In this document: in pieces, positions 1-64,000 of the stretch
Position numbering within the stretch: the stretch's first letter is position 1
Layout: the number at the start of each line of letters is the position of its first letter
Source: Candidatus Aenigmatarchaeota archaeon
Lineage (GTDB): Archaea > Aenigmatarchaeota > Aenigmatarchaeia > GW2011-AR5
Direction of reading: 5' to 3'
Length of the DNA: 64,000 nucleotides
Assembly (NCBI GenBank): GCA_016187335.1
Contig: JACPJW010000001.1
Span: 704,001 to 768,000 of the forward strand
Program-made: the position numbers and the translations under genes
Notes under the pieces: model-generated
What the model was told of the DNA's origin: nothing
Seen by the model: the letters and a program-made list of their open reading frames with translations, nothing else
The model's database searches: none

Positions 1-198
1 CCTTTCCTGCTCCTGCTTGTCGAAGTCAGTGAACAGCTGCTGCCCTGCCAGTTCCTCGGATATCATGCCAGCGCCCGCAACGAGGTTGTCCGTCAGCGTC
101 GTTTTCCCGTGGTCAATGTGGGCTGCGATCGCTATGTTCCTGATCTGCTCGGGCTTGTGCATCAGTTCCTGCACGCGCTCATTCAGGTCTCGTGCCAT
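1..198 (-). CDS. fusA: Translation elongation factor 2 (aEF-2), N-terminal part; runs off the window edge
   Basis: Manual translation [39 protein letters not shown]...[11 protein letters not shown] has the EF-2 G1 motif AHIDHGKTT; follows rps7 as in the str operon. Confidence 0.95.
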
Positions 199-309
199 TT
201 TTTGTCCTCCGTTTCTTTTTGTTTTATTGTTGTAACTGATTGTATTTAAAAAATTGAGAAGCATGCAGAATGCAGCTTCAGAAAAATGACAGGAGCATCG
301 GTTTCCTCA

Positions 310-1071
310 TCATCTCGCCCCTGCGGCTTCCCTTTCTATTCTTTCCTTCTCGCGCAGCGCCGTTGAATCCTGCGAGCCGTGATACGCCGCAAGAATTTCT
401 TCGGCCAACGCCTGCTCAATTCCGCGCTTGCTGTGGAAGGATTTCCTGTAGGTTCCCTGCGCGAAATACCGCAGCGTCTTGTCAACGCGCCTCTGCGGCG
501 CCGTGATAACCGATTCCCTTGCCATTATGCTTCCCAGCTGGTAAGAAATTATTTCCTCGCGGACCGCCGCGTTTTCTATGGCGCGGACGAGAACTTCCAC
601 GGGATTCTTGTTTTCCTTTTTCTCGATGATTTCCAGGGCCTTTTCCACGGCTTTCAGGCAGTTCATGAGCCCGCCGGCCAGAGGGCCCGAAGTCAGGCGG
701 TGCCTTTTTCCGGTGTGCCCCGGGACCATCATGTGCAGGGCAAGCCTTTCAGCAACGTGCATCTTTGATTTGTGGAATCTTCCGCGATGGATTCCGGCGC
801 TTCTTGGAAGCAGTCTGGGCTCAAGGTTTATGTAAGGCCTCAGGCTCAGGTCATTTACAATAACGTTGCTGTCCCATCTTCCGAAGAGCTTCAAGTCGAA
901 TTTTGTCTTTTCCCTTTTCTTTATCTCCACGCGCCTTGGTCTTCTGTCAAAACTTTTTCTGAATTCTCTGCGTTCGCCGAACTTGCGGCCTGACTGCCTT
1001 TCAACGGCCGCGCCTCTCTGGTCTTTTCCTCTCATTCCTTCATTTCTGCCGCGCATGTTTTCATTTCTCAT
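310..1071 (-). CDS. rps7: 30S ribosomal protein S7 (uS7) with a charged N-terminal extension
   Basis: KLFGRW, NPVEVLVRAIENAAVREE and QRRVDKTLR motifs; start codon uncertain (1071 chosen; the ORF is open to 1098). Confidence 0.95.
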   Translation of the reverse strand: MRNENMRGRNEGMRGKDQRGAAVERQSGRKFGERREFRKSFDRRPRRVEIKKREKTKFDLKLFGRWDSNVIVNDLSLRPYINLEPRLLPRSAGIHRGRFHKSKMHVAERLALHMMVPGHTGKRHRLTSGPLAGGLMNCLKAVEKALEIIEKKENKNPVEVLVRAIENAAVREEIISYQLGSIMARESVITAPQRRVDKTLRYFAQGTYRKSFHSKRGIEQALAEEILAAYHGSQDSTALREKERIEREAAGAR

Positions 1072-1166
1072 GATATCACATTTTTTAAAAAACATCAAAG
1101 CTGGGATGGAAAAGGCATATCGAAGTTGTGCCTTTCCTTTCCCTTTTATTTATCTTCATCACACCT

Positions 1167-1592
1167 TTATCTCGTCGCCTTCTGCTTCTTGCCTGTCCTT
1201 ATCTGCTCAAGGGAAATATCGTTGACTTTTATGACCCTGTACTTGATGCCTGATTGGGAACCTACAGCTCCGCCCTGCGAGCCGCCCATCCCCTCGATGA
1301 CGACCTGGTCGTGCTCCGAGATGAAGTTTATCGCCCCTGTTCTCGGAACGAAGGCCGTGACCTGCTTGCCGTTTTTAATCAAGCGGACGCGGACGCACTT
1401 GATCAGGCCCGAGGACGGCTGCTTCTGCTCCACGACGCGCTTTTCCAAGACAATCCCTTTTGCCTGCGGCGCGCCCTCAAGAGGGTCAAACTTTTTCTTT
1501 ATGTTCAGCATGCGCGTCCTGTATTTGATGTCGCGCCACCTGAACGCTTTCCTGTCCTTCGTCAGCTTCCTTGCACTGAATTCTCCGGGCAT
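1167..1592 (-). CDS. rps12: 30S ribosomal protein S12 (uS12)
   Basis: [10 protein letters not shown] and [28 protein letters not shown]; archaeal S12 signature. Confidence 0.97.
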
Positions 1593-1651
1593 GATAATCA
1601 GCTTAGATAATTATAACAAAGTATTAAATAGTTTGCTGGTTTTGGACTTCT

Positions 1652-2428
1652 ATGAAATCACCAGAACCACAGGAAGTATCATTAAGGGAACAGTTAGGGA
1701 AAGTGGGACTCGATAGCGCGGCCAGAGACGGGGCGTTTCAACTAGTTAAAATATATGAATCTTCTCCTCCTGTCCCTGTAATTTCAATTCAGACGACAAG
1801 GGTTTTTGGAGACATAGAGCCTTATACTTCTAGCTCTAGGCATTTAGTTTTTCCTTATGGGAATGCTGTCCTAAAAAGCGAAGATGAAAATTGGAAATGC
1901 ATAAGACAGCAAACTAAAACGCGACCCGAAACTTTAAACGAGTTTCACTTCGCTATTGGATATTCCAATAGGGGATTGCCTGTTGTCAGGCCAATATGCG
2001 TAATTCATGCTGTTGAAGAGGACGACTTTTTGCTTGTCGAACCGAAAGGATTTGATTTGAGGCTTGGGATGGAATATAATTTGTTGTCTAATTTGCCCGC
2101 GACCGAAGAAGAAGCCCGGGAAACACTAAGAGCCTTGGGCAGATTTTTTGTTGCCTTGAAACGGGCTGATAGAGCTTACCAGCCGAATGTTCTTTATTAT
2201 GAACGATTCCCTTTCGAACATTTGATTCGTTTTGGTGAAAACGGAAGTTATCAGGTACTTGTTACGGATAATCCTGCGTTTGTTCAGGAAGATATTGATG
2301 CGCCCGGAGGATATTTATCTGATGTTATAGCGCTATTTGAAGGGTACAAGAATAAAGAAGTATCGGAATTTGCTCTGCGGGCGCTAAGAGAGGGTCTTGA
2401 GCCGGAAATAATTATCACTTCACCCTGA
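1652..2428 (+). CDS. Hypothetical protein, opposite strand between nusA and rps12
   Basis: 258-aa ORF fills the gap; no recognisable motif; start uncertain. Confidence 0.55.
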   Translation: MKSPEPQEVSLREQLGKVGLDSAARDGAFQLVKIYESSPPVPVISIQTTRVFGDIEPYTSSSRHLVFPYGNAVLKSEDENWKCIRQQTKTRPETLNEFHFAIGYSNRGLPVVRPICVIHAVEEDDFLLVEPKGFDLRLGMEYNLLSNLPATEEEARETLRALGRFFVALKRADRAYQPNVLYYERFPFEHLIRFGENGSYQVLVTDNPAFVQEDIDAPGGYLSDVIALFEGYKNKEVSEFALRALREGLEPEIIITSP

Positions 2429-2819
2429 AGTGCTGGACCTCGAAAAACCTTTCCAGGAGCATTTTTATGATGCGGATGTTCTTGCCGCTCCTGCCGATGA
2501 CGCGCGCGCGGTCCTGCGGCTTTATTTTCACGACGACTTCCTTGTCGTCTATATTCACTTCCTGCGCCTCGGGAACAAGGTTGCGGATGAACCGCTCAAG
2601 GTCGTCGGAATATTCAAAGACCTTTATGTTTTTCTTGAAGACGCGCTCGGCATTGCGGATGGTCGAGCCGCCCTTGCCCACTGCAAGCCCGTACTGCCCC
2701 TCGCCGACGACAAAATAAAGCTCGTCGTCTTCGTCGATGCAGTCAATGACGGAGCATCTAGTCAGGTTGTTGAAAAGGTTTATGCATTGTATCGTGTTCG
2801 TGTCAAGCGTCACTTTCAT
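2415..2819 (-). CDS. nusA: Archaeal NusA-like transcription factor (KH domains)
   Basis: GLAVGKGGSTIR and RVIGRSGKNIR KH GxxG loops; conserved position after rpl30e. Confidence 0.93.
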   Translation of the reverse strand: MKVTLDTNTIQCINLFNNLTRCSVIDCIDEDDELYFVVGEGQYGLAVGKGGSTIRNAERVFKKNIKVFEYSDDLERFIRNLVPEAQEVNIDDKEVVVKIKPQDRARVIGRSGKNIRIIKMLLERFFEVQHFRVK

Positions 2820-2914
2820 TTTAAAAAACCCCAGATTGATCGAAGCAAAGCAGAATTAATCATTTTGTTTTCTTTATTCATCTTGCATCTCCGCTGAAAC
2901 AAGTTTCTTCCCTC

Positions 2915-3172
2915 TTAGCTGAAAGCCGCGACGGAAACGGGAAACGGCTTCCCCAGTTTCGTGCCCAGGTCCTTGCTGTCGCCTTCAAAAATTTCAACAA
3001 TAACCTTGCCCGAATCGTTCACCTTGTCAACAAGCGTTTTTGGGCAGTTTGAAGCGGCTATTACCTTTTTCGCCTTTCCCGCTTTTATACTTTTCACTAC
3101 CTCGCGTATGCCTATGACGGCTTTGCCCGGAGGCAGCTTTGATGTTGTCGGAATATTTTGCATGGTCATCAT
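2915..3172 (-). CDS. rpl30e: 50S ribosomal protein L30e (eL30)
   Basis: VIGIREVVKSIKAGKAKKVIAASNCP and LGTKLGKPFPVS; conserved position after rpoA2. Confidence 0.9.
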   Translation of the reverse strand: MMTMQNIPTTSKLPPGKAVIGIREVVKSIKAGKAKKVIAASNCPKTLVDKVNDSGKVIVEIFEGDSKDLGTKLGKPFPVSVAAFS

Positions 3173-3184
3173 CTTTATTGAATG

Positions 3185-3233
3185 CTTAATATTTTTCTTT
3201 CCGCAGGCGCTTTCTTTTCCAAAAAGAAAGGGC
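3185..3233 (-). repeat. Family-B hairpin repeat, intergenic copy directly after the rpoA2 stop
   Basis: GCCCTTTCTTTTTGGAAAAGAAAGCGCCTGCGGAAAGAAAAATATTAAG closely matches the tRNA-Tyr 59/60 and tRNA-Thr D-loop introns. Confidence 0.85.
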
Positions 3234-5711
3234 CTATTTTTTCTTCTTCATCTTTGACAAATCCATCGTGAGCTCGACCATGCCCGTGCCGATGGGTGCC
3301 AGCTGCCCTACCAGCACGTTCTCGATTATCCCGTCCATGGTGTCCTTCTCGCCGTAGAACGACGCGTTTATCAGGTGCCTTTTTGTTTCCTCAAAGTTCG
3401 CCCGCGCCAGGACGGACGCCTTTTTGCCGGATACGCCGTATCGCCCGATGTCCCTGACCTCCCCGGTGAATGTCATGATGTCAGCAAGAAGCATCAGATG
3501 CCTTACATCAACCTCAAGGCCCTGCTCGTCTAAGGTTTCCTTGGCTTCCTGCAAAATAACATTTCTCGTGGCTTCTATGCCGAGTATCTCGAAAATCTGG
3601 TGCACGTCGTTCGTCCTTGTCCTTTTTGCGTCAACTTCGTTTATCTGCAGGACCTTTTTCAGGTTAGTCCCTGCGGTCTGTATGACCCAGTCGTCGCCCT
3701 CGCGCACCACGACGACATTCTCTATCCCCTTGATGCCGTCAATGTGCATCTTCAGGACCTTGTTTTTTATTTTTCTGAGGTTCTTGACGTCGCTTTCCTT
3801 CGGCTTTATGTAGACATTCCCGCCCCTGAAGGAAATGGCCGCCTCTTTGACGTATTTGGAGACCATTGATTTGAGCTGCTCTTTGTGCTTTTCGCCCTCA
3901 AGCTCCAGCTCAATCTGCATGTCAATAAGGTCTATGGAATCGGAAAGTATCACATCTTGCACTTTTACGGATTTCATCCTGTTCGCAATTTCCTTTGCCT
4001 TTTCCTTGCTGTTGTATTCTTCTTTCAGGTAAATGATCATGTTCTTCTCAAAAGTCTTGCGGGCGTCAAAAATCTCTATGAGCCTCGGCAGGCCCTGCGT
4101 GACCTTGCTCAGCCTGTCTGACTGCGAAGCCAGCGTATAGGAACGCATTGTGTTGTGTGTAATAATGCCTTCAAATGTCGTGAATGTTTCCGTGCCTTCA
4201 ACCGTCAGATCGTAGACATATCCAGAAGAAGGCAAAACTTCTGTTATTTCAGTTATCTCATCCCAAACGACATCAGATGCATGCATCTTTCTGAGTATCG
4301 AAAGCTCTTCAGTCACATCAATGTGATTTTTCTTTGCAATCTCGTTGAATAATACAATATATCTAAGTAGGGCTTCTTTTCCAATTTTCTGCCTTTTTGT
4401 GAAGCTGTTTACATACCTGCTTGGATAACTCAGTTTCTTCGCAAGCTTTGGAAGCAGATCGTCGAAGCCGCCTACAAGCTCGACAAAATCTTGCTTGATG
4501 GGTTTGCTAGCACACAGTACTCCAAGATTCTCGGCCTTTTTGGCGGAACTAAACCCGATTTTTTGCCGGAATACAGATGCGTATTTTGCGGGTATTGTTA
4601 GTGTATATTGCTTGCCTCTTCCTTTGTAAGAGAATATGCCAAATCTCGCTAAGAGTAGTGAGATGCCGTCTATAAGCTCTTTTGAATTTGAAGAAGCCCT
4701 TATTACGCCTCTCTCGACAGATACATTCCCATCGCCGTCGAAATAAGCCTGCAAAAGCGCCGATACGAATTTCTCATCAGCACTGTACGCAAAATCAGGG
4801 ACTCTCTTGTTCCTTGATCCACTACCGCATGTTTTTGCAAGTAGGGCGGAAAGAATAGCGGAATTTACATGAATATCATGGCCGTTTGCAAATCCTCTTG
4901 TGTTGTCATATTCATTATAGGTCAGGCCGAATGAAGAGGCAAATTGTCTTATTCTCCCGAGGAAAATTTCATTTGTGCTTGATATGCATACAAAATTCGG
5001 AGTGCAGTTTCCTTCGGAGAGATAAGCGCCGAAAATATATCCCGTAACCTCATTCAGCGGAAAGATTTCCGGCAAAGGCTTTTTGGCACGTGAAAAATGG
5101 GTTTCTGCAATCGATTTTAGGTTAATAGAATCTATGCAGTTTTCAGGAAGCAGCTTGATTACCGGTATTCTCTCGCCTTTTCTCAGGTCTTTTCCGGAAA
5201 CAGCAACTATCTTGTTATGCTTTCTTATAACAAATGAATGAGAATCTGTGGCTATTATCTCGCGCCCTGACAGTGTTCTTATTCTCAGCAGCCTTTCCGG
5301 TGATTTGTGTCTGCTGCATGCAAGAACCTTTTTCCATTCGATTTTCTCCCCCTGATTTATGCTGGGAACGTATATTTCCATGCCCGAAAGATCGCATATA
5401 TCCCAGCCATTCTCGTTCATAGAACCCAGATTTTCTATTGATTCATCGGTAAAGCGGCTAATTTCAGAAATGGCAACCCGGTCTTTATGCTTGATAATTA
5501 TTTTTTCCTTGGCGTCAATGCTCATCTGCGTCGCCGGTTCGCTGATTGATTGCGCTGCAACGACGCCTATTGCCTCGCCGGGTTCGTAAAGGTATTTCAC
5601 GATAAGATGATTTAATTTTTCCAGCAGTTCTTCTTTTTTCTTCCCTTCAATCCCGTGCTTCCTGCAGTATTCCTCGAATTTCAGCAACACTTCCTTTGAA
5701 AGATAAGCCAT
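3234..5711 (-). CDS. rpoA2: DNA-directed RNA polymerase subunit A'' (Rpo1C), intein-containing precursor
   Basis: EPGEAIGVVAAQSISEPATQM, GLPRLIEI, DVRHLMLLAD and SVLARANFEE. Confidence 0.97.
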   Translation of the reverse strand: MAYLSKEVLLKFEEYCRKHGIEGKKKEELLEKLNHLIVKYLYEPGEAIGVVAAQSISEPATQMSIDAKEKIIIKHKDRVAISEISRFTDESIENLGSMNENGWDICDLSGMEIYVPSINQGEKIEWKKVLACSRHKSPERLLRIRTLSGREIIATDSHSFVIRKHNKIVAVSGKDLRKGERIPVIKLLPENCIDSINLKSIAETHFSRAKKPLPEIFPLNEVTGYIFGAYLSEGNCTPNFVCISSTNEIFLGRIRQFASSFGLTYNEYDNTRGFANGHDIHVNSAILSALLAKTCGSGSRNKRVPDFAYSADEKFVSALLQAYFDGDGNVSVERGVIRASSNSKELIDGISLLLARFGIFSYKGRGKQYTLTIPAKYASVFRQKIGFSSAKKAENLGVLCASKPIKQDFVELVGGFDDLLPKLAKKLSYPSRYVNSFTKRQKIGKEALLRYIVLFNEIAKKNHIDVTEELSILRKMHASDVVWDEITEITEVLPSSGYVYDLTVEGTETFTTFEGIITHNTMRSYTLASQSDRLSKVTQGLPRLIEIFDARKTFEKNMIIYLKEEYNSKEKAKEIANRMKSVKVQDVILSDSIDLIDMQIELELEGEKHKEQLKSMVSKYVKEAAISFRGGNVYIKPKESDVKNLRKIKNKVLKMHIDGIKGIENVVVVREGDDWVIQTAGTNLKKVLQINEVDAKRTRTNDVHQIFEILGIEATRNVILQEAKETLDEQGLEVDVRHLMLLADIMTFTGEVRDIGRYGVSGKKASVLARANFEETKRHLINASFYGEKDTMDGIIENVLVGQLAPIGTGMVELTMDLSKMKKKK
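4152..5522 (-). mobile_element. Intein (457 aa) with a LAGLIDADG homing endonuclease, in RpoA''
   Basis: Inserted between TQM and TMR; starts with Ser (SIDAKEK), ends GIITHN before Thr+1; block B ATDSHSF; motifs GYIFGAYLSEG and ALLQAYFDGDG; visibly more AT-rich than the exteins. Confidence 0.95.
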
Positions 5712-5756
5712 TTTTAATCACCATCATCAGGGCTGAACTTTATTTTTAACATTGTT

Positions 5757-8237
5757 TTATTTCACGCCGTGGAAAAGCTTTTCAATGTCAACCTTGCCCG
5801 CGTCGCTTTTGGCGGGGTCAACCATGTCCTCGCCCGCGACAAACTGTATGATAAAGTTCTTGCTGTCGCGCACGGTGCCGTCGTATTCCACTCTCAGGTC
5901 CTGCAGCGCGTTGACCAGGCGGCGCTCCATGTACCCGGAGTGCCTTGTGTGCAGCGACTTGTCCATCAGGTTCTCCCTGCTGTTCATGGCGTCAAAGAAA
6001 AACTCCACGGGGTCAAGACCTTTCTTATAGCCGCTCGAAACGAAGCCGTGGGATTTCGCGCCAAGGTCGCCTCTTTCAAACAGCGACAATGTCCTTCCCA
6101 CGAAGCCCCTGTGTATCCTCTCGCCTTCCAGGGCCTCCTGCCCGACAAACGCGCACATCTGCGTAAGGTTGACAAAGGAGCCTCTCGCGCCTGTTATAGC
6201 CATTATGACCGCTGTCGTCAGAGGCAGGTCTTTCTTGACGGTTTCTGACGCGCTGTTTGACGCGAGGCCGCCTAATTGCAGTATTTTGTTTTCCAGGGTC
6301 ATCTCCGGCGTCAGTCCCCCTGTCTTTTCAAGGCGGCCTGCTTTGTAGTCCCTGACCAGCCTCGAAATGCTTTCGTTGTACTCATCAATTACTTTTTCAA
6401 TATTGTTTTTCGCGCGCGTTGAAATGTCTATGTCGCCGACGGATATGCTGAATCCTTTCCTTGTGATGACTTCCAGGGCGAGCTTGGAAACCCTGTCGAT
6501 GAATTCCCTCGCTGCGGAGTGGCCGTATATCCTTTCTATTATGTCGATGAGCTTTGCTTTTTTCTCTCCCAGCGCGTCGTCATCAATGACGCCCCTGAGA
6601 AGCCGCCCGTTCTTTATCACGACAGCTTCACCTGTGGACGACTTGAATTCAATGCTCAGGTCTTTCGGCAATAAGTAAGAAAAAATCTCCTTTCCCGTGT
6701 AGGTATCCTTGACCTCAGGGAGCTCCATCCCTATAGACATCAGCAGCTCCGCGGCTTCTTTTCGGCTGAGCTTTGTCTCGTCCCTTGTAAGCAGATAAGA
6801 GCCGGTTATGTGGTCGTGCTTGCACGCAACTATGGGCAGCCCGTATCGCGGCGAGCGGATGTGGTTTTCCACGGCCATCAGCATCTCCGCTTCCGTCTGC
6901 GCTTCCTCTGTCTGCGGAACGTGCAGGTTCATTTCGTCGCCGTCAAAGTCCGCGTTGTATGGTATCGTCACCGCGAGGTTCAGCCTGAAAGTCCTGTAAG
7001 GCATGATGCGCGCGCGGTGGCCCATCATGCTCATGCGATGCAGCGACGGCTGCCTGTTCATGACCGTTATGTCGTTGTCCTGCAGATGGCGCTCCACGAC
7101 GTAGCCGGTATCAATCTCTTCCGCTACGTCTTTTTTGTTTTCCTCTGTTATTTTTTTTCTTATCCCGTCCGGCCTCACGACATAATTCGCGCCCGGATGC
7201 ACGCCCGGCCCGTTAAGTATGTATTTCTTGACGGCATCAAGGCTGTTTTTCGTCACCTTCACGGGAACGGTAAGCTCTTTCGCGATTTCCATGGGTATTC
7301 CCACTTCGCTTATTGAAATATTGGGGTCCGGCGTGACAACGGTTCTCGCGGAAAAATTAACACGCTTTCCGGAAAGGTTTCCGCGGAACCTCCCCTCTTT
7401 TTTGCTCAGCCTCTGCATCAGCGTTTTCAGCGCCCTGCCTGACCTGTGGCGCGCCGGCGGCAGCGTTGAAATCTCGTTGCTCATGAACGTTGAGATGTGG
7501 TATTGCAGTAATTCCCAGATGTCGGCGATGATAAAATCAGGCGCGCCGATTTCCAGATTTTTCTTCAGTCTTTCGTTTATCCTTACGACGTCAACCAGCT
7601 TGTGCGTCAAGTCATCTTCCGAGCGTTCGCCTGTTTCCAGGGTGATTGAAGGGCGCACGGTCACGGGAGGCACGGGCAGTATGGTAAGGACAAACCATTC
7701 AGGCCTTCCGCCTTTCACCCTGAGCAGCTGTAAATCTTCATCAGTGATTTTTTCCAGCCGCTGCCTTATTTCCTCGGGATTCATCTCTGTGCTGCCTTCG
7801 TTGAATGTGGTCGGCTTCTGGAACGTCAGCTCCCTTTGCTTTTCGCCGCAGTGTATGCACATCTTCGGCTTCTTCTTGTACAGTTCGTTGAGCGGGTTGC
7901 CCATCTTCTTCAGGTCTTCCAGCTTCGCCAGCGGACGCGAGCATTTCCTGCATATCGAGCGCAGCACCATAAAAATCTTTTTTCCGTACAGCGGGTGTAT
8001 TGCCGGCTTCGTCAACTCAAGGTAGCCGAAATGCCCCAGGCATTGCCCTATGGAGCCGCCGCACGTCCTGCACCGCAGGCCGGGGTCGACAACGCCGAGG
8101 TGCAGGTCAGTCAGCCCGCCGTCTATCGGGTAGCCGTCAGGATCGTAAAGCTCCGCGTGCTCAATCTTCACCGCCGACATTTCCTTAATCATGCGCGGCG
8201 ACAGGAATCCGAACTCGATTGCTTTTACTTTTGCCAT
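5757..8237 (-). CDS. rpoA1: DNA-directed RNA polymerase subunit A' (Rpo1N)
   Basis: Catalytic NADFDGDEMN, NRQPSLH, GKRVNFSAR, clamp Zn motifs. Confidence 0.98.
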   Translation of the reverse strand: MAKVKAIEFGFLSPRMIKEMSAVKIEHAELYDPDGYPIDGGLTDLHLGVVDPGLRCRTCGGSIGQCLGHFGYLELTKPAIHPLYGKKIFMVLRSICRKCSRPLAKLEDLKKMGNPLNELYKKKPKMCIHCGEKQRELTFQKPTTFNEGSTEMNPEEIRQRLEKITDEDLQLLRVKGGRPEWFVLTILPVPPVTVRPSITLETGERSEDDLTHKLVDVVRINERLKKNLEIGAPDFIIADIWELLQYHISTFMSNEISTLPPARHRSGRALKTLMQRLSKKEGRFRGNLSGKRVNFSARTVVTPDPNISISEVGIPMEIAKELTVPVKVTKNSLDAVKKYILNGPGVHPGANYVVRPDGIRKKITEENKKDVAEEIDTGYVVERHLQDNDITVMNRQPSLHRMSMMGHRARIMPYRTFRLNLAVTIPYNADFDGDEMNLHVPQTEEAQTEAEMLMAVENHIRSPRYGLPIVACKHDHITGSYLLTRDETKLSRKEAAELLMSIGMELPEVKDTYTGKEIFSYLLPKDLSIEFKSSTGEAVVIKNGRLLRGVIDDDALGEKKAKLIDIIERIYGHSAAREFIDRVSKLALEVITRKGFSISVGDIDISTRAKNNIEKVIDEYNESISRLVRDYKAGRLEKTGGLTPEMTLENKILQLGGLASNSASETVKKDLPLTTAVIMAITGARGSFVNLTQMCAFVGQEALEGERIHRGFVGRTLSLFERGDLGAKSHGFVSSGYKKGLDPVEFFFDAMNSRENLMDKSLHTRHSGYMERRLVNALQDLRVEYDGTVRDSKNFIIQFVAGEDMVDPAKSDAGKVDIEKLFHGVK

Positions 8238-8238
8238 G

Positions 8239-8562
8239 TCAATCCCTCATCTTAATGCCGGTTTCTTTTCCAAGAAATCTTCTCTCTTCTGCTGTCAGAT
8301 CCATTCTTGTCATTCCTGTTCTTTCCACCAGTCTTTCTATTTCTGCTTCGGCGTATTCCAAAAGAGGCCCGGTAGCAATTACAGCAAGCTGTTCTTTGTC
8401 TCTTTGAATCAGGGACACGCTGTACCTTTCTGCAATCAGCTGCGCAAAATATCTTCCCGCGTCAGGGTGTTCCACCAGTCTGATACCTGCTATTCCCTGG
8501 GCAAATCTCCTGACTCCTTCCGGAATTTCTTCATTCCAATGATAAATGTCAGCATTGAACAT
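8239..8562 (-). CDS. Hypothetical protein between rpoB and rpoA1
   Basis: 107-aa co-oriented ORF with 1-2 nt gaps on both sides. Confidence 0.7.
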   Translation of the reverse strand: MFNADIYHWNEEIPEGVRRFAQGIAGIRLVEHPDAGRYFAQLIAERYSVSLIQRDKEQLAVIATGPLLEYAEAEIERLVERTGMTRMDLTAEERRFLGKETGIKMRD

Positions 8563-8564
8563 GC

Positions 8565-11500
8565 TTATTCCTCCGCGATTATCTTCGGGTATATTCCCAG
8601 GGACTTCAGCTCGTCCAGCATCAGTTTGAACGCGTAGCTGATGTCAATGTCAATGATTTTTGATTTCTTGCATACGCCGCAGTATTTTTTGCCCTTGACG
8701 CGGTCTTCCACGGCGATCAGGCCGCAGCGCTCGCATACGGGCACGCTGTATTTGTCGCTGCTGAAGCGCTCTTTGAGCAGGAGGGCGCTGCCATGAGCGA
8801 TTAAGCAGTCCTTTTCCATTTCCCCCAGGCGCAAGCCGCCCTGCTTCGCCCTTCCGGCAGTAGGCTGCTTGGTCAGCAGCGTTACAGGCCCGCGGGCTCT
8901 GGACTGTATCTTGTTCGCAACCATATGATGCAGCTTCTGGTAATAGCACGGCCCTACAAGTATGCGCGCCTCGAGCACGCGCCCTGTCACGCCGTCGTAC
9001 ATTATTTCCTTGCCGTCGTCGCGGAACCCGAGCTTTTCCAGTGTCTGTCTCAGGCTTTCTTCCGTGACGTCGTTGAAGGCGGAGCCGTCCACGGGCATGC
9101 CTGATAATGCCGAGACTTTCGAGGCGATGATTTCAAGCATCTGGCCTATTGTCATCCTGCTCGGTATCGCGTGCGGGTTGACTATTATGTCAGGCGTGAT
9201 GCCGCCCGTTGTGAATGGCATGTTTTCTTCAGGCACGATCAGGGATATGACTCCTTTCTGGCCGTGGCGCGACGCGAACTTGTCGCCAAGTTCCGGCACC
9301 CTTTCGCTTCTGACGTTCACTTTCACTAGTTTGTTTCCTGCCGACGTTTCCGAGAGGAATACGCCGTCAACAATGCCGTCCTCGCCGTGCCTTATCGTTT
9401 CCGATGTTTCCCTGCGGTTCTCTGTCTCGGCCATAAAGCTTTCCACGGGCCCGATGAAGCGGAGCGGCGACACCTTGCCGACAAGAACATCTCCGGAAAT
9501 GACAGAAATTTCCCTGTTCACTATCCCGTCCTTGTCGAGGTTTGCGTAAGCTTCCTCGGTGCGGTAGCCGTTGACGGCCTTGTCCGGTATTTTTATCTCG
9601 TCCTTTTCAATGCCCCAGTATTTCTTTTCTTCCGTTGAGTACGCCCTGAAGAAGAACGAGCGGCCGAAGCCCCTGTCGAGCGAAGCCTTGTTGAATACCA
9701 GGCCGTCCTCCATGTTGTACCCCTTGTAGCTCATGATGGCAAGGACGATGTTCTGGCCCTGCGGGTGCTCTTCCAGTCCGATTTCTTTGCCGACGACCGT
9801 GTTCACCAAAGGCATCTGCGTGTAAACAAGGACGTCCGCCTTCGTTTCTGTTCTTATTGAAAAGTTTGTCGTGTAAATGCCCAGCGCCTGGCCGGACATC
9901 TTCGCGCCGAAGTTGACGCGGTCCCCCCTGTTCCTCGTAGGGAACGGGACAAGCGATGCCGACAAGCCTAAAATCACGCCCGGGTGCACTTCCAGGTGCG
10001 TGTGGTCTTTTGACAGGTTATCCGCAGTCAGCGCAACAAGCATGCTGTCTTCTTCCTGGGCGTCTAGATATTCCACGATGCCTTCCTTCAGCAGCTCGCC
10101 CCACGCCATCTCGCCATTTACCAGCTTTTCCAGGTGCTTTTCAGTCAGCCTTGCTTTCCCGTTTTCAACAATAATCATCGGCCTTTGCAGCCTTCCTGAA
10201 TCCGTGTTCACGAAAACCTCCTGGAAATCCTCCTCAACGGCAACATTGATGTAGCGGCTTATCGCGCCGTTTCTTCTCTTCTGCTTTATTTTTTCTGCGA
10301 ATTCCCTGGGCTTGTCCGTCGTGCCTATGATATTCCCGTTAAGGAAAATAGTGTACCCGCCGCTCTCCTTTGACGCCGTTTGCGCGATGAGCTCGTTGTC
10401 CTTTCGCGGCGCTGTATCGGAGATGACGGCAAAGGTGGCTAAATACTTGCGGAGGCCTATGTTGACGCCTTCGGGAGTTTCCTCGGCGCACAGCCTTCCC
10501 CAGTGCGTTGCGTGCAATGCCCTCGCTTCAAAGTGCTCCTGTGAGGACGACAAAGGCGATATGACGTTTCTCAGGTGGGCTATTGTTCTCACGTAATTTG
10601 TCCTTTCCAGCCGCTGGCAGACGCCCGTCCTGCCGCCGATCCACTGGCCCGTCGCCATGTGCGAAATAATCCTTTTTGTCAGGTAATCCGACTCCACTAT
10701 GGATTTTATTGAAGGCAGCTTTCCGCGCTTCACCAGTTTCTGGTAAGAATAAACTATCCTTGAAACCAGGCCGTACTTGCCGAGGAGGATTGAGCGGAAA
10801 AGTATTTCCATGAAATCCCCGACGAGGCGCAGGCGCTTGTTTGAATAATGGTCAATGTCCTGCTCCTTCGCTTTTTTCAGGCCCAGGCGCAAAAGCTTTC
10901 GGACAACCTTGCAGAGGTAAACTGCCTTTTCTTTTCTTGCCTTCTTGTCCTGGCCGATGTGGGGAAGCAGGTATTTGTCCAGGATGTCGTTCACGCGCTT
11001 GTCGCGGTATTCCTGCTGAGGTATCTTCAGCTTCTTCCCTAAATGGTCCTTCGCTTCCTCGACGCTCTTGACGTCGTATTCATACAGGTTGAAGTAAATT
11101 TCCTGGACCTCGTCCTTTTCACCGGTTATGGCCTCGATTATCTCTTTGTCCGTCTCCATTCCCAGAGCGCGAAGGAGCACTACTACAGGCAGTTTTTTCA
11201 GGTTGGCAAAGGAAATTGTTATGATGCCCCCTTTCCTTTCCAGGAGATGCCTCTGGACGAAGCCGGACGACTCGCTGTTGATGCGGGCGGTTTCGTTCTC
11301 CCCCTTTGTCTCGATGACGGGCCTGTTCGACAGGACTTCTTCCACCATCACGATTACGCGCTCGGTTCCGTTGATAATGAAATAGCCGCCCGGGTCGTTA
11401 GGGTCTTCGCCCTCTTCAGCCAGCTGCTCTTCGGTGAGCCCTTCAAGCCAGCACAGCTTTGATTTCAGCATTATGGGCAGATCCCCGAGTTTTACTTCCT

Positions 11501-11834
11501 GCGGCTCCTGCTCAACGCCGTTTATTATAGGTATTATTTCAACATGTATCGGCGCGGAATAAGTAAGGTCCCTGATGCGCGCCTCCAGCGGCGTTATCCT
11601 CCTTACGGCGCCGTCCGCTTCCTTCAGGACAGGCTTGGGTATTTTCACCTTCCCGAGCTTTATCTTGAATTCCGCAAGCTCCGGCGTTTCCAGCTCGATT
11701 TCCCCTATCTCGTCAATTATCTTCTGTATCCTGAAGTCGATGAACTCGTTGAAAGACTCGACCTGATGGTTGACAAAGCCCACTGATTTTTTGTAAGAAG
11801 AAAGCAGCGTTCCGTACGTTTTCATCTTGTCCAT
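8565..11834 (-). CDS. rpoB: DNA-directed RNA polymerase subunit B (Rpo2), unsplit
   Basis: GDKFASRHGQKG, NPHAIPSRMTIGQ, GGLRLGEMEKD, C-terminal Zn ribbon. Confidence 0.98.
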   Translation of the reverse strand: MDKMKTYGTLLSSYKKSVGFVNHQVESFNEFIDFRIQKIIDEIGEIELETPELAEFKIKLGKVKIPKPVLKEADGAVRRITPLEARIRDLTYSAPIHVEIIPIINGVEQEPQEVKLGDLPIMLKSKLCWLEGLTEEQLAEEGEDPNDPGGYFIINGTERVIVMVEEVLSNRPVIETKGENETARINSESSGFVQRHLLERKGGIITISFANLKKLPVVVLLRALGMETDKEIIEAITGEKDEVQEIYFNLYEYDVKSVEEAKDHLGKKLKIPQQEYRDKRVNDILDKYLLPHIGQDKKARKEKAVYLCKVVRKLLRLGLKKAKEQDIDHYSNKRLRLVGDFMEILFRSILLGKYGLVSRIVYSYQKLVKRGKLPSIKSIVESDYLTKRIISHMATGQWIGGRTGVCQRLERTNYVRTIAHLRNVISPLSSSQEHFEARALHATHWGRLCAEETPEGVNIGLRKYLATFAVISDTAPRKDNELIAQTASKESGGYTIFLNGNIIGTTDKPREFAEKIKQKRRNGAISRYINVAVEEDFQEVFVNTDSGRLQRPMIIVENGKARLTEKHLEKLVNGEMAWGELLKEGIVEYLDAQEEDSMLVALTADNLSKDHTHLEVHPGVILGLSASLVPFPTRNRGDRVNFGAKMSGQALGIYTTNFSIRTETKADVLVYTQMPLVNTVVGKEIGLEEHPQGQNIVLAIMSYKGYNMEDGLVFNKASLDRGFGRSFFFRAYSTEEKKYWGIEKDEIKIPDKAVNGYRTEEAYANLDKDGIVNREISVISGDVLVGKVSPLRFIGPVESFMAETENRRETSETIRHGEDGIVDGVFLSETSAGNKLVKVNVRSERVPELGDKFASRHGQKGVISLIVPEENMPFTTGGITPDIIVNPHAIPSRMTIGQMLEIIASKVSALSGMPVDGSAFNDVTEESLRQTLEKLGFRDDGKEIMYDGVTGRVLEARILVGPCYYQKLHHMVANKIQSRARGPVTLLTKQPTAGRAKQGGLRLGEMEKDCLIAHGSALLLKERFSSDKYSVPVCERCGLIAVEDRVKGKKYCGVCKKSKIIDIDISYAFKLMLDELKSLGIYPKIIAEE

Positions 11835-11876
11835 GGTTCACACCTTTTTCGTCAAAGCAGGAATGGAAATCCCGCT

Positions 11877-12137
11877 TCAAATGACAACCCTGTAGTAAAA
11901 ATATTCTAATGCGACCGGGGATTTCCTGGTTATGCGCAGCACGTCGCCTTTTTTGGCGCCAAGCAGCTTCACTACCGGGTCTTCCTCGCGTATTTTCGGC
12001 AGCTGCCCCGAAGAAACATTCAGCCTTTCCAGCAGCTCCGCTTTCTCCTCGCCGCTCATGATTTCGTGCTTAGGCACTAGGTCGCTCTGGAATATGTCTA
12101 TCTTCTCTTCCTGCACTGCCTTTTCTTTTTCTGCCAC
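11877..12137 (-). CDS. rpoH: DNA-directed RNA polymerase subunit H (Rpo5)
   Basis: LVPKHEIM, QLPKIREEDPVV, GDVLRITRKS; GTG start with an AGGTGA Shine-Dalgarno. Confidence 0.96.
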   Translation of the reverse strand: MAEKEKAVQEEKIDIFQSDLVPKHEIMSGEEKAELLERLNVSSGQLPKIREEDPVVKLLGAKKGDVLRITRKSPVALEYFYYRVVI

Positions 12138-12283
12138 AAAATCACCTAAGAGGAGAAGAAACCTACGGTTTCCCTGCGGAGAACTTGAAAAGTTCTCCGA
12201 GGTCTCGAAAAGCTTTCGCTTTTCGCAGATCTCCCTCTACCCTCATTTCCCTTATTATTTTTAAGACCTCTGAGAAGGTCTTC

Positions 12284-12313
12284 CGTTTTGGTGAAACTTT
12301 TCTGAAAAGTTTC
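12284..12313 (-). repeat. Family-A hairpin repeat just downstream of tRNA-Lys
   Basis: GAAACTTTTCAGAAAAGTTTCACCAAAACG on the minus strand; consensus RAACTTTT-N3-4-AAAAGTTY-RATCAAAA. Confidence 0.8.
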
Positions 12314-12316
12314 TAG

Positions 12317-12658
12317 TGGGCCCGACGGGAAATTCGAAGCACGTTGCCACGACATGCTTATTCGAACCCGCGACAGGCGGCTATCTTTCAAGGAGAAGAA
12401 ACGGAACAGCTTGAAGCACTTCGTGCTTCGGTTTCCTTCCTCTCCTTTGAACCTCATTTCCTCATATTACCGAACGAATTCGGCTTCGGATCTTTTATCT
12501 TTTTGATCAAACTTTTTTCCAAAAAGTTTGCATGATAAAAGGCCGCTACTCTACCAGGTTTCTCGCAACCCCAGTCTTCCTGTAATATCTTCGCATGTTC
12601 TTTGGGACATGCAAAGACCTTTCTTACAAGAAAGGGATTTGCACTGAGCTACAGGCCC
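12317..12658 (-). tRNA. tRNA-Lys(UUU) with three introns: 15/16 (12559-12643), 37/38 (12383-12535), 59/60 (12331-12360)
   Basis: Removing the three segments leaves a 74-nt cloverleaf: acceptor GGGCCUG/CGGGCCC, anticodon arm GCGGC-CUUUUAA-GCCGC, UUCGAAU T-loop; BHB-like geometry at each junction. Confidence 0.9.
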
Positions 12659-12659
12659 G

Positions 12660-12879
12660 CGCCTTGGCCGGGATATTCGGAACTTTCCCTTTTCCTCGAA
12701 GAACGTTAGTTCTTCGGGATCTTGGAGAACTTTCGTTCTCCACAGATGATTGAACTTTTTGGAAAAGTTCATTCGAACCCGGGTCGTAGCCGTTCTATGA
12801 TTTTTCCGTTGACGCTTTTGCTCGCCAGCGGAAAAGGGTCATGACAGGGCTACATGCTAGACCGCTACACCACCAAGGC
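12660..12879 (-). tRNA. tRNA-Asp(GUC) with two introns: 37/38 (12793-12841), 59/60 (12674-12771)
   Basis: 73-nt mature cloverleaf, acceptor GCCUUGG/CCAAGGC, G73; strict BHB at 59/60 (UUCG/CGAA central helix). Confidence 0.92.
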
Positions 12880-12880
12880 A

Positions 12881-13150
12881 TTATCTCCACATTAGGTAGC
12901 TTTTCATGTCATCCGTTGGTACAGTAACAACAAAATCACAAGGCTTGCCAGCTATTCGCATCACATCGCCCTGCGCATCATTAATCCTTCCCAGGGTTTT
13001 TTCGTCAAGCTCATCCACAATAGCGTATACAATCAAATGTCCGTCCGATTCCTGCACCGAAGCATGCATGACCGTGTAAACATCTTTTAAGGCATCCCTG
13101 AAGGTATCGAAAATCCTTTCTGTTGGAACGTCTTGGATATTCACAGGCAT
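12881..13150 (-). CDS. Small hypothetical protein between 5S rRNA and tRNA-Asp
   Basis: 89-aa ORF with an AGGTGA Shine-Dalgarno; stop lies 1 nt before tRNA-Asp. Confidence 0.65.
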   Translation of the reverse strand: MPVNIQDVPTERIFDTFRDALKDVYTVMHASVQESDGHLIVYAIVDELDEKTLGRINDAQGDVMRIAGKPCDFVVTVPTDDMKSYLMWR

Positions 13151-13266
13151 ATGAGTTCACCTAAAGACTATCAGAAAGTCTCTCCTCTAAGTTTTGAAAA
13201 CCGTTGTAGAGAAATAAGTCTTATAACCATTCAAACCCTGCCGCGCGCCATCAATGACAAATATAA

Positions 13267-13382
13267 GGTCAGCAACGTCCTGGCGTTCACAGCTTTCGCC
13301 ATTACTTGCCATATCGCTGGAGAGCTTAACTTCCAGGTTCGGAATGGATCTGGGTGTGCCCTCTCCGCCTTGGTCGCCAACC
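13267..13382 (-). rRNA. rrf: 5S rRNA, not linked to 16S/23S in this window; ends approximate
   Basis: CCCAGATCCATTCCGAACCTGGAAGTTAAGCTC core; terminal helix GGTTGGCGAC/GTTGCTGACC. Confidence 0.92.
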
Positions 13383-13528
13383 ACATTACTATTCAAGGAT
13401 AAAGGATTTAAAGACTTTAAAAACCGTCAGGACGAAACAGGATTTTTCTGGGTAAAAGCCGAAACCCGCCTTCCGTTTTTCTTCAATTTTAAATATGTCC
13501 TTCGGCGTATTCTCTATTGCAATTTAAT

Positions 13529-13719
13529 CCCGCGATAGCTCAACGGTAGAGCGCCCGGCTGTAGCTTAGCACTGCAGAACAAAGCTGTGTTATGATTCAG
13601 CAGCCGCTCACTAGAAACCGGGAGGTTGCCGGTTCGAAAGACCCTTTTCTTTTGGAAAGAAAAGCGTCTACGGAAAAGAAAATATTAAGGAAAGGGGTCC
13701 GAAACTCCGGCTCGCGGGA
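13529..13719 (+). tRNA. tRNA-Tyr(GUA) with two introns: 37/38 (13565-13616), 59/60 (13639-13705)
   Basis: C1-G72 acceptor CCCGCGA/UCGCGGG, A73, anticodon arm CCCGG-CUGUAGA-CCGGG; strict BHB at 59/60. Confidence 0.92.
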
Positions 13720-13722
13720 TTT

Positions 13723-14559
13723 TTAAATTTTTATGAGAAGTTTTTTTCTACTACCGACTTCTACCCTTTCTCCGAACTTGTCCATGTTAGTTGCCAAAGT
13801 TATGCGCCTGTGCGGAAATGCGTGAGAAAAATAATCATATGCAGTTCTTATAGTTCTGCCCTCACAAACGTCCTCGTCAAAAATTAAGATTCTTCTTCCG
13901 TCCGTCTGTTCCTGCAAATAACCCAATTCATGCTTAAGAATCCGAGGTCGTCTATCCCGTAATTTATCCATAGATAGACGAACAACATAAAACGAACTGG
14001 CTGGAGCTCCAGCGTCACAGTAACGCAAAAATACATCCATTCCAGGAGCCGTGCCGCCGTGCGCCATTGTTATAAAAAGAACATCACGGTTCTTGAAATA
14101 ATCCATCATTTTTTCTGCTGTCGCTCTGGATCTTTCAGGCTTCATAGCGCTCCAGGTAGTCGTATCTTCCTGCTGTTTAACTTTTCTTTCCAAAAGCTGC
14201 GGACATTGGGATTCAATTTTTGAGCGGAAATCGTGTAGATGTTGAACACTCTGGGAATCTGATCCATAGACCGCCAATCCAAGATCGATTGCATTTCTAA
14301 CGAGATCCACATTTCCTCTCAAAGGGTATGATATCTTGAAATCCAATACAGCTCTTATAACCCTAGGGGCGTGAAGAGCAATTATAACCAGATCCTTGGT
14401 ATCTGGACGACTGTAACTACAAAGAGCTTCGAGTTCGCCTAAGACTTCGCGCAAATTACCGGAATACGATTGAAGATGTAGAAATTCTCTGAACGTTTGG
14501 GGCATTGTACCGGGCGGGCATTCGCCGGCAATTTTATCGAATAAGGAATGGTAGGGCAT
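13723..14559 (-). CDS. Hypothetical protein with a C-terminal type I phosphoribosyltransferase-like domain
   Basis: VLFITMAHGG and ILIFDEDVCEGRTI (PRPP-loop-like). Confidence 0.6.
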   Translation of the reverse strand: MPYHSLFDKIAGECPPGTMPQTFREFLHLQSYSGNLREVLGELEALCSYSRPDTKDLVIIALHAPRVIRAVLDFKISYPLRGNVDLVRNAIDLGLAVYGSDSQSVQHLHDFRSKIESQCPQLLERKVKQQEDTTTWSAMKPERSRATAEKMMDYFKNRDVLFITMAHGGTAPGMDVFLRYCDAGAPASSFYVVRLSMDKLRDRRPRILKHELGYLQEQTDGRRILIFDEDVCEGRTIRTAYDYFSHAFPHRRITLATNMDKFGERVEVGSRKKLLIKI

Positions 14560-14645
14560 TTAGTTTTAGAATATAATAAAAACTTTAAATTATTGTAATC
14601 TGCGAGGGATTTTAAGTACAATTTCTGACTGAAAATAAGAAATCG

Positions 14646-16091
14646 TTATGAACTATTCCCCTTTCCCATCAGCTTCTTGATATGCCCGTGAATCTTTTGG
14701 TGCAGCTGCTTTTCCTCGCCCTGCATTTCCAGCCCGACAGCCGGCGTGTTGGAAAAGTTCTCCGTTTCCTTGTTGTTGGCGGCAAATACAACGCTCGCCT
14801 GCGGCAGGTTTATTGTCCCGCTCAGCTCGACTACGGGGATTATCTTGTACGTCAGAACCCTCTCCTCGTTCGGCCGCAAGTTGCTTACGGCCCATTTCAG
14901 CTCGATGCCCGATTCGCTTTTTTTGCGCAAAGGCTTCGGTCCTTCCGTGTCTTTCATCTGGAATATTGTGGGGACGAAATCGTAAACTTCGGCGCTGTCC
15001 ACAGATTTTCCTGAATAATTCTTCACCTCAACGCCTACGGTGAATTCCTCGCCCTCGCGGATGTGCTTTTTCTGCAGTATGTACTTTGAAACGCGCAGCG
15101 TCCTGAACCTTGTCAGGTACAGCCATAATAGTCCGAAAATTACGATCAGCGTATAGAAGAGCGGACTGTAGTCAAGGGAGTACTTTATGCTTGCCAGCCC
15201 TCCCGGAGCCACCGGAGGCAGGGTCCATACGTAGGTGTCGCCTTCAGTCCTTTCTGGAGGATCGCCCTTGAAGAAGTTTGAATCGAACTTGGTTATCTTT
15301 TCCGTCAGCAGCAGCGGCTCTGAAACATCATTTCCAACGTTCTTGAAAAGGAACACCTTCTCTTTTTTCAGCAGGTTTATATTTGTCGTTGTCATGTCCT
15401 TGAGCACAGCTTTCCTTGCGACGACGAATTTTTCCGTCGTGTCGCTCAAAACCGCTTCAAGCTGCGTTACCTTTATGCTGATGCTGTAGTCGCCCGGCGG
15501 CGCGTTTTCCTTCAGCTGGAATGATTTTTCCAGCGTCTTCACGTCCTCGGGCTCAAGATTAAGCACGTCAGAGCTTTCGTATATCTTCCCTTCCGGCGAA
15601 TATGCTGATGTTTTCACGTTGATGTTCTGGACCTTCACGTCGCCGATGTTCCGGAGCGAGAACCTGACGCTGACAGTCCCGGAAGGGATCAGGTCTCCTG
15701 TCAGAAAAACGCCTTCTGTCTCGATGCCTTCGCTTTTGTACACAAAGGCGTACAAATCCGCCCTTTTCCTTTCCTTCGTGCCCCGCGATTCAACGTCGAA
15801 CGATATTTTGTGCAGCCCCTGGGGCACAGAAGATGACGGGGAAAAGAATACCGTGAAATTCTCGCTGCCGCCTCTGCCTACGGAAACGATGGTCTTGTCC
15901 GTGGTGACCCACGTCTTCGCGTCAGCGGGGCTTACCAGGAAGGAATCGTCGGAATCGCTGCTTATCTTCACATGCGTCTGCCTCATGCCGCTTACAGGGA
16001 CCCTTATGGTGTCCTGCGTGTACTCAAGGGTGTATGCAAAAGCGGCGCCGGCAAAAAGGAGCATGACGAATAATGCAAGAAGCCTTTTCAT
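14646..16091 (-). CDS. Secreted/membrane protein with Ig-like (CARDB-type) beta domains, a TM helix and a cytoplasmic beta domain
   Basis: Signal peptide MKRLLALFVMLLFAGAAFA, RFSLRNIGDV, PPGDYSISIKV, TM LFYTLIVIFGLLWLYL. Confidence 0.7.
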   Translation of the reverse strand: MKRLLALFVMLLFAGAAFAYTLEYTQDTIRVPVSGMRQTHVKISSDSDDSFLVSPADAKTWVTTDKTIVSVGRGGSENFTVFFSPSSSVPQGLHKISFDVESRGTKERKRADLYAFVYKSEGIETEGVFLTGDLIPSGTVSVRFSLRNIGDVKVQNINVKTSAYSPEGKIYESSDVLNLEPEDVKTLEKSFQLKENAPPGDYSISIKVTQLEAVLSDTTEKFVVARKAVLKDMTTTNINLLKKEKVFLFKNVGNDVSEPLLLTEKITKFDSNFFKGDPPERTEGDTYVWTLPPVAPGGLASIKYSLDYSPLFYTLIVIFGLLWLYLTRFRTLRVSKYILQKKHIREGEEFTVGVEVKNYSGKSVDSAEVYDFVPTIFQMKDTEGPKPLRKKSESGIELKWAVSNLRPNEERVLTYKIIPVVELSGTINLPQASVVFAANNKETENFSNTPAVGLEMQGEEKQLHQKIHGHIKKLMGKGNSS

Positions 16092-16214
16092 GAATAACAT
16101 ATTCCAGAAGCCCGTATATAAATGTTGCAACAGCGTGATTCAGGCGTAATTTTACGAATGAAAAATTATTCCGCGGTCCGGTACTTATAAAGTTTTGAAT
16201 TATTTCTCCTGATA

Positions 16215-16694
16215 ATGAGACGCGTAATTTCAGTTGCTTTGATTGCAGGAGCTTCCATGGCCCTCACATTTACCTCTTTGGCTGCTTCACAACTGTCTTA
16301 TCGGTCAAAAACCTTCGCCGCGGCAGCGCACGACGGTGCAAAAGATGCAAAGACTTACATTGAAGTCGGTCTTGATGAGCTGATAAGAAACCTGGGAAAA
16401 TATCGCGACCAGCGTGTTTCAACGGTAGGATATGTCGGTAGTTTCGGAAAAGGAGTGACTGGCCGATACTACCATATGTATCCGCGTGAGGTCGGAGAAT
16501 TTTATTTTGGTACTGATGGTCTGGTCATTCTGGAAGACCCAGCGACCTCGAATATAGGAGAACTTATTAAAAAATCCGGCGGCTCAAGAAAATTCAAAGT
16601 CAAAGGCGTAGTCAAGGCTGATGAAGACGGCGGGGTAAGCTATTTTCTGAACCTGCATAAGGCCGAGGTTATCCGGAAAAAGCGCCGACCTTAG
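16215..16694 (+). CDS. Hypothetical exported protein, possibly OB-fold
   Basis: Hydrophobic N-terminus; YRDQRVSTVGYV...FKVKGVV pattern. Confidence 0.55.
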   Translation: MRRVISVALIAGASMALTFTSLAASQLSYRSKTFAAAAHDGAKDAKTYIEVGLDELIRNLGKYRDQRVSTVGYVGSFGKGVTGRYYHMYPREVGEFYFGTDGLVILEDPATSNIGELIKKSGGSRKFKVKGVVKADEDGGVSYFLNLHKAEVIRKKRRP

Positions 16695-17356
16695 AACAAA
16701 AACCTCACCATCGCCGCGAAGATGAGCATGCTGCCTAGGTCGGCGACAGCAGTTGTCAGGGGTATCAGGAAGTTGTTCGGGTCTTCTTTCTTCCTGTAGA
16801 TGTAGAATCCCGCTGTAACCGAAATGACAAATATAACCGTCACGAGAATTAGGGTGCATATCAGCGAAACAAAAAGTATCTTTACCAGAAGCGCATAGCT
16901 CACGGCAAATCCCTTCAAATAAGATACTGCCGACGACATGGCAGATATGTAAACAGCCGAGAGCGTACCTATCTTCAGGACGTCGCTGAAAAGGTCGCGC
17001 ATGTTGTCGGATTTCCACCATTTATTTGTTATCTGGCCCAGGTAAAGCGCAGTGGTGAAGCGCGACGATATTATTGCGCCGTAGTTGCCTATCATGCCGT
17101 TCATTGCCGGGAGCATTATCAGCAGCGGCATTAATGTAACAAGGCTGGATTGAATTGATTCCAGATGTATGCCGCCTATTGTGCTTATGATGGCCGTTAA
17201 AAGTATTATTTTCAGGCTCTCCTTTACAATAACGACATGCACGTCCTTCCCCGGGCCGTATTCCTTCATGTAGAACATCGTGCGGTGATGCAGCCCGTGC
17301 TTCCTGTGCAGCCTCTTTATGTGACTCGTTACGGGCTTTGATTTGCGGAATTTCAT
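16691..17356 (-). CDS. MgtE integral-membrane-domain divalent cation transporter
   Basis: PAMNGMIGNYGAIISSRFTTALYLG and DPNNFLIPLTTAVADL. Confidence 0.88.
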   Translation of the reverse strand: MKFRKSKPVTSHIKRLHRKHGLHHRTMFYMKEYGPGKDVHVVIVKESLKIILLTAIISTIGGIHLESIQSSLVTLMPLLIMLPAMNGMIGNYGAIISSRFTTALYLGQITNKWWKSDNMRDLFSDVLKIGTLSAVYISAMSSAVSYLKGFAVSYALLVKILFVSLICTLILVTVIFVISVTAGFYIYRKKEDPNNFLIPLTTAVADLGSMLIFAAMVRFLF

Positions 17357-17886
17357 AAGATCACTATTGCAATCAGAATGCTGGCAACGCTCGCGATGTC
17401 TCCTATGGTTGTTATGTAAGGCCCCATTATGTTGTTCGGGTCATGCCCGTGCCTGAAAAGCCAGAAATTAGCCATGATGGTAAGCGGGATTTCAATAATG
17501 TTCGAAAGCAGGCCAGCGACAATGGCTACATAGATTATCTTTGCGTTGGTGATTCCAAAGAAATAATAGGAGAAAGCGAAAGAAACCAGCCCAAGCACGA
17601 GGCTGACAACAAAGGCAAGGATGACAGCGGCAATAACGTTCTCGCGCAGAAATCGGTTGTTTCTTGCCTGCGGTTTTGTAATCTTCAGGAACAATCCCGA
17701 GCTGAGCCGCGCGGACATGCTTCCAGAAATGGAGCCGCGCATCTCAAGAAATCCAGGAAGCAGTATGAAAAGGCCGGGAACGAGCATTATCTGGTTTGTA
17801 GCGGAAGCAAGCATGGTTCCGGCAACGATGCCGCCTGTCAGCGAGACAAGTTCTCCGTAGAAAATCTCGCGGAAGTCCTTGTGCAT
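17353..17886 (-). CDS. MgtE integral-membrane-domain transporter, partner paralog
   Basis: LPGFLEMRGSISGSMSARLSSGL and DPNNIMGPYITTIGDI. Confidence 0.88.
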   Translation of the reverse strand: MHKDFREIFYGELVSLTGGIVAGTMLASATNQIMLVPGLFILLPGFLEMRGSISGSMSARLSSGLFLKITKPQARNNRFLRENVIAAVILAFVVSLVLGLVSFAFSYYFFGITNAKIIYVAIVAGLLSNIIEIPLTIMANFWLFRHGHDPNNIMGPYITTIGDIASVASILIAIVIL

Positions 17887-17957
17887 GAGCGGCCTGCCCG
17901 CACTTTTTTGCATAAAATATTATTGGTAAAAAGCGGGATATAAAGAAATTTAATCCT

Positions 17958-18434
17958 TTGTACTTTACTATATGCATGACTCAAAGTTTTACGGAATTAG
18001 AAAACACAATGGCAGTATCGGAAATACTTCAAAACCAGCCTATAGATTTTCTCGAACAGTTCGGAGAAGAACTGAGAAAAAACGGCGAATATTCAATAGT
18101 TGGATTAGGGTTGCCTTATGCGTCAAGATTGATAGATGGTTCTATCGAATACCTATGCCCAGTAGTTACTAAAGGAAAAACTCTTGGTGAATATTCAATA
18201 AAGCCTTCAGACCCATCTGACCCTTTGTCAGAATTGCTCGGGAAAAGAGAGGGCATTTATTATATTGGCAAACATCCTATCGCCGCTCGGAACGACGTTG
18301 AAGAGGTATTTTTATCGTATCATAGAGACTTAGACGATTCATCTAATTCCAGACGCGGAGACAAATGGCACGAAATAATTTTCCCGAATATTATTGATGA
18401 CAAGGCTCATGTGCAGACAAAGACTACTTCTTGA
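17958..18434 (+). CDS. Hypothetical protein (real start may be 18009)
   Basis: 158-aa ORF filling the gap; no motif recognised. Confidence 0.5.
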   Translation: MYFTICMTQSFTELENTMAVSEILQNQPIDFLEQFGEELRKNGEYSIVGLGLPYASRLIDGSIEYLCPVVTKGKTLGEYSIKPSDPSDPLSELLGKREGIYYIGKHPIAARNDVEEVFLSYHRDLDDSSNSRRGDKWHEIIFPNIIDDKAHVQTKTTS

Positions 18435-18882
18435 TATCCGCAATAGTGGCATTCACCGCTTTCCTTATTGCGTGCGGCGATATTTTTATCAGATGCTGCT
18501 CGGAGCCGCCGCCGGCATAGCATAAGTCCATTTTCATGACGTCGCTGTCTATTATCGTTTTCAGCCCGGTGCCCACAGGCGGCACGGCACCGGCTTTGTA
18601 GCCTGTCAGCTTCAAAACTTCCTCGGGCGACGCAGTGTTTATTGTTTCGCCGGTGATTTTTTCTATTTTCTCGTGGGAAACCTTGCTGCCGCCCTTTACG
18701 ATGCCTATCACGCCGGAACCGCTCCTGGAAATGAAAACAACGCTCTTGACAATGCGGTCTATGTCGATGCCCATCACGCCGGCAGCCATGCGCGCGGTTT
18801 TCGTTTCGCCGGGCATCTCCATGATTTCAGCGGGAATCTTGTTTTTTGCCAGAAAATCCTGCAGGTCAAGGTGGTCTTTCAT
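18424..18882 (-). CDS. ybaK: YbaK/EbsC family aminoacyl-tRNA deacylase
   Basis: RIVKSVVF, TGYKAGAVPPVG, YAGGGS. Confidence 0.92.
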   Translation of the reverse strand: MKDHLDLQDFLAKNKIPAEIMEMPGETKTARMAAGVMGIDIDRIVKSVVFISRSGSGVIGIVKGGSKVSHEKIEKITGETINTASPEEVLKLTGYKAGAVPPVGTGLKTIIDSDVMKMDLCYAGGGSEQHLIKISPHAIRKAVNATIADIKK

Positions 18883-18959
18883 ATATAATAAGTAAACCCA
18901 GCATATGTTTTAATCCTTGGAGAACGCAGTCAAAAATTAAATTAAAAAATAAAAAATCT

Positions 18960-19181
18960 TCATCTTTTTCTTCGTCTTTTTGCTCCGCCAGCCGCTTTCT
19001 TAGGCTTCATCATCCATCCTAGCCATGCTCCTGCAACCAGCAGCACAACGCCCAGAACCTGGTGAACAGAATGCTCAAGTCCCAGACCGAGGCCGTAAGA
19101 CACGTGCATTGCGTGCGGAGCCAGCGCGTAGAACAGCCCTAAAAGTACCAGTACAACCCCGATAACTTTTTGTCCTTCCAC
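18960..19181 (-). CDS. Small two-TM membrane protein with a basic tail
   Basis: GGAGGTG Shine-Dalgarno, two hydrophobic segments. Confidence 0.6.
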   Translation of the reverse strand: MEGQKVIGVVLVLLGLFYALAPHAMHVSYGLGLGLEHSVHQVLGVVLLVAGAWLGWMMKPKKAAGGAKRRRKR

Positions 19182-19196
19182 TTATGGCACCTCCAT

Positions 19197-19226
19197 TGCA
19201 ACTTTTTAGAAAAAAGTTGCATCAAA
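19197..19226 (+). repeat. Family-A hairpin repeat, intergenic
   Basis: TGCAACTTTTTAGAAAAAGTTGCATCAAAA. Confidence 0.8.
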
Positions 19227-19337
19227 AAATCAGACTTTTCAGAAAACAGCTTCCTGTTGCTGAAAAGTTCCTGAATTTATTTGTTTTTGGGGGTTTATAA
19301 AGAAAAATAAGAATCTTTCTCAAGATTATTACCTTAC

Positions 19338-19540
19338 GCCACGCTAGCTCAGTAAGCCCTTTTCTTGGAAAGAAAAGCGCTTGCGGAAAAAGAACATATT
19401 AGGAAAAGGGCTGGAGAATGGTAGAGCGTTAGTGAAATGACACCGCTAAACCTTGGTAAGGAACTTTTCAAAAAAGTTCCATCAAAACGGAAAAACCAAC
19501 AAAGAGGTAAAGGCCCCGAGTTCGATCCTCGGGCGTGGCT
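19338..19540 (+). tRNA. tRNA-Thr(GGU) with three introns: 16/17 (19354-19418), 28/29 (19431-19449), 37/38 (19459-19504)
   Basis: 73-nt mature cloverleaf, acceptor GCCACGC/GCGUGGC, U73, anticodon arm UUACC-UUGGUAA-GGUAA; AGCG/CGCU central helix at 28/29. Confidence 0.88.
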
Positions 19541-19543
19541 TTT

Positions 19544-19680
19544 TATACAAGGAGAATACCACTGTTTTCAAACAGTGGTATTATAATGGTATTCTCCTGT
19601 ATAACATAATCCACAAATAACATATGTGGTATTTCTCCGAAATACCACCGACTTTAGTCGGTGGATTATGTTTATAAAAC
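19544..19680. repeat. ~136-bp multi-hairpin repeat (family C), copy 1, abutting the 3' end of tRNA-Thr(GGU)
   Basis: Aligns by eye over its full length with 41271-41406; internal inverted repeats GGAGAATACCA/TGGTATTCTCC and GGTATTTC/GAAATACC. Confidence 0.85.
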
Positions 19681-19698
19681 CCGACCGAATCATTAATT

Positions 19699-20220
19699 AT
19701 GAGAGTCAGTCTGTACATGGCAATGTCGGCCAATGGGATTATTGCAAGAGAAAACTACGACGAGGATTTTCTTTCTCACAGGAACTGGGAAGTCTTTTGC
19801 AAACTTGCTGAAAACATAGGATGCTTCATAATTGGCAGGAAAACCTACGAAGTCGTAAAGAAATGGAAGGACTACAATTTTGACAGCGTAAAAGCGAAGA
19901 AGATTGTGGTTTCGAAAAATATGAATTTTGAATTAGACAGCGGCTATACCCCTGCAAAATCACCGAAGGATGCAATCAGCAAGGCTTCTGCAATGGGCTT
20001 CAAAAAAGTTCTTCTTACGGGAGGAAGCGGAATTAACAGTGCTTTCATGAAAGACGGTTTGGTTGATGAGATTTTACTGAACATAGAGCCGGTAGTTTTA
20101 GGCAAAGGCATAAGGCTTTTTGCAGAAGATAATTTTGATTCTAGACTGAAATTAATTAACACGAGAAAATTGCCAAAAGATATAATCCAGCTTCATTACA
20201 AGGTAAAAAAATCTAAGTGA
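19699..20220 (+). CDS. Dihydrofolate reductase / RibD C-terminal family protein
   Basis: LYMAMSANGII, IIGRKTYE, LTGGSGI, GLVDEILLNIEPVVLGKG. Confidence 0.88.
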   Translation: MRVSLYMAMSANGIIARENYDEDFLSHRNWEVFCKLAENIGCFIIGRKTYEVVKKWKDYNFDSVKAKKIVVSKNMNFELDSGYTPAKSPKDAISKASAMGFKKVLLTGGSGINSAFMKDGLVDEILLNIEPVVLGKGIRLFAEDNFDSRLKLINTRKLPKDIIQLHYKVKKSK

Positions 20221-20243
20221 AACAAAAAATAAAAACAAAAAAC

Positions 20244-20525
20244 TTATCTCATCTCTGAAATTCCTTCATAAATCAGGAACACGACTGCCAGCAAAGCTGA
20301 AACTGCCCCGAGCATCTCCAGCAGGTTCTTCAGGCCGTTGTAGACCCCGGAAAATTCCCCGAAAGGCGGTGTGAGGGCGAACACAGCTGATGCTGCCAGC
20401 AAAACTCCGGCACCCGCCAGGAACTTGAAGGCGCGCTCGCGCTTCTGCTTGTACTTGGCCCATTCTGCAAGGCCTGTTATGAGAAGCAGTGCGACTCCGA
20501 GTCCGACGGTTCCTTCAAAAACCAT
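20244..20525 (-). CDS. Small three-TM membrane protein
   Basis: 93-aa hydrophobic ORF with an AGGTGA Shine-Dalgarno. Confidence 0.6.
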   Translation of the reverse strand: MVFEGTVGLGVALLLITGLAEWAKYKQKRERAFKFLAGAGVLLAASAVFALTPPFGEFSGVYNGLKNLLEMLGAVSALLAVVFLIYEGISEMR

Positions 20526-20639
20526 CTTCTCACCTTATGATATTTCCTTTTTCCTGACTAAAAAGCTTCCTTGCATTGCAGAAGCATTACAAAAGAATTA
20601 CGGCTGCAGCAAGAAGCCAGACTTGCATTCATGTCTTGA

Positions 20640-21002
20640 TTATTTTTTCAGTTTCCTGTACATTTCTTCCACGTTCCTGCGGCAAACATAGTCATGGTGG
20701 CGGAATCCGCCGCCCATTGATTTCGGTATGTGCATCAGTTCGTGTATTATGGTTTTTGCCTTCTCTTCTTCACTGAGCCTGTCAAATTTTTCTGAGATAA
20801 CCTCGATGACATAATGCGCTTTCACGCCCAGTGCTTTTTGCAGCACGCGCGACAGGGCGTGGCAGCGCGCCAGCGTATGCCTGCTTTTGGAGCCTGTGCT
20901 GCGCATGAAGACAACGCGTGAGAAGTCATGCCTGAAGCTGAGCGCTGCTGATATTTCCTTTGCTTTTCTCTCCAGCTCGGGGTCGGGAAAATATTTTATC
21001 AT
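20640..21002 (-). CDS. Predicted metallopeptidase (HExxH), archaeal COG4900-like
   Basis: YVIEVISEKFDRLS...IIHELMHIP; start re-chosen at MIKYF because the longer ORF runs into a family-A repeat. Confidence 0.75.
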   Translation of the reverse strand: MIKYFPDPELERKAKEISAALSFRHDFSRVVFMRSTGSKSRHTLARCHALSRVLQKALGVKAHYVIEVISEKFDRLSEEEKAKTIIHELMHIPKSMGGGFRHHDYVCRRNVEEMYRKLKK

Positions 21003-21035
21003 GGCACCACTTTCTATCAACACTAGCCTCTTTTG

Positions 21036-21080
21036 TTTTTGATCAAACTTTCTTTTGATCAAACTTTTCAGAAAAGTTTG
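21036..21080 (-). repeat. Family-A hairpin repeat with a partial tandem copy, between pyrH and the metallopeptidase
   Basis: TTTTTGATCAAACTTTCTTTTGATCAAACTTTTCAGAAAAGTTTG on the plus strand. Confidence 0.8.
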
Positions 21081-21105
21081 AAAGTTTCTTGGAGCAGCAA
21101 AGTTT

Positions 21106-21789
21106 CTATCTTATCCTCGTCCCTGCAAAATCCTTCCCTTCAAGGCAGTTTTCCAGGTTCTTCATCTTCTTTCCGTTAATAATGACCACTTCCATCCCGA
21201 GCTTTTCCGCTTTTCTTGCCGCGTTAGGGTCCAGGGGCGCGTTCATGCCGGGTTCCCACCATTTTGGCAGCAGATTCCTGAATTCATTCCATGTCAGATT
21301 CTTCATCGGCTTTGCGCCCCTGAATTTTCTCGGGTCTTTGTCGTAAACGTAATCCACGTCTGTCATGTTGACGAGTTTCTTTATGCCAAGATTTTCAGCA
21401 AGCAGCACGGCATCGGAATCCGTGCTGAAGCCCGGCTTCCATCCCGCGGCTATAAGGATTTTCTCTTTGAAAATTATCTTTTCCTTGGGGTTCTTCACTA
21501 TCTTGGGATGCGCATGGCCGCGGAATACTGTCCTGAGAAGATGTGCGTTCAGCCTCGTGCTGTGGATGCCGAGCCAGTCCAGGTCTTCTTTTGCCGTGTC
21601 AACGGCTGATTTTGATGCTTCCTGGTATTTCCTCGCGGTTCTTCCGCCGCCGCACATGATGGCAAACCGCCTGCCTTTCCTTGTCTGCTTCAGAATCAGG
21701 CTCCTGAAATTTTTCAAAAAGCCGGTGTCAATTTCATCCGGTACGATTAATGAGCCGCCGACGGAAACAATTATAAGGTTATTATCCAT
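21106..21789 (-). CDS. pyrH: Uridylate kinase, archaeal type
   Basis: IVSVGGSLI, MCGGGRTARKYQ, PGFSTD, VDYVYDKDP. Confidence 0.95.
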   Translation of the reverse strand: MDNNLIIVSVGGSLIVPDEIDTGFLKNFRSLILKQTRKGRRFAIMCGGGRTARKYQEASKSAVDTAKEDLDWLGIHSTRLNAHLLRTVFRGHAHPKIVKNPKEKIIFKEKILIAAGWKPGFSTDSDAVLLAENLGIKKLVNMTDVDYVYDKDPRKFRGAKPMKNLTWNEFRNLLPKWWEPGMNAPLDPNAARKAEKLGMEVVIINGKKMKNLENCLEGKDFAGTRIR

Positions 21790-21828
21790 GTGAATCTGAT
21801 GCCTGCGATGTTTAATAAAATTATCTGA

Positions 21829-22140
21829 TTAATCAGGCTTCCCGGCCTTTGATTCTTTCTTAGCTTCTGCGCGCAGCTTCGGAACGCTGATCTTAAAAGA
21901 ACATTTTTCGCACTTCACAAAGAAAGGGCGCTTCCATTCCGTTTCTGAATAGCCATAGAAGCCGCATTCCGGGCATACGTATTCTGCTCTTGCTTTGCCG
22001 TCGCTCTTTGGCACCAGCACCCTTATCTTGCCTGTCGGCTCTTTCCTGCTGTTTTTTGCCGTCCTGTTCGTATGATACAGGCAGTCCTTGGGCAGGATAT
22101 TGTTCTTTGCGATGTATTCCTCTATTTTCTTGAGTTCCAT
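21829..22140 (-). CDS. Small Zn-finger hypothetical protein
   Basis: CPECG...CEKC; co-oriented with its neighbours. Confidence 0.65.
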   Translation of the reverse strand: MELKKIEEYIAKNNILPKDCLYHTNRTAKNSRKEPTGKIRVLVPKSDGKARAEYVCPECGFYGYSETEWKRPFFVKCEKCSFKISVPKLRAEAKKESKAGKPD

Positions 22141-22228
22141 TAAGAATCACCCCAAAGCGGGAAAAGCCAGATTGATTTATCTTGAACTTATGTTATATTT
22201 ATACATTTTGCAAAACGGAATTTTTTTT

Positions 22229-23050
22229 CTACAGCTTCACCGATGCCGCGAAGAAAGCCAGAAGCGCTATGTTCATTGCAACCTTGCATATCTTCGCGCT
22301 GTACCTTGCGGGAGCCACGGTAGCAGCGATAAAGGCGATGTCGGCAATTACAACGAAGAACAGGTAGACTTGGTTGAACAGCCCGAGCAGATAAGGAACG
22401 AAGCTGAACAGCACCGCGAGAACGATAAAAGCGCTTGCTATCATTTTTGCCTTCAGAACGCCGTACTTGATGGGCAATGTATTTGCGCCGTACTTGTGGT
22501 CGCCCAGGACGTCCTCAATGCTCTTGTAGATTTCCCTGCCCATGTTCGCGAGGAACGCCAGGAAAGCAAGGAGCAACGGGATGAAATAGCTGCCTACGGC
22601 AAGCCCGCCGTAGACAAAGCTCAGGCCCACGAGCGCGCTGACCGCTATGTTTCCGGCAAGAACCATTTTCTTCAGCTTCATTGCGTATGCAAAAAGCATG
22701 GCGGAGACGAAAACAGCCGTGGCAAAAGCGTAAAGATTAATGAAATACGACATTGAGATGCCGAGCAGGAAAAGAACGATGGAATATGTCTTTGCCGTTT
22801 TTGGTGCTATTTTCCCGGAAGGCAGGGGCCTCTCCGGCTTGTTTATCTTGTCAATCTCAATATCATAATAATCATTGATAACCATGCCCGCACCCGATAT
22901 CAGGAAAGCGGAAATCATAGCAAGGATTACAGCATTGCCGGGCACAAGCGCGGCTCCCGCGACTATGGAGCCTATCCACACGGCCACCGAGGTCATAAGG
23001 CCGTTGAGCGGCCGGAGAATCTGCATGTAAGGAAGCATTATTAACTTCAC
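22229..23050 (-). CDS. UbiA-family prenyltransferase, most like digeranylgeranylglyceryl-phosphate synthase
   Basis: NDYYDIEIDKINKPERPLPSG and REIYKSIEDVLGD; multiple TM helices. Confidence 0.85.
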   Translation of the reverse strand: MKLIMLPYMQILRPLNGLMTSVAVWIGSIVAGAALVPGNAVILAMISAFLISGAGMVINDYYDIEIDKINKPERPLPSGKIAPKTAKTYSIVLFLLGISMSYFINLYAFATAVFVSAMLFAYAMKLKKMVLAGNIAVSALVGLSFVYGGLAVGSYFIPLLLAFLAFLANMGREIYKSIEDVLGDHKYGANTLPIKYGVLKAKMIASAFIVLAVLFSFVPYLLGLFNQVYLFFVVIADIAFIAATVAPARYSAKICKVAMNIALLAFFAASVKL

Positions 23051-23089
23051 GCAGCGGATTTTTTAAAGGTTGTATGTTTATCCATACTG

Positions 23090-23545
23090 ATGAAAAAAAC
23101 CGTTGTCGTATGCTCAGGCAATATGAACAGGAGCCCGGCAGTGGAAGCTTACGTGAAACATTTCGCACGGGAGAAAGGAATAAATATAGAAATACGGTCA
23201 GCAGGAATAGAAGACCCGAATGACGGGCTTGCTTTTTATGGAATGCCTTCTACGAGGAGTCGCGCAGGGAAATATCTTCTGGAAAGAGGAATATCAGAAA
23301 TAGAAGAGCACGTGTCGAGGTTTCTTACGCCTGAAATGGTTGAATGGGCGGACATTTTGCTTGCAGTTGATAGAAATACAGAAGCGAGAATTTTGTCAGT
23401 TTATCCACAAGCAAGGCCAAAAGTTACGAGAATAAGCCAGTGTTTGAAAGGAAAATATCCGGATATGGGTGAAAGGTTGGAATATTGGAAAGAACATATA
23501 GAACCCATGTCAAGAGAGTTGTTTGAACTGTTAGCCGGTAATTGA
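23090..23545 (+). CDS. Low-molecular-weight protein-tyrosine-phosphatase family protein
   Basis: P-loop CSGNMNRS, IRSAG, WADILLAVD. Confidence 0.85.
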   Translation: MKKTVVVCSGNMNRSPAVEAYVKHFAREKGINIEIRSAGIEDPNDGLAFYGMPSTRSRAGKYLLERGISEIEEHVSRFLTPEMVEWADILLAVDRNTEARILSVYPQARPKVTRISQCLKGKYPDMGERLEYWKEHIEPMSRELFELLAGN

Positions 23546-23546
23546 A

Positions 23547-23732
23547 TCACGCCTTCGCTCCTCTTCTTTCCTTCGCCTTCAGCCGCAGGTTCTTGGAGCC
23601 GCATTTCCGGCATTTGGCTTTCTTCCTCTTGACCTTGTCCAGTGTCGTGCGCAGCTTCGCGTTGCAGCGCATGCACACGTAAACGTTCTCGTAAAGCCTT
23701 TTTGCCACGATTTCTGGTAACTTTTTTGCCAT
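23547..23732 (-). CDS. rpl40e: 50S ribosomal protein L40e (eL40)
   Basis: VCMRCNAK...KCRKCGSKNLRLK. Confidence 0.9.
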   Translation of the reverse strand: MAKKLPEIVAKRLYENVYVCMRCNAKLRTTLDKVKRKKAKCRKCGSKNLRLKAKERRGAKA

Positions 23733-23932
23733 GATGAAGACCTAATTTTCAGAATATACTGAGCGTTGAACATAATACAACCCAGAAGAATGTTGGTCGC
23801 TGATAATAAGTTCCCCCATCATTCTGAGTTTGTATCTGCCTACAATAAAAGGTTCTTCTACTTTAACGGGAATTTGGAAGGGCTTTTTAGAGGGTTTGGA
23901 ATTCAGTATTGCAGTTTCAAAAACGTTCATCC

Positions 23933-24757
23933 TTAAGCCATTTCCTTCAGTCTTTTTATCCTTAATTCAACGGGCGGGTGCGTGCTGAACAGCGAAGCGA
24001 CGCCGCCTGCTGAGAACGGGTTTATTATGAACATGTGCGCTGTCGCCTCGTTCCCGCCGCGCATCGGCTTCTCTTCCGCGGCTTTCGATATCTTGCCCAG
24101 GGCGGCTGCCAGTGATAATGGGTTTGATATCGCTCCTCCGGTTCTGTCCGCGGCGTATTCCCTGCTGCGCGAAATTGCCATCTGTATGAGCATCGCTGCA
24201 AGCGGCGCAACGATGAAAAGGAGCAGGTAGCTGAAAATATTCCTGTTTTCCCTGTCGCCGAAAAAGAACAAATGCCCTATCCACGTGATTGCGCCCGCCA
24301 TTGTAGCCGCCATGGCCTGCGTGAGCGTGTCCCTGTTTTTGATGTGGGCTATTTCGTGCGCAATCACTCCTTCTATCTCGTCGTCGTCCAGTTTCTCAAC
24401 GAGCCCTTTGGTCACGGCAACGACGCCCTTGCTTGGCGAGCGTCCTGTTGCAAAGGCATTAGGCGTTTCCGTATCAAGGTAGTAAAGGCGCGGCTTCGGT
24501 ACGCCTGCTTTTTCGGCAAGCCGCTCCGTCATCCTCTCTATGTTCCTGTGTTTTTTCGTGTCCAGCGGCTTTGCCTTGTATATCCACAGCACAAAGCGGT
24601 CGGAATACCAGTAAGCGAGGAAATTCATGATTCCTGCGAAAGCCAGGCCAAAAAGCATCCCGCCCGTCCCGCCGAAATAGTAGCCTATAGCCAGGAATAG
24701 AGCGGTCAGGAAAGCCATCAGCGTGAATGTTTTAAGCCATGACATAAAAATCATCAA
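23933..24757 (-). CDS. htpX: Zinc metalloprotease HtpX (M48)
   Basis: PNAFATGRSP, AHEIAHIKNRD, SRSREYAAD, FSTHPP. Confidence 0.96.
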   Translation of the reverse strand: MMIFMSWLKTFTLMAFLTALFLAIGYYFGGTGGMLFGLAFAGIMNFLAYWYSDRFVLWIYKAKPLDTKKHRNIERMTERLAEKAGVPKPRLYYLDTETPNAFATGRSPSKGVVAVTKGLVEKLDDDEIEGVIAHEIAHIKNRDTLTQAMAATMAGAITWIGHLFFFGDRENRNIFSYLLLFIVAPLAAMLIQMAISRSREYAADRTGGAISNPLSLAAALGKISKAAEEKPMRGGNEATAHMFIINPFSAGGVASLFSTHPPVELRIKRLKEMA

Positions 24758-24763
24758 CGATCC

Positions 24764-24791
24764 TTTTGATCAGACTTTTGGGAAAGGTTTG
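24764..24791 (-). repeat. Family-A hairpin repeat, intergenic, degenerate
   Basis: TTTTGATCAGACTTTTGGGAAAGGTTTG on the plus strand. Confidence 0.7.
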
Positions 24792-24822
24792 TCACCGAGG
24801 CAAAAACGGAACGAAATGTTCA

Positions 24823-25413
24823 TTATCTTTTGGGTTTAGCCAGTCTGTTCCGCCTTGATAAATTTCTTGTCAAAATCTTGCCGTACTTTTCCGTCCATGA
24901 TATTTTTCCGGCACGATACTTCTTACCATAATGATTATTTAAGATTTTTAAAATGACGCCGGCTGTTTTTTCCGCACCTGCTGAAGACGTGTCTATTTCG
25001 TAGACGTTTTCGTTTTTCTGCAGGGCTTCTATTGTTGTTCCGTCAAGCATCTCCGCCTCAATGTTTTCCCTTATTTTGGCAGCAGGCCACCCCCTTTTTT
25101 TCAGCCTTTTCTCAAGGGCGTCGGGGTTTGCGCGCAGGACAAAAACGGAACCGGACTTTATCAGGTGAGCAAGGTGGCTTTCAACGATGTTTATCTTGTC
25201 CCCGCTGATGTTTTTCTTCACGGCCTTCTCAAGGTCCTTTTCGTCTATCACCTTCGTTCTTCTTTTTTTGTCGTAGCCGTAGCCGAGCTGTTTTTTCCTC
25301 AGAAGCAGCGGGACAGTTATCAGGTTCGCATCAAGCCTTTTTGCCAGTATTTTCGCTACTTCGGTCTTGCCCGTTCCCGGCGTTCCTGATATCGCTATGA
25401 TTGCTGGTTTCAT
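24823..25413 (-). CDS. Archaeal adenylate kinase / AK6 (Fap7-like) NMP kinase
   Basis: ISGTPGTGKT, IVESHLAH, LEKRLKKRGWPAAKIRENIEAE. Confidence 0.9.
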   Translation of the reverse strand: MKPAIIAISGTPGTGKTEVAKILAKRLDANLITVPLLLRKKQLGYGYDKKRRTKVIDEKDLEKAVKKNISGDKINIVESHLAHLIKSGSVFVLRANPDALEKRLKKRGWPAAKIRENIEAEMLDGTTIEALQKNENVYEIDTSSAGAEKTAGVILKILNNHYGKKYRAGKISWTEKYGKILTRNLSRRNRLAKPKR

Positions 25414-25501
25414 GGATTAGATTCTGTACCAAGGCTTTAAACAAGCAGAAAAGAAATCCAACCGCTTTAAAAAATTAACCGGGATAGTTTGTTTGGTTGT
25501 C

Positions 25502-26455
25502 ATGCTCGAGGAAATATGGACGGAAAAATACAGGCCCAGGCTGCTGAAAGACGTTGTGGGGCAGGAAGAAATAACCAAAAGGCTTGAGTCTTTCGTAAAA
25601 AACCGCACGCTGCCGCACTGCCTTTTCGCGGGCCCTGCCGGCGTGGGAAAAACAACGTGCGCCCTGGCGATAGCCCATGAATTATTCGGCCAGAACTGGA
25701 GAAGCAATTTCCTTGAGCTCAACGCGTCGGATGAAAGGGGCATAGACACCGTGCGCGTGAAGATAAAGGACTTCGCGCGGACAATGCCTCTGGCCGGAAT
25801 GTTCAAGATAGTGTATCTGGACGAGGCAGACTCGCTGACAAAGGACGCGCAGCATGCCCTGCGCAGGACCATGGAGAACTATTCAGCGGCATGCAGGTTC
25901 ATCCTGGCTTGCAACTATTCCTCGCGAATCATACTGCCGATACAGTCCCGCACTGCTGTGTTCCGGTTCTCGCCACTGAGGCAGGAGGATATCGCCGGCT
26001 TTCTAAAAGGAATCGCCTCAGCCGAAGGCCTTGCCGTAGACGAAGCGGCTTACCGTTCCATGGTTTATTTATCGGAAGGCGATATGCGCCGCGCCGTGAA
26101 CATCCTGCAGACAGCTGCGACAATGGACGGCAGCATCACCGAAGAAGTTGTCTATGCCGTGACGAACAGGGCGGACCCGAAGGAAGTTCTGACGATGCTT
26201 GAAAAATCCCTGGCCGGGGATTTCAAGGCCTCAAGAAACCAGCTGCTGAAACTGCTTTATGAAAGGGGGCTTGCAGGCGAGGACATTATAAAAGAGATAT
26301 ACTCGCAGACGTTCTCGCTGAACATTGAGGATGAAAAGAAGCTGGCAATCATAGAAAAGATAGGCGAATATGAGTTCCGCCTGACGGAAGGCAGCAACCC
26401 GCAAATCCAGCTGGAAGCCCTGCTTGCGCAGATAACGCTCGTGGGGAAGAAATAA
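25502..26455 (+). CDS. rfcS: Replication factor C small subunit, no intein
   Basis: WTEKYRP, GPAGVGKTT, LELNASDERG, DEAD, ALRRTME, QSR. Confidence 0.97.
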   Translation: MLEEIWTEKYRPRLLKDVVGQEEITKRLESFVKNRTLPHCLFAGPAGVGKTTCALAIAHELFGQNWRSNFLELNASDERGIDTVRVKIKDFARTMPLAGMFKIVYLDEADSLTKDAQHALRRTMENYSAACRFILACNYSSRIILPIQSRTAVFRFSPLRQEDIAGFLKGIASAEGLAVDEAAYRSMVYLSEGDMRRAVNILQTAATMDGSITEEVVYAVTNRADPKEVLTMLEKSLAGDFKASRNQLLKLLYERGLAGEDIIKEIYSQTFSLNIEDEKKLAIIEKIGEYEFRLTEGSNPQIQLEALLAQITLVGKK

Positions 26456-26653
26456 CTAATGCGTGTATATTCCTGTCGGATAAACTCTGGATGCCCAATA
26501 GGAAAGATATTCCTTGTCTTTTTCGGAAAATGTAAAAGTTTTGAATAGTCTCTCTAGTTCTTTGCGGACTTCTTGACGCGTTCCCGAAAGGTATGTCTCA
26601 AAAGGCCTTTTTTGCCGGCGATTGAAAAGCTGCATGAAGTTTGTCATTCTCAT
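26456..26653 (-). CDS. Small hypothetical protein
   Basis: 65 aa; start overlaps the stop of the upstream coiled-coil gene (ATGA). Confidence 0.45.
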   Translation of the reverse strand: MRMTNFMQLFNRRQKRPFETYLSGTRQEVRKELERLFKTFTFSEKDKEYLSYWASRVYPTGIYTH

Positions 26654-28104
26654 CCCGTCGGCATCTCCTCTTCATGTGACCGCTCCTGAACCACAGTCAC
26701 AGGCTGCTTTCTTCGTATTTCGTTGAGCGCGGCTTTTATCGTTTCCAGGTGCTCCCTGATGTCGTCAAGCCTTTTCACGCTGCTTTCCATCAGGGACATG
26801 TTCTCCTCAACAGACTGGAGCATGCTGCCGTGCCTGTCCAGTATGTCGTCGTAGCTTTTCACGTGGTTCTCGAAGACAAGCATGTTCTGCTCCATCACCT
26901 TCAGGATATTGTACAATTTCTCCAGCGATTCGTCAACGCCTCTGGCGCGGTTTTCAAGCGCAAGGACGGTTTTTTCCGCGGATTTCATGCCGGCCTTCAT
27001 TGAAGGCAGTTCGCCGGATATTTCATTGAGCTTTCTGGAAAGCTTCTGCTGCTCCTCGGCTATTCTTGGATAGCTTGCTTCAATAGTCTCAATATTTCCC
27101 ACTGATGACGATAATTGGCTCAAAGAAGATTTCATTTCTTCAATGTCATTCTGCATCCTTGCAGTGATGTTGTCGTTCGCCTTTGCGTAGTCCTCAAGAA
27201 GCGCTGCATTCCGCTCAGCGGCTTTTAATGAAGCTTCCAGCGACCTTGCGGATTCTGAGAATTCCGAGACTTCTCTGGACACCTTGTCAAGCCTTTCCTC
27301 GCTTATCCTGGCGTAATTGTTCAGCAGCGTTATGTTCTGCTCCGCTGCTTTTATGGCAGCCTCGCTTGATCTTGCCATTGATTCCACGTCGCTGATCCTG
27401 CCGCTGATTTTCGTCATCTTTTCGTCGTTTGCCTTGACAAAGTTTTCCGCAATAATCATGCCCTGCTCCGCGCCTTTCAGGGACGCTTTAAGGGACTGCA
27501 AAGACTCGGACAGGTCATCAGCGCTTTTTTCCAGGAACGTTATTTTCTGGTCGCTGTTTTTTATGAAGTTCTCCGCAAGAATGAAGCTCTGCTCAAAGGA
27601 CTTCTGGCGGGCTTCAAATGACTTCAGTTCGTTTTCCAGGTTGTCTGTTTTTTCCAGGGTCTTGGACATCTTCTCGTCGTTTGATCTCACAAAATTTTCA
27701 GTTAAGATGATGCCCTGCTCCGCTGCTCTTTGCGACGCGGTCAGCGACTTGAGGGAAGAATCTATGCTGCTCACGTGATTTGTCAGGCTGTCCAGCTTCT
27801 TGTCATGCTCCTTCGCAAAATTGTCCAGAAGCAGCAGGTTCTGCTCCGCCGCCTTTATTTTCTGGAACACATACCTTATATCCAGGGTGCCTCTGCTCAT
27901 TATCCGCTGCTCTATCTGGTGAGGAAGCAATTCTCCCTCCAGCCTTGCGTACAGCCCGGTCCTCATGGCTTCGGCGGCAGTCCTGTTCACAGTGGTCTGG
28001 CTGACGCGGTTCGCTTCCGCTATGAGCTTCACCGGCTCGCCGCGGACGTGAGCCCTTACAATGGCTTCCTTCTGTATTTCAGTAAGAGCGCGACCTTTTG
28101 CCAT
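26650..28104 (-). CDS. N-terminal HTH followed by a long coiled coil with 42-aa repeats
   Basis: HTH-like PVKLIAEANRVSQTTVNR; about six repeats of the type SLxAxxKxAEQxxxLxENFxKxNDEK. Confidence 0.75.
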   Translation of the reverse strand: MAKGRALTEIQKEAIVRAHVRGEPVKLIAEANRVSQTTVNRTAAEAMRTGLYARLEGELLPHQIEQRIMSRGTLDIRYVFQKIKAAEQNLLLLDNFAKEHDKKLDSLTNHVSSIDSSLKSLTASQRAAEQGIILTENFVRSNDEKMSKTLEKTDNLENELKSFEARQKSFEQSFILAENFIKNSDQKITFLEKSADDLSESLQSLKASLKGAEQGMIIAENFVKANDEKMTKISGRISDVESMARSSEAAIKAAEQNITLLNNYARISEERLDKVSREVSEFSESARSLEASLKAAERNAALLEDYAKANDNITARMQNDIEEMKSSLSQLSSSVGNIETIEASYPRIAEEQQKLSRKLNEISGELPSMKAGMKSAEKTVLALENRARGVDESLEKLYNILKVMEQNMLVFENHVKSYDDILDRHGSMLQSVEENMSLMESSVKRLDDIREHLETIKAALNEIRRKQPVTVVQERSHEEEMPTG

Positions 28105-28238
28105 GTTTATCTAATTTTCATTAAGCCAGAAATAATTTATAGCCAGTCAGCCCGGGCATCGCAGAACGGAACAATCACAGGGGAATTACAGCAATCAAGC
28201 ATCATAGGGATTTAAGGATTAACATTATTTCTTTAGTT

Positions 28239-28607
28239 ATGGCGCAAGCGCAACCTGCACCAGAGTATGATTGGGAATACTGGGAAAAAATAGGGATTGG
28301 TACTTATCAACAGCTAAAAGATCATAATGTAGCCGTAGGTTTCAGACCGAAAAAAATAGAACAGAAAGAAAGATCGTTAGGCAGTGATATCTTGCAGCAC
28401 TATCCTAAAGATGGACAGGCAAGATTTTATGCACAATACAGATTCTTAGTGGGGGTTGAGAAAGCTGTTGATCCGGAGGATTCTAGAACTCTAGAATATG
28501 TTGCCTGGAGGTTTGGAGAACTAGTGCCTAATATACCGCAAACACAATTTCCTCTAGTTGAACCTCATCATCACAAATTTACCCGATCTCCACAACCTTC
28601 TCCCTAG
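28239..28607 (+). CDS. Hypothetical protein
   Basis: 122-aa ORF after an AT-rich promoter-like gap. Confidence 0.5.
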   Translation: MAQAQPAPEYDWEYWEKIGIGTYQQLKDHNVAVGFRPKKIEQKERSLGSDILQHYPKDGQARFYAQYRFLVGVEKAVDPEDSRTLEYVAWRFGELVPNIPQTQFPLVEPHHHKFTRSPQPSP

Positions 28608-28797
28608 ACTTGTGGCCGCTTAAAATGCTCACGGAACTTTTCTTCACGCCGAAATGCTCTGCTATCGCTTCTACTAGCGCTTTGTTTGCCCTGCCTTCCG
28701 TTGCCGGAGCCTTGACGTAAACCCTGTATATTCCTGCTTCTTCCAGAACAGCGTTTTTCTTTGCGTTGGGAATTACCTTTACGTTTATGGTTTTCAT
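28579..28797 (-). CDS. DUF167 / UPF0235 (YggU-like) protein
   Basis: VKVIPNAKKN, VKAPATEGRANKAL, SGHKSREK. Confidence 0.92.
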   Translation of the reverse strand: MKTINVKVIPNAKKNAVLEEAGIYRVYVKAPATEGRANKALVEAIAEHFGVKKSSVSILSGHKSREKVVEIG

Positions 28798-28811
28798 GAA
28801 ATAACCTTAAG

Positions 28812-28828
28812 ATGCCGAAGGCGGGAAT
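28812..28828 (-). repeat. Distal att site, a duplicate of the tRNA-Met 3' end
   Basis: 16/17 identity to 34830-34846. Confidence 0.85.
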
Positions 28829-28890
28829 AAGTAATCTGTTCAATGCCGGAATTGAGCCTCGGATGACCGGCAGAGATGCTCAAGCCACCG

Positions 28891-28930
28891 GAGGGTTCCG
28901 GAAATTTTCTTACATGTGGTGGCCGAGCAG
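28891..28930. repeat. 40-bp direct repeat, left copy; partial third copy at 28988-29002
   Basis: GAGGGTTCCGGAAATTTTCTTACATGTGGTGGCCGAGCAG, 37/40 identical to 32239-32278. Confidence 0.9.
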
Positions 28931-29232
28931 TTACCTGCGAGTGGTTAAGACCTTCGAGTGCCTGGAACTAGCCCAGCGATTCGGAGCGTTCCGGAAATTT
29001 CCCTCGATGTCAAGGAGAGCTTCTCACCGAACAGGTACTCTTCGTCCCCTGACGAGCCAGTGTGCGCGGTGCAGGCCTGATGCTCGGGGTTTTGAGAGAA
29101 CTGTCTGACCACAAGCGGTCTGCCAGGGCTGGAAAGAACCGCTTACCATTCGAGATAACTTGTTATCAAGCGCTGTGCGGCGTCCTGCGACCCCAGCGCG
29201 CGCCATGCCCGAACTCGGAGCGTTTGTTCGTT

Positions 29233-29829
29233 TTATACTAGTGGCATCTTGCAATGTGTTTTCTCTGTTTCCAGGATTAAATGCATAACAGCCTCTTTTT
29301 GTTGGGCTGCGTCCACTACTATGGGGAGAATGCAAAGGGACTCGAAGACCCGAGTTAGCTGAGCGCGCACTTGCGCGTAAAACGCAATGGCGGCTTTCCA
29401 ATCGGATGGTTTGCTGAAAATGGATGTTCTTCTAAGCGCGATATCAGGTACAATCTCCAGGAGGTACACAAGCGGCGCAAATTCAAGAACGTGGTCATAG
29501 ATCTGTTTTTGATACTTGGCGGCTACCTCGATGTTGCGCACTCCGGCGTAGGCGAGATTTCCGACGTGCCACGTTTCCACGAAGAATGGGCGTTGCTGCA
29601 TGCGAAGCAGTATTTTGTCCCGTGCTAGCTCTCTCGACAAGACGACCTCGTCGAAGTGCGGGCCAAATGCCCAAGGCGGCTCGCACACACCAGAGCTGCG
29701 CTCGACATCCCCAGCGACTTCGGGGAAGAAAGCAAACCCCTTCCGTTCGAGGCAAAGGCCGGCAGTGGTCTTGCCGGAACCGTGGATGCCGACAAGCACG
29801 TGTGCCTTACTCGCCGCGACCACATGCAT
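29233..29829 (-). CDS. P-loop nucleoside/nucleotide monophosphate kinase (thymidylate/deoxynucleoside kinase-like)
   Basis: Walker A GIHGSGKTT, FPEVAG, FFVETWHVGNLAY, VYLLEIVPDIALRR. Confidence 0.75.
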   Translation of the reverse strand: MHVVAASKAHVLVGIHGSGKTTAGLCLERKGFAFFPEVAGDVERSSGVCEPPWAFGPHFDEVVLSRELARDKILLRMQQRPFFVETWHVGNLAYAGVRNIEVAAKYQKQIYDHVLEFAPLVYLLEIVPDIALRRTSIFSKPSDWKAAIAFYAQVRAQLTRVFESLCILPIVVDAAQQKEAVMHLILETEKTHCKMPLV

Positions 29830-29919
29830 TCCTGCTCGTTACGGGTTCACTTCTTCGCTTTGATGCCTGGTTCATGTGGCACGTCGCGGATTCATCAGTG
29901 AGCCCCCAGAGCCCATAGA

Positions 29920-30519
29920 TCATTTCGCGTGGTGCGCTGTTGACATGTCGCCGACGGCAGAGTAGACTCGGCCGGCCTTCACCAGATCTCGGTACGGAAT
30001 GTTGATCTGAGGGCACTCGTGGATTCCCAGGAGGTGTGCGATTTCGTCATTCTTGCGCGTGCCATCAGTCGGTGAATACGCGAAGGTTTCTATCTCCACG
30101 AACCAACCCAGAGGCTCGACCATATCGAGAGCTACGATGCTGTCTAGGTCAGCCCTGAAAACCAAACGATGCTTCTTGACCGCAACGTATTCGACGAAGT
30201 CTAACTGCCTGAGCATCAGGCGGATCTTATCGCTCTGACCGGTTATGTCCACGTTAATTTCCTGTTTCCAATACTGGCCACGCTCGCGCATTGCTCTTGA
30301 GGTGGGGGGCTTCCACGTGACTTGCTCAAACGTAGGCGTAATGCGAACCCTGAGACATTCCTCCGTCTTGATGAAGTCGTTGTGCTTTGATGTATAGTAT
30401 ATGTCTTCCTGGTCCTCCCGCTCAGTTTGTTTCCATCCCAATTCAGCGAGTTTTGCCATTAACGAACTGGCATCTGCTCCAACGTACAACTTCATCTCAA
30501 TTTCTTTTCTGTTTGCCAT
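29920..30519 (-). CDS. CYTH-domain protein (class IV adenylate cyclase / triphosphate tunnel metalloenzyme)
   Basis: N-terminal EIEMK, QEDIYY, LRVR, KHR, LGWFVEIE, C-terminal PYRDL. Confidence 0.9.
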   Translation of the reverse strand: MANRKEIEMKLYVGADASSLMAKLAELGWKQTEREDQEDIYYTSKHNDFIKTEECLRVRITPTFEQVTWKPPTSRAMRERGQYWKQEINVDITGQSDKIRLMLRQLDFVEYVAVKKHRLVFRADLDSIVALDMVEPLGWFVEIETFAYSPTDGTRKNDEIAHLLGIHECPQINIPYRDLVKAGRVYSAVGDMSTAHHAK

Positions 30520-30532
30520 TGATTACCATCTC

Positions 30533-31861
30533 CTAAGACTGTGGTTGGTTGGGATTCGGGGGCTCTTGATAGGCTGCGTTGCGGAATACCGCAAACTGGT
30601 ATATCCCGCGGATTGTGTTCATTTCAAACAGGTTCGCTTTCTCCGTGGTGCCAGTTAGTGCAGCGAACTCATTCCGGCTTAGGAAGTGCCGACCGGCGTC
30701 GCGTAGGAACTTCAGGTAGTAGCGGTGCCGCACTCTCCCCCACGTGCTTTCGAACTGTGGGTCCATAATTTCGATAATGCACGATATCTTGCCGACTCGG
30801 ATCACTTCATTAATCAGGGTCTTGACGGCGCGCACGTTCTCCATGTGATGTAGTACATTCTTGCAGAGCACAAAGTCGAAGTGGTTGTCACCAAATGGGA
30901 GGCGTCGCGCGTCATGATTAGTAAACAGGATGAATGAGCTGATATTGCGGAACGTAGGGCTACTAAATCGTTCGCTCATGAGCTTGATCTGGCTCCACGA
31001 CACATCGTTTCCGACCACTAGCCGCACACCGGGTAGCTGTGTAAACCTGAGAACGGCGGTATTCTCGCCGCACGCTACGTCAAGTATCGTGTCATGCTTG
31101 CACGCCTGCGTGATTTCGAGGATCTTGGCTTCTAGATCCTGGATCGAGTGCTGGAAGTGGAACCGCCCCAACGATCTGAAGAGGGGCTTCACCACCGCAT
31201 CGTGGAATGCGTAGCGGGATCCGTATTTTATGTTCTCTTCAACCTCGAACTCCGGGACCGAGTCGAGGTCCAGGCTACGGACGTAACTGCGAGCTAGTTC
31301 TACTACGGTTTTGTTGTGCAGCAGACCAACTGGAACCGAGGTATCCTCGCACGGGACCAGATGCCCTCTCGAATGGACGGCGGCCTTGAGGTCCTGCTGT
31401 GGATCCATGTTTCTGATTCGGCCCACAAATGCTATGCCGCGGTGGAAGTGTTCCCGTCCCTCGTAGCGGAAGCGATTCTCGAGGAAGGCGATGGGTTCTA
31501 CCTCGCCCAGTTGCAGGTTTCTGATAGTCTTGGACGCATGGCGGTTGGCGGCATCGATGAAGGTTTCCGTCAAGTCTCTTCGAAGACTGCCGCCGACCAG
31601 GACCCACGCGAGTTGGTTGCTCGCAAAGGATCGTTCTAATAGGAATTCTTTGTGTTTAGTATATGGTAGCATGAGCACGAAATAGCGGCGCGCCAGACAG
31701 TACTCGAACGAATACCTGTCCTGCAGGGTGACCTCATGTTGGATGCGCGGAGCTGACGCATACAGCTCGGTGTAGACCGAGTACAGATCGTCGAGATACG
31801 CATCGGTGTCTTGAAACGCCCGATACGCTATGCGTTCACGGCCCGACGACACTTCTGGCAT
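30533..31861 (-). CDS. Degenerate Nudix-like domain fused to a class I SAM-dependent methyltransferase
   Basis: FLLERSF..WVLVGGSLRRDLTETFIDAANR (Nudix-like); ILDVACGENT, GNDVS, DARRLPFGDNHFDFVLCKNVLHH; start re-chosen at MPEVSS (the ORF is open to 32164). Confidence 0.8.
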   Translation of the reverse strand: MPEVSSGRERIAYRAFQDTDAYLDDLYSVYTELYASAPRIQHEVTLQDRYSFEYCLARRYFVLMLPYTKHKEFLLERSFASNQLAWVLVGGSLRRDLTETFIDAANRHASKTIRNLQLGEVEPIAFLENRFRYEGREHFHRGIAFVGRIRNMDPQQDLKAAVHSRGHLVPCEDTSVPVGLLHNKTVVELARSYVRSLDLDSVPEFEVEENIKYGSRYAFHDAVVKPLFRSLGRFHFQHSIQDLEAKILEITQACKHDTILDVACGENTAVLRFTQLPGVRLVVGNDVSWSQIKLMSERFSSPTFRNISSFILFTNHDARRLPFGDNHFDFVLCKNVLHHMENVRAVKTLINEVIRVGKISCIIEIMDPQFESTWGRVRHRYYLKFLRDAGRHFLSRNEFAALTGTTEKANLFEMNTIRGIYQFAVFRNAAYQEPPNPNQPQS

Positions 31862-32238
31862 CTTCCAGGCCCTTGCTCCCTCGGAAGCCCGTTTGTCCCC
31901 CGCCGCGTCTATAATACCATAGGCTAGCGTTGCCGCAAGTTTGGGCCTTTGAGCCTTAGGCTCAGGTATGGGCCCTTGGCTTGGATTCGCCGAGCCTACA
32001 TTGCCCGCGCCAAGGCCGTCATTGGCGTCTGCTGAGGCCCGCCAGCCTTGCCGCCGCATAAGGGCGACATCTGTGTGAATCAAAGCTAGCGCGAAGCTGG
32101 AATCCGTGGGACGGGATGGTGCTGCGTGATGCGGAGAGATGAGCTGCATGCACATTATTTGCACTGAAAGCTTTTGAGTGTTTCCCGTGGCGGGTGATTG
32201 TAAGCTTTTGTCCTGAGCGGCTGTGACTGTTCTGATAA

Positions 32239-32278
32239 GAGGGTTCCGGAAATTTCCTTACATGTGATGGACGAGCAG
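32239..32278. repeat. 40-bp direct repeat, right copy
   Basis: GAGGGTTCCGGAAATTTCCTTACATGTGATGGACGAGCAG. Confidence 0.9.
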
Positions 32279-32389
32279 CCACTCAGCAGTGACGATAAAC
32301 AGGATCTCCACGAACCGCATGCAATGCCGCAGTAGTAAGTAAGTAATTACTCAAAATCATCGGTGCCCCGAGCACCTTTCAGCTAAACT

Positions 32390-32659
32390 TCAACGTGCAG
32401 TCATCCGGCTGGTTTCTGATTCTTTGTTCCCTCCGTTCACGAGGTCATCAATACCTATGAGGAGAAAGCAGATTCCCAAGACAGCGCTGAACGCCACCTC
32501 TAGCCACCACTGAAAGGGGATAGGTAGGCCTCTGAAAGACTGATCGATTATGAATTCGCCGGTTTCCGCGGCATACCTGAATAGAACAAACGAGAATCCT
32601 ATGTGGGCAAGCGCCGAGACCAACCAGCGGTTGGCACGGAGCCATCCAGCGGAGAACAT
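32390..32659 (-). CDS. Small two-TM membrane protein inside the element
   Basis: Two hydrophobic segments; 89 aa. Confidence 0.55.
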   Translation of the reverse strand: MFSAGWLRANRWLVSALAHIGFSFVLFRYAAETGEFIIDQSFRGLPIPFQWWLEVAFSAVLGICFLLIGIDDLVNGGNKESETSRMTAR

Positions 32660-32701
32660 AGTGGTACTATTTCTAGCGCAACCTTCTTAAAGCGTTAACG
32701 T

Positions 32702-33457
32702 TCAGCACCCGCTCCGGCCCAGTGGCAAGTAAATGCTTATGGTCGAAATTTGTACGCCTACTGTGACGCGAGCAGCAAAGCGTCTACACGCCTGAAACTG
32801 CCTCGTGACGGATCGAGGGCTTCCCCCCGGTCGCTCTGGCGGCCCAACGGCGCTGGTAGCCTCCGCCACACCAGAAGCCTCGACTATATAAGACCCCGGC
32901 GTCACCCCATAGACCACGAAGTTGGTCGGGAAGTGTGAGAGTGTCTCGGTGTGAATGAGATTCCCATGCTGCCCGAAAATGTGGACGCCGATTGGCTTCA
33001 GGATGCTTCTATCCGCCCCCGTTACGGTAACCCGTAGCTGATATGCAATGTCGACGGTGGGCCTCTGCGGAGGACCCTGTACTACCACCCAGTTCCCAAA
33101 ATATACGGCCATCGTTGTACTTTTGCCTTCAGGGTCCCGGCTGTAGTTCACGGTACCTCTGTAGCCAACTCTGATTCTAAGGGCTACCGCAGCTGGAGCT
33201 TCAACAGAAAAATTCGCCGGACGGCTGTCACCTGGGGGGACGATGCCAAGATCCTCGAAATCACGCGGGACAGGTGTCGGAGATGAAGACGAGCAATGTG
33301 TTCTATTTGCTGGAGATGGATCTGGCTCCTGAACAAGAACGGGCGTTGGTAGGCCTCGGGTTTGGCTGGTTCCTGGAACTGCGCGAGCGATGGCGACGTG
33401 CCAAAGAGCCGGCAACTGAATGGCAGGGTCGTGCACAGGGGCGCTAAGCCGCAGCAA
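32702..33457 (-). CDS. Hypothetical beta-rich protein, possibly an Ig-like fragment; start uncertain
   Basis: VVYGVTPGSYIVEASG resembles carboxypeptidase-regulatory-like beta sandwiches; the N-terminal third looks non-coding. Confidence 0.35.
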   Translation of the reverse strand: MLRLSAPVHDPAIQLPALWHVAIARAVPGTSQTRGLPTPVLVQEPDPSPANRTHCSSSSPTPVPRDFEDLGIVPPGDSRPANFSVEAPAAVALRIRVGYRGTVNYSRDPEGKSTTMAVYFGNWVVVQGPPQRPTVDIAYQLRVTVTGADRSILKPIGVHIFGQHGNLIHTETLSHFPTNFVVYGVTPGSYIVEASGVAEATSAVGPPERPGGSPRSVTRQFQACRRFAARVTVGVQISTISIYLPLGRSGC

Positions 33458-33502
33458 AGAACCTGCGTGTTGGGAATCAAACTTCGGAGCAGTCCTTTAC
33501 TT

Positions 33503-34774
33503 CTATCGTCTCTTTGCCAGCTTCCGGAGTTCTTCCCGCCGCCTCACCCTGAGCAGTTCCTCGTTCGACATCGCCGCCATCTTCATGAGCGTAGGAAGGG
33601 CTCCTTGGATTTCCTTGACTTGCTTCAGCGTAGATGCCATGTCAGAGAACTCCAGGGAGAAGTTGCAGTTCTCACAGATCCTCGCCTCGGGACTGTTGAA
33701 CGCCTTGCAGTTCCAGCATAACAGAGGCTTTTCCAGCTCCTTCCTTATCTCATCCTCCGGCCGGAGCAGCCCATGTCGTTTGAGGATGGCCTCCTCGACG
33801 TCACGGTTGCTCATGTGCAGGTAGACCTCGAAGTGCTTACTGGTCGGAGTATGCCCCGTGATCCTCTTTACGATCTGATCCGGGTACTGCTGCACCAGGT
33901 GAGTCGTCCTGGAGTGACGCAGGATGTAAGGGTAAACCTTCTTCATAACGCCCGCGCGGCGTGCTATACCCTTCAGCATGCGGTTGAGTGCAGCCACGCC
34001 GATAATCTCGTCGTGCCGTGGATTCGCCTTCTGACGCAGCCATAGCAGCGCGTCAGGGTTCGCTCTGAGTGGGTGGATGTTTATCCATGCCCGGAGGTAC
34101 GTCGCAGCGTTGATTATGCGGATGGGCCGCGGCCTCGTCTTGCTGTGCTGGATGTGGACAACAGCACCGTACGGGTCAAAGGTCACATTCCCGATTCTCA
34201 ACGTCAGCAGCTCAGAAGGACGCGCAGCTGTCTCGTAAGCCACACTGATGAGAGCTTTGTCTCTCGTGTTCGTCGCCGTGGCGATCAGGCGTTCAACCTC
34301 ATCTACATCAAGGGTCTGACCTTCTTCCACCCTCGACTTTTTCGCATTGCTGGGAACCGACGTGCGGAGCCACTCGAAATCCCTTGGATTATACTTGCTT
34401 CCCTTGAGCCACTTGACGAAGACTTTCAGCCCAGCCCTCATGTCCGCCCTGTACCATTCGGAACAGAGAGCTGGCTTCTCATCGGCACGGCTGGCTGCGC
34501 CATGCGGTGGCTCCCTTTTCGTGAGGTCGTTCAGCCGGCCTACAAGGCGCCGAAAGTCCCGAACGCTGTACTTGTCGACGTCCTTCCCGAGCAAAGGGCC
34601 AATCCGAAGAAAGAGAAAGGCGTACTTCCTCATTCTGGCCGCCGAAACGCGCGCCGACATGTCATCGAGGAAATCCAGAATGAGCCGGCGGTTTCTTCGG
34701 GGCAGGTCGGACTCCTGAATCTCGCGCCTCCTCTTCTCGAATTCCTCCTTGTGCTTGTAGATCTGGACCTCCAT
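33503..34774 (-). CDS. Tyrosine recombinase/integrase with a C-terminal Zn ribbon
   Basis: TAARPSELL (R), SKT (K), YILRHSR, ITGH, EVYLH (Y), CWNC...CENC; start MEVQIY with a GAGG Shine-Dalgarno. Confidence 0.92.
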   Translation of the reverse strand: MEVQIYKHKEEFEKRRREIQESDLPRRNRRLILDFLDDMSARVSAARMRKYAFLFLRIGPLLGKDVDKYSVRDFRRLVGRLNDLTKREPPHGAASRADEKPALCSEWYRADMRAGLKVFVKWLKGSKYNPRDFEWLRTSVPSNAKKSRVEEGQTLDVDEVERLIATATNTRDKALISVAYETAARPSELLTLRIGNVTFDPYGAVVHIQHSKTRPRPIRIINAATYLRAWINIHPLRANPDALLWLRQKANPRHDEIIGVAALNRMLKGIARRAGVMKKVYPYILRHSRTTHLVQQYPDQIVKRITGHTPTSKHFEVYLHMSNRDVEEAILKRHGLLRPEDEIRKELEKPLLCWNCKAFNSPEARICENCNFSLEFSDMASTLKQVKEIQGALPTLMKMAAMSNEELLRVRRREELRKLAKRR

Positions 34775-34830
34775 ATTCCCTCTTATTGCCCGCCCAATAT
34801 TTAAGGGTTCGGCATCGAACAGTTTTCCAA

Positions 34831-34991
34831 TGCCGAAGGCGAGAATCGAACTCGCGACCCCCACATTTCTCTTCAACGCGCATGCCGCTCAGAACTCATA
34901 ATTTTCAATTTCTTTGGTCTTTCTTTGGTCAAACTTTCTTTTCAAGAAAGTTTGTTATGAGTGTGGTGCTCTACCACTGAGCCACTTCGGC
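34831..34991 (-). tRNA. tRNA-Met(CAU), elongator-type (or Ile2), with a 37/38 intron (34867-34955)
   Basis: G1-C72 acceptor GCCGAAG/CUUCGGC, anticodon arm CCACA-CUCAUAA-UGUGG; the intron contains a family-A hairpin. Confidence 0.9.
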
Positions 34992-35041
34992 TTTCCGTTT
35001 TGATCAAACTTTTTTGAAAAGTTTGACTGAGCCACTTCGGC
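34992..35041 (-). repeat. Exact duplicate of the first 16 nt of tRNA-Met (35026-35041) followed by a family-A hairpin (34992-35025)
   Basis: ACTGAGCCACTTCGGC occurs at 34976-34991 and 35026-35041. Confidence 0.9.
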
Positions 35042-35100
35042 ACAAAGAGCAGAACCTGACGGTTCTCTCTCTTGACTCTCATTCCCTTATTATTTCTTGG

Positions 35101-35122
35101 TGCAACTTTTTGGAAAAGTTGC
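35101..35122. repeat. Family-A hairpin repeat, intergenic
   Basis: TGCAACTTTTTGGAAAAGTTGC. Confidence 0.75.
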
Positions 35123-35174
35123 CTCTATCCTCTTTTCCTTATTATGATTTTTAAACGCTTTTATTGAAGTATAA

Positions 35175-35723
35175 ATGATGGACCCGCTTAAATTCCGCGA
35201 ACTGCTGAGGCGCATTGAGTGGAAAAACCTTGCGCTGCTTGCCGTTGCGGTGGCACTCCTGGCGGCGTACTTCAAGCTTTTCATTATAACTGCCCTGATA
35301 GCTTCCGTGATTGCCGCCAGCCTTCTTGTCCAGAAGTTCCAGCTGCGGCTCTTCGGCTTTGAAACGGTAACCTTTTCCACTGTCATCATGGGGGTTGCCT
35401 ACGGCCCCGTGATAGGCGGAATATTCGGCATGGCCATGGTCCTTGTATCCCTGGTCATATCCGGATATTTCGGGATATACTATCTGTGGATCATACCCGA
35501 ATATGCCGTGGCCGCTTACCTTGCGTCGCAGTGGTACGGCGGCGACATACTTTCAGTGGGGCTGAACATAACGATTATCCTGCAGGTTGCAAACATCGTG
35601 CTCACCTATTTCTTTGACCGCTACAGCTTTTTCCAGCACATCGTTTACAGCGCGACGAACATTGTTTTCAATTTTGCCGCATTTGCTTTGTTCGGCCCTG
35701 TGCTCGTGGGCATCCTGAAATGA
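35175..35723 (+). CDS. Multi-TM membrane protein, ECF S-component-like, paralog 1
   Basis: FETVTFSTVIMGVAYGPVIGGIFG; about six TM helices. Confidence 0.7.
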   Translation: MMDPLKFRELLRRIEWKNLALLAVAVALLAAYFKLFIITALIASVIAASLLVQKFQLRLFGFETVTFSTVIMGVAYGPVIGGIFGMAMVLVSLVISGYFGIYYLWIIPEYAVAAYLASQWYGGDILSVGLNITIILQVANIVLTYFFDRYSFFQHIVYSATNIVFNFAAFALFGPVLVGILK

Positions 35724-35751
35724 ATTAAAGCTGTATCGTTCAGTTATTTTC

Positions 35752-36282
35752 ATGGCCGAACTGCTTTCGCGGATAGAATGGAAGAACGTCGCGCTGCTTG
35801 CCGCGGCCCTGGCTTTGGTAGCTGTCTACGCCAAATTATTTGCGGTTGTCCTGCTCATCGCCGGTGTTGTTTTTGTGAGCTTCATTGTCCAGCAGTTCAG
35901 CCTGCGCACGGTAGGCCTTGAGCTCGTGACTTTTGCGACGGTTGTTTCCGGCATTGTCTACGGCCCTGTCGTGGGCGCGGCGCTGGGAGCGGTTCTGGTC
36001 CTGATACATCTTGTTTTCTCGGGTTATTTTGGTGTATATTATTTCTGGGTCATACCTGTTTACGCCTTTGGCGGCTTTCTGGCGTCAGCATGGTCAGGCC
36101 AGGGCGTGGTTTCTTTGGGCATCAACATAACCCTGGTCATCCACGCGATAAACATGGCTTTTACGTTTGCTCTCAACAGGAACAACATGTTCAACTACGG
36201 GCTTTACGCCGTGACAAATGTAGTCTTCAATTTCATTTTGTTCGTTGTTTTCGGCCAGGCTGTCGTGGGCATCCTGAAATGA
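35752..36282 (+). CDS. Multi-TM membrane protein, ECF S-component-like, paralog 2
   Basis: LELVTFATVVSGIVYGPVVGAALG; aligns with paralogs 1 and 3. Confidence 0.7.
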   Translation: MAELLSRIEWKNVALLAAALALVAVYAKLFAVVLLIAGVVFVSFIVQQFSLRTVGLELVTFATVVSGIVYGPVVGAALGAVLVLIHLVFSGYFGVYYFWVIPVYAFGGFLASAWSGQGVVSLGINITLVIHAINMAFTFALNRNNMFNYGLYAVTNVVFNFILFVVFGQAVVGILK

Positions 36283-36345
36283 AGCCGTAGTCTGCATTCA
36301 TGGAAGCTTTTCGTAATTTTTAACCCTTGCGTCCAATTATTTCTG

Positions 36346-36888
36346 ATGGTTGAAAGAATATCGTCCCTGCTGTCGCGCATTGATTGGAAGAACGTCGCGC
36401 TGCTGGCTGCCGCCGTCGCGCTGGCGGCTGCCTACTTCAAGCTCTTTGCCATAGTGTTCTTCATCGCAGCCGTGGTCGCGGTCAGCTTCCTGGTGAACCA
36501 GTTCCACATCCGCATTATTGGCATTGAACTGGTAACTTTTGCCACGGTTATTTCAGGCATCGTTTACGGCCCCGTGGTAGGAGCAGTAATGGGCGCGGTG
36601 CTGGTTTTCATAAGCCTTGTATTCTCCGGGTTTTTCGGGGTTTATTATTTCTGGCTGATTCCGGAATACGCTGCCGCCGGCTACCTGGCGTGGCTCTGGC
36701 GTGACCAGCCTATAGCCGCTCTTGGCATGAACATCCTGCTCATGGTCCAGGGGCTCAATATCGTCCTGACGTACCTGTTCGCAAGGCAGAACTTCTTCAA
36801 GTACGTTGTTTACATAGCCACGGAACTGGTATTTAATTTTATAATATTCTCCGTCTTCGGGGCGTGGGCTCTTGGTGTCCTGGCGTGA
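36346..36888 (+). CDS. Multi-TM membrane protein, ECF S-component-like, paralog 3
   Basis: IELVTFATVISGIVYGPVVGAVMG. Confidence 0.7.
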   Translation: MVERISSLLSRIDWKNVALLAAAVALAAAYFKLFAIVFFIAAVVAVSFLVNQFHIRIIGIELVTFATVISGIVYGPVVGAVMGAVLVFISLVFSGFFGVYYFWLIPEYAAAGYLAWLWRDQPIAALGMNILLMVQGLNIVLTYLFARQNFFKYVVYIATELVFNFIIFSVFGAWALGVLA

Positions 36889-36892
36889 GAAA

Positions 36893-37084
36893 TCAGGCCG
36901 TCACGAGTTCTACGTCCTTCACATCCACGGGCGGCACGACGTAAACGCGGGAGAAATCGTATTCAACGGCGTCGCCCTCGTAAGTTATCTCGCATATGTC
37001 TATGATTATTATCTTGAACTTTATGTCCAGGATTTCTCTTTCAAGGACCTTTTTCTGCGCTTTCACGATTTTCATTTCAATCAT
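36893..37084 (-). CDS. Small hypothetical beta-rich protein
   Basis: 63-aa ORF with host-like codon usage. Confidence 0.45.
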   Translation of the reverse strand: MIEMKIVKAQKKVLEREILDIKFKIIIIDICEITYEGDAVEYDFSRVYVVPPVDVKDVELVTA

Positions 37085-37100
37085 CCGTAGCGTTTTCTTT

Positions 37101-37147
37101 GATAATATTCTTTTCCGCCAGCGCTTTTCTTCCCCAAAGAAAAGGGC
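37101..37147 (-). repeat. Family-B hairpin repeat, intergenic copy
   Basis: GCCCTTTTCTTTGGGGAAGAAAAGCGCTGGCGGAAAAGAATATTATC on the minus strand. Confidence 0.85.
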
Positions 37148-37392
37148 TGAAAGGTGGATATTGGCGGATGAATCATTTTATTAGACACATGAGGTCCTGA
37201 TGCGACGACGTATAGTTAAACGTCTTTTTTTTGCATCCATTGTTGTCGTGTTCATCCGCCAATCCATCGAAGGCCAGTATTTTTTATGACCTTCATGATT
37301 CGCCCCGAATTCGCTGGACGAACCGAGACTTCATTTCCCGGCAAAGGAAAAATGAAGTAAAGGGAGAAAAAAATATCCTCCCGAAAATTTTG

Positions 37393-37420
37393 TTTTGATG
37401 AAACTTTTTGGAAAAGTTTC
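37393..37420 (-). repeat. Family-A hairpin repeat directly after the ftsZ stop
   Basis: TTTTGATGAAACTTTTTGGAAAAGTTTC on the plus strand. Confidence 0.8.
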
Positions 37421-38488
37421 TCACAGGATCACTTCGATTCCAAGGTCGCCGAATTTGCCCTGCTGGGCTCTTCCGTTGCTCTTAGGCGACTGCGCGAAAG
37501 GCTGTGCGTTTGCTGCCTTCCCGAGGATGTACGGTGATTTCACGCCCGTGACGATGGTTATGACCTGGACCTTGCCCTGGAACTCGGGAACAATCCTTGC
37601 CCCCCACATCACGACCGCATCCGGGTCCATGTGCTGGGATACTGCTTCGCCTATTGCGTTTATCTCTTCCAGCTTCATGTCGTCGCCGCCGATTACCTGT
37701 ATCAAGGCACCGGTTGCGCCGCTGTAGTCAACGTCCAGCAGCGGATGGTTCAGCGCCTTCAGGACAGCGTCCTTTGCCCGGTTCTGGGCGTCGCTTTCGC
37801 CGACTCCTATTGTTGCCACGCCGCCGGAGCGCATGATTGTCCTGACATCTGCGTAGTCCAGATTGACCAGCGAAGGCTGCGATATCATCTCCGTGATTCC
37901 CTTTATCATCGTGGCTATCAGTCCGTCCGCTACAGCGAAGGCGTCCTTCAGCGGCCTGTTTCCTGCTAATTCTATCAGTTTCTGGTTCTCCACGACAATA
38001 ACCGTGTCGCAGACCTCGCGTAATTTCGCCAGTCCTTCCTCGGCCTTGCCGATTCTTGCGCCTTCAATCTTGAACGGCAGCGTCACTGCAGCAATTACTA
38101 TGGCACCCATCTCCTTTGCCAGATACGCTACAACAGGAGCCGAGCCTGTTCCTGTTCCGCCCCCGAGACCGCATGTAAGAAACAGCAAGTCGCAGCCCTG
38201 CAGCGCAGCGCGTATGTCGTTTTTGCTTTCCTGCGCAGCTTTCTCGCCCACCTGCGGGTGGCCGCCTGCTCCCAGGCCGCGCGTCAGTTCGCGCCCCAGA
38301 AGAATCTTTTTGTCAGCTTTTACAGATGACAGATGTCTTGCATCCGTGTTCGCCGCCACTACGCAAGCGCCCTGGATGTTCATTTCCTTCAGCCTGTTTA
38401 CCGCGTTGGAACCGCCCCCGCCGCATCCCATAACTACGATGTGAGCCTGTTCAACATGGAAATTTTCAACTTCTTCATTGCTCATCAT
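37421..38488 (-). CDS. ftsZ: Cell division protein FtsZ
   Basis: GGGGSNAVN, tubulin signature GLGGGTGTGSAP, NLDYADV. Confidence 0.98.
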   Translation of the reverse strand: MMSNEEVENFHVEQAHIVVMGCGGGGSNAVNRLKEMNIQGACVVAANTDARHLSSVKADKKILLGRELTRGLGAGGHPQVGEKAAQESKNDIRAALQGCDLLFLTCGLGGGTGTGSAPVVAYLAKEMGAIVIAAVTLPFKIEGARIGKAEEGLAKLREVCDTVIVVENQKLIELAGNRPLKDAFAVADGLIATMIKGITEMISQPSLVNLDYADVRTIMRSGGVATIGVGESDAQNRAKDAVLKALNHPLLDVDYSGATGALIQVIGGDDMKLEEINAIGEAVSQHMDPDAVVMWGARIVPEFQGKVQVITIVTGVKSPYILGKAANAQPFAQSPKSNGRAQQGKFGDLGIEVIL

Positions 38489-38837
38489 TTTGATTACCTC
38501 CGTTTTTGTTTCGATCGATCGAACTCCGGAGAGTTCACGAATATAATTTTCCCATATATCTTTTGCAACGTATACGACGCCAAAACAAAATCCTTTTTAT
38601 CAAGCTTCGATATAGTTGCCTCTTAGGAGAAACAAACAACAACGGGAATAACCACCGCGGCGTAGGAAACGCGGTGCTTATTCCTCTCAATTCTGCCTTA
38701 AATACTTTTTGCAAAACGCGAATACAATTTTGCGAAAACCGCTTCGGAACATATGTTTCACAGGCAATACAAGTACTTGTTAGTGGTTAAAACAAGAACC
38801 GCAACGGCTGGGAAATCAAGGATGGAGGCTGATATTG

Positions 38838-39233
38838 ATGAAAACGACAATATACACAGACGGCGCATGTTATCCAAACCCGGGAATAATGGGTGTTGGA
38901 ATAGTTATAGAACAAAATAATAAAATTATTAAAGAAATATCGAAAAAACTAAATAGAGGAACTAATAACACTGCCGAGTATATGGCAGTGATAATTGCGT
39001 TAGAAGAAGCAAAAAAGATGCGTATTTCTTCAATAGATTTATTTATTGACAGCGCCTTAGTTGTAGGTCAACTTGAATACGGATACAAGATAAACAAACC
39101 TCATTTAAAGGAGTTAAATGATAAAGTCAGTGATCTTCGGAAAGAATTCAAAAAAGTAACTATTGTACGCAATGAAAGAGAGAATAACGAAAGAGCTGAC
39201 CGGTTGAGCAAAAAAGCTATCTTTGGTCCGTAA
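38838..39233 (+). CDS. rnhA: Ribonuclease HI
   Basis: YTDGACYPNPG, TNNTAEY, IDSALV, NERADRLS. Confidence 0.9.
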   Translation: MKTTIYTDGACYPNPGIMGVGIVIEQNNKIIKEISKKLNRGTNNTAEYMAVIIALEEAKKMRISSIDLFIDSALVVGQLEYGYKINKPHLKELNDKVSDLRKEFKKVTIVRNERENNERADRLSKKAIFGP

Positions 39234-39302
39234 TGAATATTACTGTTATGGTATTCTGTGAAAAAAGTAATTTTATTCTTTACCTATACACAAAGCTGGA
39301 AT

Positions 39303-39677
39303 TCACCCGTACTGCTGCCTCGTCAGGACCGAGCCGGGGTTCCCGCACAGCTGCTGGGCGGGTATGTCGTAGCCCGTGAACGCCTTTGCGACTTCTTCTA
39401 TGCGCTTGTTGAGGGCGGCGTCGCTGTAGCTGCTCTTTTTCGCCTTCTCGCACGCCTGCACCAGCACGTTGCTTATTGCGTTGTGCTGCTGCGCCTGTGC
39501 CGTAGCCAGGCAGGGCTGCGGCGTAGGGCATAAATCAGAAGTAACTGTGGTGTCAACGGTTTTCCAGCACTCGCGGAACTCGTCAATGCTTATGCACTGC
39601 TCGCCGAGCACCGAACCGCCGATGTAAAGCAGCCCGAAAACAAGGATGATTATCATAACAGCGAATTTGGTTTCCAT
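39303..39677 (-). CDS. Hypothetical membrane-anchored, Cys-containing exported protein
   Basis: N-terminal TM helix; several spaced Cys. Confidence 0.6.
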   Translation of the reverse strand: METKFAVMIIILVFGLLYIGGSVLGEQCISIDEFRECWKTVDTTVTSDLCPTPQPCLATAQAQQHNAISNVLVQACEKAKKSSYSDAALNKRIEEVAKAFTGYDIPAQQLCGNPGSVLTRQQYG

Positions 39678-39767
39678 GGTTTTATCATGGACGGAGCGGC
39701 TTATAAAAATTTTCAGTGTGATGGCGAAGCCTTTTAATATCTTTCCATATATTATTACTATAAAGTA

Positions 39768-40004
39768 GTGTTATTTGGTGTCCGTATGGTTGTCAAAGTC
39801 CGTTTGATGAAAAAAATCAGGAAGCTGAGGAGCAGGGGCTTCCTGACAAGGGAGCAGCTGGAAGTCCTGGAGGAAGCGAGCCAGCGCCCTTTCAAGGTGA
39901 AAAAGCCCGCCCAGAAATACGCCTGCGGCGAGTGCAGCTATTCCTGGTTCTACAAGGCCATGAAATGCCCCACATGCTCTTCCAACAGGGTAAGCGCGGT
40001 TTAA
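39768..40004 (+). CDS. Small Zn-ribbon hypothetical protein
   Basis: CGEC...CPTC; real start may be 39786. Confidence 0.6.
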   Translation: MLFGVRMVVKVRLMKKIRKLRSRGFLTREQLEVLEEASQRPFKVKKPAQKYACGECSYSWFYKAMKCPTCSSNRVSAV

Positions 40005-40236
40005 GCAAATAGAAACAATCCGGAAACTGAAAAATAAAAAGAAAAAATCAAAACAGCTGAATTTTTTGTAGAATTTACTTTCTTCTCTTCTTTGCCATCT
40101 TATTCACCCCACTTATCATGATAATAAAATATGTTTTTCCCGGTTAATTAAGTTTTCTATCAGGGTTTTTGGCGGAGCGAGAAACAAAAAAGCGCTTCGT
40201 TTGCGCGCTATAGTGTATTATCGCTGCGCAGGGAAT

Positions 40237-40422
40237 TTAAGCCCTGTATTTTTTGCCTGAAGGATTAGGATTATTAGGACTTTCCGGGTTCATTCCATCC
40301 AGAACCCTCTCGCGGTAAGTGTTCCATTTTTCTGTGTCGCGCATGCTGTGGCCTTCATCTAAAAAAGTTTCATAAGCCTGCTCAAGAAGCCTTGCCCTCA
40401 TTGCAGCTGTGTGAACTGACAT
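40237..40422 (-). CDS. Small hypothetical protein
   Basis: 61-aa ORF; no motif. Confidence 0.4.
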   Translation of the reverse strand: MSVHTAAMRARLLEQAYETFLDEGHSMRDTEKWNTYRERVLDGMNPESPNNPNPSGKKYRA

Positions 40423-40506
40423 TCCAGAATTTTGTTAAAAAATCATAAAAACCCGTAATGGGAATTTTCCCACTTGAAAACCGACCGAGAAATTCTTTTG
40501 AGATAT

Positions 40507-41112
40507 TCACAGTTCCTCTATCCATTTTTCGCTGCCGACTGTCGTTTCCTCGCCGTGGCCTGAATAAACCTTCGTGTTGGGCGGCAGTTTGAGCAGTCTT
40601 TTCAAGGAAGCTATCATTTTACCGTGGTCGCCGCCGGGAAAATCCGTCCTTCCGCAGCTGCCGGCAAACAGCGTGTCGCCCGAGAAAAGTATATTGCTTT
40701 TTGCCTCGTAAAGGCACACGGATCCCGGGGAATGTCCGGGCGTTTCCATGACTTCCAAGGAAATCGAGCCGAGTTTTATGACATCGCCCTCGTCAAGGTG
40801 CGTGTCCGCGCGCGACGCAGGAATATCAAATGGGGCGTTCCCCGGCTCCCAAAGCATCTTTTCATCGTTCTTGTGCACGGCTATCATCGCCTTTGTTTTT
40901 TCCTTCAGTGCTTTGTTGTCGGCGATGTGGTCCCAGTGGCCGTGGGTGTTTGCTATCAGCAGCAATTTCAGCTTGTTTTTGCCCAGCTCGTCCAGCACCT
41001 GCCCGTAGCATCCTTTCGGAGCATCTATAATCAGCGCTTTTCTTTCGTCATCATCCCATATCAAGTAACTGTTCGTCGCCGCAGGGCCGCAGGTGAATTT
41101 TTTGATGAGCAT
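40507..41112 (-). CDS. Metallo-beta-lactamase-fold hydrolase (glyoxalase II-like)
   Basis: THGHWDHI, TPGHSPG, FSGDTLF, SGHG. Confidence 0.93.
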   Translation of the reverse strand: MLIKKFTCGPAATNSYLIWDDDERKALIIDAPKGCYGQVLDELGKNKLKLLLIANTHGHWDHIADNKALKEKTKAMIAVHKNDEKMLWEPGNAPFDIPASRADTHLDEGDVIKLGSISLEVMETPGHSPGSVCLYEAKSNILFSGDTLFAGSCGRTDFPGGDHGKMIASLKRLLKLPPNTKVYSGHGEETTVGSEKWIEEL

Positions 41113-41270
41113 GCTAAATAAATGTCAGAAGCCGCTAAAATACATTTCACGGCGAATCAAAATAATGGATTACGCTTATAGTGAACCCAGTAAATAATCA
41201 GGATATGTTATACTGGGTTCACATATAGTTCACAAGGAAATAATATCCAGAATCTTTCCTTGTAGAACTA

Positions 41271-41406
41271 TATACATGGAGAATACCACTGTTTTCAGAC
41301 AAAGGTATTATGATGGTATTATCCTGTATAAAATCAGTCCACTATAAAATATATGGTATTTCTCTGAAATACCACCATTTTAGATGGTGGATTGATTTTT
41401 ATAAAA
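41271..41406. repeat. ~136-bp multi-hairpin repeat (family C), copy 2, just upstream of tRNA-Thr(UGU)
   Basis: Aligns by eye with 19544-19680. Confidence 0.85.
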
Positions 41407-41430
41407 TATATTCCATATTTAATGACTAAC

Positions 41431-41551
41431 GCCACCATAGCTCAATCCGAACTTTTCCGAAAAGTTCGATCAAAAGGGAAAGTTTGGGGGAAATTGGCAG
41501 AGCATCTGTTTTGTAAACAGAAGGTTGGGGGTTCAAGTCCCTCTGGTGGCT
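41431..41551 (+). tRNA. tRNA-Thr(UGU) with a D-loop intron at 15/16 (41446-41493)
   Basis: 73-nt mature cloverleaf, acceptor GCCACCA/UGGUGGC, U73, anticodon arm UCUGU-UUUGUAA-ACAGA; the intron is mostly a family-A hairpin. Confidence 0.92.
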
Positions 41552-41598
41552 CTTGATGCGGCACTGAAAACTATAAAATACAAGATTGAAATAGAATT

Positions 41599-42936
41599 AT
41601 GGAAAAGGCTGTTATTTTGATTGCATTATCCGCGACACTGCTTGTTCTTGGCTGCGTATCCGACCAGCCGGCTGTGAGGCCGCTTCTAGACAAAACCGGT
41701 AAATCCGCTGAACCCGAATCCCTGGAAAATATTCCTCGTGATGTTTTAAGCTCAATCTGCCGGCAGGAAAAGTGGCCTCCTGATTGCACAGTCATTCATG
41801 ATGCCGATGGACAGGAAATATGCAAAAAATGCAAGTTAATGTTCCCAGAAGCTGTTGTCCAGGAAAATTACCAGACATCCCAGCCAGGCAGATCCCAAAG
41901 TGCTTGCTCTGGCGGCGCAATCATGTTTGACTATCCGCCCGTGAACCTGGGGAAAATAACCCATATTGAGCCGATGGGCAGTCTGCACGGAGAGCACGTA
42001 GCCCCGATTGACCACCAGTATTATCAAAATTTCAACAGCAACGAACCGACAATAGAAGTGTACTCTCCTGCCGATGGCGTTATAACAGAAATCCAGCACA
42101 TGGGATCGTTTAGAGGCGATGTAGTAAGGGAGCCCTTTGACGATTACCGCTTAGTCATAGAACACACTTGTTCAATCTCAACATTTTTTATACATATAGA
42201 CAAGCTCTCCGGCAAAATAATGGAGGTTGCCCCGGAGTTTGGAAAACAGAAGAGCGTGAGCATTCCGGTGAAAGCAGGGGAAACCATAGGATGGTTTGAC
42301 AGCAATGTTGATTTTAATGTTGTTGACACTGCAATCACTATTAACCTGATTGAGCCCGAAAGTTACAGATCTTTTCCGTTCAGGCTTCATATCCAGGACC
42401 CGTTTATTTACTTTAATGAGCCGGTGAAAAGCCAGCTTATTGCCAAAAGCCTGAGGACAGCCAAGCCGGAAGGTGGGTTTATTGATTACGATATTGACGG
42501 CAAGGCCATTGGAACATGGTTCAGGGAAAACACCAACGGATGGTCTGGGTTAAATCCTGAAAGATACTGGGCAGACCATCTGGCAATAGTATATGACAGC
42601 ATTGACACGGAACACATTTTGTTTTCTGTCGGCACGTTCAAAGGAAAAGCCCGGCAGTTTGGGGTGAAAGGAAATGCCCCCAAGCCGGATGAAATAAGCG
42701 TTGGGAGCGGCTTAATTAAATATGAACTGGTTGATTATCAGTATTATGACGGGGATCAAAAATGGGATTACAAAAAATTAGTCAGGGGCCTGAAGCTGAA
42801 AAACATGGACAATGTTCTGGGTGTTGCATTACTGCAAATGTTTGAGAATAGAAAATTAAAGGTAGAGGTATTCCCGGATAAAACCGCCGCAGAAGTGCAA
42901 GGGTTTACAAGCAATGCGATGATCTATGAAAGGTAG
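41599..42936 (+). CDS. Lipoprotein with a degenerate M23/LytM-like hybrid domain
   Basis: Lipobox-like LLVLGC; HVAPIDH, VYSPADGVITEI, FIHID, VKAGETIG. Confidence 0.55.
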   Translation: MEKAVILIALSATLLVLGCVSDQPAVRPLLDKTGKSAEPESLENIPRDVLSSICRQEKWPPDCTVIHDADGQEICKKCKLMFPEAVVQENYQTSQPGRSQSACSGGAIMFDYPPVNLGKITHIEPMGSLHGEHVAPIDHQYYQNFNSNEPTIEVYSPADGVITEIQHMGSFRGDVVREPFDDYRLVIEHTCSISTFFIHIDKLSGKIMEVAPEFGKQKSVSIPVKAGETIGWFDSNVDFNVVDTAITINLIEPESYRSFPFRLHIQDPFIYFNEPVKSQLIAKSLRTAKPEGGFIDYDIDGKAIGTWFRENTNGWSGLNPERYWADHLAIVYDSIDTEHILFSVGTFKGKARQFGVKGNAPKPDEISVGSGLIKYELVDYQYYDGDQKWDYKKLVRGLKLKNMDNVLGVALLQMFENRKLKVEVFPDKTAAEVQGFTSNAMIYER

Positions 42937-42964
42937 CATTACCGCAAGAAGGCTCGCTTAGAGG

Positions 42965-43228
42965 TTATTTCTTCCTCTTCACTATCTTCCTCTGCAAAAT
43001 CCGCTTCGCCTTCTCAAGCTCGCGGCGGCGTTCCACAGGCAATTTTTTGCCTGCGCGATTGATGAACATCTGTACCATGCGGATGGCGGAGCCGATGCCT
43101 TTGGGGCTGACCTTCCTTGATGCCATTATCCTTGCGATGCTTTCTGCTTTTTTCGTGAAAGTGCCGGGCGGCGGGTAGGTTGAAACCGTTTTAATCTTGT
43201 GGAACCAGAGCTTTTTTCCTCTCGGCAT
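42965..43228 (-). CDS. DUF3175-like small basic protein
   Basis: SAIRMVQMFINRAGKKL...RRRELEKAK. Confidence 0.75.
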   Translation of the reverse strand: MPRGKKLWFHKIKTVSTYPPPGTFTKKAESIARIMASRKVSPKGIGSAIRMVQMFINRAGKKLPVERRRELEKAKRILQRKIVKRKK

Positions 43229-43257
43229 GCTATCACTTGTAATTTATTCAATAAAAA

Positions 43258-43434
43258 TCATGCCGGCATGCTCTTCCCTAGAGCCCATGAAAGCACGAAA
43301 AGTATCAGGAAAACGATGAACAGTATTTTCGCTATGTCTATGGCAACTCCGGCCACTGTTGTGAATCCCATAATGGCTGCTATAATTGCCAGTATAAGGA
43401 ACGCCAGTGTCCATGATATGAGCCCTTTTGACAT
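43258..43434 (-). CDS. DUF1328 / UPF0391 small membrane protein
   Basis: WTLAFLILAIIAAIMGFTTVAGVAIDIAKILF. Confidence 0.88.
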   Translation of the reverse strand: MSKGLISWTLAFLILAIIAAIMGFTTVAGVAIDIAKILFIVFLILFVLSWALGKSMPA

Positions 43435-43626
43435 CCTGCCACCAAATAAAAAGAAACCCGCAATAGAAATAAAAAGCATCCTTGCTGCAGCAAAAATTAC
43501 TTTCTGTCCCTAAAGTTGTAAAAAATTCCATTTTTTTGCCTTTAAGAACCTTTTGGCTCCTCAGAAACTCTTGGAATGCTTTTGTGATTTTTTCCAATCA
43601 ATCGGAATTTTCATCAGGTGATTTGA

Positions 43627-44619
43627 ATGAAATACAATGCGATTATTTTTGCGCTCCTATCGGCCTTGCTTGTAGCCGGATGCGTGCAGCAGGCAGGCGC
43701 GGCGAAAGGATCTGTATTCTTTACAATGGCCGACGCGGCGGCGGACATGGGCGCGGTGAGCAGCGTTGTAGTCACTGTCGACAGCGTCAGGGCGCATAGC
43801 AACACCCAGGGATGGATAACTGTTTCTTCGGAAACGCGCACGTACGATCTGATGCAGCTGAAGGCCCAGAGCAACCAGGTTTTGCTCGCGGAAGCGCAGC
43901 TTGATCCCGGAACTTACCAGCAGGTGCGCCTGGATGTTTCAAAGGTTGTGGTTACGGACGCCGGCGGCGAACATGAAGCCAGGCTGCCTTCAGGCGAGCT
44001 GAAGATTGTTGGGCAGCTCATTGTGGAAGCCAACAAGACGTCCTCGGTCACCTTCGACTTCATAGCTGACGAGTCGCTGCATGTCACGGGAAACGGCCAG
44101 TATGTTTTCGCCCCGGTGGTGCAGCTGACCACGCGGCACAGTGCCGACGTTGATGTAAGGAACACGAACAACGTGCAGATTCGCAGCGGCACTGTAGATA
44201 CCGATACCAAGGTGGGAATGGACATCAACGGAAACGTCGGCGTGGGCGTAAAGATTGACCCTAACGTCGTTATCAATGTCGGTGCGGACGGAAAAGTCAT
44301 CATCGGCGTCGGCGCTCCGCCGCCTGCTCCGAAGCCAAAGCTTGTCATTAACATAACCGTCGAAGCGGACAACAACACGCTTTACCCTGTCAGCGCTGAA
44401 GTGAAAAAAGATGCGACGGTGCGCCTTACGTTCAGGGTGCGCGAGGGCACAAACTCGACGGGACTTGAATTCAGGAGCGAGAAGTTCACGACAGGCCCTG
44501 TGCTGCCGGGTGCCAGCGCAACCGTGGAATTCACCGCGGACAAATCGTTCAGTTATTCAACCTACTTCGGCGGAAGCAGCGTGAAGAGAGCCGAAGGCTG
44601 GATTATTGCATCCTTATAG
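43627..44619 (+). CDS. Lipoprotein with a DUF4382-like domain and a C-terminal cupredoxin-like beta domain
   Basis: LLVAGC lipobox; DLMQLK, LDPGTYQQVRLDVS, RLPSGELKI, TFDFIADES. Confidence 0.75.
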   Translation: MKYNAIIFALLSALLVAGCVQQAGAAKGSVFFTMADAAADMGAVSSVVVTVDSVRAHSNTQGWITVSSETRTYDLMQLKAQSNQVLLAEAQLDPGTYQQVRLDVSKVVVTDAGGEHEARLPSGELKIVGQLIVEANKTSSVTFDFIADESLHVTGNGQYVFAPVVQLTTRHSADVDVRNTNNVQIRSGTVDTDTKVGMDINGNVGVGVKIDPNVVINVGADGKVIIGVGAPPPAPKPKLVINITVEADNNTLYPVSAEVKKDATVRLTFRVREGTNSTGLEFRSEKFTTGPVLPGASATVEFTADKSFSYSTYFGGSSVKRAEGWIIASL

Positions 44620-44761
44620 CTTCTATAGCATGTGACATAAATAATCAAACATATTATGATGTCACTGCTATATGCAGAAGACATTAAATTGTACGAAAAC
44701 TAATGTCTTCTACTATATTGTCAATTGATTTCCAACAGATAAATTTTATCGGGCGATTCGA

Positions 44762-45178
44762 ATGAAATACGAAAATGCCATCATTTTCGCGCTTATTCCG
44801 GCGCTGTTCATAGCGGGATGCGTGCAGCAGTCGCAGCCGAAAGGATTAGGAGACTACACCCCGCCTACGGGCACGCCTTCCCTGGAAATGCTGTCGCCGA
44901 AAGACGGCGATGTCATAAACGGCTCGGCTGTTGCGATAAAGGTGAACGTCACGAATTTCCGGCTTGCCGACATTGCTGCAAACAGGGCAAACAGGGATAA
45001 CGAAGGTCACATACATTACTATCTGGACGACAGGGAGCAGAGGGTTCCCTACACGATAGTGTCGTTCACAAACGTCCCGGCCGGCGAACATTCCATCAGG
45101 ATTGAGCTGCACAACAACGACCATTCGCCGCTGTTCCCGCCAGTGACGGTTTCCATCAGGATAAGAACGACGGGCTGA
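44762..45178 (+). CDS. Lipoprotein with an Ig-like domain carrying an HxH motif
   Basis: Signal peptide nearly identical to the upstream gene (MKY.NAIIFAL...AGCVQQ); GHIHYYLD, GEHSIRIELHNNDH. Confidence 0.7.
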   Translation: MKYENAIIFALIPALFIAGCVQQSQPKGLGDYTPPTGTPSLEMLSPKDGDVINGSAVAIKVNVTNFRLADIAANRANRDNEGHIHYYLDDREQRVPYTIVSFTNVPAGEHSIRIELHNNDHSPLFPPVTVSIRIRTTG

Positions 45179-45191
45179 AGCCCGTAGATAT

Positions 45192-46067
45192 TTATCTTTC
45201 TCCGGCCCACTCGTGCAGCTTCTCCGCCAGTTCTTCCTTTTCCTCGGCGCCCGCCAGCTTCTCCGCCAAAGTTTTGAGAGAAAGCTTCTTCACCTTGAGG
45301 AATTTCAGAAGCTTTGCGGGCGTGAACTTCTTTTTCTGCGGCGAGCGCGGCGGCAGCATGGACTTGAGCGTTATATAATAATAAATCGCCGCGGAGACAT
45401 CCCTGGCTGTTGCGCCTTTGGCTTTCTTTTTCACTCCTTCCGCAAATCCTTCGGCCTGCTTCATGAAGTAGGCATCGTCCTCGTAGAACTGGTAATAAGG
45501 GCCTATGTCTTCATTGACGAACTTCTTCGTCTGCCATGACGGCGGGCAGAAATCGTAGCCGAAGCCGACGGAGTGCAGCCAGAAGATTATCTTTGTGTAT
45601 CTTATGTTCGGGACGTCGGCGTCTTTCACGAGCCCTTCTATGAATTCCCATGTCTTTTCCTTTGTGCCGAGGGTTTTTTCCAGGGTTTCCGGCGTTATGC
45701 CGTTCTTTTCAAAGAAGCGCGCGCTGCCTTTTATGGAAGCGCTTATGCGGAACATCTCCTTTTTCAGCTCGCGCAGCATCTCAAGGGTTTCTTTGTCCCT
45801 TATCCTGTACATCCGCTCGTCCAGAATCTTTTCAACAGCTTCCCTCCAGTCCTCGCCGCTTGTTTTCCTGACGTAATCCATGCCCAGCTGCGGCTTGAGG
45901 ATGCTTAATACAAGATTTATTTCTGCCTCGCTTCTCTTGCCGCCCATGAAGACGATGAAAAGGAACTTGTCCCACAGCTCTCCCGTGCTTTTCAACTTTT
46001 CAGGCCGGTCCTTCATGGCCAGCCTTACCAGGTCCAGGAAGCCTTCAGGCATCTCGTTATCGGGCAT
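45192..46067 (-). CDS. Hypothetical protein, distantly like HhH-GPD/Ogg DNA glycosylases
   Basis: PNIRYTKIIFWLHSVGFG resembles the GIGYKEASHFLRNVG helix-hairpin-helix of archaeal Ogg. Confidence 0.45.
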   Translation of the reverse strand: MPDNEMPEGFLDLVRLAMKDRPEKLKSTGELWDKFLFIVFMGGKRSEAEINLVLSILKPQLGMDYVRKTSGEDWREAVEKILDERMYRIRDKETLEMLRELKKEMFRISASIKGSARFFEKNGITPETLEKTLGTKEKTWEFIEGLVKDADVPNIRYTKIIFWLHSVGFGYDFCPPSWQTKKFVNEDIGPYYQFYEDDAYFMKQAEGFAEGVKKKAKGATARDVSAAIYYYITLKSMLPPRSPQKKKFTPAKLLKFLKVKKLSLKTLAEKLAGAEEKEELAEKLHEWAGER

Positions 46068-46133
46068 TGTTTCACGTTCCAGATCTCTAAACTGTTGTAA
46101 AGACTTAAAAACGTGAATCATGATAGTTTAAGG

Positions 46134-46766
46134 ATGCTGGATGTAATCAACATATTCCTTCATCTTGACCAGTACTTCGGCTCGCTGATAAACGAGTACA
46201 GCATATGGATTTATCTTATCCTTTTCGTGACGGTCTTCCTGGAAACAGGAATTATCGTTACGCCGTTCCTCCCGGGAGACAGCCTGATTTTTCTCGCAGG
46301 CGCTTTCGCGGCTGCCGGCAGGCTTGATATGGCGGTACTTTTTGTTGTTTTTGCAGCTGCAGCGATTTTGGGCGACACAGTGAATTACTGGATAGGGCAT
46401 CACGTTGGTCGCAGGGTTCTGCACAAAAAAGTCCGCTTCGTTAGAAAGGAATACGTAGAAAGGACTTACGATTTCTACGAGAAGCACGGCGGGAAAACAA
46501 TAGTAGCCGCGAGGTTCATCCCGATAATACGCACGTTCGCGCCCTTCGTGGCAGGCATCGCAAGGATGAATTACAGCAGATTTTTGTTCTTCAACGTAAC
46601 CGGCGCTGTTCTGTGGGTCGCGTCGTTCCTTGCCCTGGGATACTATTTCGGCAGCATACCTTTAGTCAAGGAAAACCTTGGACTGGCGATAATTGCGATT
46701 ATTCTGGTGACGGTTCTTTATTCTTTGTTTGAACTTTACAGGAGCAGGAAGAAAAGCGGAAAATAA
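46134..46766 (+). CDS. dedA: DedA (VTT-domain) membrane protein
   Basis: FLETG..PFLPGDSL, GDTVNYWIG, ARFIPIIRTFAPFVAG. Confidence 0.95.
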   Translation: MLDVINIFLHLDQYFGSLINEYSIWIYLILFVTVFLETGIIVTPFLPGDSLIFLAGAFAAAGRLDMAVLFVVFAAAAILGDTVNYWIGHHVGRRVLHKKVRFVRKEYVERTYDFYEKHGGKTIVAARFIPIIRTFAPFVAGIARMNYSRFLFFNVTGAVLWVASFLALGYYFGSIPLVKENLGLAIIAIILVTVLYSLFELYRSRKKSGK

Positions 46767-46988
46767 TACAGTAATTTCAGAAAGAAATCCGCCGGATTGT
46801 TTCCTGTTGTGAAAAACCATTGCCTAAAGGCAGTGGCATCTGAAAGATGCCATTGATATTATAAACAATGTTTTTTACGCTCAAAAACCATAGGTCTTTG
46901 GCGTCTCAAAGAAGCTTTGCTTCTTTGCAGACATCTAACATTCCACCTTATAATACCACCATCTAAAGATAGGTGGAATGTTCAGATT

Positions 46989-47564
46989 TCAAGCCAGTCC
47001 CGATACGAATCCTGTGAAGACCAGCGCCACGATTATCAGGGCGAGGAGCAGGACCGGCAGGAGCCACGTAAGAGCGGCGCGGCCGGTGGAGTATTTATGG
47101 ACTTCCCTCAGGCCTATGGTAAGCACGTAAAGGCTGTACAGGTTCGCGGCAGCTGATAGAATCCCGCCGACGGCGGGTATCGGTCCCAGCAAGACGCCCA
47201 GCACCCCGAAAGGGGCGTTGACAAGAGCGATAATGTGCGCGTGCTGCAGTAAATTCCCCTTTCCCTCGAGAAAATGGGCGAAGACATAGAGCACTGATGC
47301 GGATATCGCCCAGAACAGGACAAAAACAGCGGGTATCATCGCAAGCGAGATCATGTAGAAGCTGGCTGCCCCTGTAAGCGCCTTCAGCTCCAGCATTCCT
47401 TGCGTCGGAACGAGCACGCTTATGATGGCAGCAAGAACGCCGGCGAACGCGACCTGGGCAAGGGATTCAAGAATATTTCTTTTTTTGCTTTCCTTTTTCG
47501 CAGTCTTGCCGGGGTTTGTCAGCATCCCGAGCCATTTCCTGAAAGTATCGGTGAAAAAATTCAT
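46989..47564 (-). CDS. Yip1-domain membrane protein
   Basis: LTNPGKT start, five TM helices, GLREVHKYSTGRA. Confidence 0.8.
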   Translation of the reverse strand: MNFFTDTFRKWLGMLTNPGKTAKKESKKRNILESLAQVAFAGVLAAIISVLVPTQGMLELKALTGAASFYMISLAMIPAVFVLFWAISASVLYVFAHFLEGKGNLLQHAHIIALVNAPFGVLGVLLGPIPAVGGILSAAANLYSLYVLTIGLREVHKYSTGRAALTWLLPVLLLALIIVALVFTGFVSGLA

Positions 47565-47609
47565 GGCTATCTTCCTTTTTCACTTTGTATTTCTTTCTTT
47601 AAGAAGTTT

Positions 47610-48032
47610 TCAGACGTCCAAAATCACTCTGGCAATCCATTTCTTTTCTTTTTTCAATTCAAAGTTGTGGTAAGTCACGGCCTTAACGTCCACAAGCAGC
47701 TCATGCTTTTCCATGTCTAATTTCTCTCCGGATACCTTTGCCGTTAATACAAGGTTCTTTTCGTCTATTTTTACGGAAAATCTGCTCAGCAGAAGCTGTT
47801 TGGCGTCCTTCAGGAAAACTATTTCCTGCAAAAAATTGAACAGCAGCGATTCCAAAGAATCGCTCCTCAGCTTTATTGTTTTCGTCACCTTCGGCTTCAC
47901 TTTCTTCAGATCCCTGACCATCGTGTTCGTGACAGCCAGGCCCGCTGACTCAAAAAGCTCTTTCAATGTCCCGCCCGAGGCTTCAAAGGCCACGTCAGCT
48001 ATGGCAACGTCCTTGAAGAATCTGTAGGGCAT
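47610..48032 (-). CDS. Archease (RtcB activator)
   Basis: YRFFKDVAIADVAFEASG, LFESAG, VKAVTYHNF, C-terminal ILDV. Confidence 0.92.
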   Translation of the reverse strand: MPYRFFKDVAIADVAFEASGGTLKELFESAGLAVTNTMVRDLKKVKPKVTKTIKLRSDSLESLLFNFLQEIVFLKDAKQLLLSRFSVKIDEKNLVLTAKVSGEKLDMEKHELLVDVKAVTYHNFELKKEKKWIARVILDV

Positions 48033-48036
48033 TTTT

Positions 48037-48789
48037 TCACCGTTTTGATCCTTTTGATACAACTTTTTGGAAAAGTTGTTTTCCGTTCAGGTAAGCTTTC
48101 CTTTTGCTTTCAGGAAATTTTTCTATCGCATACCTGAGCGTCGTCCTAGGTATTTTCTTGTAGTGCTTTCTTAAAAACTGCTCGAGCAAGCGTTCATCCT
48201 TCTTTCCCAGCTCGCGAAGCATCCACCCAACTGCTTTCTGGATGAGGTCGTGCTTGTCTTTAAGAAGGATTTTTGCGAGCTTTATCGTATCATCATACTG
48301 GTTGTTTCTCAGGAAGTAAAATGTTGCAATGATGGCCATTCTCCTTTCCCATATATTGCCTGATGCCGCAAGCTTGTACAAAACCGATCTGTCTTCGTTC
48401 AGCAGGTATCTGCCAAGAATCTTGTCGGCGCTCAGGTCAACAATGTCCCAGTTGTTGATGTATTTTGTCGATTTAAGGTAAAAATCAAGGATCTCCTTTT
48501 TGCGTTTAACGTCGCCTTCTTTTTCAGCTTTCTCATAATTATGGACCAGAAGCAGAACGGCGCACAAGCGCTCTTCATGTATTTTTGATTTCAGCAATGC
48601 TTCCGCTTCCTTTAGCGGCAGCGTTTTATGTTTTATTGCAACTTTCCTCGTTTCCGGCACTGGCACGCCTAAAAATACATCGCCTTCCCCGTATTGCCCG
48701 GGGCCTGTCTTGAAAAATCTCGCGGATATCCTGGATTTTTCTGCGCTTCCGAGATTCGCGAGTTCCGCTCTAACAGCTGTTAATGACAT
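48037..48789 (-). CDS. alkD: DNA alkylation repair protein (AlkD family); C-terminal tail encoded by a family-A repeat
   Basis: FFKTGPGQYGEGD, HEERL, NNWDIVD, WERRMAI, IQKAVGWMLRE, RTTLRYAIE. Confidence 0.92.
   Translation of the reverse strand: MSLTAVRAELANLGSAEKSRISARFFKTGPGQYGEGDVFLGVPVPETRKVAIKHKTLPLKEAEALLKSKIHEERLCAVLLLVHNYEKAEKEGDVKRKKEILDFYLKSTKYINNWDIVDLSADKILGRYLLNEDRSVLYKLAASGNIWERRMAIIATFYFLRNNQYDDTIKLAKILLKDKHDLIQKAVGWMLRELGKKDERLLEQFLRKHYKKIPRTTLRYAIEKFPESKRKAYLNGKQLFQKVVSKGSKR
48052..48079 (-). repeat. Family-A hairpin repeat inside the 3' end of alkD
   Basis: TTTTGATACAACTTTTTGGAAAAGTTGT on the plus strand, translated as KQLFQKVVSK. Confidence 0.8.
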
Positions 48790-48798
48790 AGAACTGAA

Positions 48799-49341
48799 TT
48801 ATTTCAGAAACCCTTTAGAAGCCGGGTGCTGCAGGAATTTCTCCATGCTGAGGTAAAACCATTTCGTGTACTTCTTGTGTGTGGCGTCTTTTTTCATGTC
48901 TTCTATAACTTCAGCCAGCGGCACGAACTTCGCTTCGCTCATTTCTTCCCTGTTCGGAAAAAATCCATTGTTCCATTCCCCGGCCAAAGTCCGGCAAAAC
49001 TCGTTTTCTGAGCTGTCGCCGTAATGCTCCGTGTATATGAAAGCTCCGCAATCAGTCAGGCTGCGGGAAAAATCAATGCCCAGCTCGTGCTTCATGCTTC
49101 TTTTTGCCGCGCTGTCATAGTCCTCGCCGGCAAGAACATGGCTCGTGGCGGAAACGTCCCACCTGTCGCCGCCCAGCTTCTTGCCGACACGGTGCTGCAG
49201 CAGCAATTCTCCCTTGTTGTTGATAAGAATCACGACAAATGCGCGGTGGCGCTTTCCTGCTCCCGAATGGCATTCGCTGCGCGGCGCCGTGCCTAGTTCA
49301 TTGTCGTTGTCGTCAACAAGGATGAGCATCTGTTCGTTCAT
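48799..49341 (-). CDS. Nudix hydrolase resembling type 1 isopentenyl-diphosphate isomerase
   Basis: HRAF, LLLQHR, SHVLAGE, KHELG, ENEFC, PNREE; the catalytic Cys position reads Thr. Confidence 0.7.
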   Translation of the reverse strand: MNEQMLILVDDNDNELGTAPRSECHSGAGKRHRAFVVILINNKGELLLQHRVGKKLGGDRWDVSATSHVLAGEDYDSAAKRSMKHELGIDFSRSLTDCGAFIYTEHYGDSSENEFCRTLAGEWNNGFFPNREEMSEAKFVPLAEVIEDMKKDATHKKYTKWFYLSMEKFLQHPASKGFLK

Positions 49342-49407
49342 GAAAATCCACCGAGACGGGAAGGAAATAGCGATTCAGCATAACTTTACCTTCCGGCTTG
49401 CTTTTCC

Positions 49408-50292
49408 TCATTCTTCATAACGCTTTAATCTGTTTGTCATTTCTTTTTTGCTTCCTGATGCCTTCTTGCCGATAAAAACAAGCCTCGTTCTTTCTTCCTT
49501 GCTGAATTTTTCAAGGCTCCACCTGCCGGCGACGAAGTTGAACAAATAAGTGCCGTCAAAAAATTTAACAAAGCCCTTTGCCCTGTAAATGCCCTCAGGT
49601 ATGCTGCCAGAGAAATTTTCAAAATCGTCGCGGCGCATGACAGCTTCGCTTTCGTAAACGAAATACTCCATGTTGTCCAGATGCTCGCGGTGATCTTTTT
49701 TTCCCAAGGCCCTTTCAAAGCTGACGCCAAAAAGAAGCCGCGTGTTTATGTTTCCTTTAACCGCATGGAAAATTATTGCCTTCTGGTTGATGTCTTTCAC
49801 GGTTTCTTCTACGCTTTCAAGGTCATCGTCGGAGACAAGGTCTTTCTTGTTCAGGATGATTATGTCGGCCATCTCTATCTGGGCAACGCCGGTATGCCCG
49901 ATGTTCGGGTAGCGTATTATTGCGTCGCAGTCAACGACGGTTATTATTGAATCAAGCCTCACCACAGGTATGTTTTCTTCTATGTCAAAAGCCAGGGCAT
50001 CCGGCTCCGCTACGCCCGTTGTTTCCACAACAATCAGGTCCGGGTTCACTTTTTCAATGATTTCCTTCACCGCGGCTTCAAACTCGCCTACAAGCGAGCA
50101 GCAGACGCAGCCGCCAGCAAGCTCCACCATGTTTATGTTCTCGCCCTTTATCACTTTGCTATCAATTGCTATTTCCCCGAACTCGTTCATTAGTATTGCT
50201 ATCTTATTGTCCGCCTGATCTATGATTTTCTGCAGCAGCGTCGTCTTGCCCGCGCCGAGGTAGCCGGTGATGATGGATATGGGGGTTTTCAT
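49408..50292 (-). CDS. CobW/COG0523 (G3E) metallochaperone GTPase
   Basis: GYLGAGKTT, NEFGEI, GGCVCC, VETTGVAEP, NKKD, RAKG. Confidence 0.95.
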   Translation of the reverse strand: MKTPISIITGYLGAGKTTLLQKIIDQADNKIAILMNEFGEIAIDSKVIKGENINMVELAGGCVCCSLVGEFEAAVKEIIEKVNPDLIVVETTGVAEPDALAFDIEENIPVVRLDSIITVVDCDAIIRYPNIGHTGVAQIEMADIIILNKKDLVSDDDLESVEETVKDINQKAIIFHAVKGNINTRLLFGVSFERALGKKDHREHLDNMEYFVYESEAVMRRDDFENFSGSIPEGIYRAKGFVKFFDGTYLFNFVAGRWSLEKFSKEERTRLVFIGKKASGSKKEMTNRLKRYEE

Positions 50293-50310
50293 GGTAATCA
50301 CAAAAGCAGA

Positions 50311-50808
50311 TTATTTCATTTTTTCAATCGCATTCAAAACTTCCCTGTACATGTCCGCAGACAAGTAAAACCCGAAGCCGACCATCCTGTCAAGATAGTT
50401 TACCGTTTCCTTTTTTGAAATTATTTTTTTCTCAAGAAGTCTCAGAAGCATGTAAATCGAGCCGTGGCTCTCTATTCCCTGCGCTTCGGCTATACTGCTT
50501 GCATGAAGCTCGTCTATGATTGCTGTTGATTCCGTTTCCTTTGACAGGGCAAGAACTTCCCTGTCAGCCTTGCTCAGGAACGGTATATCCCTTGCAGCGG
50601 TCTTGGGTTTTCTGACAGCAAAAAGCTTCTTTTTTATCAGTTCATCAATATACTTTGCTTCAGGCTCTTTTCTTTCAAAACCCTTTACTACAACCTCTTT
50701 ATAGACGCTGTCAGGAATGAATTTTCTCCCTTCCAGCTTTGCTACCTTGTCCAGTATCCGCAATTTCCCCAGATAAATCAGGCTGGAGGAATCAAATACG
50801 TAGCTCAT
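50311..50808 (-). CDS. PIN-domain protein (DUF3368), putative toxin
   Basis: VFDSSSLI, IPDSVYKE, IIDELHA, GSIYML. Confidence 0.88.
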   Translation of the reverse strand: MSYVFDSSSLIYLGKLRILDKVAKLEGRKFIPDSVYKEVVVKGFERKEPEAKYIDELIKKKLFAVRKPKTAARDIPFLSKADREVLALSKETESTAIIDELHASSIAEAQGIESHGSIYMLLRLLEKKIISKKETVNYLDRMVGFGFYLSADMYREVLNAIEKMK

Positions 50809-50850
50809 TTCGAACACTTTAGTGTTTGAAAGAAATGCTTACAGAGCATT

Positions 50851-51150
50851 TCATTTAAAGTCCTCTAGGTCCTTTTCTACTATCCTGTCTTTTATCCAAG
50901 GGGTTTTAGAGTCCTTTATCTTTGCAACAAACGACCATACATCCATGCCGGCAATCTCCGCGGCCTTGGAAACGGTGGCCCTGCCTTCTGCCAGCAGTTT
51001 CAGGGCGTACTCCTCCCTCCATTCCTGCAGGGACTTGATAAGAAGCTTTCTGACAGCCGTGGATTTCTCCAGGTGCTCCGTTTTCATGTAGTCTTCCAGC
51101 TCTTTCTCCAGCTCTTCGGGAATCCTCGCCGATATGGGAACTTCTGTCAT
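50851..51150 (-). CDS. UPF0175-family putative antitoxin (RHH plus HTH)
   Basis: ISARIPEEL, EGRATVSKAAEIAGMDVWSF; directly upstream of the PIN gene. Confidence 0.88.
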   Translation of the reverse strand: MTEVPISARIPEELEKELEDYMKTEHLEKSTAVRKLLIKSLQEWREEYALKLLAEGRATVSKAAEIAGMDVWSFVAKIKDSKTPWIKDRIVEKDLEDFK

Positions 51151-51182
51151 GTGTATACTATGTATACAAATACTTATAAAGT

Positions 51183-51563
51183 TTACGATGACCTGAATTT
51201 CTTTGCTGTTTCTTCCGTTGCCGCAGCCATGATGAAATCGTTCTGGCTCAAGCCTGCTATAGAATGCGTCGTCCACGTAACCGTCACACGGCCGTAGCTC
51301 AGCGCGATGTCAGGGTGATGGTCCTGCTTCTCCGCTTCCTTCCACAAAGCATGAACAAAGTCCGCGCCTTTCATTGATGAATTGAAGCGGAAAGATTTTT
51401 CCAGTGCAAGTTCTGTCCTGCCTTTTACATTGACCTGGGAAATTTTCCATCCACGCAGTTGCTTTGAATGCTCTCTTAATTTCTTTTCCGCTTCTTTTCT
51501 GCTCATCGGCTGCACGCCGCCCTCGCACGGGACGCATCTCTGCCTAGAAAGATTTGATTCCAT
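51183..51563 (-). CDS. Pterin-4-alpha-carbinolamine dehydratase
   Basis: CVPCEGG, AEKQDHHPDI, WTTHSIAGLSQNDFIMAA. Confidence 0.93.
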   Translation of the reverse strand: MESNLSRQRCVPCEGGVQPMSRKEAEKKLREHSKQLRGWKISQVNVKGRTELALEKSFRFNSSMKGADFVHALWKEAEKQDHHPDIALSYGRVTVTWTTHSIAGLSQNDFIMAAATEETAKKFRSS

Positions 51564-51612
51564 AAGAAGAAATAGCGGGAAAGAATTTTTAAAGGGAAGG
51601 TTTTCGTTCTGA

Positions 51613-52290
51613 TTAAAAATTCTTTTCCTTCTCAATCATGCCGTCCCTCAGGAAAATGCCGCGGTCGGCCATTTTTCCCAGATCCTGTTCGTGCGTTATC
51701 AGCACCACGGTCTGCTTTGATTCTTCATTTAGCTTCCTGAAAATGCTTATGACGTTTGCAGCTGACTTTGAGTCCAATGAAGCCGTGGGCTCGTCAGCCA
51801 GCAGCAATTCCGGGCTGTTTATCAAAGCGCGGGCGATGCCTACGCGCTGCTGCTCGCCGCCTGAAAGCTGGTGCGGATAATTGTTCAGCCTTTCGCCAAG
51901 GCCGAGGCTCATCAGGATTTCCTTCGCGCTGCTCCTGTAATCGTCATGGTTTTTTTCGCTCATCATCTTTGGCAGCAATACGTTTTCCAGTGCAGTCAGC
52001 TCGGGAAGCAGCGAGTAAAACTGGAAGACGAACCCTATTTCCTTCAGCCTGAAAGAAGTCCGCTCCTCGTCGCTGAGCTTCGCCACTTCCGTGTCTTTTA
52101 TCAGCACAGTTCCCTTTGTCTGCGTGTCAAGGACGCCGATAAGGTGGAGCATCGTGCTTTTTCCCGAGCCCGACGGGCCCATTATGGATACAAAATCGCC
52201 CTTTGCGATTTTCAGGTCTATTCCCTTCAGCGCATGTATGGACGAGCCGCCCATCGGATATATTTTGTGAACGTTTCTGAGTTTTATCAT
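51613..52290 (-). CDS. ABC transporter ATP-binding protein (LolD/MacB-like)
   Basis: [23 protein letters not shown]. Confidence 0.95.
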
Positions 52291-52317
52291 TGCTTGTCAA
52301 CCTGTTTACTTACCGGC

Positions 52318-53550
52318 CTATTCCACGACCCTTATGTTCTCCAGGATATCCTGCCTTGATGCCATCCTTGCGGGGATGTAGCCCGCGACCACTGACGACA
52401 CGATGAGCACCAGCAGCGACGACACAGCGGTTTCCGGCAGCAGCAGCGGCCTCAGGTTTCCTATCGCAAGATGAAGCGGGTTCGCGTTAAGATAAAATAT
52501 GAATGAGTAGACAATAACAAGCCCGATAACAGCGCCTGCTATGCCGAATATGAGCGACTCAAAAAGGAATACCTGCATTATCTGGTTCTTCTGCATGCCT
52601 ATTGCCTTGAGCACGCCGATTATGCGCTTTTTCCGCGATGTATTGATGAAAACAACGATGCCGATGGTTGACATCACGATTATGACCCCGACAATGGTTG
52701 TGACTAGGATTACCACGCCGAAAGTCTGGTTGATGCCCTCCGTGAACGCTGAGGCTTCTTCCCATGTCCTTATGTCCGCGTCAGCTATGCCCAATTCCAG
52801 TATAAGGTTCTTGTAGTAATCCGCCCTGTTCCTGTCGTCCAGCCTGACGCGGATTGATGATGCCTTGCCTTCAAGCCCCAGGATTTTTTGCACCTCTTTC
52901 TTGTTCATGTAAATCGTCTGGGATACAAAGCCGAAACCCTCGCTGCTCACGATTCCCTTGACCTTGTATTCCTTTTCAACCCCGTTCGGGAACCTTATCT
53001 TCACTTTCTGCCCTATCTCAACGCCCCCTAGGCCCTCGACAACGCGGCCGAATGACGTTTCTTTCCCTATGGTGTCCTCGATTTTCTTGCCCGCTATTAT
53101 GTTCCCGATAACGATGTCGTCTGTGTCGCTGTCTTCAAGATATTCTCCCTTTACGACTTTCTGGTGTATTGTGGTTACTTCCATATCGTCCGAGGGCGTT
53201 ATTGCCTCTATTCTTGAGCCCATTTCCCTGCCCTGGAATGAAACGGTGCCGGCAAGGCTGACGGTGCCGGAAGACTTGACGACGCCCGGTATGAGGTCTA
53301 TCTTCTTTCTCGTGCTCGACTCAAAATTAAGATAAGTCTTGCCGGATTCCACTGACGGTTGTATTATGATGTGGGAAGTCCCCGTGTTTATGATTTCGCT
53401 CTGGAAGGTGTCGCTGAGCCCGTTAAGGAACGCCGGAAAGAACGTCAGGTTGATGTAAGAAAACGCAAGCAGCGATATTACGAGCAGCACTATCCTCCTG
53501 TCCCTTGCGATATCCTTCAGCGCCAGAAAAAATATCGTTCTCAAAGCCAT
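52318..53550 (-). CDS. ABC transporter permease (FtsX/MacB-like)
   Basis: N-terminal TM, large extracellular domain, IGVLKAIG, four-TM C-terminus. Confidence 0.92.
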   Translation of the reverse strand: MALRTIFFLALKDIARDRRIVLLVISLLAFSYINLTFFPAFLNGLSDTFQSEIINTGTSHIIIQPSVESGKTYLNFESSTRKKIDLIPGVVKSSGTVSLAGTVSFQGREMGSRIEAITPSDDMEVTTIHQKVVKGEYLEDSDTDDIVIGNIIAGKKIEDTIGKETSFGRVVEGLGGVEIGQKVKIRFPNGVEKEYKVKGIVSSEGFGFVSQTIYMNKKEVQKILGLEGKASSIRVRLDDRNRADYYKNLILELGIADADIRTWEEASAFTEGINQTFGVVILVTTIVGVIIVMSTIGIVVFINTSRKKRIIGVLKAIGMQKNQIMQVFLFESLIFGIAGAVIGLVIVYSFIFYLNANPLHLAIGNLRPLLLPETAVSSLLVLIVSSVVAGYIPARMASRQDILENIRVVE

Positions 53551-53613
53551 CACCGTTGCAAGCAAATCAAAAGTTCAGTGTTCCGAAATCACGAACCTTG
53601 TGCAGCGAAGCAA

Positions 53614-54771
53614 TTAACTGACCGACCCTTTGCCTTTCTGGAATGGCGCCAGAATTCTTTTCCTGAAAAAGACAAGCCCTCCGATGATCAGGAGGGCGAG
53701 AATTATGCCCAGCGGAGAACTTCCTGCACCAACATTCACGCCAAACTTGTCGCTCAGCTGGTGAGTCCCCGTGTCGTCCTTGTAGAAGACGTTGATGTCG
53801 CACGTGAACGTGCCGCTGCTGGGAGATGTCATCTCAAAAAGAACAGGGGCGTCCTCGTCTTTTTTCAGCTGGCCCAGGAACGATTTTTTCTCTGCGAAAG
53901 GACATTTCATCTCGGCAGAAATAAAATCGGCGTCCCCCGGCCCGACGTTTTTCAGCCTCGCGATAACGGTGAAAGGCTGGCCGGCTGACACGGCAGCCGC
54001 CCCCGTGCTTGAGGCGACTTTTACTGTTTGTATGTTTATGTTTCCCTTGCTCACCACCTTGACGCCTAAGTTTTGGGTGCTGTTCAGGGTGTTTCCCTGC
54101 TCGTCAAGGTAAGAAATTTTCACAGGAATTGAATAAGATGTCGCTTCCAGCGACGAAGCCACGACGAAATCAAACGCAGCCTGCTTTGTTTCGTTGGGAT
54201 TCAAAGTGTCCAGCGTCTTGATTGAGCCTCCTATGACAACGAAAGAGGGCGAATCAGGCTGTATCTTTATCTGCCCCGCGCGGCCGCTGCCTACGTTCGT
54301 GATGTCCAGGACAACGGAAAACTGGGAGTCGGGGGTTATGTTGCTCAGCCCTTCAGTGCTTGTTGAAAAGATGATGCTCGGCTTTCCCTGGACTTTCACG
54401 TCAATCCTTTCCCTTATTTGCGCGTTGTCCGCGAATGCCTTCACAAAAACCGGGTACGTGCCTGAGACTGCTCCGGAATCCAAGGAAAGAAAATAAGTGT
54501 TTTTCTTGCTGCAGCTGCCGCACAGGTTGACCCTGCTCAGGTCGCTGGTTGACGACTTCAGGATAAACGGGTATCCCGATTCCAGCACAACAGAGAAATC
54601 TCCCGTGTCCGATGACAACCTGTTGTAAAGCGTTATATCGATGGTCAAATCCCTGCCAGGCTCCACCGGCTGCGGGTTTACCTTCTCGACAAGGATTGTC
54701 GGCAGGGTTGCTGCGAAGGCTGCGCCGGCAAAAATCAAAAGCATAGAGACAAGTATGATTGTTTTTCTCAT
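53614..54771 (-). CDS. COG1361-like S-layer-domain (CARDB) protein
   Basis: Signal peptide, PQPVEPG, two Ig-like repeats, C-terminal TM; this type usually accompanies MacB-like ABC pairs in archaea. Confidence 0.8.
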   Translation of the reverse strand: MRKTIILVSMLLIFAGAAFAATLPTILVEKVNPQPVEPGRDLTIDITLYNRLSSDTGDFSVVLESGYPFILKSSTSDLSRVNLCGSCSKKNTYFLSLDSGAVSGTYPVFVKAFADNAQIRERIDVKVQGKPSIIFSTSTEGLSNITPDSQFSVVLDITNVGSGRAGQIKIQPDSPSFVVIGGSIKTLDTLNPNETKQAAFDFVVASSLEATSYSIPVKISYLDEQGNTLNSTQNLGVKVVSKGNINIQTVKVASSTGAAAVSAGQPFTVIARLKNVGPGDADFISAEMKCPFAEKKSFLGQLKKDEDAPVLFEMTSPSSGTFTCDINVFYKDDTGTHQLSDKFGVNVGAGSSPLGIILALLIIGGLVFFRKRILAPFQKGKGSVS

Positions 54772-54773
54772 GA

Positions 54774-55007
54774 TTAATCCCTCTTTTTGAAAAGCTCGCC
54801 TATGCCCGTCTTTGAAGCGAGCTTTGTCACTATGTTCGGCTTTATCAGCACAATGCCCCAGCCGCCCATGCCTTCACCGCTGAGCACAAGCAGCTTCTCG
54901 CCTTTCTTTACACCGTAATCCTTCCGCAGCTTCGCGGGCAGCACTATCTGCCCTCGCTCGCCGACTGTCGTGCTGCCGTAGTATTCCTTCAGGACTCCTC
55001 TGACCAT
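54774..55007 (-). CDS. AbrB/MazE/SpoVT-family transcription regulator
   Basis: TVGERGQIVLPAKLRKDYGVKKGEKL. Confidence 0.9.
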   Translation of the reverse strand: MVRGVLKEYYGSTTVGERGQIVLPAKLRKDYGVKKGEKLLVLSGEGMGGWGIVLIKPNIVTKLASKTGIGELFKKRD

Positions 55008-55138
55008 AGAAACCAAAGCATTATAGGGAAGCAAAACTTTAAATCCGAATCATTCAAATCATACTTTTCATACTTTGATCCAAAATAATCCGACGCATGC
55101 AGATCAGAAGATTTTATAAATTTTGCCGAAGGCTCCGT

Positions 55139-55477
55139 CTAATGGACGGTTCCTATAAATGAAACAAATATTGTAGCTCGCTCATTAAGATCTCTTCTGT
55201 CTGTTGGTCTCATTCCACATCCATACTCTATATCAACAGAATAGCCAAAAAGAACTTTATTTGAATTATTAATTCCACAACCAACACAATTAAAACCGCA
55301 GCCATCACTAATATCTTTTTGGCTTTCTTGAAATGCTTCAACAACTCTCTTTTCTGCATAAATCTTTGTAATCCATGGAGACCAAGCTATCAAAATTAAA
55401 ACAGATAATGCAATAATTAGGATTATAATATTTGGTTCTGTAAACTCTTCGGTTGGTATTAAAGTGCCAAAAAACAA
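55139..55477 (-). CDS. Hypothetical membrane-anchored protein, AT-rich island
   Basis: TM helix followed by a CGFNCVGCG Cys cluster. Confidence 0.55.
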   Translation of the reverse strand: MFFGTLIPTEEFTEPNIIILIIALSVLILIAWSPWITKIYAEKRVVEAFQESQKDISDGCGFNCVGCGINNSNKVLFGYSVDIEYGCGMRPTDRRDLNERATIFVSFIGTVH

Positions 55478-55486
55478 TAAAAATAC

Positions 55487-56065
55487 ATGAAATCTCTGAA
55501 AATAGACGATTTAAGCCGAACAGAAGCACGAAAACTCATTATGAAACTACCGAGAAACAAGGCATTTGTTACAGATGTTCTGAAAGACAGAATAAAAATC
55601 TATTTTACAACTGATGGTGAGAAACAGAGCAAGAAAAATGGAAAAAACCTGAAAGGTCATTTTGACATAAAAATACATTTTGAAGGAGAACCTAAAAGAA
55701 AGTTCAGTTACATTAATGATATATTTATCGATTTAATCAAAAATGAGCATATCTTGAGTAAAGAAGAAAGTGAAATTTTTCTAAAAGCCCTAAAAGATTC
55801 AATAGAGCTAGTTTCCTTAAAAGAAATATACAAAAAATATCCAGAGCTGAACGAAATTGAAAAAAAGAAATCTGGTCATTCAATTGAATTCTTATTGGCA
55901 ATTCTGAAAATCCTTGCACTACAGGAAGATGTAAATTATTGGGGTATAAACCCGAAAACCAAAAAGAAATATGAAGGCAGAGAAAAACCTTATAATGCTT
56001 TGTATGATTTGCTTGTAAAGAAAATGCCTTTAACCCACGTCACAAGAAAACACATGCTCTATTAA
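55487..56065 (+). CDS. Hypothetical protein, candidate restriction endonuclease convergent on the MTase
   Basis: 192 aa; stop overlaps the MTase stop; no clear PD-(D/E)xK, HNH or GIY-YIG motif. Confidence 0.5.
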   Translation: MKSLKIDDLSRTEARKLIMKLPRNKAFVTDVLKDRIKIYFTTDGEKQSKKNGKNLKGHFDIKIHFEGEPKRKFSYINDIFIDLIKNEHILSKEESEIFLKALKDSIELVSLKEIYKKYPELNEIEKKKSGHSIEFLLAILKILALQEDVNYWGINPKTKKKYEGREKPYNALYDLLVKKMPLTHVTRKHMLY

Positions 56066-56820
56066 ACAAATACTTCTAATGGCTTGATTTTTGACAATCG
56101 CTGTTTGCCGATATCTACATATTTTGGATTTATGTCTATGCCAATTGAATTTCTGTTTAGTTCTTTAGACGCTACGCAAGTTGAAAAGCTACCAGCAAAT
56201 GGATCCAAAACTGTATCTCCTTCATTACTACTCGCCTTTATGAAGATTTTTAGCAAAGACACGGGTATTTGGCACGGATGAGGCGTTTTATCTTTGCTCA
56301 CATTCTTCACAAGGTTAAACTGAAATACATCATAGGGAGTTCTACCATTACTGCCATTTTTTAGTCTTTCCTGTATGCGTCTATCGTTTGGATTTTTGTA
56401 AGGTTCTGCTACATCTTTTCTATTGAATTTGTTATTTTTAGTTTTGGCAAAAAACAAAATAGAATGTTGTGTTCTTGTAAAATTAGATTTTGAATGACCT
56501 GTGTTGGTAGGATAGTGCCATGTCATCCATCTTTTGAAAACCATGTGTTTTTGAAGAAAAGGTAATATGTAAGCGTTGTTTTCTGGATAATTAAACAGAT
56601 ATAAACTACCATCTTTTTTCAGTAATCTCATACATTCAGTAAGCCACAATTTACACCATTCAATATACTCATCAAATTTTTTCTTGTCCTTATAAACACC
56701 GCCATAGTCTTTGCCAATATTGAAAGGCGGATCTGTTATAATCAAATCTATGGATTCAGAAGACATTTTCTTCATTATTTCTAAAGAATCTCCAACAATG
56801 CACTTATGTTCTGTTTTCAT
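56062..56820 (-). CDS. DNA methyltransferase, N4-C/N6-A, beta class
   Basis: Motif IV ITDPPF precedes HPCQIP and motif I VLDPFAGS. Confidence 0.93.
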   Translation of the reverse strand: MKTEHKCIVGDSLEIMKKMSSESIDLIITDPPFNIGKDYGGVYKDKKKFDEYIEWCKLWLTECMRLLKKDGSLYLFNYPENNAYILPFLQKHMVFKRWMTWHYPTNTGHSKSNFTRTQHSILFFAKTKNNKFNRKDVAEPYKNPNDRRIQERLKNGSNGRTPYDVFQFNLVKNVSKDKTPHPCQIPVSLLKIFIKASSNEGDTVLDPFAGSFSTCVASKELNRNSIGIDINPKYVDIGKQRLSKIKPLEVFV

Positions 56821-56829
56821 AACCACACC

Positions 56830-56964
56830 TTACTTCTTTACATAATTGGCAATAAAATCTTCAAGAACTTCGGTAGCAGTTTTCTTTTTTTCCATACACT
56901 TTATTCGGAACTTATGCCACAAATCCCCATTAACATTCAGGCTTATTTTCTTTGCCCTGTCCAT
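56830..56964 (-). CDS. 44-aa ribbon-helix-helix (CopG/ParG-like) protein, below the ORF-track cut-off
   Basis: Manual translation MDRAKKISLNVNGDLWHKFRIKCMEKKKTATEVLEDFIANYVKK; AGGTGA Shine-Dalgarno; 9 nt before the MTase ATG. Confidence 0.75.
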   Translation of the reverse strand: MDRAKKISLNVNGDLWHKFRIKCMEKKKTATEVLEDFIANYVKK

Positions 56965-57006
56965 GTAATCACCTATACTCCTATATGTATAGATACTTTT
57001 AAATAG

Positions 57007-57035
57007 TTTATCCTATATAGATATATAGGAATAAA
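57007..57035. promoter_or_regulatory. Imperfect palindrome in the divergent RHH/transposase promoter gap, a candidate operator
   Basis: TTTATCCTATATAGATATATAGGAATAAA. Confidence 0.4.
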
Positions 57036-57047
57036 GGAGATGTTGAC

Positions 57048-57950
57048 ATGAAAACTAAAACAAAACGTGGCTATAAAGACCTTTCATATTTCAAGCCAAA
57101 AGAATGTCCGTTTTGCCAAGCCAAAGAAGTAATAAAATGGGGTTTCAGATACAACCACATAACGAAGAAAAGGCGTTACAAATGCAACAAATGTAAGAAG
57201 CTCTTTGTAGTTGATGACGGCTTCTGGAAAAGGAAAAAGCAGAGAGAGTTCATAGCGCAGTGCATAGACCTTTATGTTAATGGCATGTCGCTACGCAAGG
57301 TCAAAACACACATAGAGCAGTTTTCAGAAACTACGATAAGTCATACAACTATAGCAAGATGGCTTAGGAATTATGCAATTCTTGTAAAGGATTTCACGGA
57401 TAAACTGCCGATAGAAACAAGCGGTATCTATCATGCAGATGAGATTTTTGTTAAATGCAACGGGGAAGAAAACTATTATTGGGATGTGATAGACGCACAT
57501 ACACGCTTTCTTGTGGCTACACACTATTCAGATAATAGAAACTCTCAAAATGCCAAAATTCTATTCTTGAAAGCAAAGGGCAGAGCCAATCTGCCTAACA
57601 TAATCTATACGGATGGTTGGAGAGCATATCAAAAGGCGTTCAGAAAAGTATTCTGGAATCGCTACAAAGAAAACAAAGTGGATTTCATACGCATAATCGA
57701 AAAAGAGGACACAAGAAACAACATAGTGGAAAGGATACAGGGAACTATCAGAGAAAGGATTAAGGTCATGCGTGGATTCAAAAATCCAGAATCCGCTAAG
57801 GCACTTCTTGACTTGCTGATAGTTTACTACAATTTTATCCGAATACATCAAGGCATACGAATGACGCCTGCGGAGATGTGTGGAGTAAATCTTAATCTTG
57901 GACAGAATAAGTGGTTGGGATTGATTTATAGAAGTAAAAACAAGTTCTAA
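57048..57950 (+). mobile_element. DDE transposase, IS6/IS1-like archaeal type with an N-terminal Zn ribbon; no terminal repeats found
   Basis: CPFC...CNKC, GMSLRKV, YHADEIFVK, IYTDGWRAY, NNIVERIQGTIRER. Confidence 0.85.
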
Positions 57951-58843
57951 GCTTTTGGTGGCAAATTATTTAAGATTCCTGAATCTACAGGTGTTGCTAT
58001 TCCTACTCCACTCTGTATGTTTTGATTCATAGCATTAATTATATTATTTTGAGTTTGGAGCACTAATTGAAATTCATAAGATATGTTACTTGGAATATTT
58101 GCTGTTTGTATACCTGCAAGATTTTCTCGTCCATTAATAATTCCTATGACTTTTCCACTATTCACTAAAAATACAGGACTTCCACTATTCCCACTATTTA
58201 CAAAGGAATTTACTGTTATAGTCGGTTTGTTGTTTCTAAGACCTTTGAACGATATTATTCCTTCATGTGTTACTTGTGCTGATGAAAAAAATGGATAACC
58301 TATAAATGCTACATTTGAACCTACATCATAAGAATCACTTGTGCCTAATTCTACAGGTGTAAGATTATAATTAACTTTTATTATTGCCATATCCAAGTCT
58401 TCATTTCCAAAAAATATATTTGAAGTAATAATTTGAGCAGATAATTTTGTTGAATTGCTTAAAACAACAAGAATTGTAGGAGAATTTTCTATTACATGTT
58501 TTGCTGTTAATATGTAACCATCAGAACGGATTACAAATCCTGCTCCACCACTTCCCCATACATTACCATTATTATCAACATATAATTCTGTTGTCTGAAT
58601 AAAATTAGCTTTATTAGAAGGAGTAATAGGAACTAAAATTTCAACTACAGAATCACGAAGAGTGTATATAGTCTGCGTTAATCCCTTATTATCGTAAAGT
58701 TGGTCAATTTTATAATTTATGTTAGAAAGTTGTTGAGTCAGATTTACATTAGAAGTACTAATTTGTTGGCTTAATCCAAAACCCACAACACCAACAACAA
58801 CAATCGTAATTATGGTAGAGATGACGAGCATCTTCTTGTCCAT
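57947..58843 (-). CDS. Membrane-anchored trypsin-like serine protease without PDZ
   Basis: LTAKHV, DMAIIK, GNSGSP catalytic triad; N-terminal TM. Confidence 0.88.
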   Translation of the reverse strand: MDKKMLVISTIITIVVVGVVGFGLSQQISTSNVNLTQQLSNINYKIDQLYDNKGLTQTIYTLRDSVVEILVPITPSNKANFIQTTELYVDNNGNVWGSGGAGFVIRSDGYILTAKHVIENSPTILVVLSNSTKLSAQIITSNIFFGNEDLDMAIIKVNYNLTPVELGTSDSYDVGSNVAFIGYPFFSSAQVTHEGIISFKGLRNNKPTITVNSFVNSGNSGSPVFLVNSGKVIGIINGRENLAGIQTANIPSNISYEFQLVLQTQNNIINAMNQNIQSGVGIATPVDSGILNNLPPKA

Positions 58844-59055
58844 GTCTAAATCTTGATTTTTGCGATATTTAAACTCTGTAAAAAACCTTTTTGGCAACAT
58901 TTTTTATCGCCTTTTAAAAAGGTGGACAATTAAATACCAACCGAAGACGTTACAGAACCTAATATTTTTTATTTTCATAAACTACAATAACACATTATCA
59001 TGTAAAATCTTTTTAAGCCCTGAAATTTTATTATTCAAATAGGTTGGCAAGATTT

Positions 59056-59457
59056 TTACCAGTTGCATTTTCTGTTTATTCCATCACAAAAATAAGTTAG
59101 GCCGTCAAATGTTATATTCTCTTGGTTTTGACACATTATTTTAACATTTTCATCATTACAGGGATAGTTACAACCAATCTCTCTACTTTCAAAATTTTCT
59201 GTTTCAGTATAAGGTACTCCGAAGCATCTCTTTTCTCCAGTAGGAATACCAAAACAAATATCACTATAACCACAATCTGAACAATTTGTGTGTATGAATC
59301 TATACTTCATTCCAAAACAAGACTGTTCATAATAATGTAAACCATGGGGAGGACACACAGGACCACATAAAATACCTCCAATATTTCTTGGAAAGAAGAA
59401 TCCTATTAAAGCGATTATAATGATTCCAATTATCAAAAGCAAATATTTTCCATGCAT
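59056..59457 (-). CDS. Small Cys-rich exported protein
   Basis: Signal/TM segment followed by about 11 Cys. Confidence 0.6.
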   Translation of the reverse strand: MHGKYLLLIIGIIIIALIGFFFPRNIGGILCGPVCPPHGLHYYEQSCFGMKYRFIHTNCSDCGYSDICFGIPTGEKRCFGVPYTETENFESREIGCNYPCNDENVKIMCQNQENITFDGLTYFCDGINRKCNW

Positions 59458-59737
59458 AAATAACAGTAGAATTGAGCTTTATTTAAACATATTGAAAACT
59501 TTTGGTTTTCGCCTAATAGAGAGCTGGATCTCGGTTGGACTTAACAAACATTATGAGAACTTTCAAGAATTTAGGTCGAGAGCCTGCAAGGCTCGAGCCG
59601 TATAAGCCCTGTTAAGTGAGGCGAGGACGAAGTCCGAGAGTGCAAAGCCCCAAGGATTTACAAAGTAAATCCGCAGAGTTATTTTAGTGGTGCAAATCAA
59701 TAAAGGTTTATATATCGGTGTATTCTTCTACTATATA

Positions 59738-61063
59738 ATGAAAAAAGACTGCATTTTGAGTGGATTAATAGGTTTATGTGTAGGGGATGCTTTAGGTGTA
59801 CCTGTAGAATTTAAGAGCAGAGATGAATTAAGTAAAAATCCTGTTGAAAGTATGATTGGAAATGGAACATACAATCAACTTGCCGGAACGTGGTCTGATG
59901 ACAGTTCTTTAACATTTTGTTTAGCAGAAAGTCTATGTACAGGATATGATTTAAATGATTTAAGTCTTAAATTTTGTAGATGGTTAAACGAAGGTTATTG
60001 GACACCATATGGAAAGGTATTTGATGTTGGGATAAGTACCAAAAAAGCCATTCAAAATTTATGTAATGGTAAAGAACCTACAAGATCAGGAGGAAATAAG
60101 GAACAAGATAATGGTAATGGCTCCTTGATGAGGATACTCCCTATTGCATTTTTTACAAATGATATGTATGTTAGCACTATGGTAAAGGTGGTTGAAGAAG
60201 TATCTTCTTTGACACATAGACATAATAGATCAATAATTGCTTGCTCTGCCTATGTTTTTATTGCTAATAATATAATAAGAGGAAAAAACAAAAAAGAAGC
60301 TTTTAGATTATTAAGATTAAATCTTCCGTTTTTATTTAGTAAAGAAAAGGGTGAAGAATATAACAATGAGTTAAAGCATTTCAAAAGAATATTAGATAAG
60401 GATTTCTTTAATTTACCTGCAGAAAAAATTAATTCTTCAGGTTACGTTATTGACACTTTAGAAGCTGCTTTTTGGTGTTTTATGAATAATGATAATTATA
60501 AAGACACTGTTCTTTCTGCAGTAAATTTAGGGGAAGATACAGATACTGTTGCTGCAATAGCTGGGGGATTAGCAGGGATATATTATGGAATAAATAACAT
60601 CCCAAAAGAATGGATTGACGCAATAGCAAGAAAGAAAGAAATTATCTATTTAGCAAAAAAACTTGATGAATCTCTTAAAAAAAGATGGTCGTATATTGGT
60701 TTCGAACTATTGGATAGAATAAATATTAAAAAACCATCTAAACATATTATCAAACAAAACTATGAAAAATATATCAAGGATTGTGAAAATGAAGTAAGAG
60801 GTGTTTTGCAGTTTTCAGCTTATTCTTTTGGATATCCAGAATCAGATCATGCGGTTGTCGATGCTGGGGAAGTAAATAGACAGGTTTGGAGATATTATCA
60901 TGCTAACAAAAAATTCGATATCTTTTCATTAGGACATTTATGCACTGCAGTTTTTTTTATTTCAAGAGCAAGGCATCACCAAGGGAGTTATCCTAAGAAA
61001 CCAGAAGAAGGAGAAGTTGCTATTTCTAAAGAGATTGTTAGAAGAATACATCAATTACTATAA
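59738..61063 (+). CDS. ADP-ribosylglycohydrolase (ARH/DraG family) with a C-terminal extension
   Basis: VGDALG, WSDDS, GNGSLMR, THRH, GEDTDTVAAIAG; about 120 extra C-terminal residues. Confidence 0.92.
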   Translation: MKKDCILSGLIGLCVGDALGVPVEFKSRDELSKNPVESMIGNGTYNQLAGTWSDDSSLTFCLAESLCTGYDLNDLSLKFCRWLNEGYWTPYGKVFDVGISTKKAIQNLCNGKEPTRSGGNKEQDNGNGSLMRILPIAFFTNDMYVSTMVKVVEEVSSLTHRHNRSIIACSAYVFIANNIIRGKNKKEAFRLLRLNLPFLFSKEKGEEYNNELKHFKRILDKDFFNLPAEKINSSGYVIDTLEAAFWCFMNNDNYKDTVLSAVNLGEDTDTVAAIAGGLAGIYYGINNIPKEWIDAIARKKEIIYLAKKLDESLKKRWSYIGFELLDRINIKKPSKHIIKQNYEKYIKDCENEVRGVLQFSAYSFGYPESDHAVVDAGEVNRQVWRYYHANKKFDIFSLGHLCTAVFFISRARHHQGSYPKKPEEGEVAISKEIVRRIHQLL

Positions 61064-61175
61064 TAAAATATAGCACCACTAAAATAATTTCACTTAACAA
61101 CTATTAAGCGAACTCTTAAGAATTTTCGCTCGCAAAAGCTTGTAGTGCTGTTTTGTGAACAATTGAAACAGCAGC

Positions 61176-62674
61176 CTACCCTTTCACATTCCCTATCGGC
61201 ACGAGCTTGCAGACCTTCTTTGAAAGCCCTGCCGTATGAACCACTTCTATCACTTCGTCAATGTCCTTGTAAGCGCCGCCTGCTTCCTCGGCTAAGCCTG
61301 CAAACGAAACAGTTTTTACTAAAATCCCTTTCTTTTCCATGTCCCTTTGCAGTTTATCGCCGCGCCACATCTGCCTTGCGCGCGTCCTGCTCATTGTCCT
61401 GCCTGAGCCGTGGCACGTGGAGCAGAACGTTTCCGCAGCCTTATCGCCGCCGACAAGCAGGTACGAGCCCGTTTCCATTGAGCCTCCGATGATCACCGGC
61501 GAGCCGTCGTTCCTGTACATTTCCGGTATTTCCTCGCGGCCTGCGGGATAGCTGCCTGTCGCACCCTTCCTATGGACTAAAACCTCTTTTGTCTGGCCGT
61601 CTACTTTGTGCTTCTCCAGGGATGCCCGGTTGTGAGCGACGTCGAATACCATGTGCATGTCCATGTCCTCGGCGCTGCGCTTGAATACGGAAGAAAACAC
61701 CTCGCGGACGCGGTGCAAAATAACTTGCCTGTTCGCGAAGGACATGTTTACCGCGCATTTCATAGCAGTGAAATAGTCCTGTCCCTCTGGCGAGTTGAAA
61801 GGCGCGCACGCAAGCTCGCGGTCAAGAATCTTTATTTTATATTTCCTTTCCATGACGTTGAGAAATGACTGAAGGTAATCCGTAGCAACCTGGTGCCCGA
61901 AGCCGCGCGAGCCGCAATGGAACATGATTACAATTTGCCCTGGGAACAAGCCCCATTTCTTCGCAAGCTCTTTGTTGTGTATATTTTCTTCCTTTACCCA
62001 CTGGACTTCAAGATAATGATTTCCCGAGCCGAGCGTGCCTATCTGGTTGAAGCCGCGCTCTACTGACCTGCTGCTTATTTTTCTTGAATCCGCGCCTTCC
62101 ATCCTGCCGTTCAGTTCGCAGCGCTTCAGGTCTTCTTTCCATCCGTAATCATGCTCAACGCACCATTCCGCGCCTTCCTCAACGACCTTGCGGAACTCGT
62201 CCTTCGTTAATTTAACAAATCCTGTCGAGCCTACGCCTGCAGGCACCCTTTTGAAAAGCATGTCTACAAGCTCTTTCAGCTTGGGCTTCACGTCGTTTAT
62301 AGTAAGGTTTGTAGTAACCAGTCTCATCCCGCAGTTCACGTCGAATCCGATTCCGCCAGGAGATATAACTCCTTCGTTAGCATCAAAAGCAGCAACTCCG
62401 CCGATTGGGAATCCGTAGCCCGATTTGCCTCTCTTCAGATACCTGAAAAGATATGACCGTCAGGCATACAGAACGCGTGATTGATAATTCCGGGAAGCGT
62501 TGCGACGTTCGCTATCTGGTCGAAAACCATCAGGTCCATATCGTCAATGAGCTTTTTCGACGCGTACATCCGCGCAGGGACCTTCATACCCTGCTTGAAT
62601 GAAGTAGGTATCTCCCAGATTACGTCGCTGATTTTTTTCAGTTCCGGTTTTTTCAAATTTGTCCCCCAAACCAT
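61176..62674 (-). CDS. rtcB: RNA-splicing ligase RtcB; exons 62453-62674 and 61176-62423, 489 aa after splicing
   Basis: Exon 1 ends VATLPG...MPDGH; exon 2 starts SGYGFPIGGVAAFD...FDVNCG and has GSGNH, HCGSR, HN, HRKGA, STCHGSGR; GGAGGTGA Shine-Dalgarno. Confidence 0.92.
62424..62452 (-). other. 29-nt BHB-like intron in rtcB
   Basis: ATCTTTTCAGGTATCTGAAGAGAGGCAAA; frameshifts and contains an in-frame TGA; 9-bp inner stem with 3-nt bulges; removal restores MPDGH-SGYGFP. Confidence 0.85.
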
Positions 62675-63513
62675 TAATTCACCTCCTCTAATTTTGAAAA
62701 TTGGTTTTCTTTTATAGTTAAACAATAGTATAAACTTCCCCAGTTATTTTCCCATGGTCCTAATATTTTTGATTTAATTCCAATTGAGTTTAATCTATTC
62801 CTTAGCTCATTAAGATTTCTTTTTATAATCGAATTCATTCTGATTTCCTTTCTTTTAATACTTAACCTACCATTTTCTCTTATGAATTTTATTATTTCGG
62901 CTTTTTCTTTTGGTAATGTCCATTCATACGACTGATAGGAATTTAAGGCTTCTTCTAATTTTTCTTTTTTACGTGGATGAAGAAACCCTATGTACTTTTC
63001 AAACTTAAGCAAATCATCCTTACCACATATAGTAAGCGACCATATGTTTCTATTTTTTCTTTTCTTGATTGTAGAAGTAATTTTGAAATGTCTTTTCATG
63101 ACTTTTTTGATTTGGTAAAGACCTTTCTTATTTATTGAATCTAGGCCAATTTTCCTGTCCTTTGCTTTGACAACAGAGACCCATCCATCACAATCAAAAT
63201 ACGATCTTAACCAACTAGAAAGTAAATTTTTGGATAATTTCGGCAAAGACCATTTATCTGAATAATAAGTGAAATTTTTTGTTAAAATAAAGAAAAGATT
63301 TTTATTTTGAATTTTGCATCTTTCTTCTGTTAAGACTGGTCTTATTCCAAATTTTCTGTGAAATTTTTCTTGAAAATCTTTCAACAAAGTAAGATTTGTA
63401 TTTCTTAAACCAATATAGTAGTATTTGTGCTTCTGTGATTTAGGATTTGTAATTACGTAACCATCAGCACAAAGATAGCCATGTATAGAAGCAAGATTTT
63501 TGTTGAATTTCAT
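62674..63513 (-). CDS. Free-standing two-motif LAGLIDADG endonuclease-like protein
   Basis: ASIHGYLCADG and SWLRSYFDCDGWV; no Hint splicing motifs; TAATG overlap with the rtcB start; very AT-rich. Confidence 0.85.
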   Translation of the reverse strand: MKFNKNLASIHGYLCADGYVITNPKSQKHKYYYIGLRNTNLTLLKDFQEKFHRKFGIRPVLTEERCKIQNKNLFFILTKNFTYYSDKWSLPKLSKNLLSSWLRSYFDCDGWVSVVKAKDRKIGLDSINKKGLYQIKKVMKRHFKITSTIKKRKNRNIWSLTICGKDDLLKFEKYIGFLHPRKKEKLEEALNSYQSYEWTLPKEKAEIIKFIRENGRLSIKRKEIRMNSIIKRNLNELRNRLNSIGIKSKILGPWENNWGSLYYCLTIKENQFSKLEEVN

Positions 63514-63603
63514 CTTGATAATTATGTTGCCATTTATTTAAACCTAATGTTCGTTAGTCAAATTTTTCTAAAGATATAAATTAATTTGTTAGAAAAAAGC
63601 GTT

Positions 63604-63702
63604 TCAGCGCTTCCTTCTTACTTTCTTCTTTATCGCTGCGCCGGCTTTTTTGACGTGCATTGCTGCTGCGCTGAATGCCTTCTTTATTCTTTTTCTTACC
63701 AC
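63604..63702 (-). CDS. 32-aa Lys/Arg/Ala-rich peptide, below the ORF-track cut-off
   Basis: MVRKRIKKAFSAAAMHVKKAGAAIKKKVRRKR; GTG start after an AGGTGA Shine-Dalgarno. Confidence 0.65.
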   Translation of the reverse strand: MVRKRIKKAFSAAAMHVKKAGAAIKKKVRRKR

Positions 63703-63754
63703 TGTATCACCTGGTTAATCATGTGAAGAAGATGTTAAAATAAGTTTTCAGCCG

Positions 63755-63901
63755 CTATTTCTTCATCTCTTCCTCGTAGCCTTCGCTGAATTCCTTGCCG
63801 GCTTTCTTTGCGCGTTTCGCGGCCTTCTTTATGGCCTTTGTGCCCTTCGCAGCAACGCGTCCTGCTTTCCTGGCAATTTTCTTCATTCTCAGCTTTGCCA
63901 T
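63755..63901 (-). CDS. 48-aa histone-H1-like Lys/Ala-rich peptide with an acidic tail, below the ORF-track cut-off
   Basis: MAKLRMKKIARKAGRVAAKGTKAIKKAAKRAKKAGKEFSEGYEEEMKK; AGGTGA Shine-Dalgarno. Confidence 0.75.
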   Translation of the reverse strand: MAKLRMKKIARKAGRVAAKGTKAIKKAAKRAKKAGKEFSEGYEEEMKK

Positions 63902-64000
63902 GCATATCACCTAATTAATAAAGTAGCAGGCGATAAGTTAAAAAATGGCACTAATGTATTATACGCATGGCTGAATTGGAAGTAATAGGATTCCTTGCTG

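Follow-up and report, generated by a model that had tools for sequence, protein, structure and literature searches.

How does one short palindrome come to lie within tRNA introns, after stop codons and inside a protein tail of the same stretch of archaeal DNA? The stretch analyzed here, 64,000 nt in length and hereafter called the window, belongs to a tiny groundwater archaeon, reported as Aenigmatarchaeota, whose genome assembly measures 1.01 Mb and is 91% complete. The gain of archaeal tRNA and rRNA introns is an open question, and the repeat, termed family A, provides a concrete lead on their origin: a single short, defined repeat occurs in two forms, namely free in intergenic DNA and as the body of canonical bulge-helix-bulge (BHB) introns at many positions.

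The family A unit spans approximately 33 nt and comprises a 9-bp hairpin with a 3-nt loop, followed by the tail AYCAAAA(C/G)GGAA. Its stem has the form NN-AACTTTT/AAAAGTT-N′N′, in which the two outer pairs covary: they are complementary in 71 of the 73 exact copies, drawing on nine pair types, and across ten copies of the window 97.8% of the cells are paired, with the observed covariation reached by none of 500 shuffles. The preliminary description of this DNA had overlooked both this 9-bp stem with its covarying outer pairs and the genome-wide abundance of the repeat. Its view that a one-sided tail orients the element was borne out, the consensus 3′ of the hairpin in the 73 copies being A (71), T (65), C (71), A (72), A (66), A (64), A (64), then (C/G)GGAA. 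All 13 copies that it listed are present, nine of them exact matches to AACTTTT-N3/4-AAAAGTT (0.00 expected in the window from 100 dinucleotide shuffles) and the other four being variants. The genome-wide motif count and strand-bias check that it proposed yielded 73 exact cores, with an orientation that tracks transcription. Allowing up to one mismatch per arm gives 93 copies genome-wide versus 8–17 in simulations, and the wider superfamily NN-AACTTT...AAAGTT-NN is found at about 139 loci versus approximately four simulated. Where it had allowed for copies with neither an orientation bias nor a shared tail, we found a sense bias and a common tail.

Five copies of the window lie in tRNA introns, as first described. 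On the minus strand, these are a 10-bp-stem variant followed by ATCAAAAAG within the 37/38 intron of tRNA-Lys(UUU) (12496–12530), a copy in tRNA-Asp (12739–12771) and an extended-stem variant, CAAACTTTCTT-GAAA-AGAAAGTTTG plus ACCAAAG, which opens the 107-nt 37/38 intron of tRNA-Met (34918–34954). On the plus strand, a copy with the arms GGAAC..GTTCC and the tail ATCAAAACGGAA sits within the anticodon-loop intron of tRNA-Thr(GGU) (19460–19492), and another (41448–41480) makes up nearly all of the 48-nt D-loop intron of tRNA-Thr(UGU) (41446–41493), again as first described; the latter intron runs from the hairpin (41448–41468) through the tail to a third arm, GGGAAAGTTTGG, with which the 5′ arm pairs in the minimum-free-energy fold. 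The tRNA-Asp copy belongs to a 98-nt T-loop (59/60) BHB intron (12674–12771, minus strand) consisting of the hairpin TGAAC..GTTCA (12751–12771), a long tail ATCATCTG with two more hairpins, and the third arm GGGAAAGTTC; its CGAA pairs with UUCG of the exon, with 3-nt bulges (AA|T and TA|T), four of four pairs in the central helix and five of five in the outer helix.

This arrangement is general: canonical BHB motifs surround at least 12 copies, which lie in 16S and 23S genes and in three kinds of tRNA loop (T, D and anticodon); the motifs have 3–4 of 4 pairs in the central helix, 3-nt bulges and an outer helix of 4–5 bp. In them, the third arm, which repeats the 3′ arm, pairs with the 5′ arm to give helix h′. 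RNAfold chooses the BHB-type fold in nine of ten contexts, at −20 to −30 kcal/mol; the plain hairpin alone gives −6 to −9 kcal/mol. The third arm had escaped notice earlier; it is with this arm, rather than by the palindrome itself, that the splice motif is formed. The predicted 16S junction, UUGCAA|UGGG, is the sequence of intron-less relatives, and the predicted T-loop junctions correspond to the intact T-loops of the congeneric genome G001. Based on sequence, folds and these relatives, the element-built insertions appear to be spliceable BHB introns, whose predicted excision would restore the conserved RNA. The genome codes for a splicing endonuclease, EndA (PF01974 match, C2:410532-410810), and an RNA ligase, RtcB (PF01139 match, C2:765179-766423).

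The claim that the element seeds introns can be tied to intron gain among relatives. Two tRNAs with element-built introns here have uninterrupted T-loops in G001, and the 16S site (...GCAAT|G...) is intron-less in most relatives, at least 14 in number, and occupied by the same module in G000 and G005. Such recent gains render the origin of these introns testable. In an orthologous tRNA-Arg, the module occupies the D-loop of the G000 gene and the anticodon loop of its G001 counterpart; G001 copies at loci L024 and L029 are missing from G000, and the window copy at 37402 (37388–37420, minus strand), which begins right after a TGA stop, is missing from the orthologous spacer of G001. Two occupied sites are common to G000 and G001. 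Since occupancy differs among congeneric genomes, copies seem to come and go, making the family a dynamic one; its mobility may be inferred from this presence and absence at 70–80% identity, and in intergenic DNA neither a target-site duplication nor a clean empty-versus-filled junction was found. A subfamily cassette with a CC(N) loop, an AAAAGGG tail and a third arm recurs in T-, D- and anticodon loops, and, to judge from its sequence, subfamilies evidently spread as units.

Outside introns, the remaining copies of the window illustrate the range of settings. Around tRNA genes, a minus-strand copy (12281–12313; GAAAC..GTTTC plus ACCAAAACGGAA) begins 3 nt past the tRNA-Lys 3′ end, in the trailer, upstream of the RNA polymerase operon; a plus-strand 10-bp-stem variant, GCAACTTTTT..AAAAAGTTGC plus ATCAAAAAATCA, is upstream of and co-oriented with tRNA-Thr(GGU) (19198–19232); and two minus-strand copies lie at the tRNA-Met locus, one separating the full tRNA-Met gene from a 16-nt duplicate of its 5′ end (34993–35025) and one with the weaker tail ACCAAGAAATAA upstream of the locus (35090–35122). 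Between genes, a minus-strand full copy (21048–21080) is followed by an extra arm and tail (GAAAGTTTG ATCAAAAAC) and nested among other hairpin repeats (21027–21080), the copy previously listed at 21036 being the half copy (arm plus tail) that adjoins it; a degenerate minus-strand copy with two mispaired stem positions (24759–24791) comes right after a TGA stop, with the next ATG 15 nt on. Genome-wide, copy orientation is 62 versus 17, following gene direction, and, with gene calls from a rough ORF model, those lying no more than 30 nt from a stop codon divide into 25 sense and 3 antisense; together with the trailer copies, this upholds the reported placement after stop codons and tRNA ends.

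Some copies are apparently translated. That noted within the 3′ end of an alkD-like gene (48047–48079, minus strand) does encode the last 13 residues of the protein, QLFQKVVSKGSKR; of the 250 residues, the DNA_alkylation domain reaches only to residue 225. Downstream of the copy come a second tail, the stop codon and then the ATG of the next gene. The 13-residue protein tail is missing from the G005 ortholog. Similarly, a multicopper oxidase carries a 33-nt in-frame insert of the element in a linker. This illustrates a route by which tiny repeats reshape the C-terminal ends of proteins within the streamlined genome of a DPANN archaeon.

We propose that family A is probably a copy-and-paste hairpin module of approximately 33 nt that doubles as an intron cassette in stable-RNA genes. 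The module would be fixed only in the sense orientation, in sequence that is transcribed but dispensable. In stable-RNA genes, it would be carried as the cassette in which the third arm and the 5′ arm provide helix h′ of the BHB, with four further intron nucleotides pairing with the exon, such that the host EndA and RtcB could excise the insertion and thereby render it harmless. In mRNA regions, the module, lacking the third arm, would persist immediately 3′ of stop codons or tRNAs, in the short spacers that precede start codons and occasionally in-frame in protein tails and linkers. The module may contribute either a stop codon or a ribosome-binding-like GGA to such regions. The copying machinery would not be a recognizable HUH, TnpB or DDE_Tnp_1 transposase or reverse transcriptase. 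The invariance of the core from phylum to phylum suggests that some conserved factor recognizes it. In favor of the model, 21 of the 26 copies inspected in other genera of the order are tRNA- or rRNA-associated.

The alternative that survives best, though we deem it rather unlikely, is that the hairpin and tail constitute a functional RNA signal conserved across Archaea, its copies being retained because they are selected and not because they spread selfishly. It might be bound or processed by a conserved nuclease or RNA-binding protein that, for example, marks discarded RNA or stabilizes 3′ ends; alternatively, the 3′ arm and the third arm could compete and so time splicing. The motif is found in at least 113 archaeal contigs from many phyla; its core is invariant, and in 121 of the 127 hits the outer pairs are complementary. 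As the core is identical across phyla, a selected function fits at least as well as selfish spread. The orientation is strictly sense: the approximately 20 tRNA and rRNA copies whose direction can be read from the printed flanks are all co-oriented with the gene. A hairpin directly 3′ of the same tRNA is kept in both G000 and G001, though its form differs. The 3′ arm and tail are retained in introns though not needed for splicing, and the folds expose them in a 17–19-nt terminal loop. Between the 16S introns of G000 and G005, there are coordinated changes in the 5′ arm, 3′ arm and third arm, with both members of the outermost hairpin pair differing (G-C versus T-A). This paired change and the kept 3′ arm hint that the plain hairpin is itself constrained, for which the copy-and-paste model offers no explanation. 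Against such a signal, occupancy is unconserved between congeneric genomes at most mRNA-flanking sites, exact matches to a 26-nt pattern number 58 in the studied genome versus 1–6 in most relatives, the tandem, half, nested and in-frame copies resemble insertion debris, and no gene family co-occurs with the motif among 118 loci.

A bolder extension, to which we assign a low probability, makes the hairpin and tail the recognition module of an archaeon-wide, host-enzyme-driven movement of introns: an excised (circularized) BHB intron, or a DNA copy of it, would integrate again downstream of ‘AA’, in exposed loops and at the ends of genes, with the core maintained by a conserved nuclease, ligase or polymerase partner. 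Were this true, it would be how archaeal tRNA and rRNA genes acquire their introns, a route long sought. The cultivable carriers of the motif include Methanobrevibacter and Methanosarcinales, in which a partner factor could be sought.

The earlier suggestion that the element acts as a transcription terminator, or as another 3′-end signal of mRNAs and tRNAs, fares worse and is in our estimate very unlikely. Twenty copies do start −3 to +7 nt from a co-oriented stop codon, others begin 2–3 nt past tRNA 3′ ends with a variant after the 16S 3′ end, and the palindrome supplies a T4 run on both strands; however, the hairpin is followed by AUCAAAA, an A-rich rather than a U-tract, its stem is A/U-rich and not G+C-rich, and many copies lie 9–20 nt upstream of start codons in apparent operons. 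The unit also lies in the sense orientation within approximately 20 essential tRNA and rRNA genes that need read-through, and an efficient terminator there would be lethal. Still less probable is a double-stranded DNA site, either an operator bound by a dimeric regulator or, for leaderless mRNAs, a promoter core with BRE/TATA centered on the loop. The core is indeed a perfect 17-bp palindrome, and in approximately seven copies an ATG 15–20 nt past the hairpin would place the loop 26–28 nt upstream of a leaderless start. Nevertheless, such a site does not require covarying outer pairs, the loops are often G+C-rich (CAG, CCG, CCA) unlike a TATA box, canonical TATA-like boxes occur elsewhere in the same spacers, distances to start codons are widely scattered, and copies reside in introns and protein tails.

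The initial comparison with bacterial REP elements rests on a real likeness, as REP/BIME/REPIN elements too are short, abundant gene-end palindromes with an asymmetric flank that form mosaic clusters with other small repeats in transcribed spacers (PMC3116915, PMC2817692). Family A, for its part, is found mostly outside genes and at their ends. Movement of family A as single-stranded DNA by a RAYT (Y1 HUH) transposase is nonetheless barely credible: the proposed search for an HUH nuclease gave no PF01797 match in the 91%-complete genome (a control search was positive in six reference genomes), nor were TnpB, DDE_Tnp_1 or a reverse transcriptase found there, and family A lacks inverted doublets and a GTAG/CGTC-type head, has an A/U-rich stem where REPs are G+C-rich, tracks transcription, enters introns and reading frames, and is shared by many phyla where REPs are species-specific. 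Two other classes were rejected: a MITE, there being no flanking direct repeats except for the 16-nt duplication at tRNA-Met (and no DDE_Tnp_1 or TnpB), and a CRISPR repeat, the copies being solitary or in spacer-less direct tandems of 27–29 nt rather than in regular arrays with unique spacers. Rfam curated RNA models gave only chance-level matches to the element (E above 0.4).

Further parallels to family A come from other repeats and introns. The Rickettsia palindromic elements (RPE) of Ogata et al. 2000 are reportedly 100–150 nt long and occur in-frame in protein genes and in RNA genes, and Suyama et al. 2005 are said to have described palindromic coding repeats in Methanocaldococcus jannaschii. 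Like family A, these are small palindromes in protein and RNA genes with no recognizable transposase; in-frame copies, however, are a minority in family A, and neither group is known to form spliceable BHB introns. The transposed tRNA introns of Thermoproteales (Fujishima et al. 2010, as summarized in PMC4090602) have sequences common to different tRNAs and positions, with BHBs at non-canonical sites (e.g., 59/60 and the D-loop) and differences between close relatives that point to gain by copying. Family A likewise places one cassette in three loop types with differing occupancy in G000 and G001; it differs in being a defined 33-nt hairpin-plus-tail unit of a DPANN archaeon that also occupies stop codons, tRNA trailers, rRNA spacers, protein tails and rRNA introns, across many archaeal phyla. 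A motif-free census of Asgard tRNA introns found tRNA genes that are heavily interrupted and missed by standard tools, with repeated gains at BHB-competent sites (bioRxiv 10.64898/2026.10.13.758758); family A differs in that a specific repeat family connects introns with intergenic DNA. The same detection problem is apparent here: the Rfam tRNA model places only 12 tRNAs of the genome above threshold, and at the gathering threshold Rfam reports only 5S rRNA and one tRNA in the window. Interruption by the element accounts for standard tools recovering only about a third of the genome's tRNAs.

The best-supported account of family A is that of a small duplicative hairpin module that would survive only where its copy in a transcript does no harm: placed in a bulge-helix-bulge (BHB) context with a third arm it would be spliced out, and elsewhere it would lodge at the ends of genes, in spacers or in protein tails that tolerate it. 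In the window, the exact core AACTTTT-N3/4-AAAAGTT occurs nine times against an expectation of 0.00. These nine account for only part of the copies that the preliminary description had brought under a single pattern; the remainder comprise longer-stem variants, a degenerate copy and a half copy. The genome-wide count that it had suggested gives 73 exact cores in the host genome (1.01 Mb in two contigs, C1 and C2; 47% G+C), 93 with up to one mismatch per arm (8–17 in third-order Markov simulations), and, for the wider family NN-AACTTT-(1–24 nt)-AAAGTT-NN, 139 loci (about 4 simulated). The tail is indeed one-sided, as had been proposed, and is present in 116 of these 139 loci.

Oriented by this tail, the unit consists of a 9-bp stem (NN-AACTTTT with AAAAGTT-N′N′), a 3-nt loop, mostly CAG, CAA, CCA, AGA or CCG, and the tail A-T/C-C-A-A-A-A-(C/G)-G-G-A-A, giving a length of 33 nt, a multiple of three; the sequence 5′ of the hairpin shows nothing beyond a weak preference for C-(A/T)3. 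The outer two stem pairs, which take nine identities, are complementary in 71 of the 73 exact copies. Across ten window copies, 97.8% of the cells are paired and 11 cells have changes on both sides, a covariation reached by 0 of 500 shuffles. Subfamilies include copies with stems extended to 10 bp, copies with a GCTRCTCC loop and the tail ATCAAAAGAG, and a long form that continues past the hairpin with ATCATYTG and two more covarying hairpins. No Rfam family matches the motif, even at permissive thresholds, and a literature search covering the motif strings and the tRNA introns of Aenigmarchaeota turned up no account of it.

At least 12 intron copies share a canonical BHB layout: The 5′ half runs through the outer helix, the central helix of 4 bp, a bulge of 3 nt (usually AA|N) and the 5′ arm of the hairpin, and the 3′ half through the loop, the 3′ arm with its tail, a third arm, an exon-complementary stretch of 4 nt, a second 3-nt bulge and the outer helix. 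The third arm duplicates the 3′ arm and forms 10–12 bp with the 5′ arm, loop bases CC with GG included. Thus laid out, the T-loop intron of tRNA-Asp (window 12674–12771) reads CCGGG|UUCG|AA/U|GAACUUUUCC ... GGGAAAGUUC|CGAA|UA/U|CCCGG. The element is further found in four other T-loop introns, in D-loop introns at C2:56845 and window 41446–41493, and in anticodon-loop introns at C2:176194 and C2:254344, and the 16S and 23S copies have the same third-arm layout. In nine of ten contexts RNAfold pairs the 5′ arm with the third arm, with a total energy of −20 to −30 kcal/mol versus −6 to −9 for the plain hairpin, and this fold leaves the 3′ arm and tail in a terminal loop of 17–19 nt. Stop-adjacent and other intergenic copies have no third arm. 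The genome encodes both the splicing endonuclease EndA, at C2:410532–410810, and the ligase RtcB, and the BHB-embedded copies would be excised from their transcripts.

The tRNA-Lys T-loop intron (window 12317–12400) shows the same BHB design (UUCG|AAU|...|CGAA|UUU|CCCG) with no family-A module in it; hence, the 59/60 site serves more than one type of intron. The Rfam tRNA model recovers 12 tRNAs above threshold and about nine partial matches in this 91%-complete genome, most of whose tRNA genes are too interrupted for detection. A permissive BHB scan also gave 4/4 central helices for the copies at C2:177747, C2:579859 and window 37402, but as three matches is the number expected by chance (~2% per candidate helix) we make no claim of mRNA introns. 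The stop-adjacent copy at C2:579790–579880 could form a 13-bp helix with a sequence 43 nt downstream in the next ORF, flanked by a 4/4 central helix and 3-nt bulges, such matches being compatible in number with chance; if real, its splicing would fuse two ORFs.

The 16S site provides a comparison of filled and empty states. At least 14 relatives have no intron there, reading ...GCAAT|G..., and the site is filled by GGAAC...GUUCGCAAAC in the host genome, likewise by a family-A module in a genome of another genus (G005), and by other hairpin modules in two further relatives (G016 and G033). The predicted junctions, which on splicing would give UUGCAA|UGGG, match the intron-less sequence exactly. 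Between the host genome and G005, stem position 2 is G versus A, with C versus T in both the 3′ and the third arm, and the exon partner, UUGC:GCAA in the host genome, becomes UCGC:GCGG; the hairpin's outermost pair, which lies outside the helix of the 5′ arm with the third arm, is G-C versus T-A. Such a pattern implies either that the plain hairpin is under constraint or that this site received different variants in two separate insertions. The gene itself (C2:239679–242953) spans ~3.3 kb for a 1478-position model, implying ~1.8 kb of introns at several sites.

The placement of the copies is oriented. By the tail-defined strand, 62 lie on the minus and 17 on the plus strand, the genes dividing 612 to 399. 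The bias relative to transcription that had been raised for checking is borne out by about 20 copies in or beside tRNA or rRNA genes, all co-oriented with the gene (counting those whose gene direction was readable). The copies of the rRNA operon lie within the 16S gene (C2:242582), within a stretch matching the 23S model (C2:209934), ~80–95 nt beyond the 16S 3′ end (C2:239584) and ~300 nt ahead of the start of the 23S gene (C2:214336). Some copies begin 2–3 nt past the discriminator base of a tRNA, as at window 12281–12313, with examples also in the congeneric genome G001 and in the relative G024. Within 30 nt of a stop codon there are 25 sense and three antisense copies; 20 start at −3 to +7 nt of a co-oriented stop codon, and in at least nine cases the first stem bases themselves make the stop (TAA-AC, TGA-AC, t-GA-AAC). 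Further copies are found 9–20 nt 5′ of start codons, and spacer-less tandems occur at C2:76478/76507 and C2:803329/803356. Copies might on occasion benefit the host, for example by donating a stop codon or a ribosome-binding site.

Some copies are translated. As had been noted, one lies in the 3′ end of alkD, where it encodes the last 13 residues (QLFQKVVSKGSKR) of the AlkD-like protein; the protein has 250 residues, its DNA_alkylation domain ending at 225, and the G005 ortholog terminates two residues past the end of homology. In a multicopper oxidase, a 33-nt in-frame copy encodes SNFSEKLHQNG in a linker that is seven residues shorter in the best PDB matches. Judged by coordinates, two more copies would fall at the very 3′ ends of genes, that at C2:661098 in a gene for glutamate dehydrogenase and that at C1:20380 in one for ribosomal protein L4.

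Comparison with G001, a half-complete genome of the same genus with 70–80% identity in genes, uncovers turnover. Two copies are common to both genomes (C2:426691/L027 and C2:256657/L021), the copy at window 37402 is absent from G001, and the G001 copies at loci L024 and L029 are absent from the host genome. The tRNAs at C2:412009 and C2:431605 have element-built T-loop introns, whereas their G001 orthologs have intact T-loops and carry the element in the trailer instead; in an orthologous tRNA-Arg the module sits in the D-loop in the host genome versus the anticodon loop in G001. After one tRNA, a plain hairpin in the host genome corresponds to 5′ arm, loop, 3′ arm, tail and third arm in G001, and hence the 3′ arm plus tail acts as an indel between direct repeats. 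The other differences could represent gains or losses, and any direction assigned to them would be our interpretation. Among contigs from four DNA runs, none differed in the presence or absence of the element at the eight copies checked; other community members in these runs have tRNA-Met exons with introns of 18–39 nt, not the 107-nt one.

The element is widely distributed. A 26-nt pattern is found in 15 of 41 relatives searched (0 for the backwards control), with 58 copies in the host genome, 13 in G001 and 1–6 in the others; of the 26 copies inspected outside the genus, 21 are associated with tRNA or rRNA genes (17 tRNA introns, three tRNA trailers and one 16S intron). A scan of one genome per species recovered it in at least 118 contigs, at least 113 of them archaeal, from Methanosarcinales, ANME-1, Methanobrevibacter, Methanocaldococcus, Thermoplasmatales, Halobacteria, Micrarchaeota, Woesearchaeota, Nanoarchaeota, Iainarchaeota, Pacearchaeota, Altiarchaeota, Hydrothermarchaeota and others; among the matches listed, one contig carries the name Aenigmatarchaeota. 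The core is invariant across phyla, and among the matches listed 121 of 127 have outer pairs that are complementary, the loops are lineage-specific and a T-arm is nearby in only about one in eight. In IMG/VR, the pattern occurs in 68 contigs (L213–L280) with 18–40% G+C, many labelled as giant-virus MAGs and some with tandem arrays of 29–38 nt; with outer pairs complementary in only 33 of 88 matches, these may be distantly related to the element or represent a low-complexity palindrome with no connection to it.

As to mobility, the preliminary description had envisaged spread by a REP-type mechanism; this finds no counterpart in the host genome, where no Y1/HUH transposase was detected, nor any TnpB, DDE_Tnp_1 or reverse transcriptase. 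At window 33809–35041, tRNA-Met is followed directly by the genome's sole Phage_integrase-family gene, its one tyrosine recombinase, and a 16-nt duplicate of the 5′ end of this tRNA (GCCGAAGTGGCTCAGT) flanks a family-A copy just upstream of the tRNA gene, being the sole clear direct repeat flanking any copy. No target-site duplication was found, and the apparent direct repeats at the T-loop and 16S introns arise because palindromic exon hexamers (TTCGAA, TTGCAA) pair in the central helix. Clustering of ORFs from 118 motif-bearing loci of many phyla revealed no gene family recurring beside the motif: The largest cluster (10 loci, e.g., an NrdD protein with an intein) is not fixed in position relative to it, its re-checked members match the intein region only, and the remaining clusters are housekeeping genes. 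The terminator role once entertained is contradicted by the A-rich tail and by sense copies inside essential RNA genes, and that of an operator or promoter by the covariation, the G+C-rich loops and the intron locations. A CRISPR repeat is similar in its hairpin and 8-nt handle, but the element has no spacers. A K-turn or C/D-box is dismissed, as UGAUGA...CUGA appears on the reverse strand of a subset of copies only, the wrong strand with respect to the tRNAs.

At window 37250–37330, a block of ~70 nt (CGCCCCGAATTCGCTGGACGAACCGAGACTTCATTT...GAAGGAAAAATGAAG) is ~95% identical between the host genome and G001, with the spacer around it diverged; Rfam gave no match to it at the gathering threshold, and a small structured RNA or part of a tRNA is its probable identity. 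Finally, a second short module often lies directly 3′ of the family-A tail, as AAAGCG-TCTA/TTCA/TGCA-CGGAAA in the host genome and as GCTTCGCRG in Methanosarcinales, ANME-1 and Methanomicrobiales (loci including L078, L081, L099, L107 and L120–L137). Thus, composite units that extend beyond the hairpin alone are common to several phyla.

Follow-up and report, generated by a model that had tools for sequence, protein, structure and literature searches.

A putative BHB-type mini-intron in the archaeal RNA ligase gene rtcB and its possible spread with a neighbouring LAGLIDADG nuclease

Introduction

The only spliced archaeal mRNAs named in a 2023 review are those of cbf5 and HVO_1309 (PMC10485636). 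The BHB intron in cbf5 of Desulfurococcales and Sulfolobales measures 16-44 bp, has one inferred gain followed by losses, and has been shown to be spliced (Yokobori 2009, PMC2738675). The HVO_1309 mRNA of Haloferax volcanii is cut by the tRNA-splicing endonuclease and spliced, a single case from one lineage for which the review mentions no nuclease partner (PMC10485636). How do BHB introns without a nuclease spread? The question is open for cbf5. Two known forms of mobility are pertinent. The mobile BHB rRNA introns of Crenarchaeota combine BHB splicing with endonuclease-driven mobility, their nuclease being encoded internally (PMC2738675). In the collaborative, or trans, homing described in phages, a self-splicing group I intron devoid of an endonuclease lies beside a free-standing homing endonuclease, which was pre-adapted to the site, within a conserved stretch of the gene, that the intron occupies (PMC2988022).

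Here we describe the rtcB locus of a tiny groundwater archaeon, Candidatus Aenigmatarchaeota archaeon, whose sole rtcB found is broken by an intron of the kind that RtcB seals. The window is a stretch of 64,000 nucleotides (GCA_016187335.1, contig JACPJW010000001.1, positions 704,001 to 768,000), and positions below refer to it unless another contig is named. Like the cbf5 intron, the rtcB introns (15-36 nt) are short and of BHB type, and they interrupt an RNA-processing enzyme at an active-site motif; both are too short to encode a nuclease and both must be spliced. Unlike the cbf5 intron, those of rtcB belong to another lineage, occupy at least four sites, are patchily distributed and lie beside a free-standing nuclease, and their host is the splicing ligase. 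The likeness to HVO_1309 is a predicted one. In contrast to the phage case, the present element would pair a 29-nt protein-spliced BHB intron with a LAGLIDADG protein of putative cleavage activity, in a cellular archaeal gene; and whereas the crenarchaeal nucleases are internal to introns of rRNA, here about 220 bp separate the nuclease gene from the downstream intron, which sits in an mRNA.

To the two named spliced mRNAs, the family described here adds about 100 distinct introns from three DPANN phyla, in the splicing ligase itself. Our literature search, which covered few subscription journals, retrieved no report of an rtcB intron. The gene goes unmentioned in a 2026 preprint that analyses 208 complete Nanobdellota genomes and takes the number of split genes as the ceiling for frameshifts due to assembly (10.64898/2026.05.13.725050). 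The rtcB introns appear to be a real, conserved and apparently unpublished family of mRNA introns.

Results

An insert in rtcB folds as a relaxed BHB motif

Coordinates are collected in Table 1. A preliminary description of the locus had reported that a frameshifting, stop-containing insert divides rtcB, and the letters bear this out. In silico excision yields an RtcB of 489 aa, read in frame from the ATG at 62674, with the active-site motifs PDGH, DVNCG, GNH, HCG, AHN and CHG complete (the metal ligands of RtcB are reviewed in PMC10630183). The alignment of exon 1 to P. horikoshii RtcB stops at His67 and that of exon 2 starts at Gly69; as the exons flank these two residues of the solved enzyme, exactly one residue is due between them, and excision provides it. 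Reading frame alone permits several 29-nt excisions, among which the BHB register singles out 62424-62452.

Folding reproduces the 9-bp stem, GUAU loop, GGUC/GGCA helix and both bulges that had been described earlier (62410-62465, z = -3.6, with none of 200 shuffles equally good). The 5' bulge has 3 nt and is closed by the 9-bp helix h'. At the 3' site an internal loop, followed by an exon helix of 6 bp, takes the place of the 3-nt 3' bulge of the strict canonical motif (hBHBh'), so that the motif counts as relaxed BHB, not canonical; likewise the central helix has three pairs and a G.A where the canonical BHB has 4 bp. The asserted likeness to D-loop tRNA introns is also apparent, as the tRNA-Thr intron shares both the G.A end pair and the AA^U bulge, and the archease gene is indeed present in the window.

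Table 1. Features of the rtcB locus and of the splicing machinery within the window
Feature	Position	Strand	Remark
tRNA-Thr(UGU) with relaxed D-loop intron, comparison substrate	41429..41551 (start approximate)	+	
Archease gene, RtcB cofactor	47613..48002	-	PF01951 match
rtcB exon 2, 415 codons, PF01139 E 2.7e-158	61176..62423	-	active-site motifs all present, intein-free
Entire relaxed BHB including exon-exon helix (62465-62460 with 62423-62418)	62418..62465	-	
Predicted BHB-type mRNA intron, 29 nt, frameshifting	62424..62452	-	in-frame TGA at 62437-62435
Intron-side central-helix strand (GGCA) and 3' bulge AA; 3 pairs and G.A end pair	62424..62429	-	
Intron stem h', 9 bp (62451-62443 with 62438-62430), 4-nt loop	62430..62451	-	
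Exon-side central-helix strand (GGUC, 62458-62455) and bases 1-2 of 5' bulge, forming the Gly-His codons	62453..62458	-	
rtcB exon 1, 74 codons, the last being His of the PDGH motif	62453..62674	-	
Free-standing two-motif LAGLIDADG endonuclease gene, 279 aa	62674..63513	-	stop overlaps rtcB start (TAATG)

From its sequence, the unspliced mRNA would terminate inside the intron and leave a 79-aa fragment. Separate translation of the 387-aa downstream ORF was considered and rejected; this frame begins at the NCG motif and is without residues 75-102. A sigma-70 promoter scan, a model unsuited to archaea, gave results at chance level. The 3' end of rtcB faces a converging, AT-rich ADP-ribosylglycohydrolase gene (59687-61063, plus strand), whose product has a C-terminal extension of about 150 aa with no Pfam match.

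Splicing machinery and tRNAs of the genome

The genome (1.01 Mb, two contigs, 90.8% complete) holds one archease gene, one EndA gene and one rtcB; a check for a second rtcB, advised in the preliminary description, found none, and no RNA ligase of Pab1020 type was found in the same assembly. The EndA gene (L101:1474-2082, equal to G000 C2:410508-411113, minus strand) encodes a C-terminal insert at the loop position of Nanoarchaeum (N. equitans), and this loop class has been linked to disrupted tRNA genes in DPANN (PMC5829648). Nearly all members of the order have an EndA with this loop. In 30/30 members of the order examined, an Ala aligns to Lys156 of M. jannaschii, the catalytic residue there, and the lysine-rich loop insert is nearly invariant; the catalytic lysine may come from elsewhere.

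Introns are abundant in the tRNA genes of this genome. The earlier statement that every tRNA seen needs splicing holds within the window, where tRNAs were inspected by eye, but does not extend to the genome: tRNA-Ala(CGC) at G000 C1:27719-27790 and tRNA-Pro(UGG) at G000 C2:580252-580324 are intron-less, so at least two tRNAs can do without splicing. At about 34992-35043 of the window (minus strand), a second copy of the 16-nt 5' end of the intron-bearing tRNA-Met gene lies shortly before the gene, and a hairpin repeat separates the two. The EF-2 gene of this genome is an uninterrupted open frame of 762 aa, and a de novo scan of the genome for further BHB-split ORFs gave 1381 candidates, mostly noise.

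A family of inserts at the PDGH motif

When GTDB genomes were scanned by pattern, 70 loci proved to carry an insert at the rtcB PDGH motif, most of them titled Woese-, Aenigm- or Micrarchaeota or Nanoarchaeia. Later searches brought the set to 100 distinct inserts, 15-36 nt long, which occupy four sites in a span of 10 nt; it was gathered by pattern from related loci, and its counts overstate independence. In nucleotides after the His codon, the sites are +0 (n = 67, the present intron included), +2 (n = 11), +7 (n = 14) and +9 (n = 8). Each of the first 69 inserts has a single best BHB register, and cutting there restores H-[SWF]-GYG in 69/69. Site +2 offers the clearest indication that BHB cleavage defines the boundaries: the BHB cut there falls within a codon and restores Trp, whereas joining at the codon boundary would produce Lys or, in three loci, a TAG stop.

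A survey of DPANN rtcB genes for compensatory stem changes had been recommended, and across the inserts the stems do stay paired. Among the 67 site +0 introns, 326 of 335 cells of the h' stem are paired, against 240 after shuffling (maximum 256); the stem columns each show several pair types, and the intron sequences diverge. The Gly codon of the exon covaries with the facing intron strand (T-A 48, C-G 12, T-G 5); it is GGY in 65/65 intron loci versus 17/26 intron-less ones. Three pairs and a G.A make up the central helix in 59/67 site +0 introns, while four pairs are found at +2 and in most introns at +7. One site +7 intron (L025:1455-1525) could form a perfect canonical BHB one base off the frame-restoring register. 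Sites +0 and +9 resemble each other in exon context (GGY-CAY and GGY-TAT) and at their 3' ends.

The inserts occupy all three frame classes, and 95 of the 100 contain an in-frame stop. At site +0 the stop is present in 64 of 67 introns, where shuffling predicts 33, and TAA, TAG and TGA occur there in 14 position/codon combinations; every frame-preserving insert of the first set has one (37/37). Such selection for stops suggests that ribosomes meet unspliced mRNA and that read-through products are harmful, which is compatible with a regulatory intron as well as with a passenger.

The intron associates with a LAGLIDADG nuclease

The preliminary description of the rtcB intron leaves out the LAGLIDADG gene that overlaps the rtcB start. 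Both acidic catalytic positions of its protein are intact, and they are kept in the homologues that cover them; a sequence search gave no relative with a solved structure. Counted over related, non-independent loci, a nuclease homologue immediately precedes rtcB in 31/70 intron loci but in none of the 39 intron-less loci with enough flank. Seen from the nuclease side, in metagenomes, the intron is present in 24/27 scorable loci, and two of the other three carry an intron at the second active-site motif. Eight of the 301 genomes sampled from the phylum have the nuclease (E 1e-30 or better), and all eight have an rtcB intron. Decayed nuclease copies exist as remnants and stop-bearing frames. A divergent nuclease subgroup (L172, L177-L179) precedes rtcB genes in which neither motif shows an intron. 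In another arrangement, seen with the site +7 intron at L170, L173-L175, L181, L189 and L190, the nuclease gene is upstream and oppositely oriented.

Exon 1 diverges more than the distal gene in 6/6 sister pairs that differ in intron presence, most clearly in L003/L008 (0.41 versus 0.12). A global nearest-neighbour test, however, found intron loci not to be extra-clustered by exon 1 (64/72 versus 62/72), and co-conversion is therefore only partly shown. On a tree built from the distal region of RtcB, 14-17 changes are required to explain intron presence, and sister genes can disagree on whether, or where, an intron is present. The rtcB closest to the present one is about 80% identical, and the closest loci carry Aenigmatarchaeota labels; in the tree the gene clusters with those of other families and not with those of its own family, a placement that points to transfer of the locus as a unit. 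Records labelled 'uncultured Methanosarcinales' (L033, L055, L062, L063 and others) have an RtcB nested among Woesearchaeota sequences; they are probably mislabelled bins, or possibly cases of transfer. In viral contigs the intron pattern matched 14 times, never in rtcB, and no viral carrier was found.

Discussion

What keeps an intron in the gene of the ligase that would splice it? The rtcB pre-mRNA would fold as a relaxed BHB, EndA would cut after the second base of each bulge, and pre-existing RtcB with archease would join the exons into the 489-aa ligase. That EndA cuts and RtcB ligates this transcript is, on the sequence evidence, very likely. We propose that the mini-intron and the nuclease form a two-part selfish element that spreads by collaborative homing. 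The nuclease would cut intron-less rtcB alleles at the conserved motif, the intron would split the recognition site and so protect its own allele, and repair would copy nuclease gene and intron jointly. Later the nuclease would decay, with the intron persisting because only a precise loss restores rtcB. If splicing occurs, it is probable that the nuclease cuts intron-less alleles and that intron and nuclease spread jointly, as their distribution suggests, and the two-part element as a whole is the account we lean towards. The pair can be placed in a homing class by association only. Against the account speak the relaxed loop at the 3' splice site, the Ala of EndA at the Lys156 position, the relatedness of the loci, the outcome of the nearest-neighbour test, and the divergent nuclease subgroup ahead of rtcB genes that show no intron. 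Were it correct, this account would give BHB introns too small for a nuclease of their own a DNA-level route of spread, and it offers a testable answer to how nuclease-less introns of this type move. On the wider proposition we are evenly divided: that protein-spliced mini-introns serve as immunity patches for a free-standing LAGLIDADG nuclease and spread among the DPANN phyla by collaborative homing, their target being the gene of the ligase that splices them, with RtcB then self-dependent and the intron stops gating translation.

The preliminary description held that RtcB is needed to mature its own mRNA and that this feedback switch, tying ligase supply to splicing capacity, accounts for the intron. 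Self-dependence follows if splicing occurs, given the single rtcB, the archease and the lack of a Pab1020-type ligase among the genes found; it would be a by-product of the selfish element, with ligase inherited at cell division priming its own synthesis. Could the switch nevertheless be what maintains the intron, the nuclease being incidental? Several points lend themselves to adaptive control: the genome has a single rtcB, the strong selection for intron stops implies that unspliced mRNA is translated, several independent sites strike the same gene, 39 of the 70 intron loci persist with no nuclease, and a regulatory role has been put forward for the cbf5 intron (PMC2738675). Yet the phylum sample has about 120 intron-less rtcB matches against about 19 with an insert (the pattern misses some sites), mixed within genera, although the EndA loop is nearly universal in the order. 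Further, sister genes differ in both presence and site, and the nuclease associates nearly exclusively with intron alleles. The loop would also be a positive rather than a homeostatic one, in which less ligase leads to still less, and so would fail to fit supply to need. Since the feedback is positive and most relatives manage without the intron, we rate the switch low as a main cause, and unlikely; the nuclease would explain the intron distribution better. Also unlikely, if a little less so, is that tRNA-type introns reached rtcB at the RNA level, by reverse splicing, and are neutral there, while the nuclease homes alone and drags the intron along. The resemblance between sites +0 and +9, the abundance of tRNA introns in the genome and the nuclease loci that lack an intron would all suit such transposition. 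It is opposed by the absence of a second copy of the intron from this genome at up to 6 mismatches, by the fall of four separate sites within one recognition-site length, and by the nuclease lineages that accompany different introns and almost never stand beside an uninterrupted allele.

Two further readings dispense with splicing. A hairpin plus an in-frame stop resembles bypass signals, and the insert has both, as might be expected if ribosomes hopped or shifted frame across it. Such bypass is very improbable: matched take-off and landing codons are missing, lengths fall in all three frame classes, the site +2 boundary interrupts a codon, where a ribosome hopping by whole codons would run into TAG in three loci, and the features that are conserved are exactly those of BHB geometry. 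That the gene is a pseudogene, or its insert an artefact of assembly, is scarcely credible, even though a stop and a frameshift are both there. No difference at the intron site is seen among contigs of four runs: those of two runs (X1 and X3), perhaps the source of the assembly, span it, and two from a 2017 study cover one and the other half of the insert but do not bridge it. An assembly error, which the earlier account had named as a way to overturn it, is unlikely in view of these unchanged contigs and of the interruption of the same motif, with compensated stems, in about 100 distinct loci. Against a pseudogene stand the intact active-site motifs, the identity of about 80% to the nearest relative and the lack of a second rtcB.

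The intron also has consequences for annotation. Gene callers truncate RtcB in intron-bearing genomes, and the breaks may be tallied as assembly frameshifts or pseudogenes.

RtcB is prey to other elements too. Its inteins, which are seen in relatives of the present gene, sit at N|C of the DxNCG motif. Like the rtcB introns they are selfish elements aimed at active-site codons, but they splice at the protein level. Relatives have a second site of mini-introns in the same motif: a cluster of BHB-like inserts of 22-33 nt in GxDxNC, beside the intein site, which is absent from this genome. It comprises L034, L036, L071, L085, L093, L097, L148, L149 and L152, where the insert lies about 90 nt after the first intron, as well as L151 and L156. 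Three more short LAGLIDADG frames of 222-302 aa, seemingly free-standing, occur elsewhere in the genome (G000 C2:209021-209188, 212548-213108 and 241283-241411) and may accompany other introns.

Follow-up and report, generated by a model that had tools for sequence, protein, structure and literature searches.

The free-standing endonuclease F-CphI of cyanophage S-PM2 is encoded next to an intron-containing psbA gene, an arrangement described as collaborative homing (Zeng, Bonocora and Shub 2009, as described in PMC6083498 and PMC10448857). In phage T4, the seg and mob endonucleases carry out intronless homing (PMC2988022), and fungal mitochondrial mORFs import a foreign gene end, as in Allomyces atp6 and in Glomus (PMC3630166). 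Among archaea, the cbf5 pre-mRNA of Crenarchaeota contains a BHB intron of 16-44 nt that is vertically inherited and whose splicing has been shown; its authors note that it is too short to code for a nuclease (PMC2738675). Within the literature that could be searched, cbf5 is essentially the one proven case of a BHB intron in a protein gene, and we found, in what was mostly non-subscription literature, no description of rtcB or DPANN BHB introns accompanied by free-standing endonucleases.

We analyzed a 64,000-nucleotide stretch of DNA (the window) from an Aenigmatarchaeota MAG, a small groundwater archaeon with a 1.01-Mb genome (47% GC), in which a free-standing LAGLIDADG endonuclease gene precedes an rtcB gene carrying a predicted BHB intron. 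Short archaeal BHB introns encode no nuclease, and this locus would provide a concrete route for their spread at the DNA level, with a named enzyme and a predicted target. The reading developed below, if correct, would also extend collaborative homing from phages to cellular chromosomes and account for why rtcB has not descended vertically in DPANN archaea.

As with F-CphI and psbA, a free-standing endonuclease neighbors a conserved gene with an ORF-less intron that would prevent self-cleavage, and joint spread of the two is possible. The two systems differ in that the rtcB pair lies on a cellular archaeal chromosome, whereas F-CphI belongs to a phage; in the intron, which is a protein-spliced BHB element of 14-36 nt in rtcB and a self-splicing group I intron in psbA; in the enzyme, LAGLIDADG for rtcB (with cleavage presumed) and Endo VII for F-CphI; and in the interchangeable intron positions and the intron-less, altered-codon alleles of the rtcB family. 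Intron-blocked cleavage is the defining criterion of collaborative homing, and we do not file the rtcB locus as a proven case. The T4 seg and mob systems share with it a cut site hundreds of bases from the endonuclease gene (a presumed one here), co-conversion of flanking alleles and a patchy distribution, and the intron-less, motif-altered rtcB loci fit their pattern. Unlike in T4, however, most members of the rtcB family seem to rely on an intron for immunity, and transfer spans families and phyla although the far flank is without homology. With the fungal mORFs the locus shares an endonuclease ORF that comes with a replacement gene part and leaves the native part duplicated (see the stubs at L185, L302, L207 and L290, below), but in rtcB it is the 5' rather than the 3' end that is replaced, an intron is brought along, and the window genome contains no stub. 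Finally, both cbf5 and rtcB are conserved protein genes with a short BHB intron; the rtcB introns, in contrast, are patchy, occupy several sites, interrupt the ligase of the splicing pathway itself, and are linked to a separate nuclease gene.

Structure of the rtcB locus

All features of the locus lie on the reverse strand. The endonuclease gene (62674..63513) is intact and encodes 279 residues with two PF14528 (LAGLIDADG_3) stretches (Pfam, E 1e-25). It has its own start and stop, and Pfam gave no match to a Hint/intein domain in it. Its GC content is 28% (GC3 25%), whereas rtcB exon 2 has 52% (GC3 61%) and the genome as a whole 47%; the window rtcB is thus host-like in composition and the nuclease gene is not. 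The two genes meet in a TAATG overlap (62672..62676), in which the nuclease stop TAA occupies 62676-62674 and the rtcB ATG 62674-62672, and the last nuclease codons contain a Shine-Dalgarno-like GGAGGTGA for rtcB (62679..62686). Exon 1 of rtcB (62453..62674) has 74 codons, the final one being the His of MPDGH. It is followed, at the site that we call His+0, by a predicted 29-nt BHB-type mini-intron (62424..62452) that shifts the frame and has a stop inside, and then by exon 2 (61176..62423; PF01139, E 2e-156). Excision of 62452-62424 restores MPDGH|SGYG and an RtcB of 489 residues. The initial annotation, made from the sequence alone, had described an AT-rich, two-motif LAGLIDADG ORF free of an intein domain, its TAATG overlap with rtcB, and a 29-nt intron about 220 bp from the rtcB start; all of this was borne out, the intron beginning 222 nt past the ATG. 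The intron splits a putative nuclease target, the P-D-x-H-x-G-Y-G-F-P codons (62406..62464), to which intron positions in relatives (His+0 to +13), motif changes in intron-less neighbors and the ends of recombination scars all point.

The intron region folds as a BHB with 3-nt bulges, a central helix in which three of four pairs form, with an outer G.A pair, and a 9-bp intron stem (z = -5.7; 0 of 200 shuffles were equally stable). It is a BHB of the relaxed type, with three of four pairs, and both frame-restoring junctions fall in the 3-nt bulges. Alternative frame-restoring boundaries were rejected, as only 62452-62424 places both junctions in bulges. Relatives with an intron at the same site have lengths of 21-36 nt, and across all relatives the lengths range from 14 to 36 nt, in frame and out of frame. 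That the central helix changes along with the exon sequence across relatives argues that these are real BHB introns. The window genome encodes EndA, and most of its predicted tRNAs contain introns. We infer that the 29-nt insert is a BHB mini-intron spliced by the host; introns of this kind would show that many rtcB genes taken as "split" or "frameshifted" are intron-bearing.

The whole stretch was assembled identically in two independent DNA runs (which may be source samples). Among the DNA contigs we saw no strain variants without the nuclease or without the intron, an uninformative result given two shallow runs with partial cover. A promoter scan of the region gave counts at chance level, the consensus being bacterial and the host an archaeon.

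The endonuclease protein

The AF2 model of the 279-residue protein has a pLDDT of 95. Residues 3-195 adopt an alpha-beta-beta-alpha-beta-beta-alpha arrangement with two LAGLIDADG helices, and match PI-PfuI (Z 19.7, rmsd 3.0, 187 residues aligned), the TliVMA intein endonuclease (Z 19.2) and I-DmoI (Z 17); matches to WhiA are weaker (Z 13.6-16). The protein thus resembles these three enzymes (PDB 1dq3, 7qsu, 2vs8) in its two-domain monomeric LAGLIDADG fold and in having both catalytic acids, and differs from them in lacking a splicing domain, in being encoded outside introns and in having an extra, third LAGLIDADG-fold domain. The latter (about residues 196-279; 62677..62928) was recognized from the predicted fold of the isolated domain: residues 194-279, folded alone, give a LAGLIDADG-type domain (pLDDT 90) whose best matches are the second domains of TliVMA (Z 10.0) and I-DmoI (Z 8.4). 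We had considered this C-terminal part as a PI-PfuI "stirrup", but rejected that assignment because the isolated fold matches LAGLIDADG domains. Two of the three domains have the catalytic motif; the helix of the third has no conserved acidic residue. Such a compact three-domain LAGLIDADG enzyme would be a new scaffold. Family members of about 193-204 residues exist that lack the third domain. The members at six loci (L045, L060, L046, L218, L219 and L235) match only the first 175-204 residues and apparently lack it, yet flank intron-bearing rtcB genes (L060 is cut by a contig end).

The catalytic residues are Asp17 (63465-63463) and Asp107 (63195-63193), together with Lys71, whose position is Lys or Arg across the family. 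Both Asp residues are invariant in a 64-protein alignment and present in 144 of 144 family loci, although D17 belonged to the search pattern by which loci were found; D107 was not in the pattern of those searches. Between close pairs of nucleases, dN/dS is 0.07-0.23. Purifying selection of this kind is compatible with both a nuclease and a regulator; they are told apart here by the active site and by the lack of a helix-turn-helix domain.

Distribution of the family and its tie to rtcB

The protein collection contained 438 homologues of the nuclease, and genomes and metagenomes together yielded 145 non-redundant loci. The nuclease gene stands next to the rtcB 5' end in 135 of these, in tandem (head-to-tail) in 116 and divergently in 19. 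One of the other ten lies 1.9 kb from rtcB, and in nine the contig ends no more than 500 bp away on one side, leaving no informative counterexample to rtcB adjacency among the 145. The gene on the far side of the nuclease varies, and the upstream flank is not conserved. The nuclease gene has a lower GC content than rtcB in each of the 95 loci measured.

Within Aenigmatarchaeota, 13 of 371 genomes (3.5%, in four families) have the nuclease, and one more retains a remnant interrupted by seven stops; the gene was absent from all 130 Nanoarchaeia genomes sampled (both sets consisting of incomplete MAGs). Congeners provide filled and empty sites (G170 versus G172, G185 versus G184, G194 versus G198), and decayed copies with stops or frameshifts occur. 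No relative was found on viral contigs with the patterns used. The family is an optional mobile gene at a fixed place beside rtcB.

Association with introns

The intron site was scored, blind to the presence of the nuclease, in about 315 Aenigmatarchaeota genomes, about 16% of which carry an rtcB intron. All 13 genomes with the nuclease have a BHB intron, at +0, +7, +9 or +13 from the His codon, compared with 37 of about 302 nuclease-free genomes (about 12%) with an intron in the same region; three of these 37 have too little upstream sequence for a nuclease to be excluded. The Fisher p value of 1e-11 is overstated, since kin are not independent; within the same genera, the intron is present in 7 of 7 genomes with the nuclease and 4 of 16 without. 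No intron is present in the genome that retains the decayed remnant. Most intron-bearing rtcB genes lack the nuclease, and near-identical introns occur in its absence (G173, G184, G136, G197). Clustering of the ORFs upstream of intron-bearing, nuclease-free rtcB genes revealed no other recurrent nuclease family. Because the window genome is intron-rich, nuclease and intron could also be jointly favored by the same hosts.

Of the 120 family loci scored, 90 contain an intron (at +0, +2, +7, +9 or +13), including 82 of the 89 whose nuclease is at least 50% identical to that of the window and 8 of the 31 more distant ones. Inspection of additional loci by eye yielded five more introns, five more altered motifs and a third intron-less allele with the usual motif. 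Close nucleases pair with introns at different positions within one 14-nt window (L185/L302, L200/L201); L267 and L185 share nuclease, exon 1 and intron site, with exon 2 saturated. The pairing of nuclease and intron is therefore loose, being neither obligate nor specific to one intron position.

These results support only in part the initial annotation, which had proposed that the endonuclease cuts intron-less rtcB alleles, with the 29-nt intron protecting its own. The expected co-occurrence holds for the 13 nuclease genomes against about 12% of the others, but not for the 30 of 120 family loci that are intron-less. A dedicated partnership with this particular intron is not supported, given that near-identical nucleases accompany other intron positions and that most intron-bearing rtcB genes are nuclease-free. 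The annotation had also named an endonuclease beside intron-less rtcB as evidence against its proposal, and this is what the 30 loci show, 28 of them with an altered motif.

Intron-less alleles

Only 2 of the 30 intron-less family loci keep P-D-x-H-x-G-Y-G-F-P, while 28 are altered; Nanoarchaeia without the nuclease keep the motif in 47 of 94 cases, and intron alleles, once spliced, in 79 of 90 (p 1e-5). This pattern of the "usual motif" was chosen after looking at the data, and a looser one gives 13 of 30 versus 56 of 94 (p 0.14), no different from background. Because the pattern is post hoc, the looser one gives a null result and about 20 of the 30 loci form one nuclease clade, codon substitution as a second route to immunity is suggestive only. 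In L189/L279, L236 and L252, an intact nuclease lies beside an intron-less rtcB with the usual motif; these exceptions run against the proposed immunity. The rtcB genes of L189 and L236 carry a DIN|C intein.

Traces of allele movement

In four clear cases (L185/L271, L302, L207 and L290) a truncated second rtcB exon 1 lies upstream of the nuclease, 71-79% identical in nucleotides to the working exon 1; there are three weaker cases besides. The longest stubs stop at about His+7 and His+2, and none crosses the intron window. At L185, three unrelated genes separate stub and nuclease. Such stubs would be expected to remain if the DNA broke at the H-x-G-Y codons, was resected leftwards and was then repaired from a donor cassette. 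A genome search found no orphan rtcB 5' end elsewhere in the window genome.

Movement is also visible in the history of the window rtcB. Compared with genomes of its own family, the window genome has an EF-2 identity of 70-78% and an rtcB exon 2 identity of 55-71%; compared with intron-A genomes of three other families, these values are 58-67% for EF-2 and 74-80% for rtcB. The gene falls in a 100/100 clade with those intron-A alleles, an AU test rejects placing it with four genomes of its own family (p 1e-4), and in a wider rtcB tree three Micrarchaeota nuclease loci join the clade. The window rtcB is thus xenologous, grouping with other families and phyla and not with its own family. In the congeners G151 and G152, EF-2 is 84% identical but the rtcB alleles share only 46% identity, and both loci have a nuclease and an intron of their own. 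Distances between nucleases correlate with those between rtcB genes (Mantel, 0.51 for exon 2 and 0.56 for exon 1), but the rtcB tree reproduces only 12 of the 35 supported splits of the nuclease tree. Since the flank upstream of the nuclease is not conserved, two-sided homing would work only between close kin. Some MAG contigs bear labels, such as Methanosarcinales, Syntrophoarchaeum and Omnitrophica, that may be misassignments, and we left these out as evidence of transfer beyond DPANN.

Four genomes of four genera (G184, G136, G201 and G194; loci L095, L117, L128 and L049) have rtcB exon 2 sequences that are 92-97% identical, against 85-89% for EF-2, possibly a recent sweep. The same 18-nt intron is found in G194, G197 and G136.

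Proposed mechanism and alternatives

We consider it probable that the window encodes an active, free-standing homing endonuclease that targets the rtcB H-x-G-Y-G-F-P codons and brings with it a replacement, immune rtcB 5' end. On entering a cell with an unprotected rtcB, the nuclease would cut at these codons, and the break would be repaired from donor DNA, with homology guiding the exon-2 side and, on the far side, homology again or else illegitimate joining. The recipient would thereby acquire the nuclease gene, a new rtcB 5' end (or the whole gene) and the donor's immunity determinant, with the old 5' end sometimes left as a stub such as those seen in relatives. The main source of immunity would be a BHB mini-intron, spliced out by the host, which can interrupt the target at several positions; some lineages would owe their immunity to changed target codons. 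Any interruption of the target should suffice, and the different positions that near-identical nucleases pair with in the 14-nt window are as expected for this. The intron would hitchhike, and could persist after decay of the nuclease; it would be excised by host EndA, the exons being joined, if the known pathway applies, by RtcB itself.

It is unlikely, though worth weighing, that the nuclease is mobile and tied to rtcB but cuts elsewhere in or near the gene, the introns being passengers on travelling alleles that offer no protection. The introns of the 37 nuclease-free genomes, the further intron sites near GFD, the movement of whole rtcB alleles between lineages and the three intron-less alleles with the usual motif beside intact nucleases would all be at home in such an account. 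Against it stand the 13 of 13 association, which also holds within genera (7 of 7 versus 4 of 16), the differing intron positions within the same 14 nt beside near-identical nucleases (L185/L302, L200/L201), and scars that end at or before the intron window.

Still less probable, in our judgment, is that the introns were selected as shields against the rtcB intein endonucleases (at GYGF|C and DIN|C), the free-standing gene being an escaped or hitchhiking intein nuclease. Both intron clusters adjoin intein sites, five genomes have an intein inserted 15 nt away from the His codon, and the nearest solved structures are intein endonucleases. On the other hand, the GYGF intein nucleases score no more than 14-15 bits with the family profile, introns and inteins occur close together in G200, G230 and G306, and shielding leaves unexplained why the free-standing gene predicts the intron. 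As an origin of some introns, shielding can be reconciled with the homing endonuclease that we prefer. We give the least credence to a domesticated DNA- or RNA-binding protein, either an intron maturase or the WhiA-like rtcB regulator that the initial annotation had named as its alternative. WhiA carries a C-terminal helix-turn-helix domain. In favor of such a protein, the gene keeps its place at the rtcB 5' end, is translationally coupled and is under strong purifying selection, and WhiA is among the fold matches (Z 13.6-16); but the invariance of both catalytic Asp residues and a C-terminus that is a third LAGLIDADG fold rather than the WhiA helix-turn-helix make it unlikely. Nor did we see the vertical conservation that the annotation had said would favor it: the gene is patchy (13 of 371 genomes, 3.5% of the phylum), with decayed copies, empty sites in congeners and a GC content that has not ameliorated, and near-identical introns occur without it (G173, G184, G136, G197).

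A wider extension of the homing reading is offered tentatively, with more doubt than confidence: free-standing LAGLIDADG nucleases might be what generally drives ORF-less BHB introns to spread among archaea. The window family would then cause the essential rtcB to be replaced across families and phyla of DPANN, select for whatever mini-intron or codon change destroys its target, and read an unusually long site of about 30 bp by means of its third domain.

Additional inserts and mobile elements

A GYGF|C intein lies inside the presumed target, 15 nt from the His codon, at L096, L097, L098, L100 and L101 (G166, G172, G206, G218 and G219), and its endonuclease is only distantly related to the free-standing family. 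A second cluster of short rtcB inserts is found near GG-I-G-F-D, just before the DIN|C intein site (L080, L081, L086, L091, L103, L105, L107, L109, L035, L038 and L133); several of these genes have two mini-introns, and some also an intein. EF-2 matches with in-frame stops at L166, L173 and L174 (G136, G126 and G198) may represent further mRNA mini-introns. At L120 (G235), rtcB exon 1 apparently lacks about codons 24-55, through either gene decay or an assembly fault.

The window genome contains three other non-intein LAGLIDADG ORFs (G000:C2:208883-209722, 212389-213177 and 241115-241726). These are unrelated to rtcB; their surroundings resemble rRNA genes, and they are probably rRNA-intron endonucleases. 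Upstream of the nuclease, between 63604 and 63910, the window contains tiny Lys/Ala/Arg-rich ORFs, including one of 51 residues without a Pfam match; host-level GC resumes here, which places the start of the AT-rich element near 63600. Directly downstream of rtcB, positions 55000-61100 form an AT-rich island with a DNA methylase, a convergent 192-residue ORF of no assigned function, an IS6-like transposase, a 458-residue ADP-ribosylglycohydrolase with a C-terminal extension and, judged by motif, a product that we take to be a trypsin-like protease.
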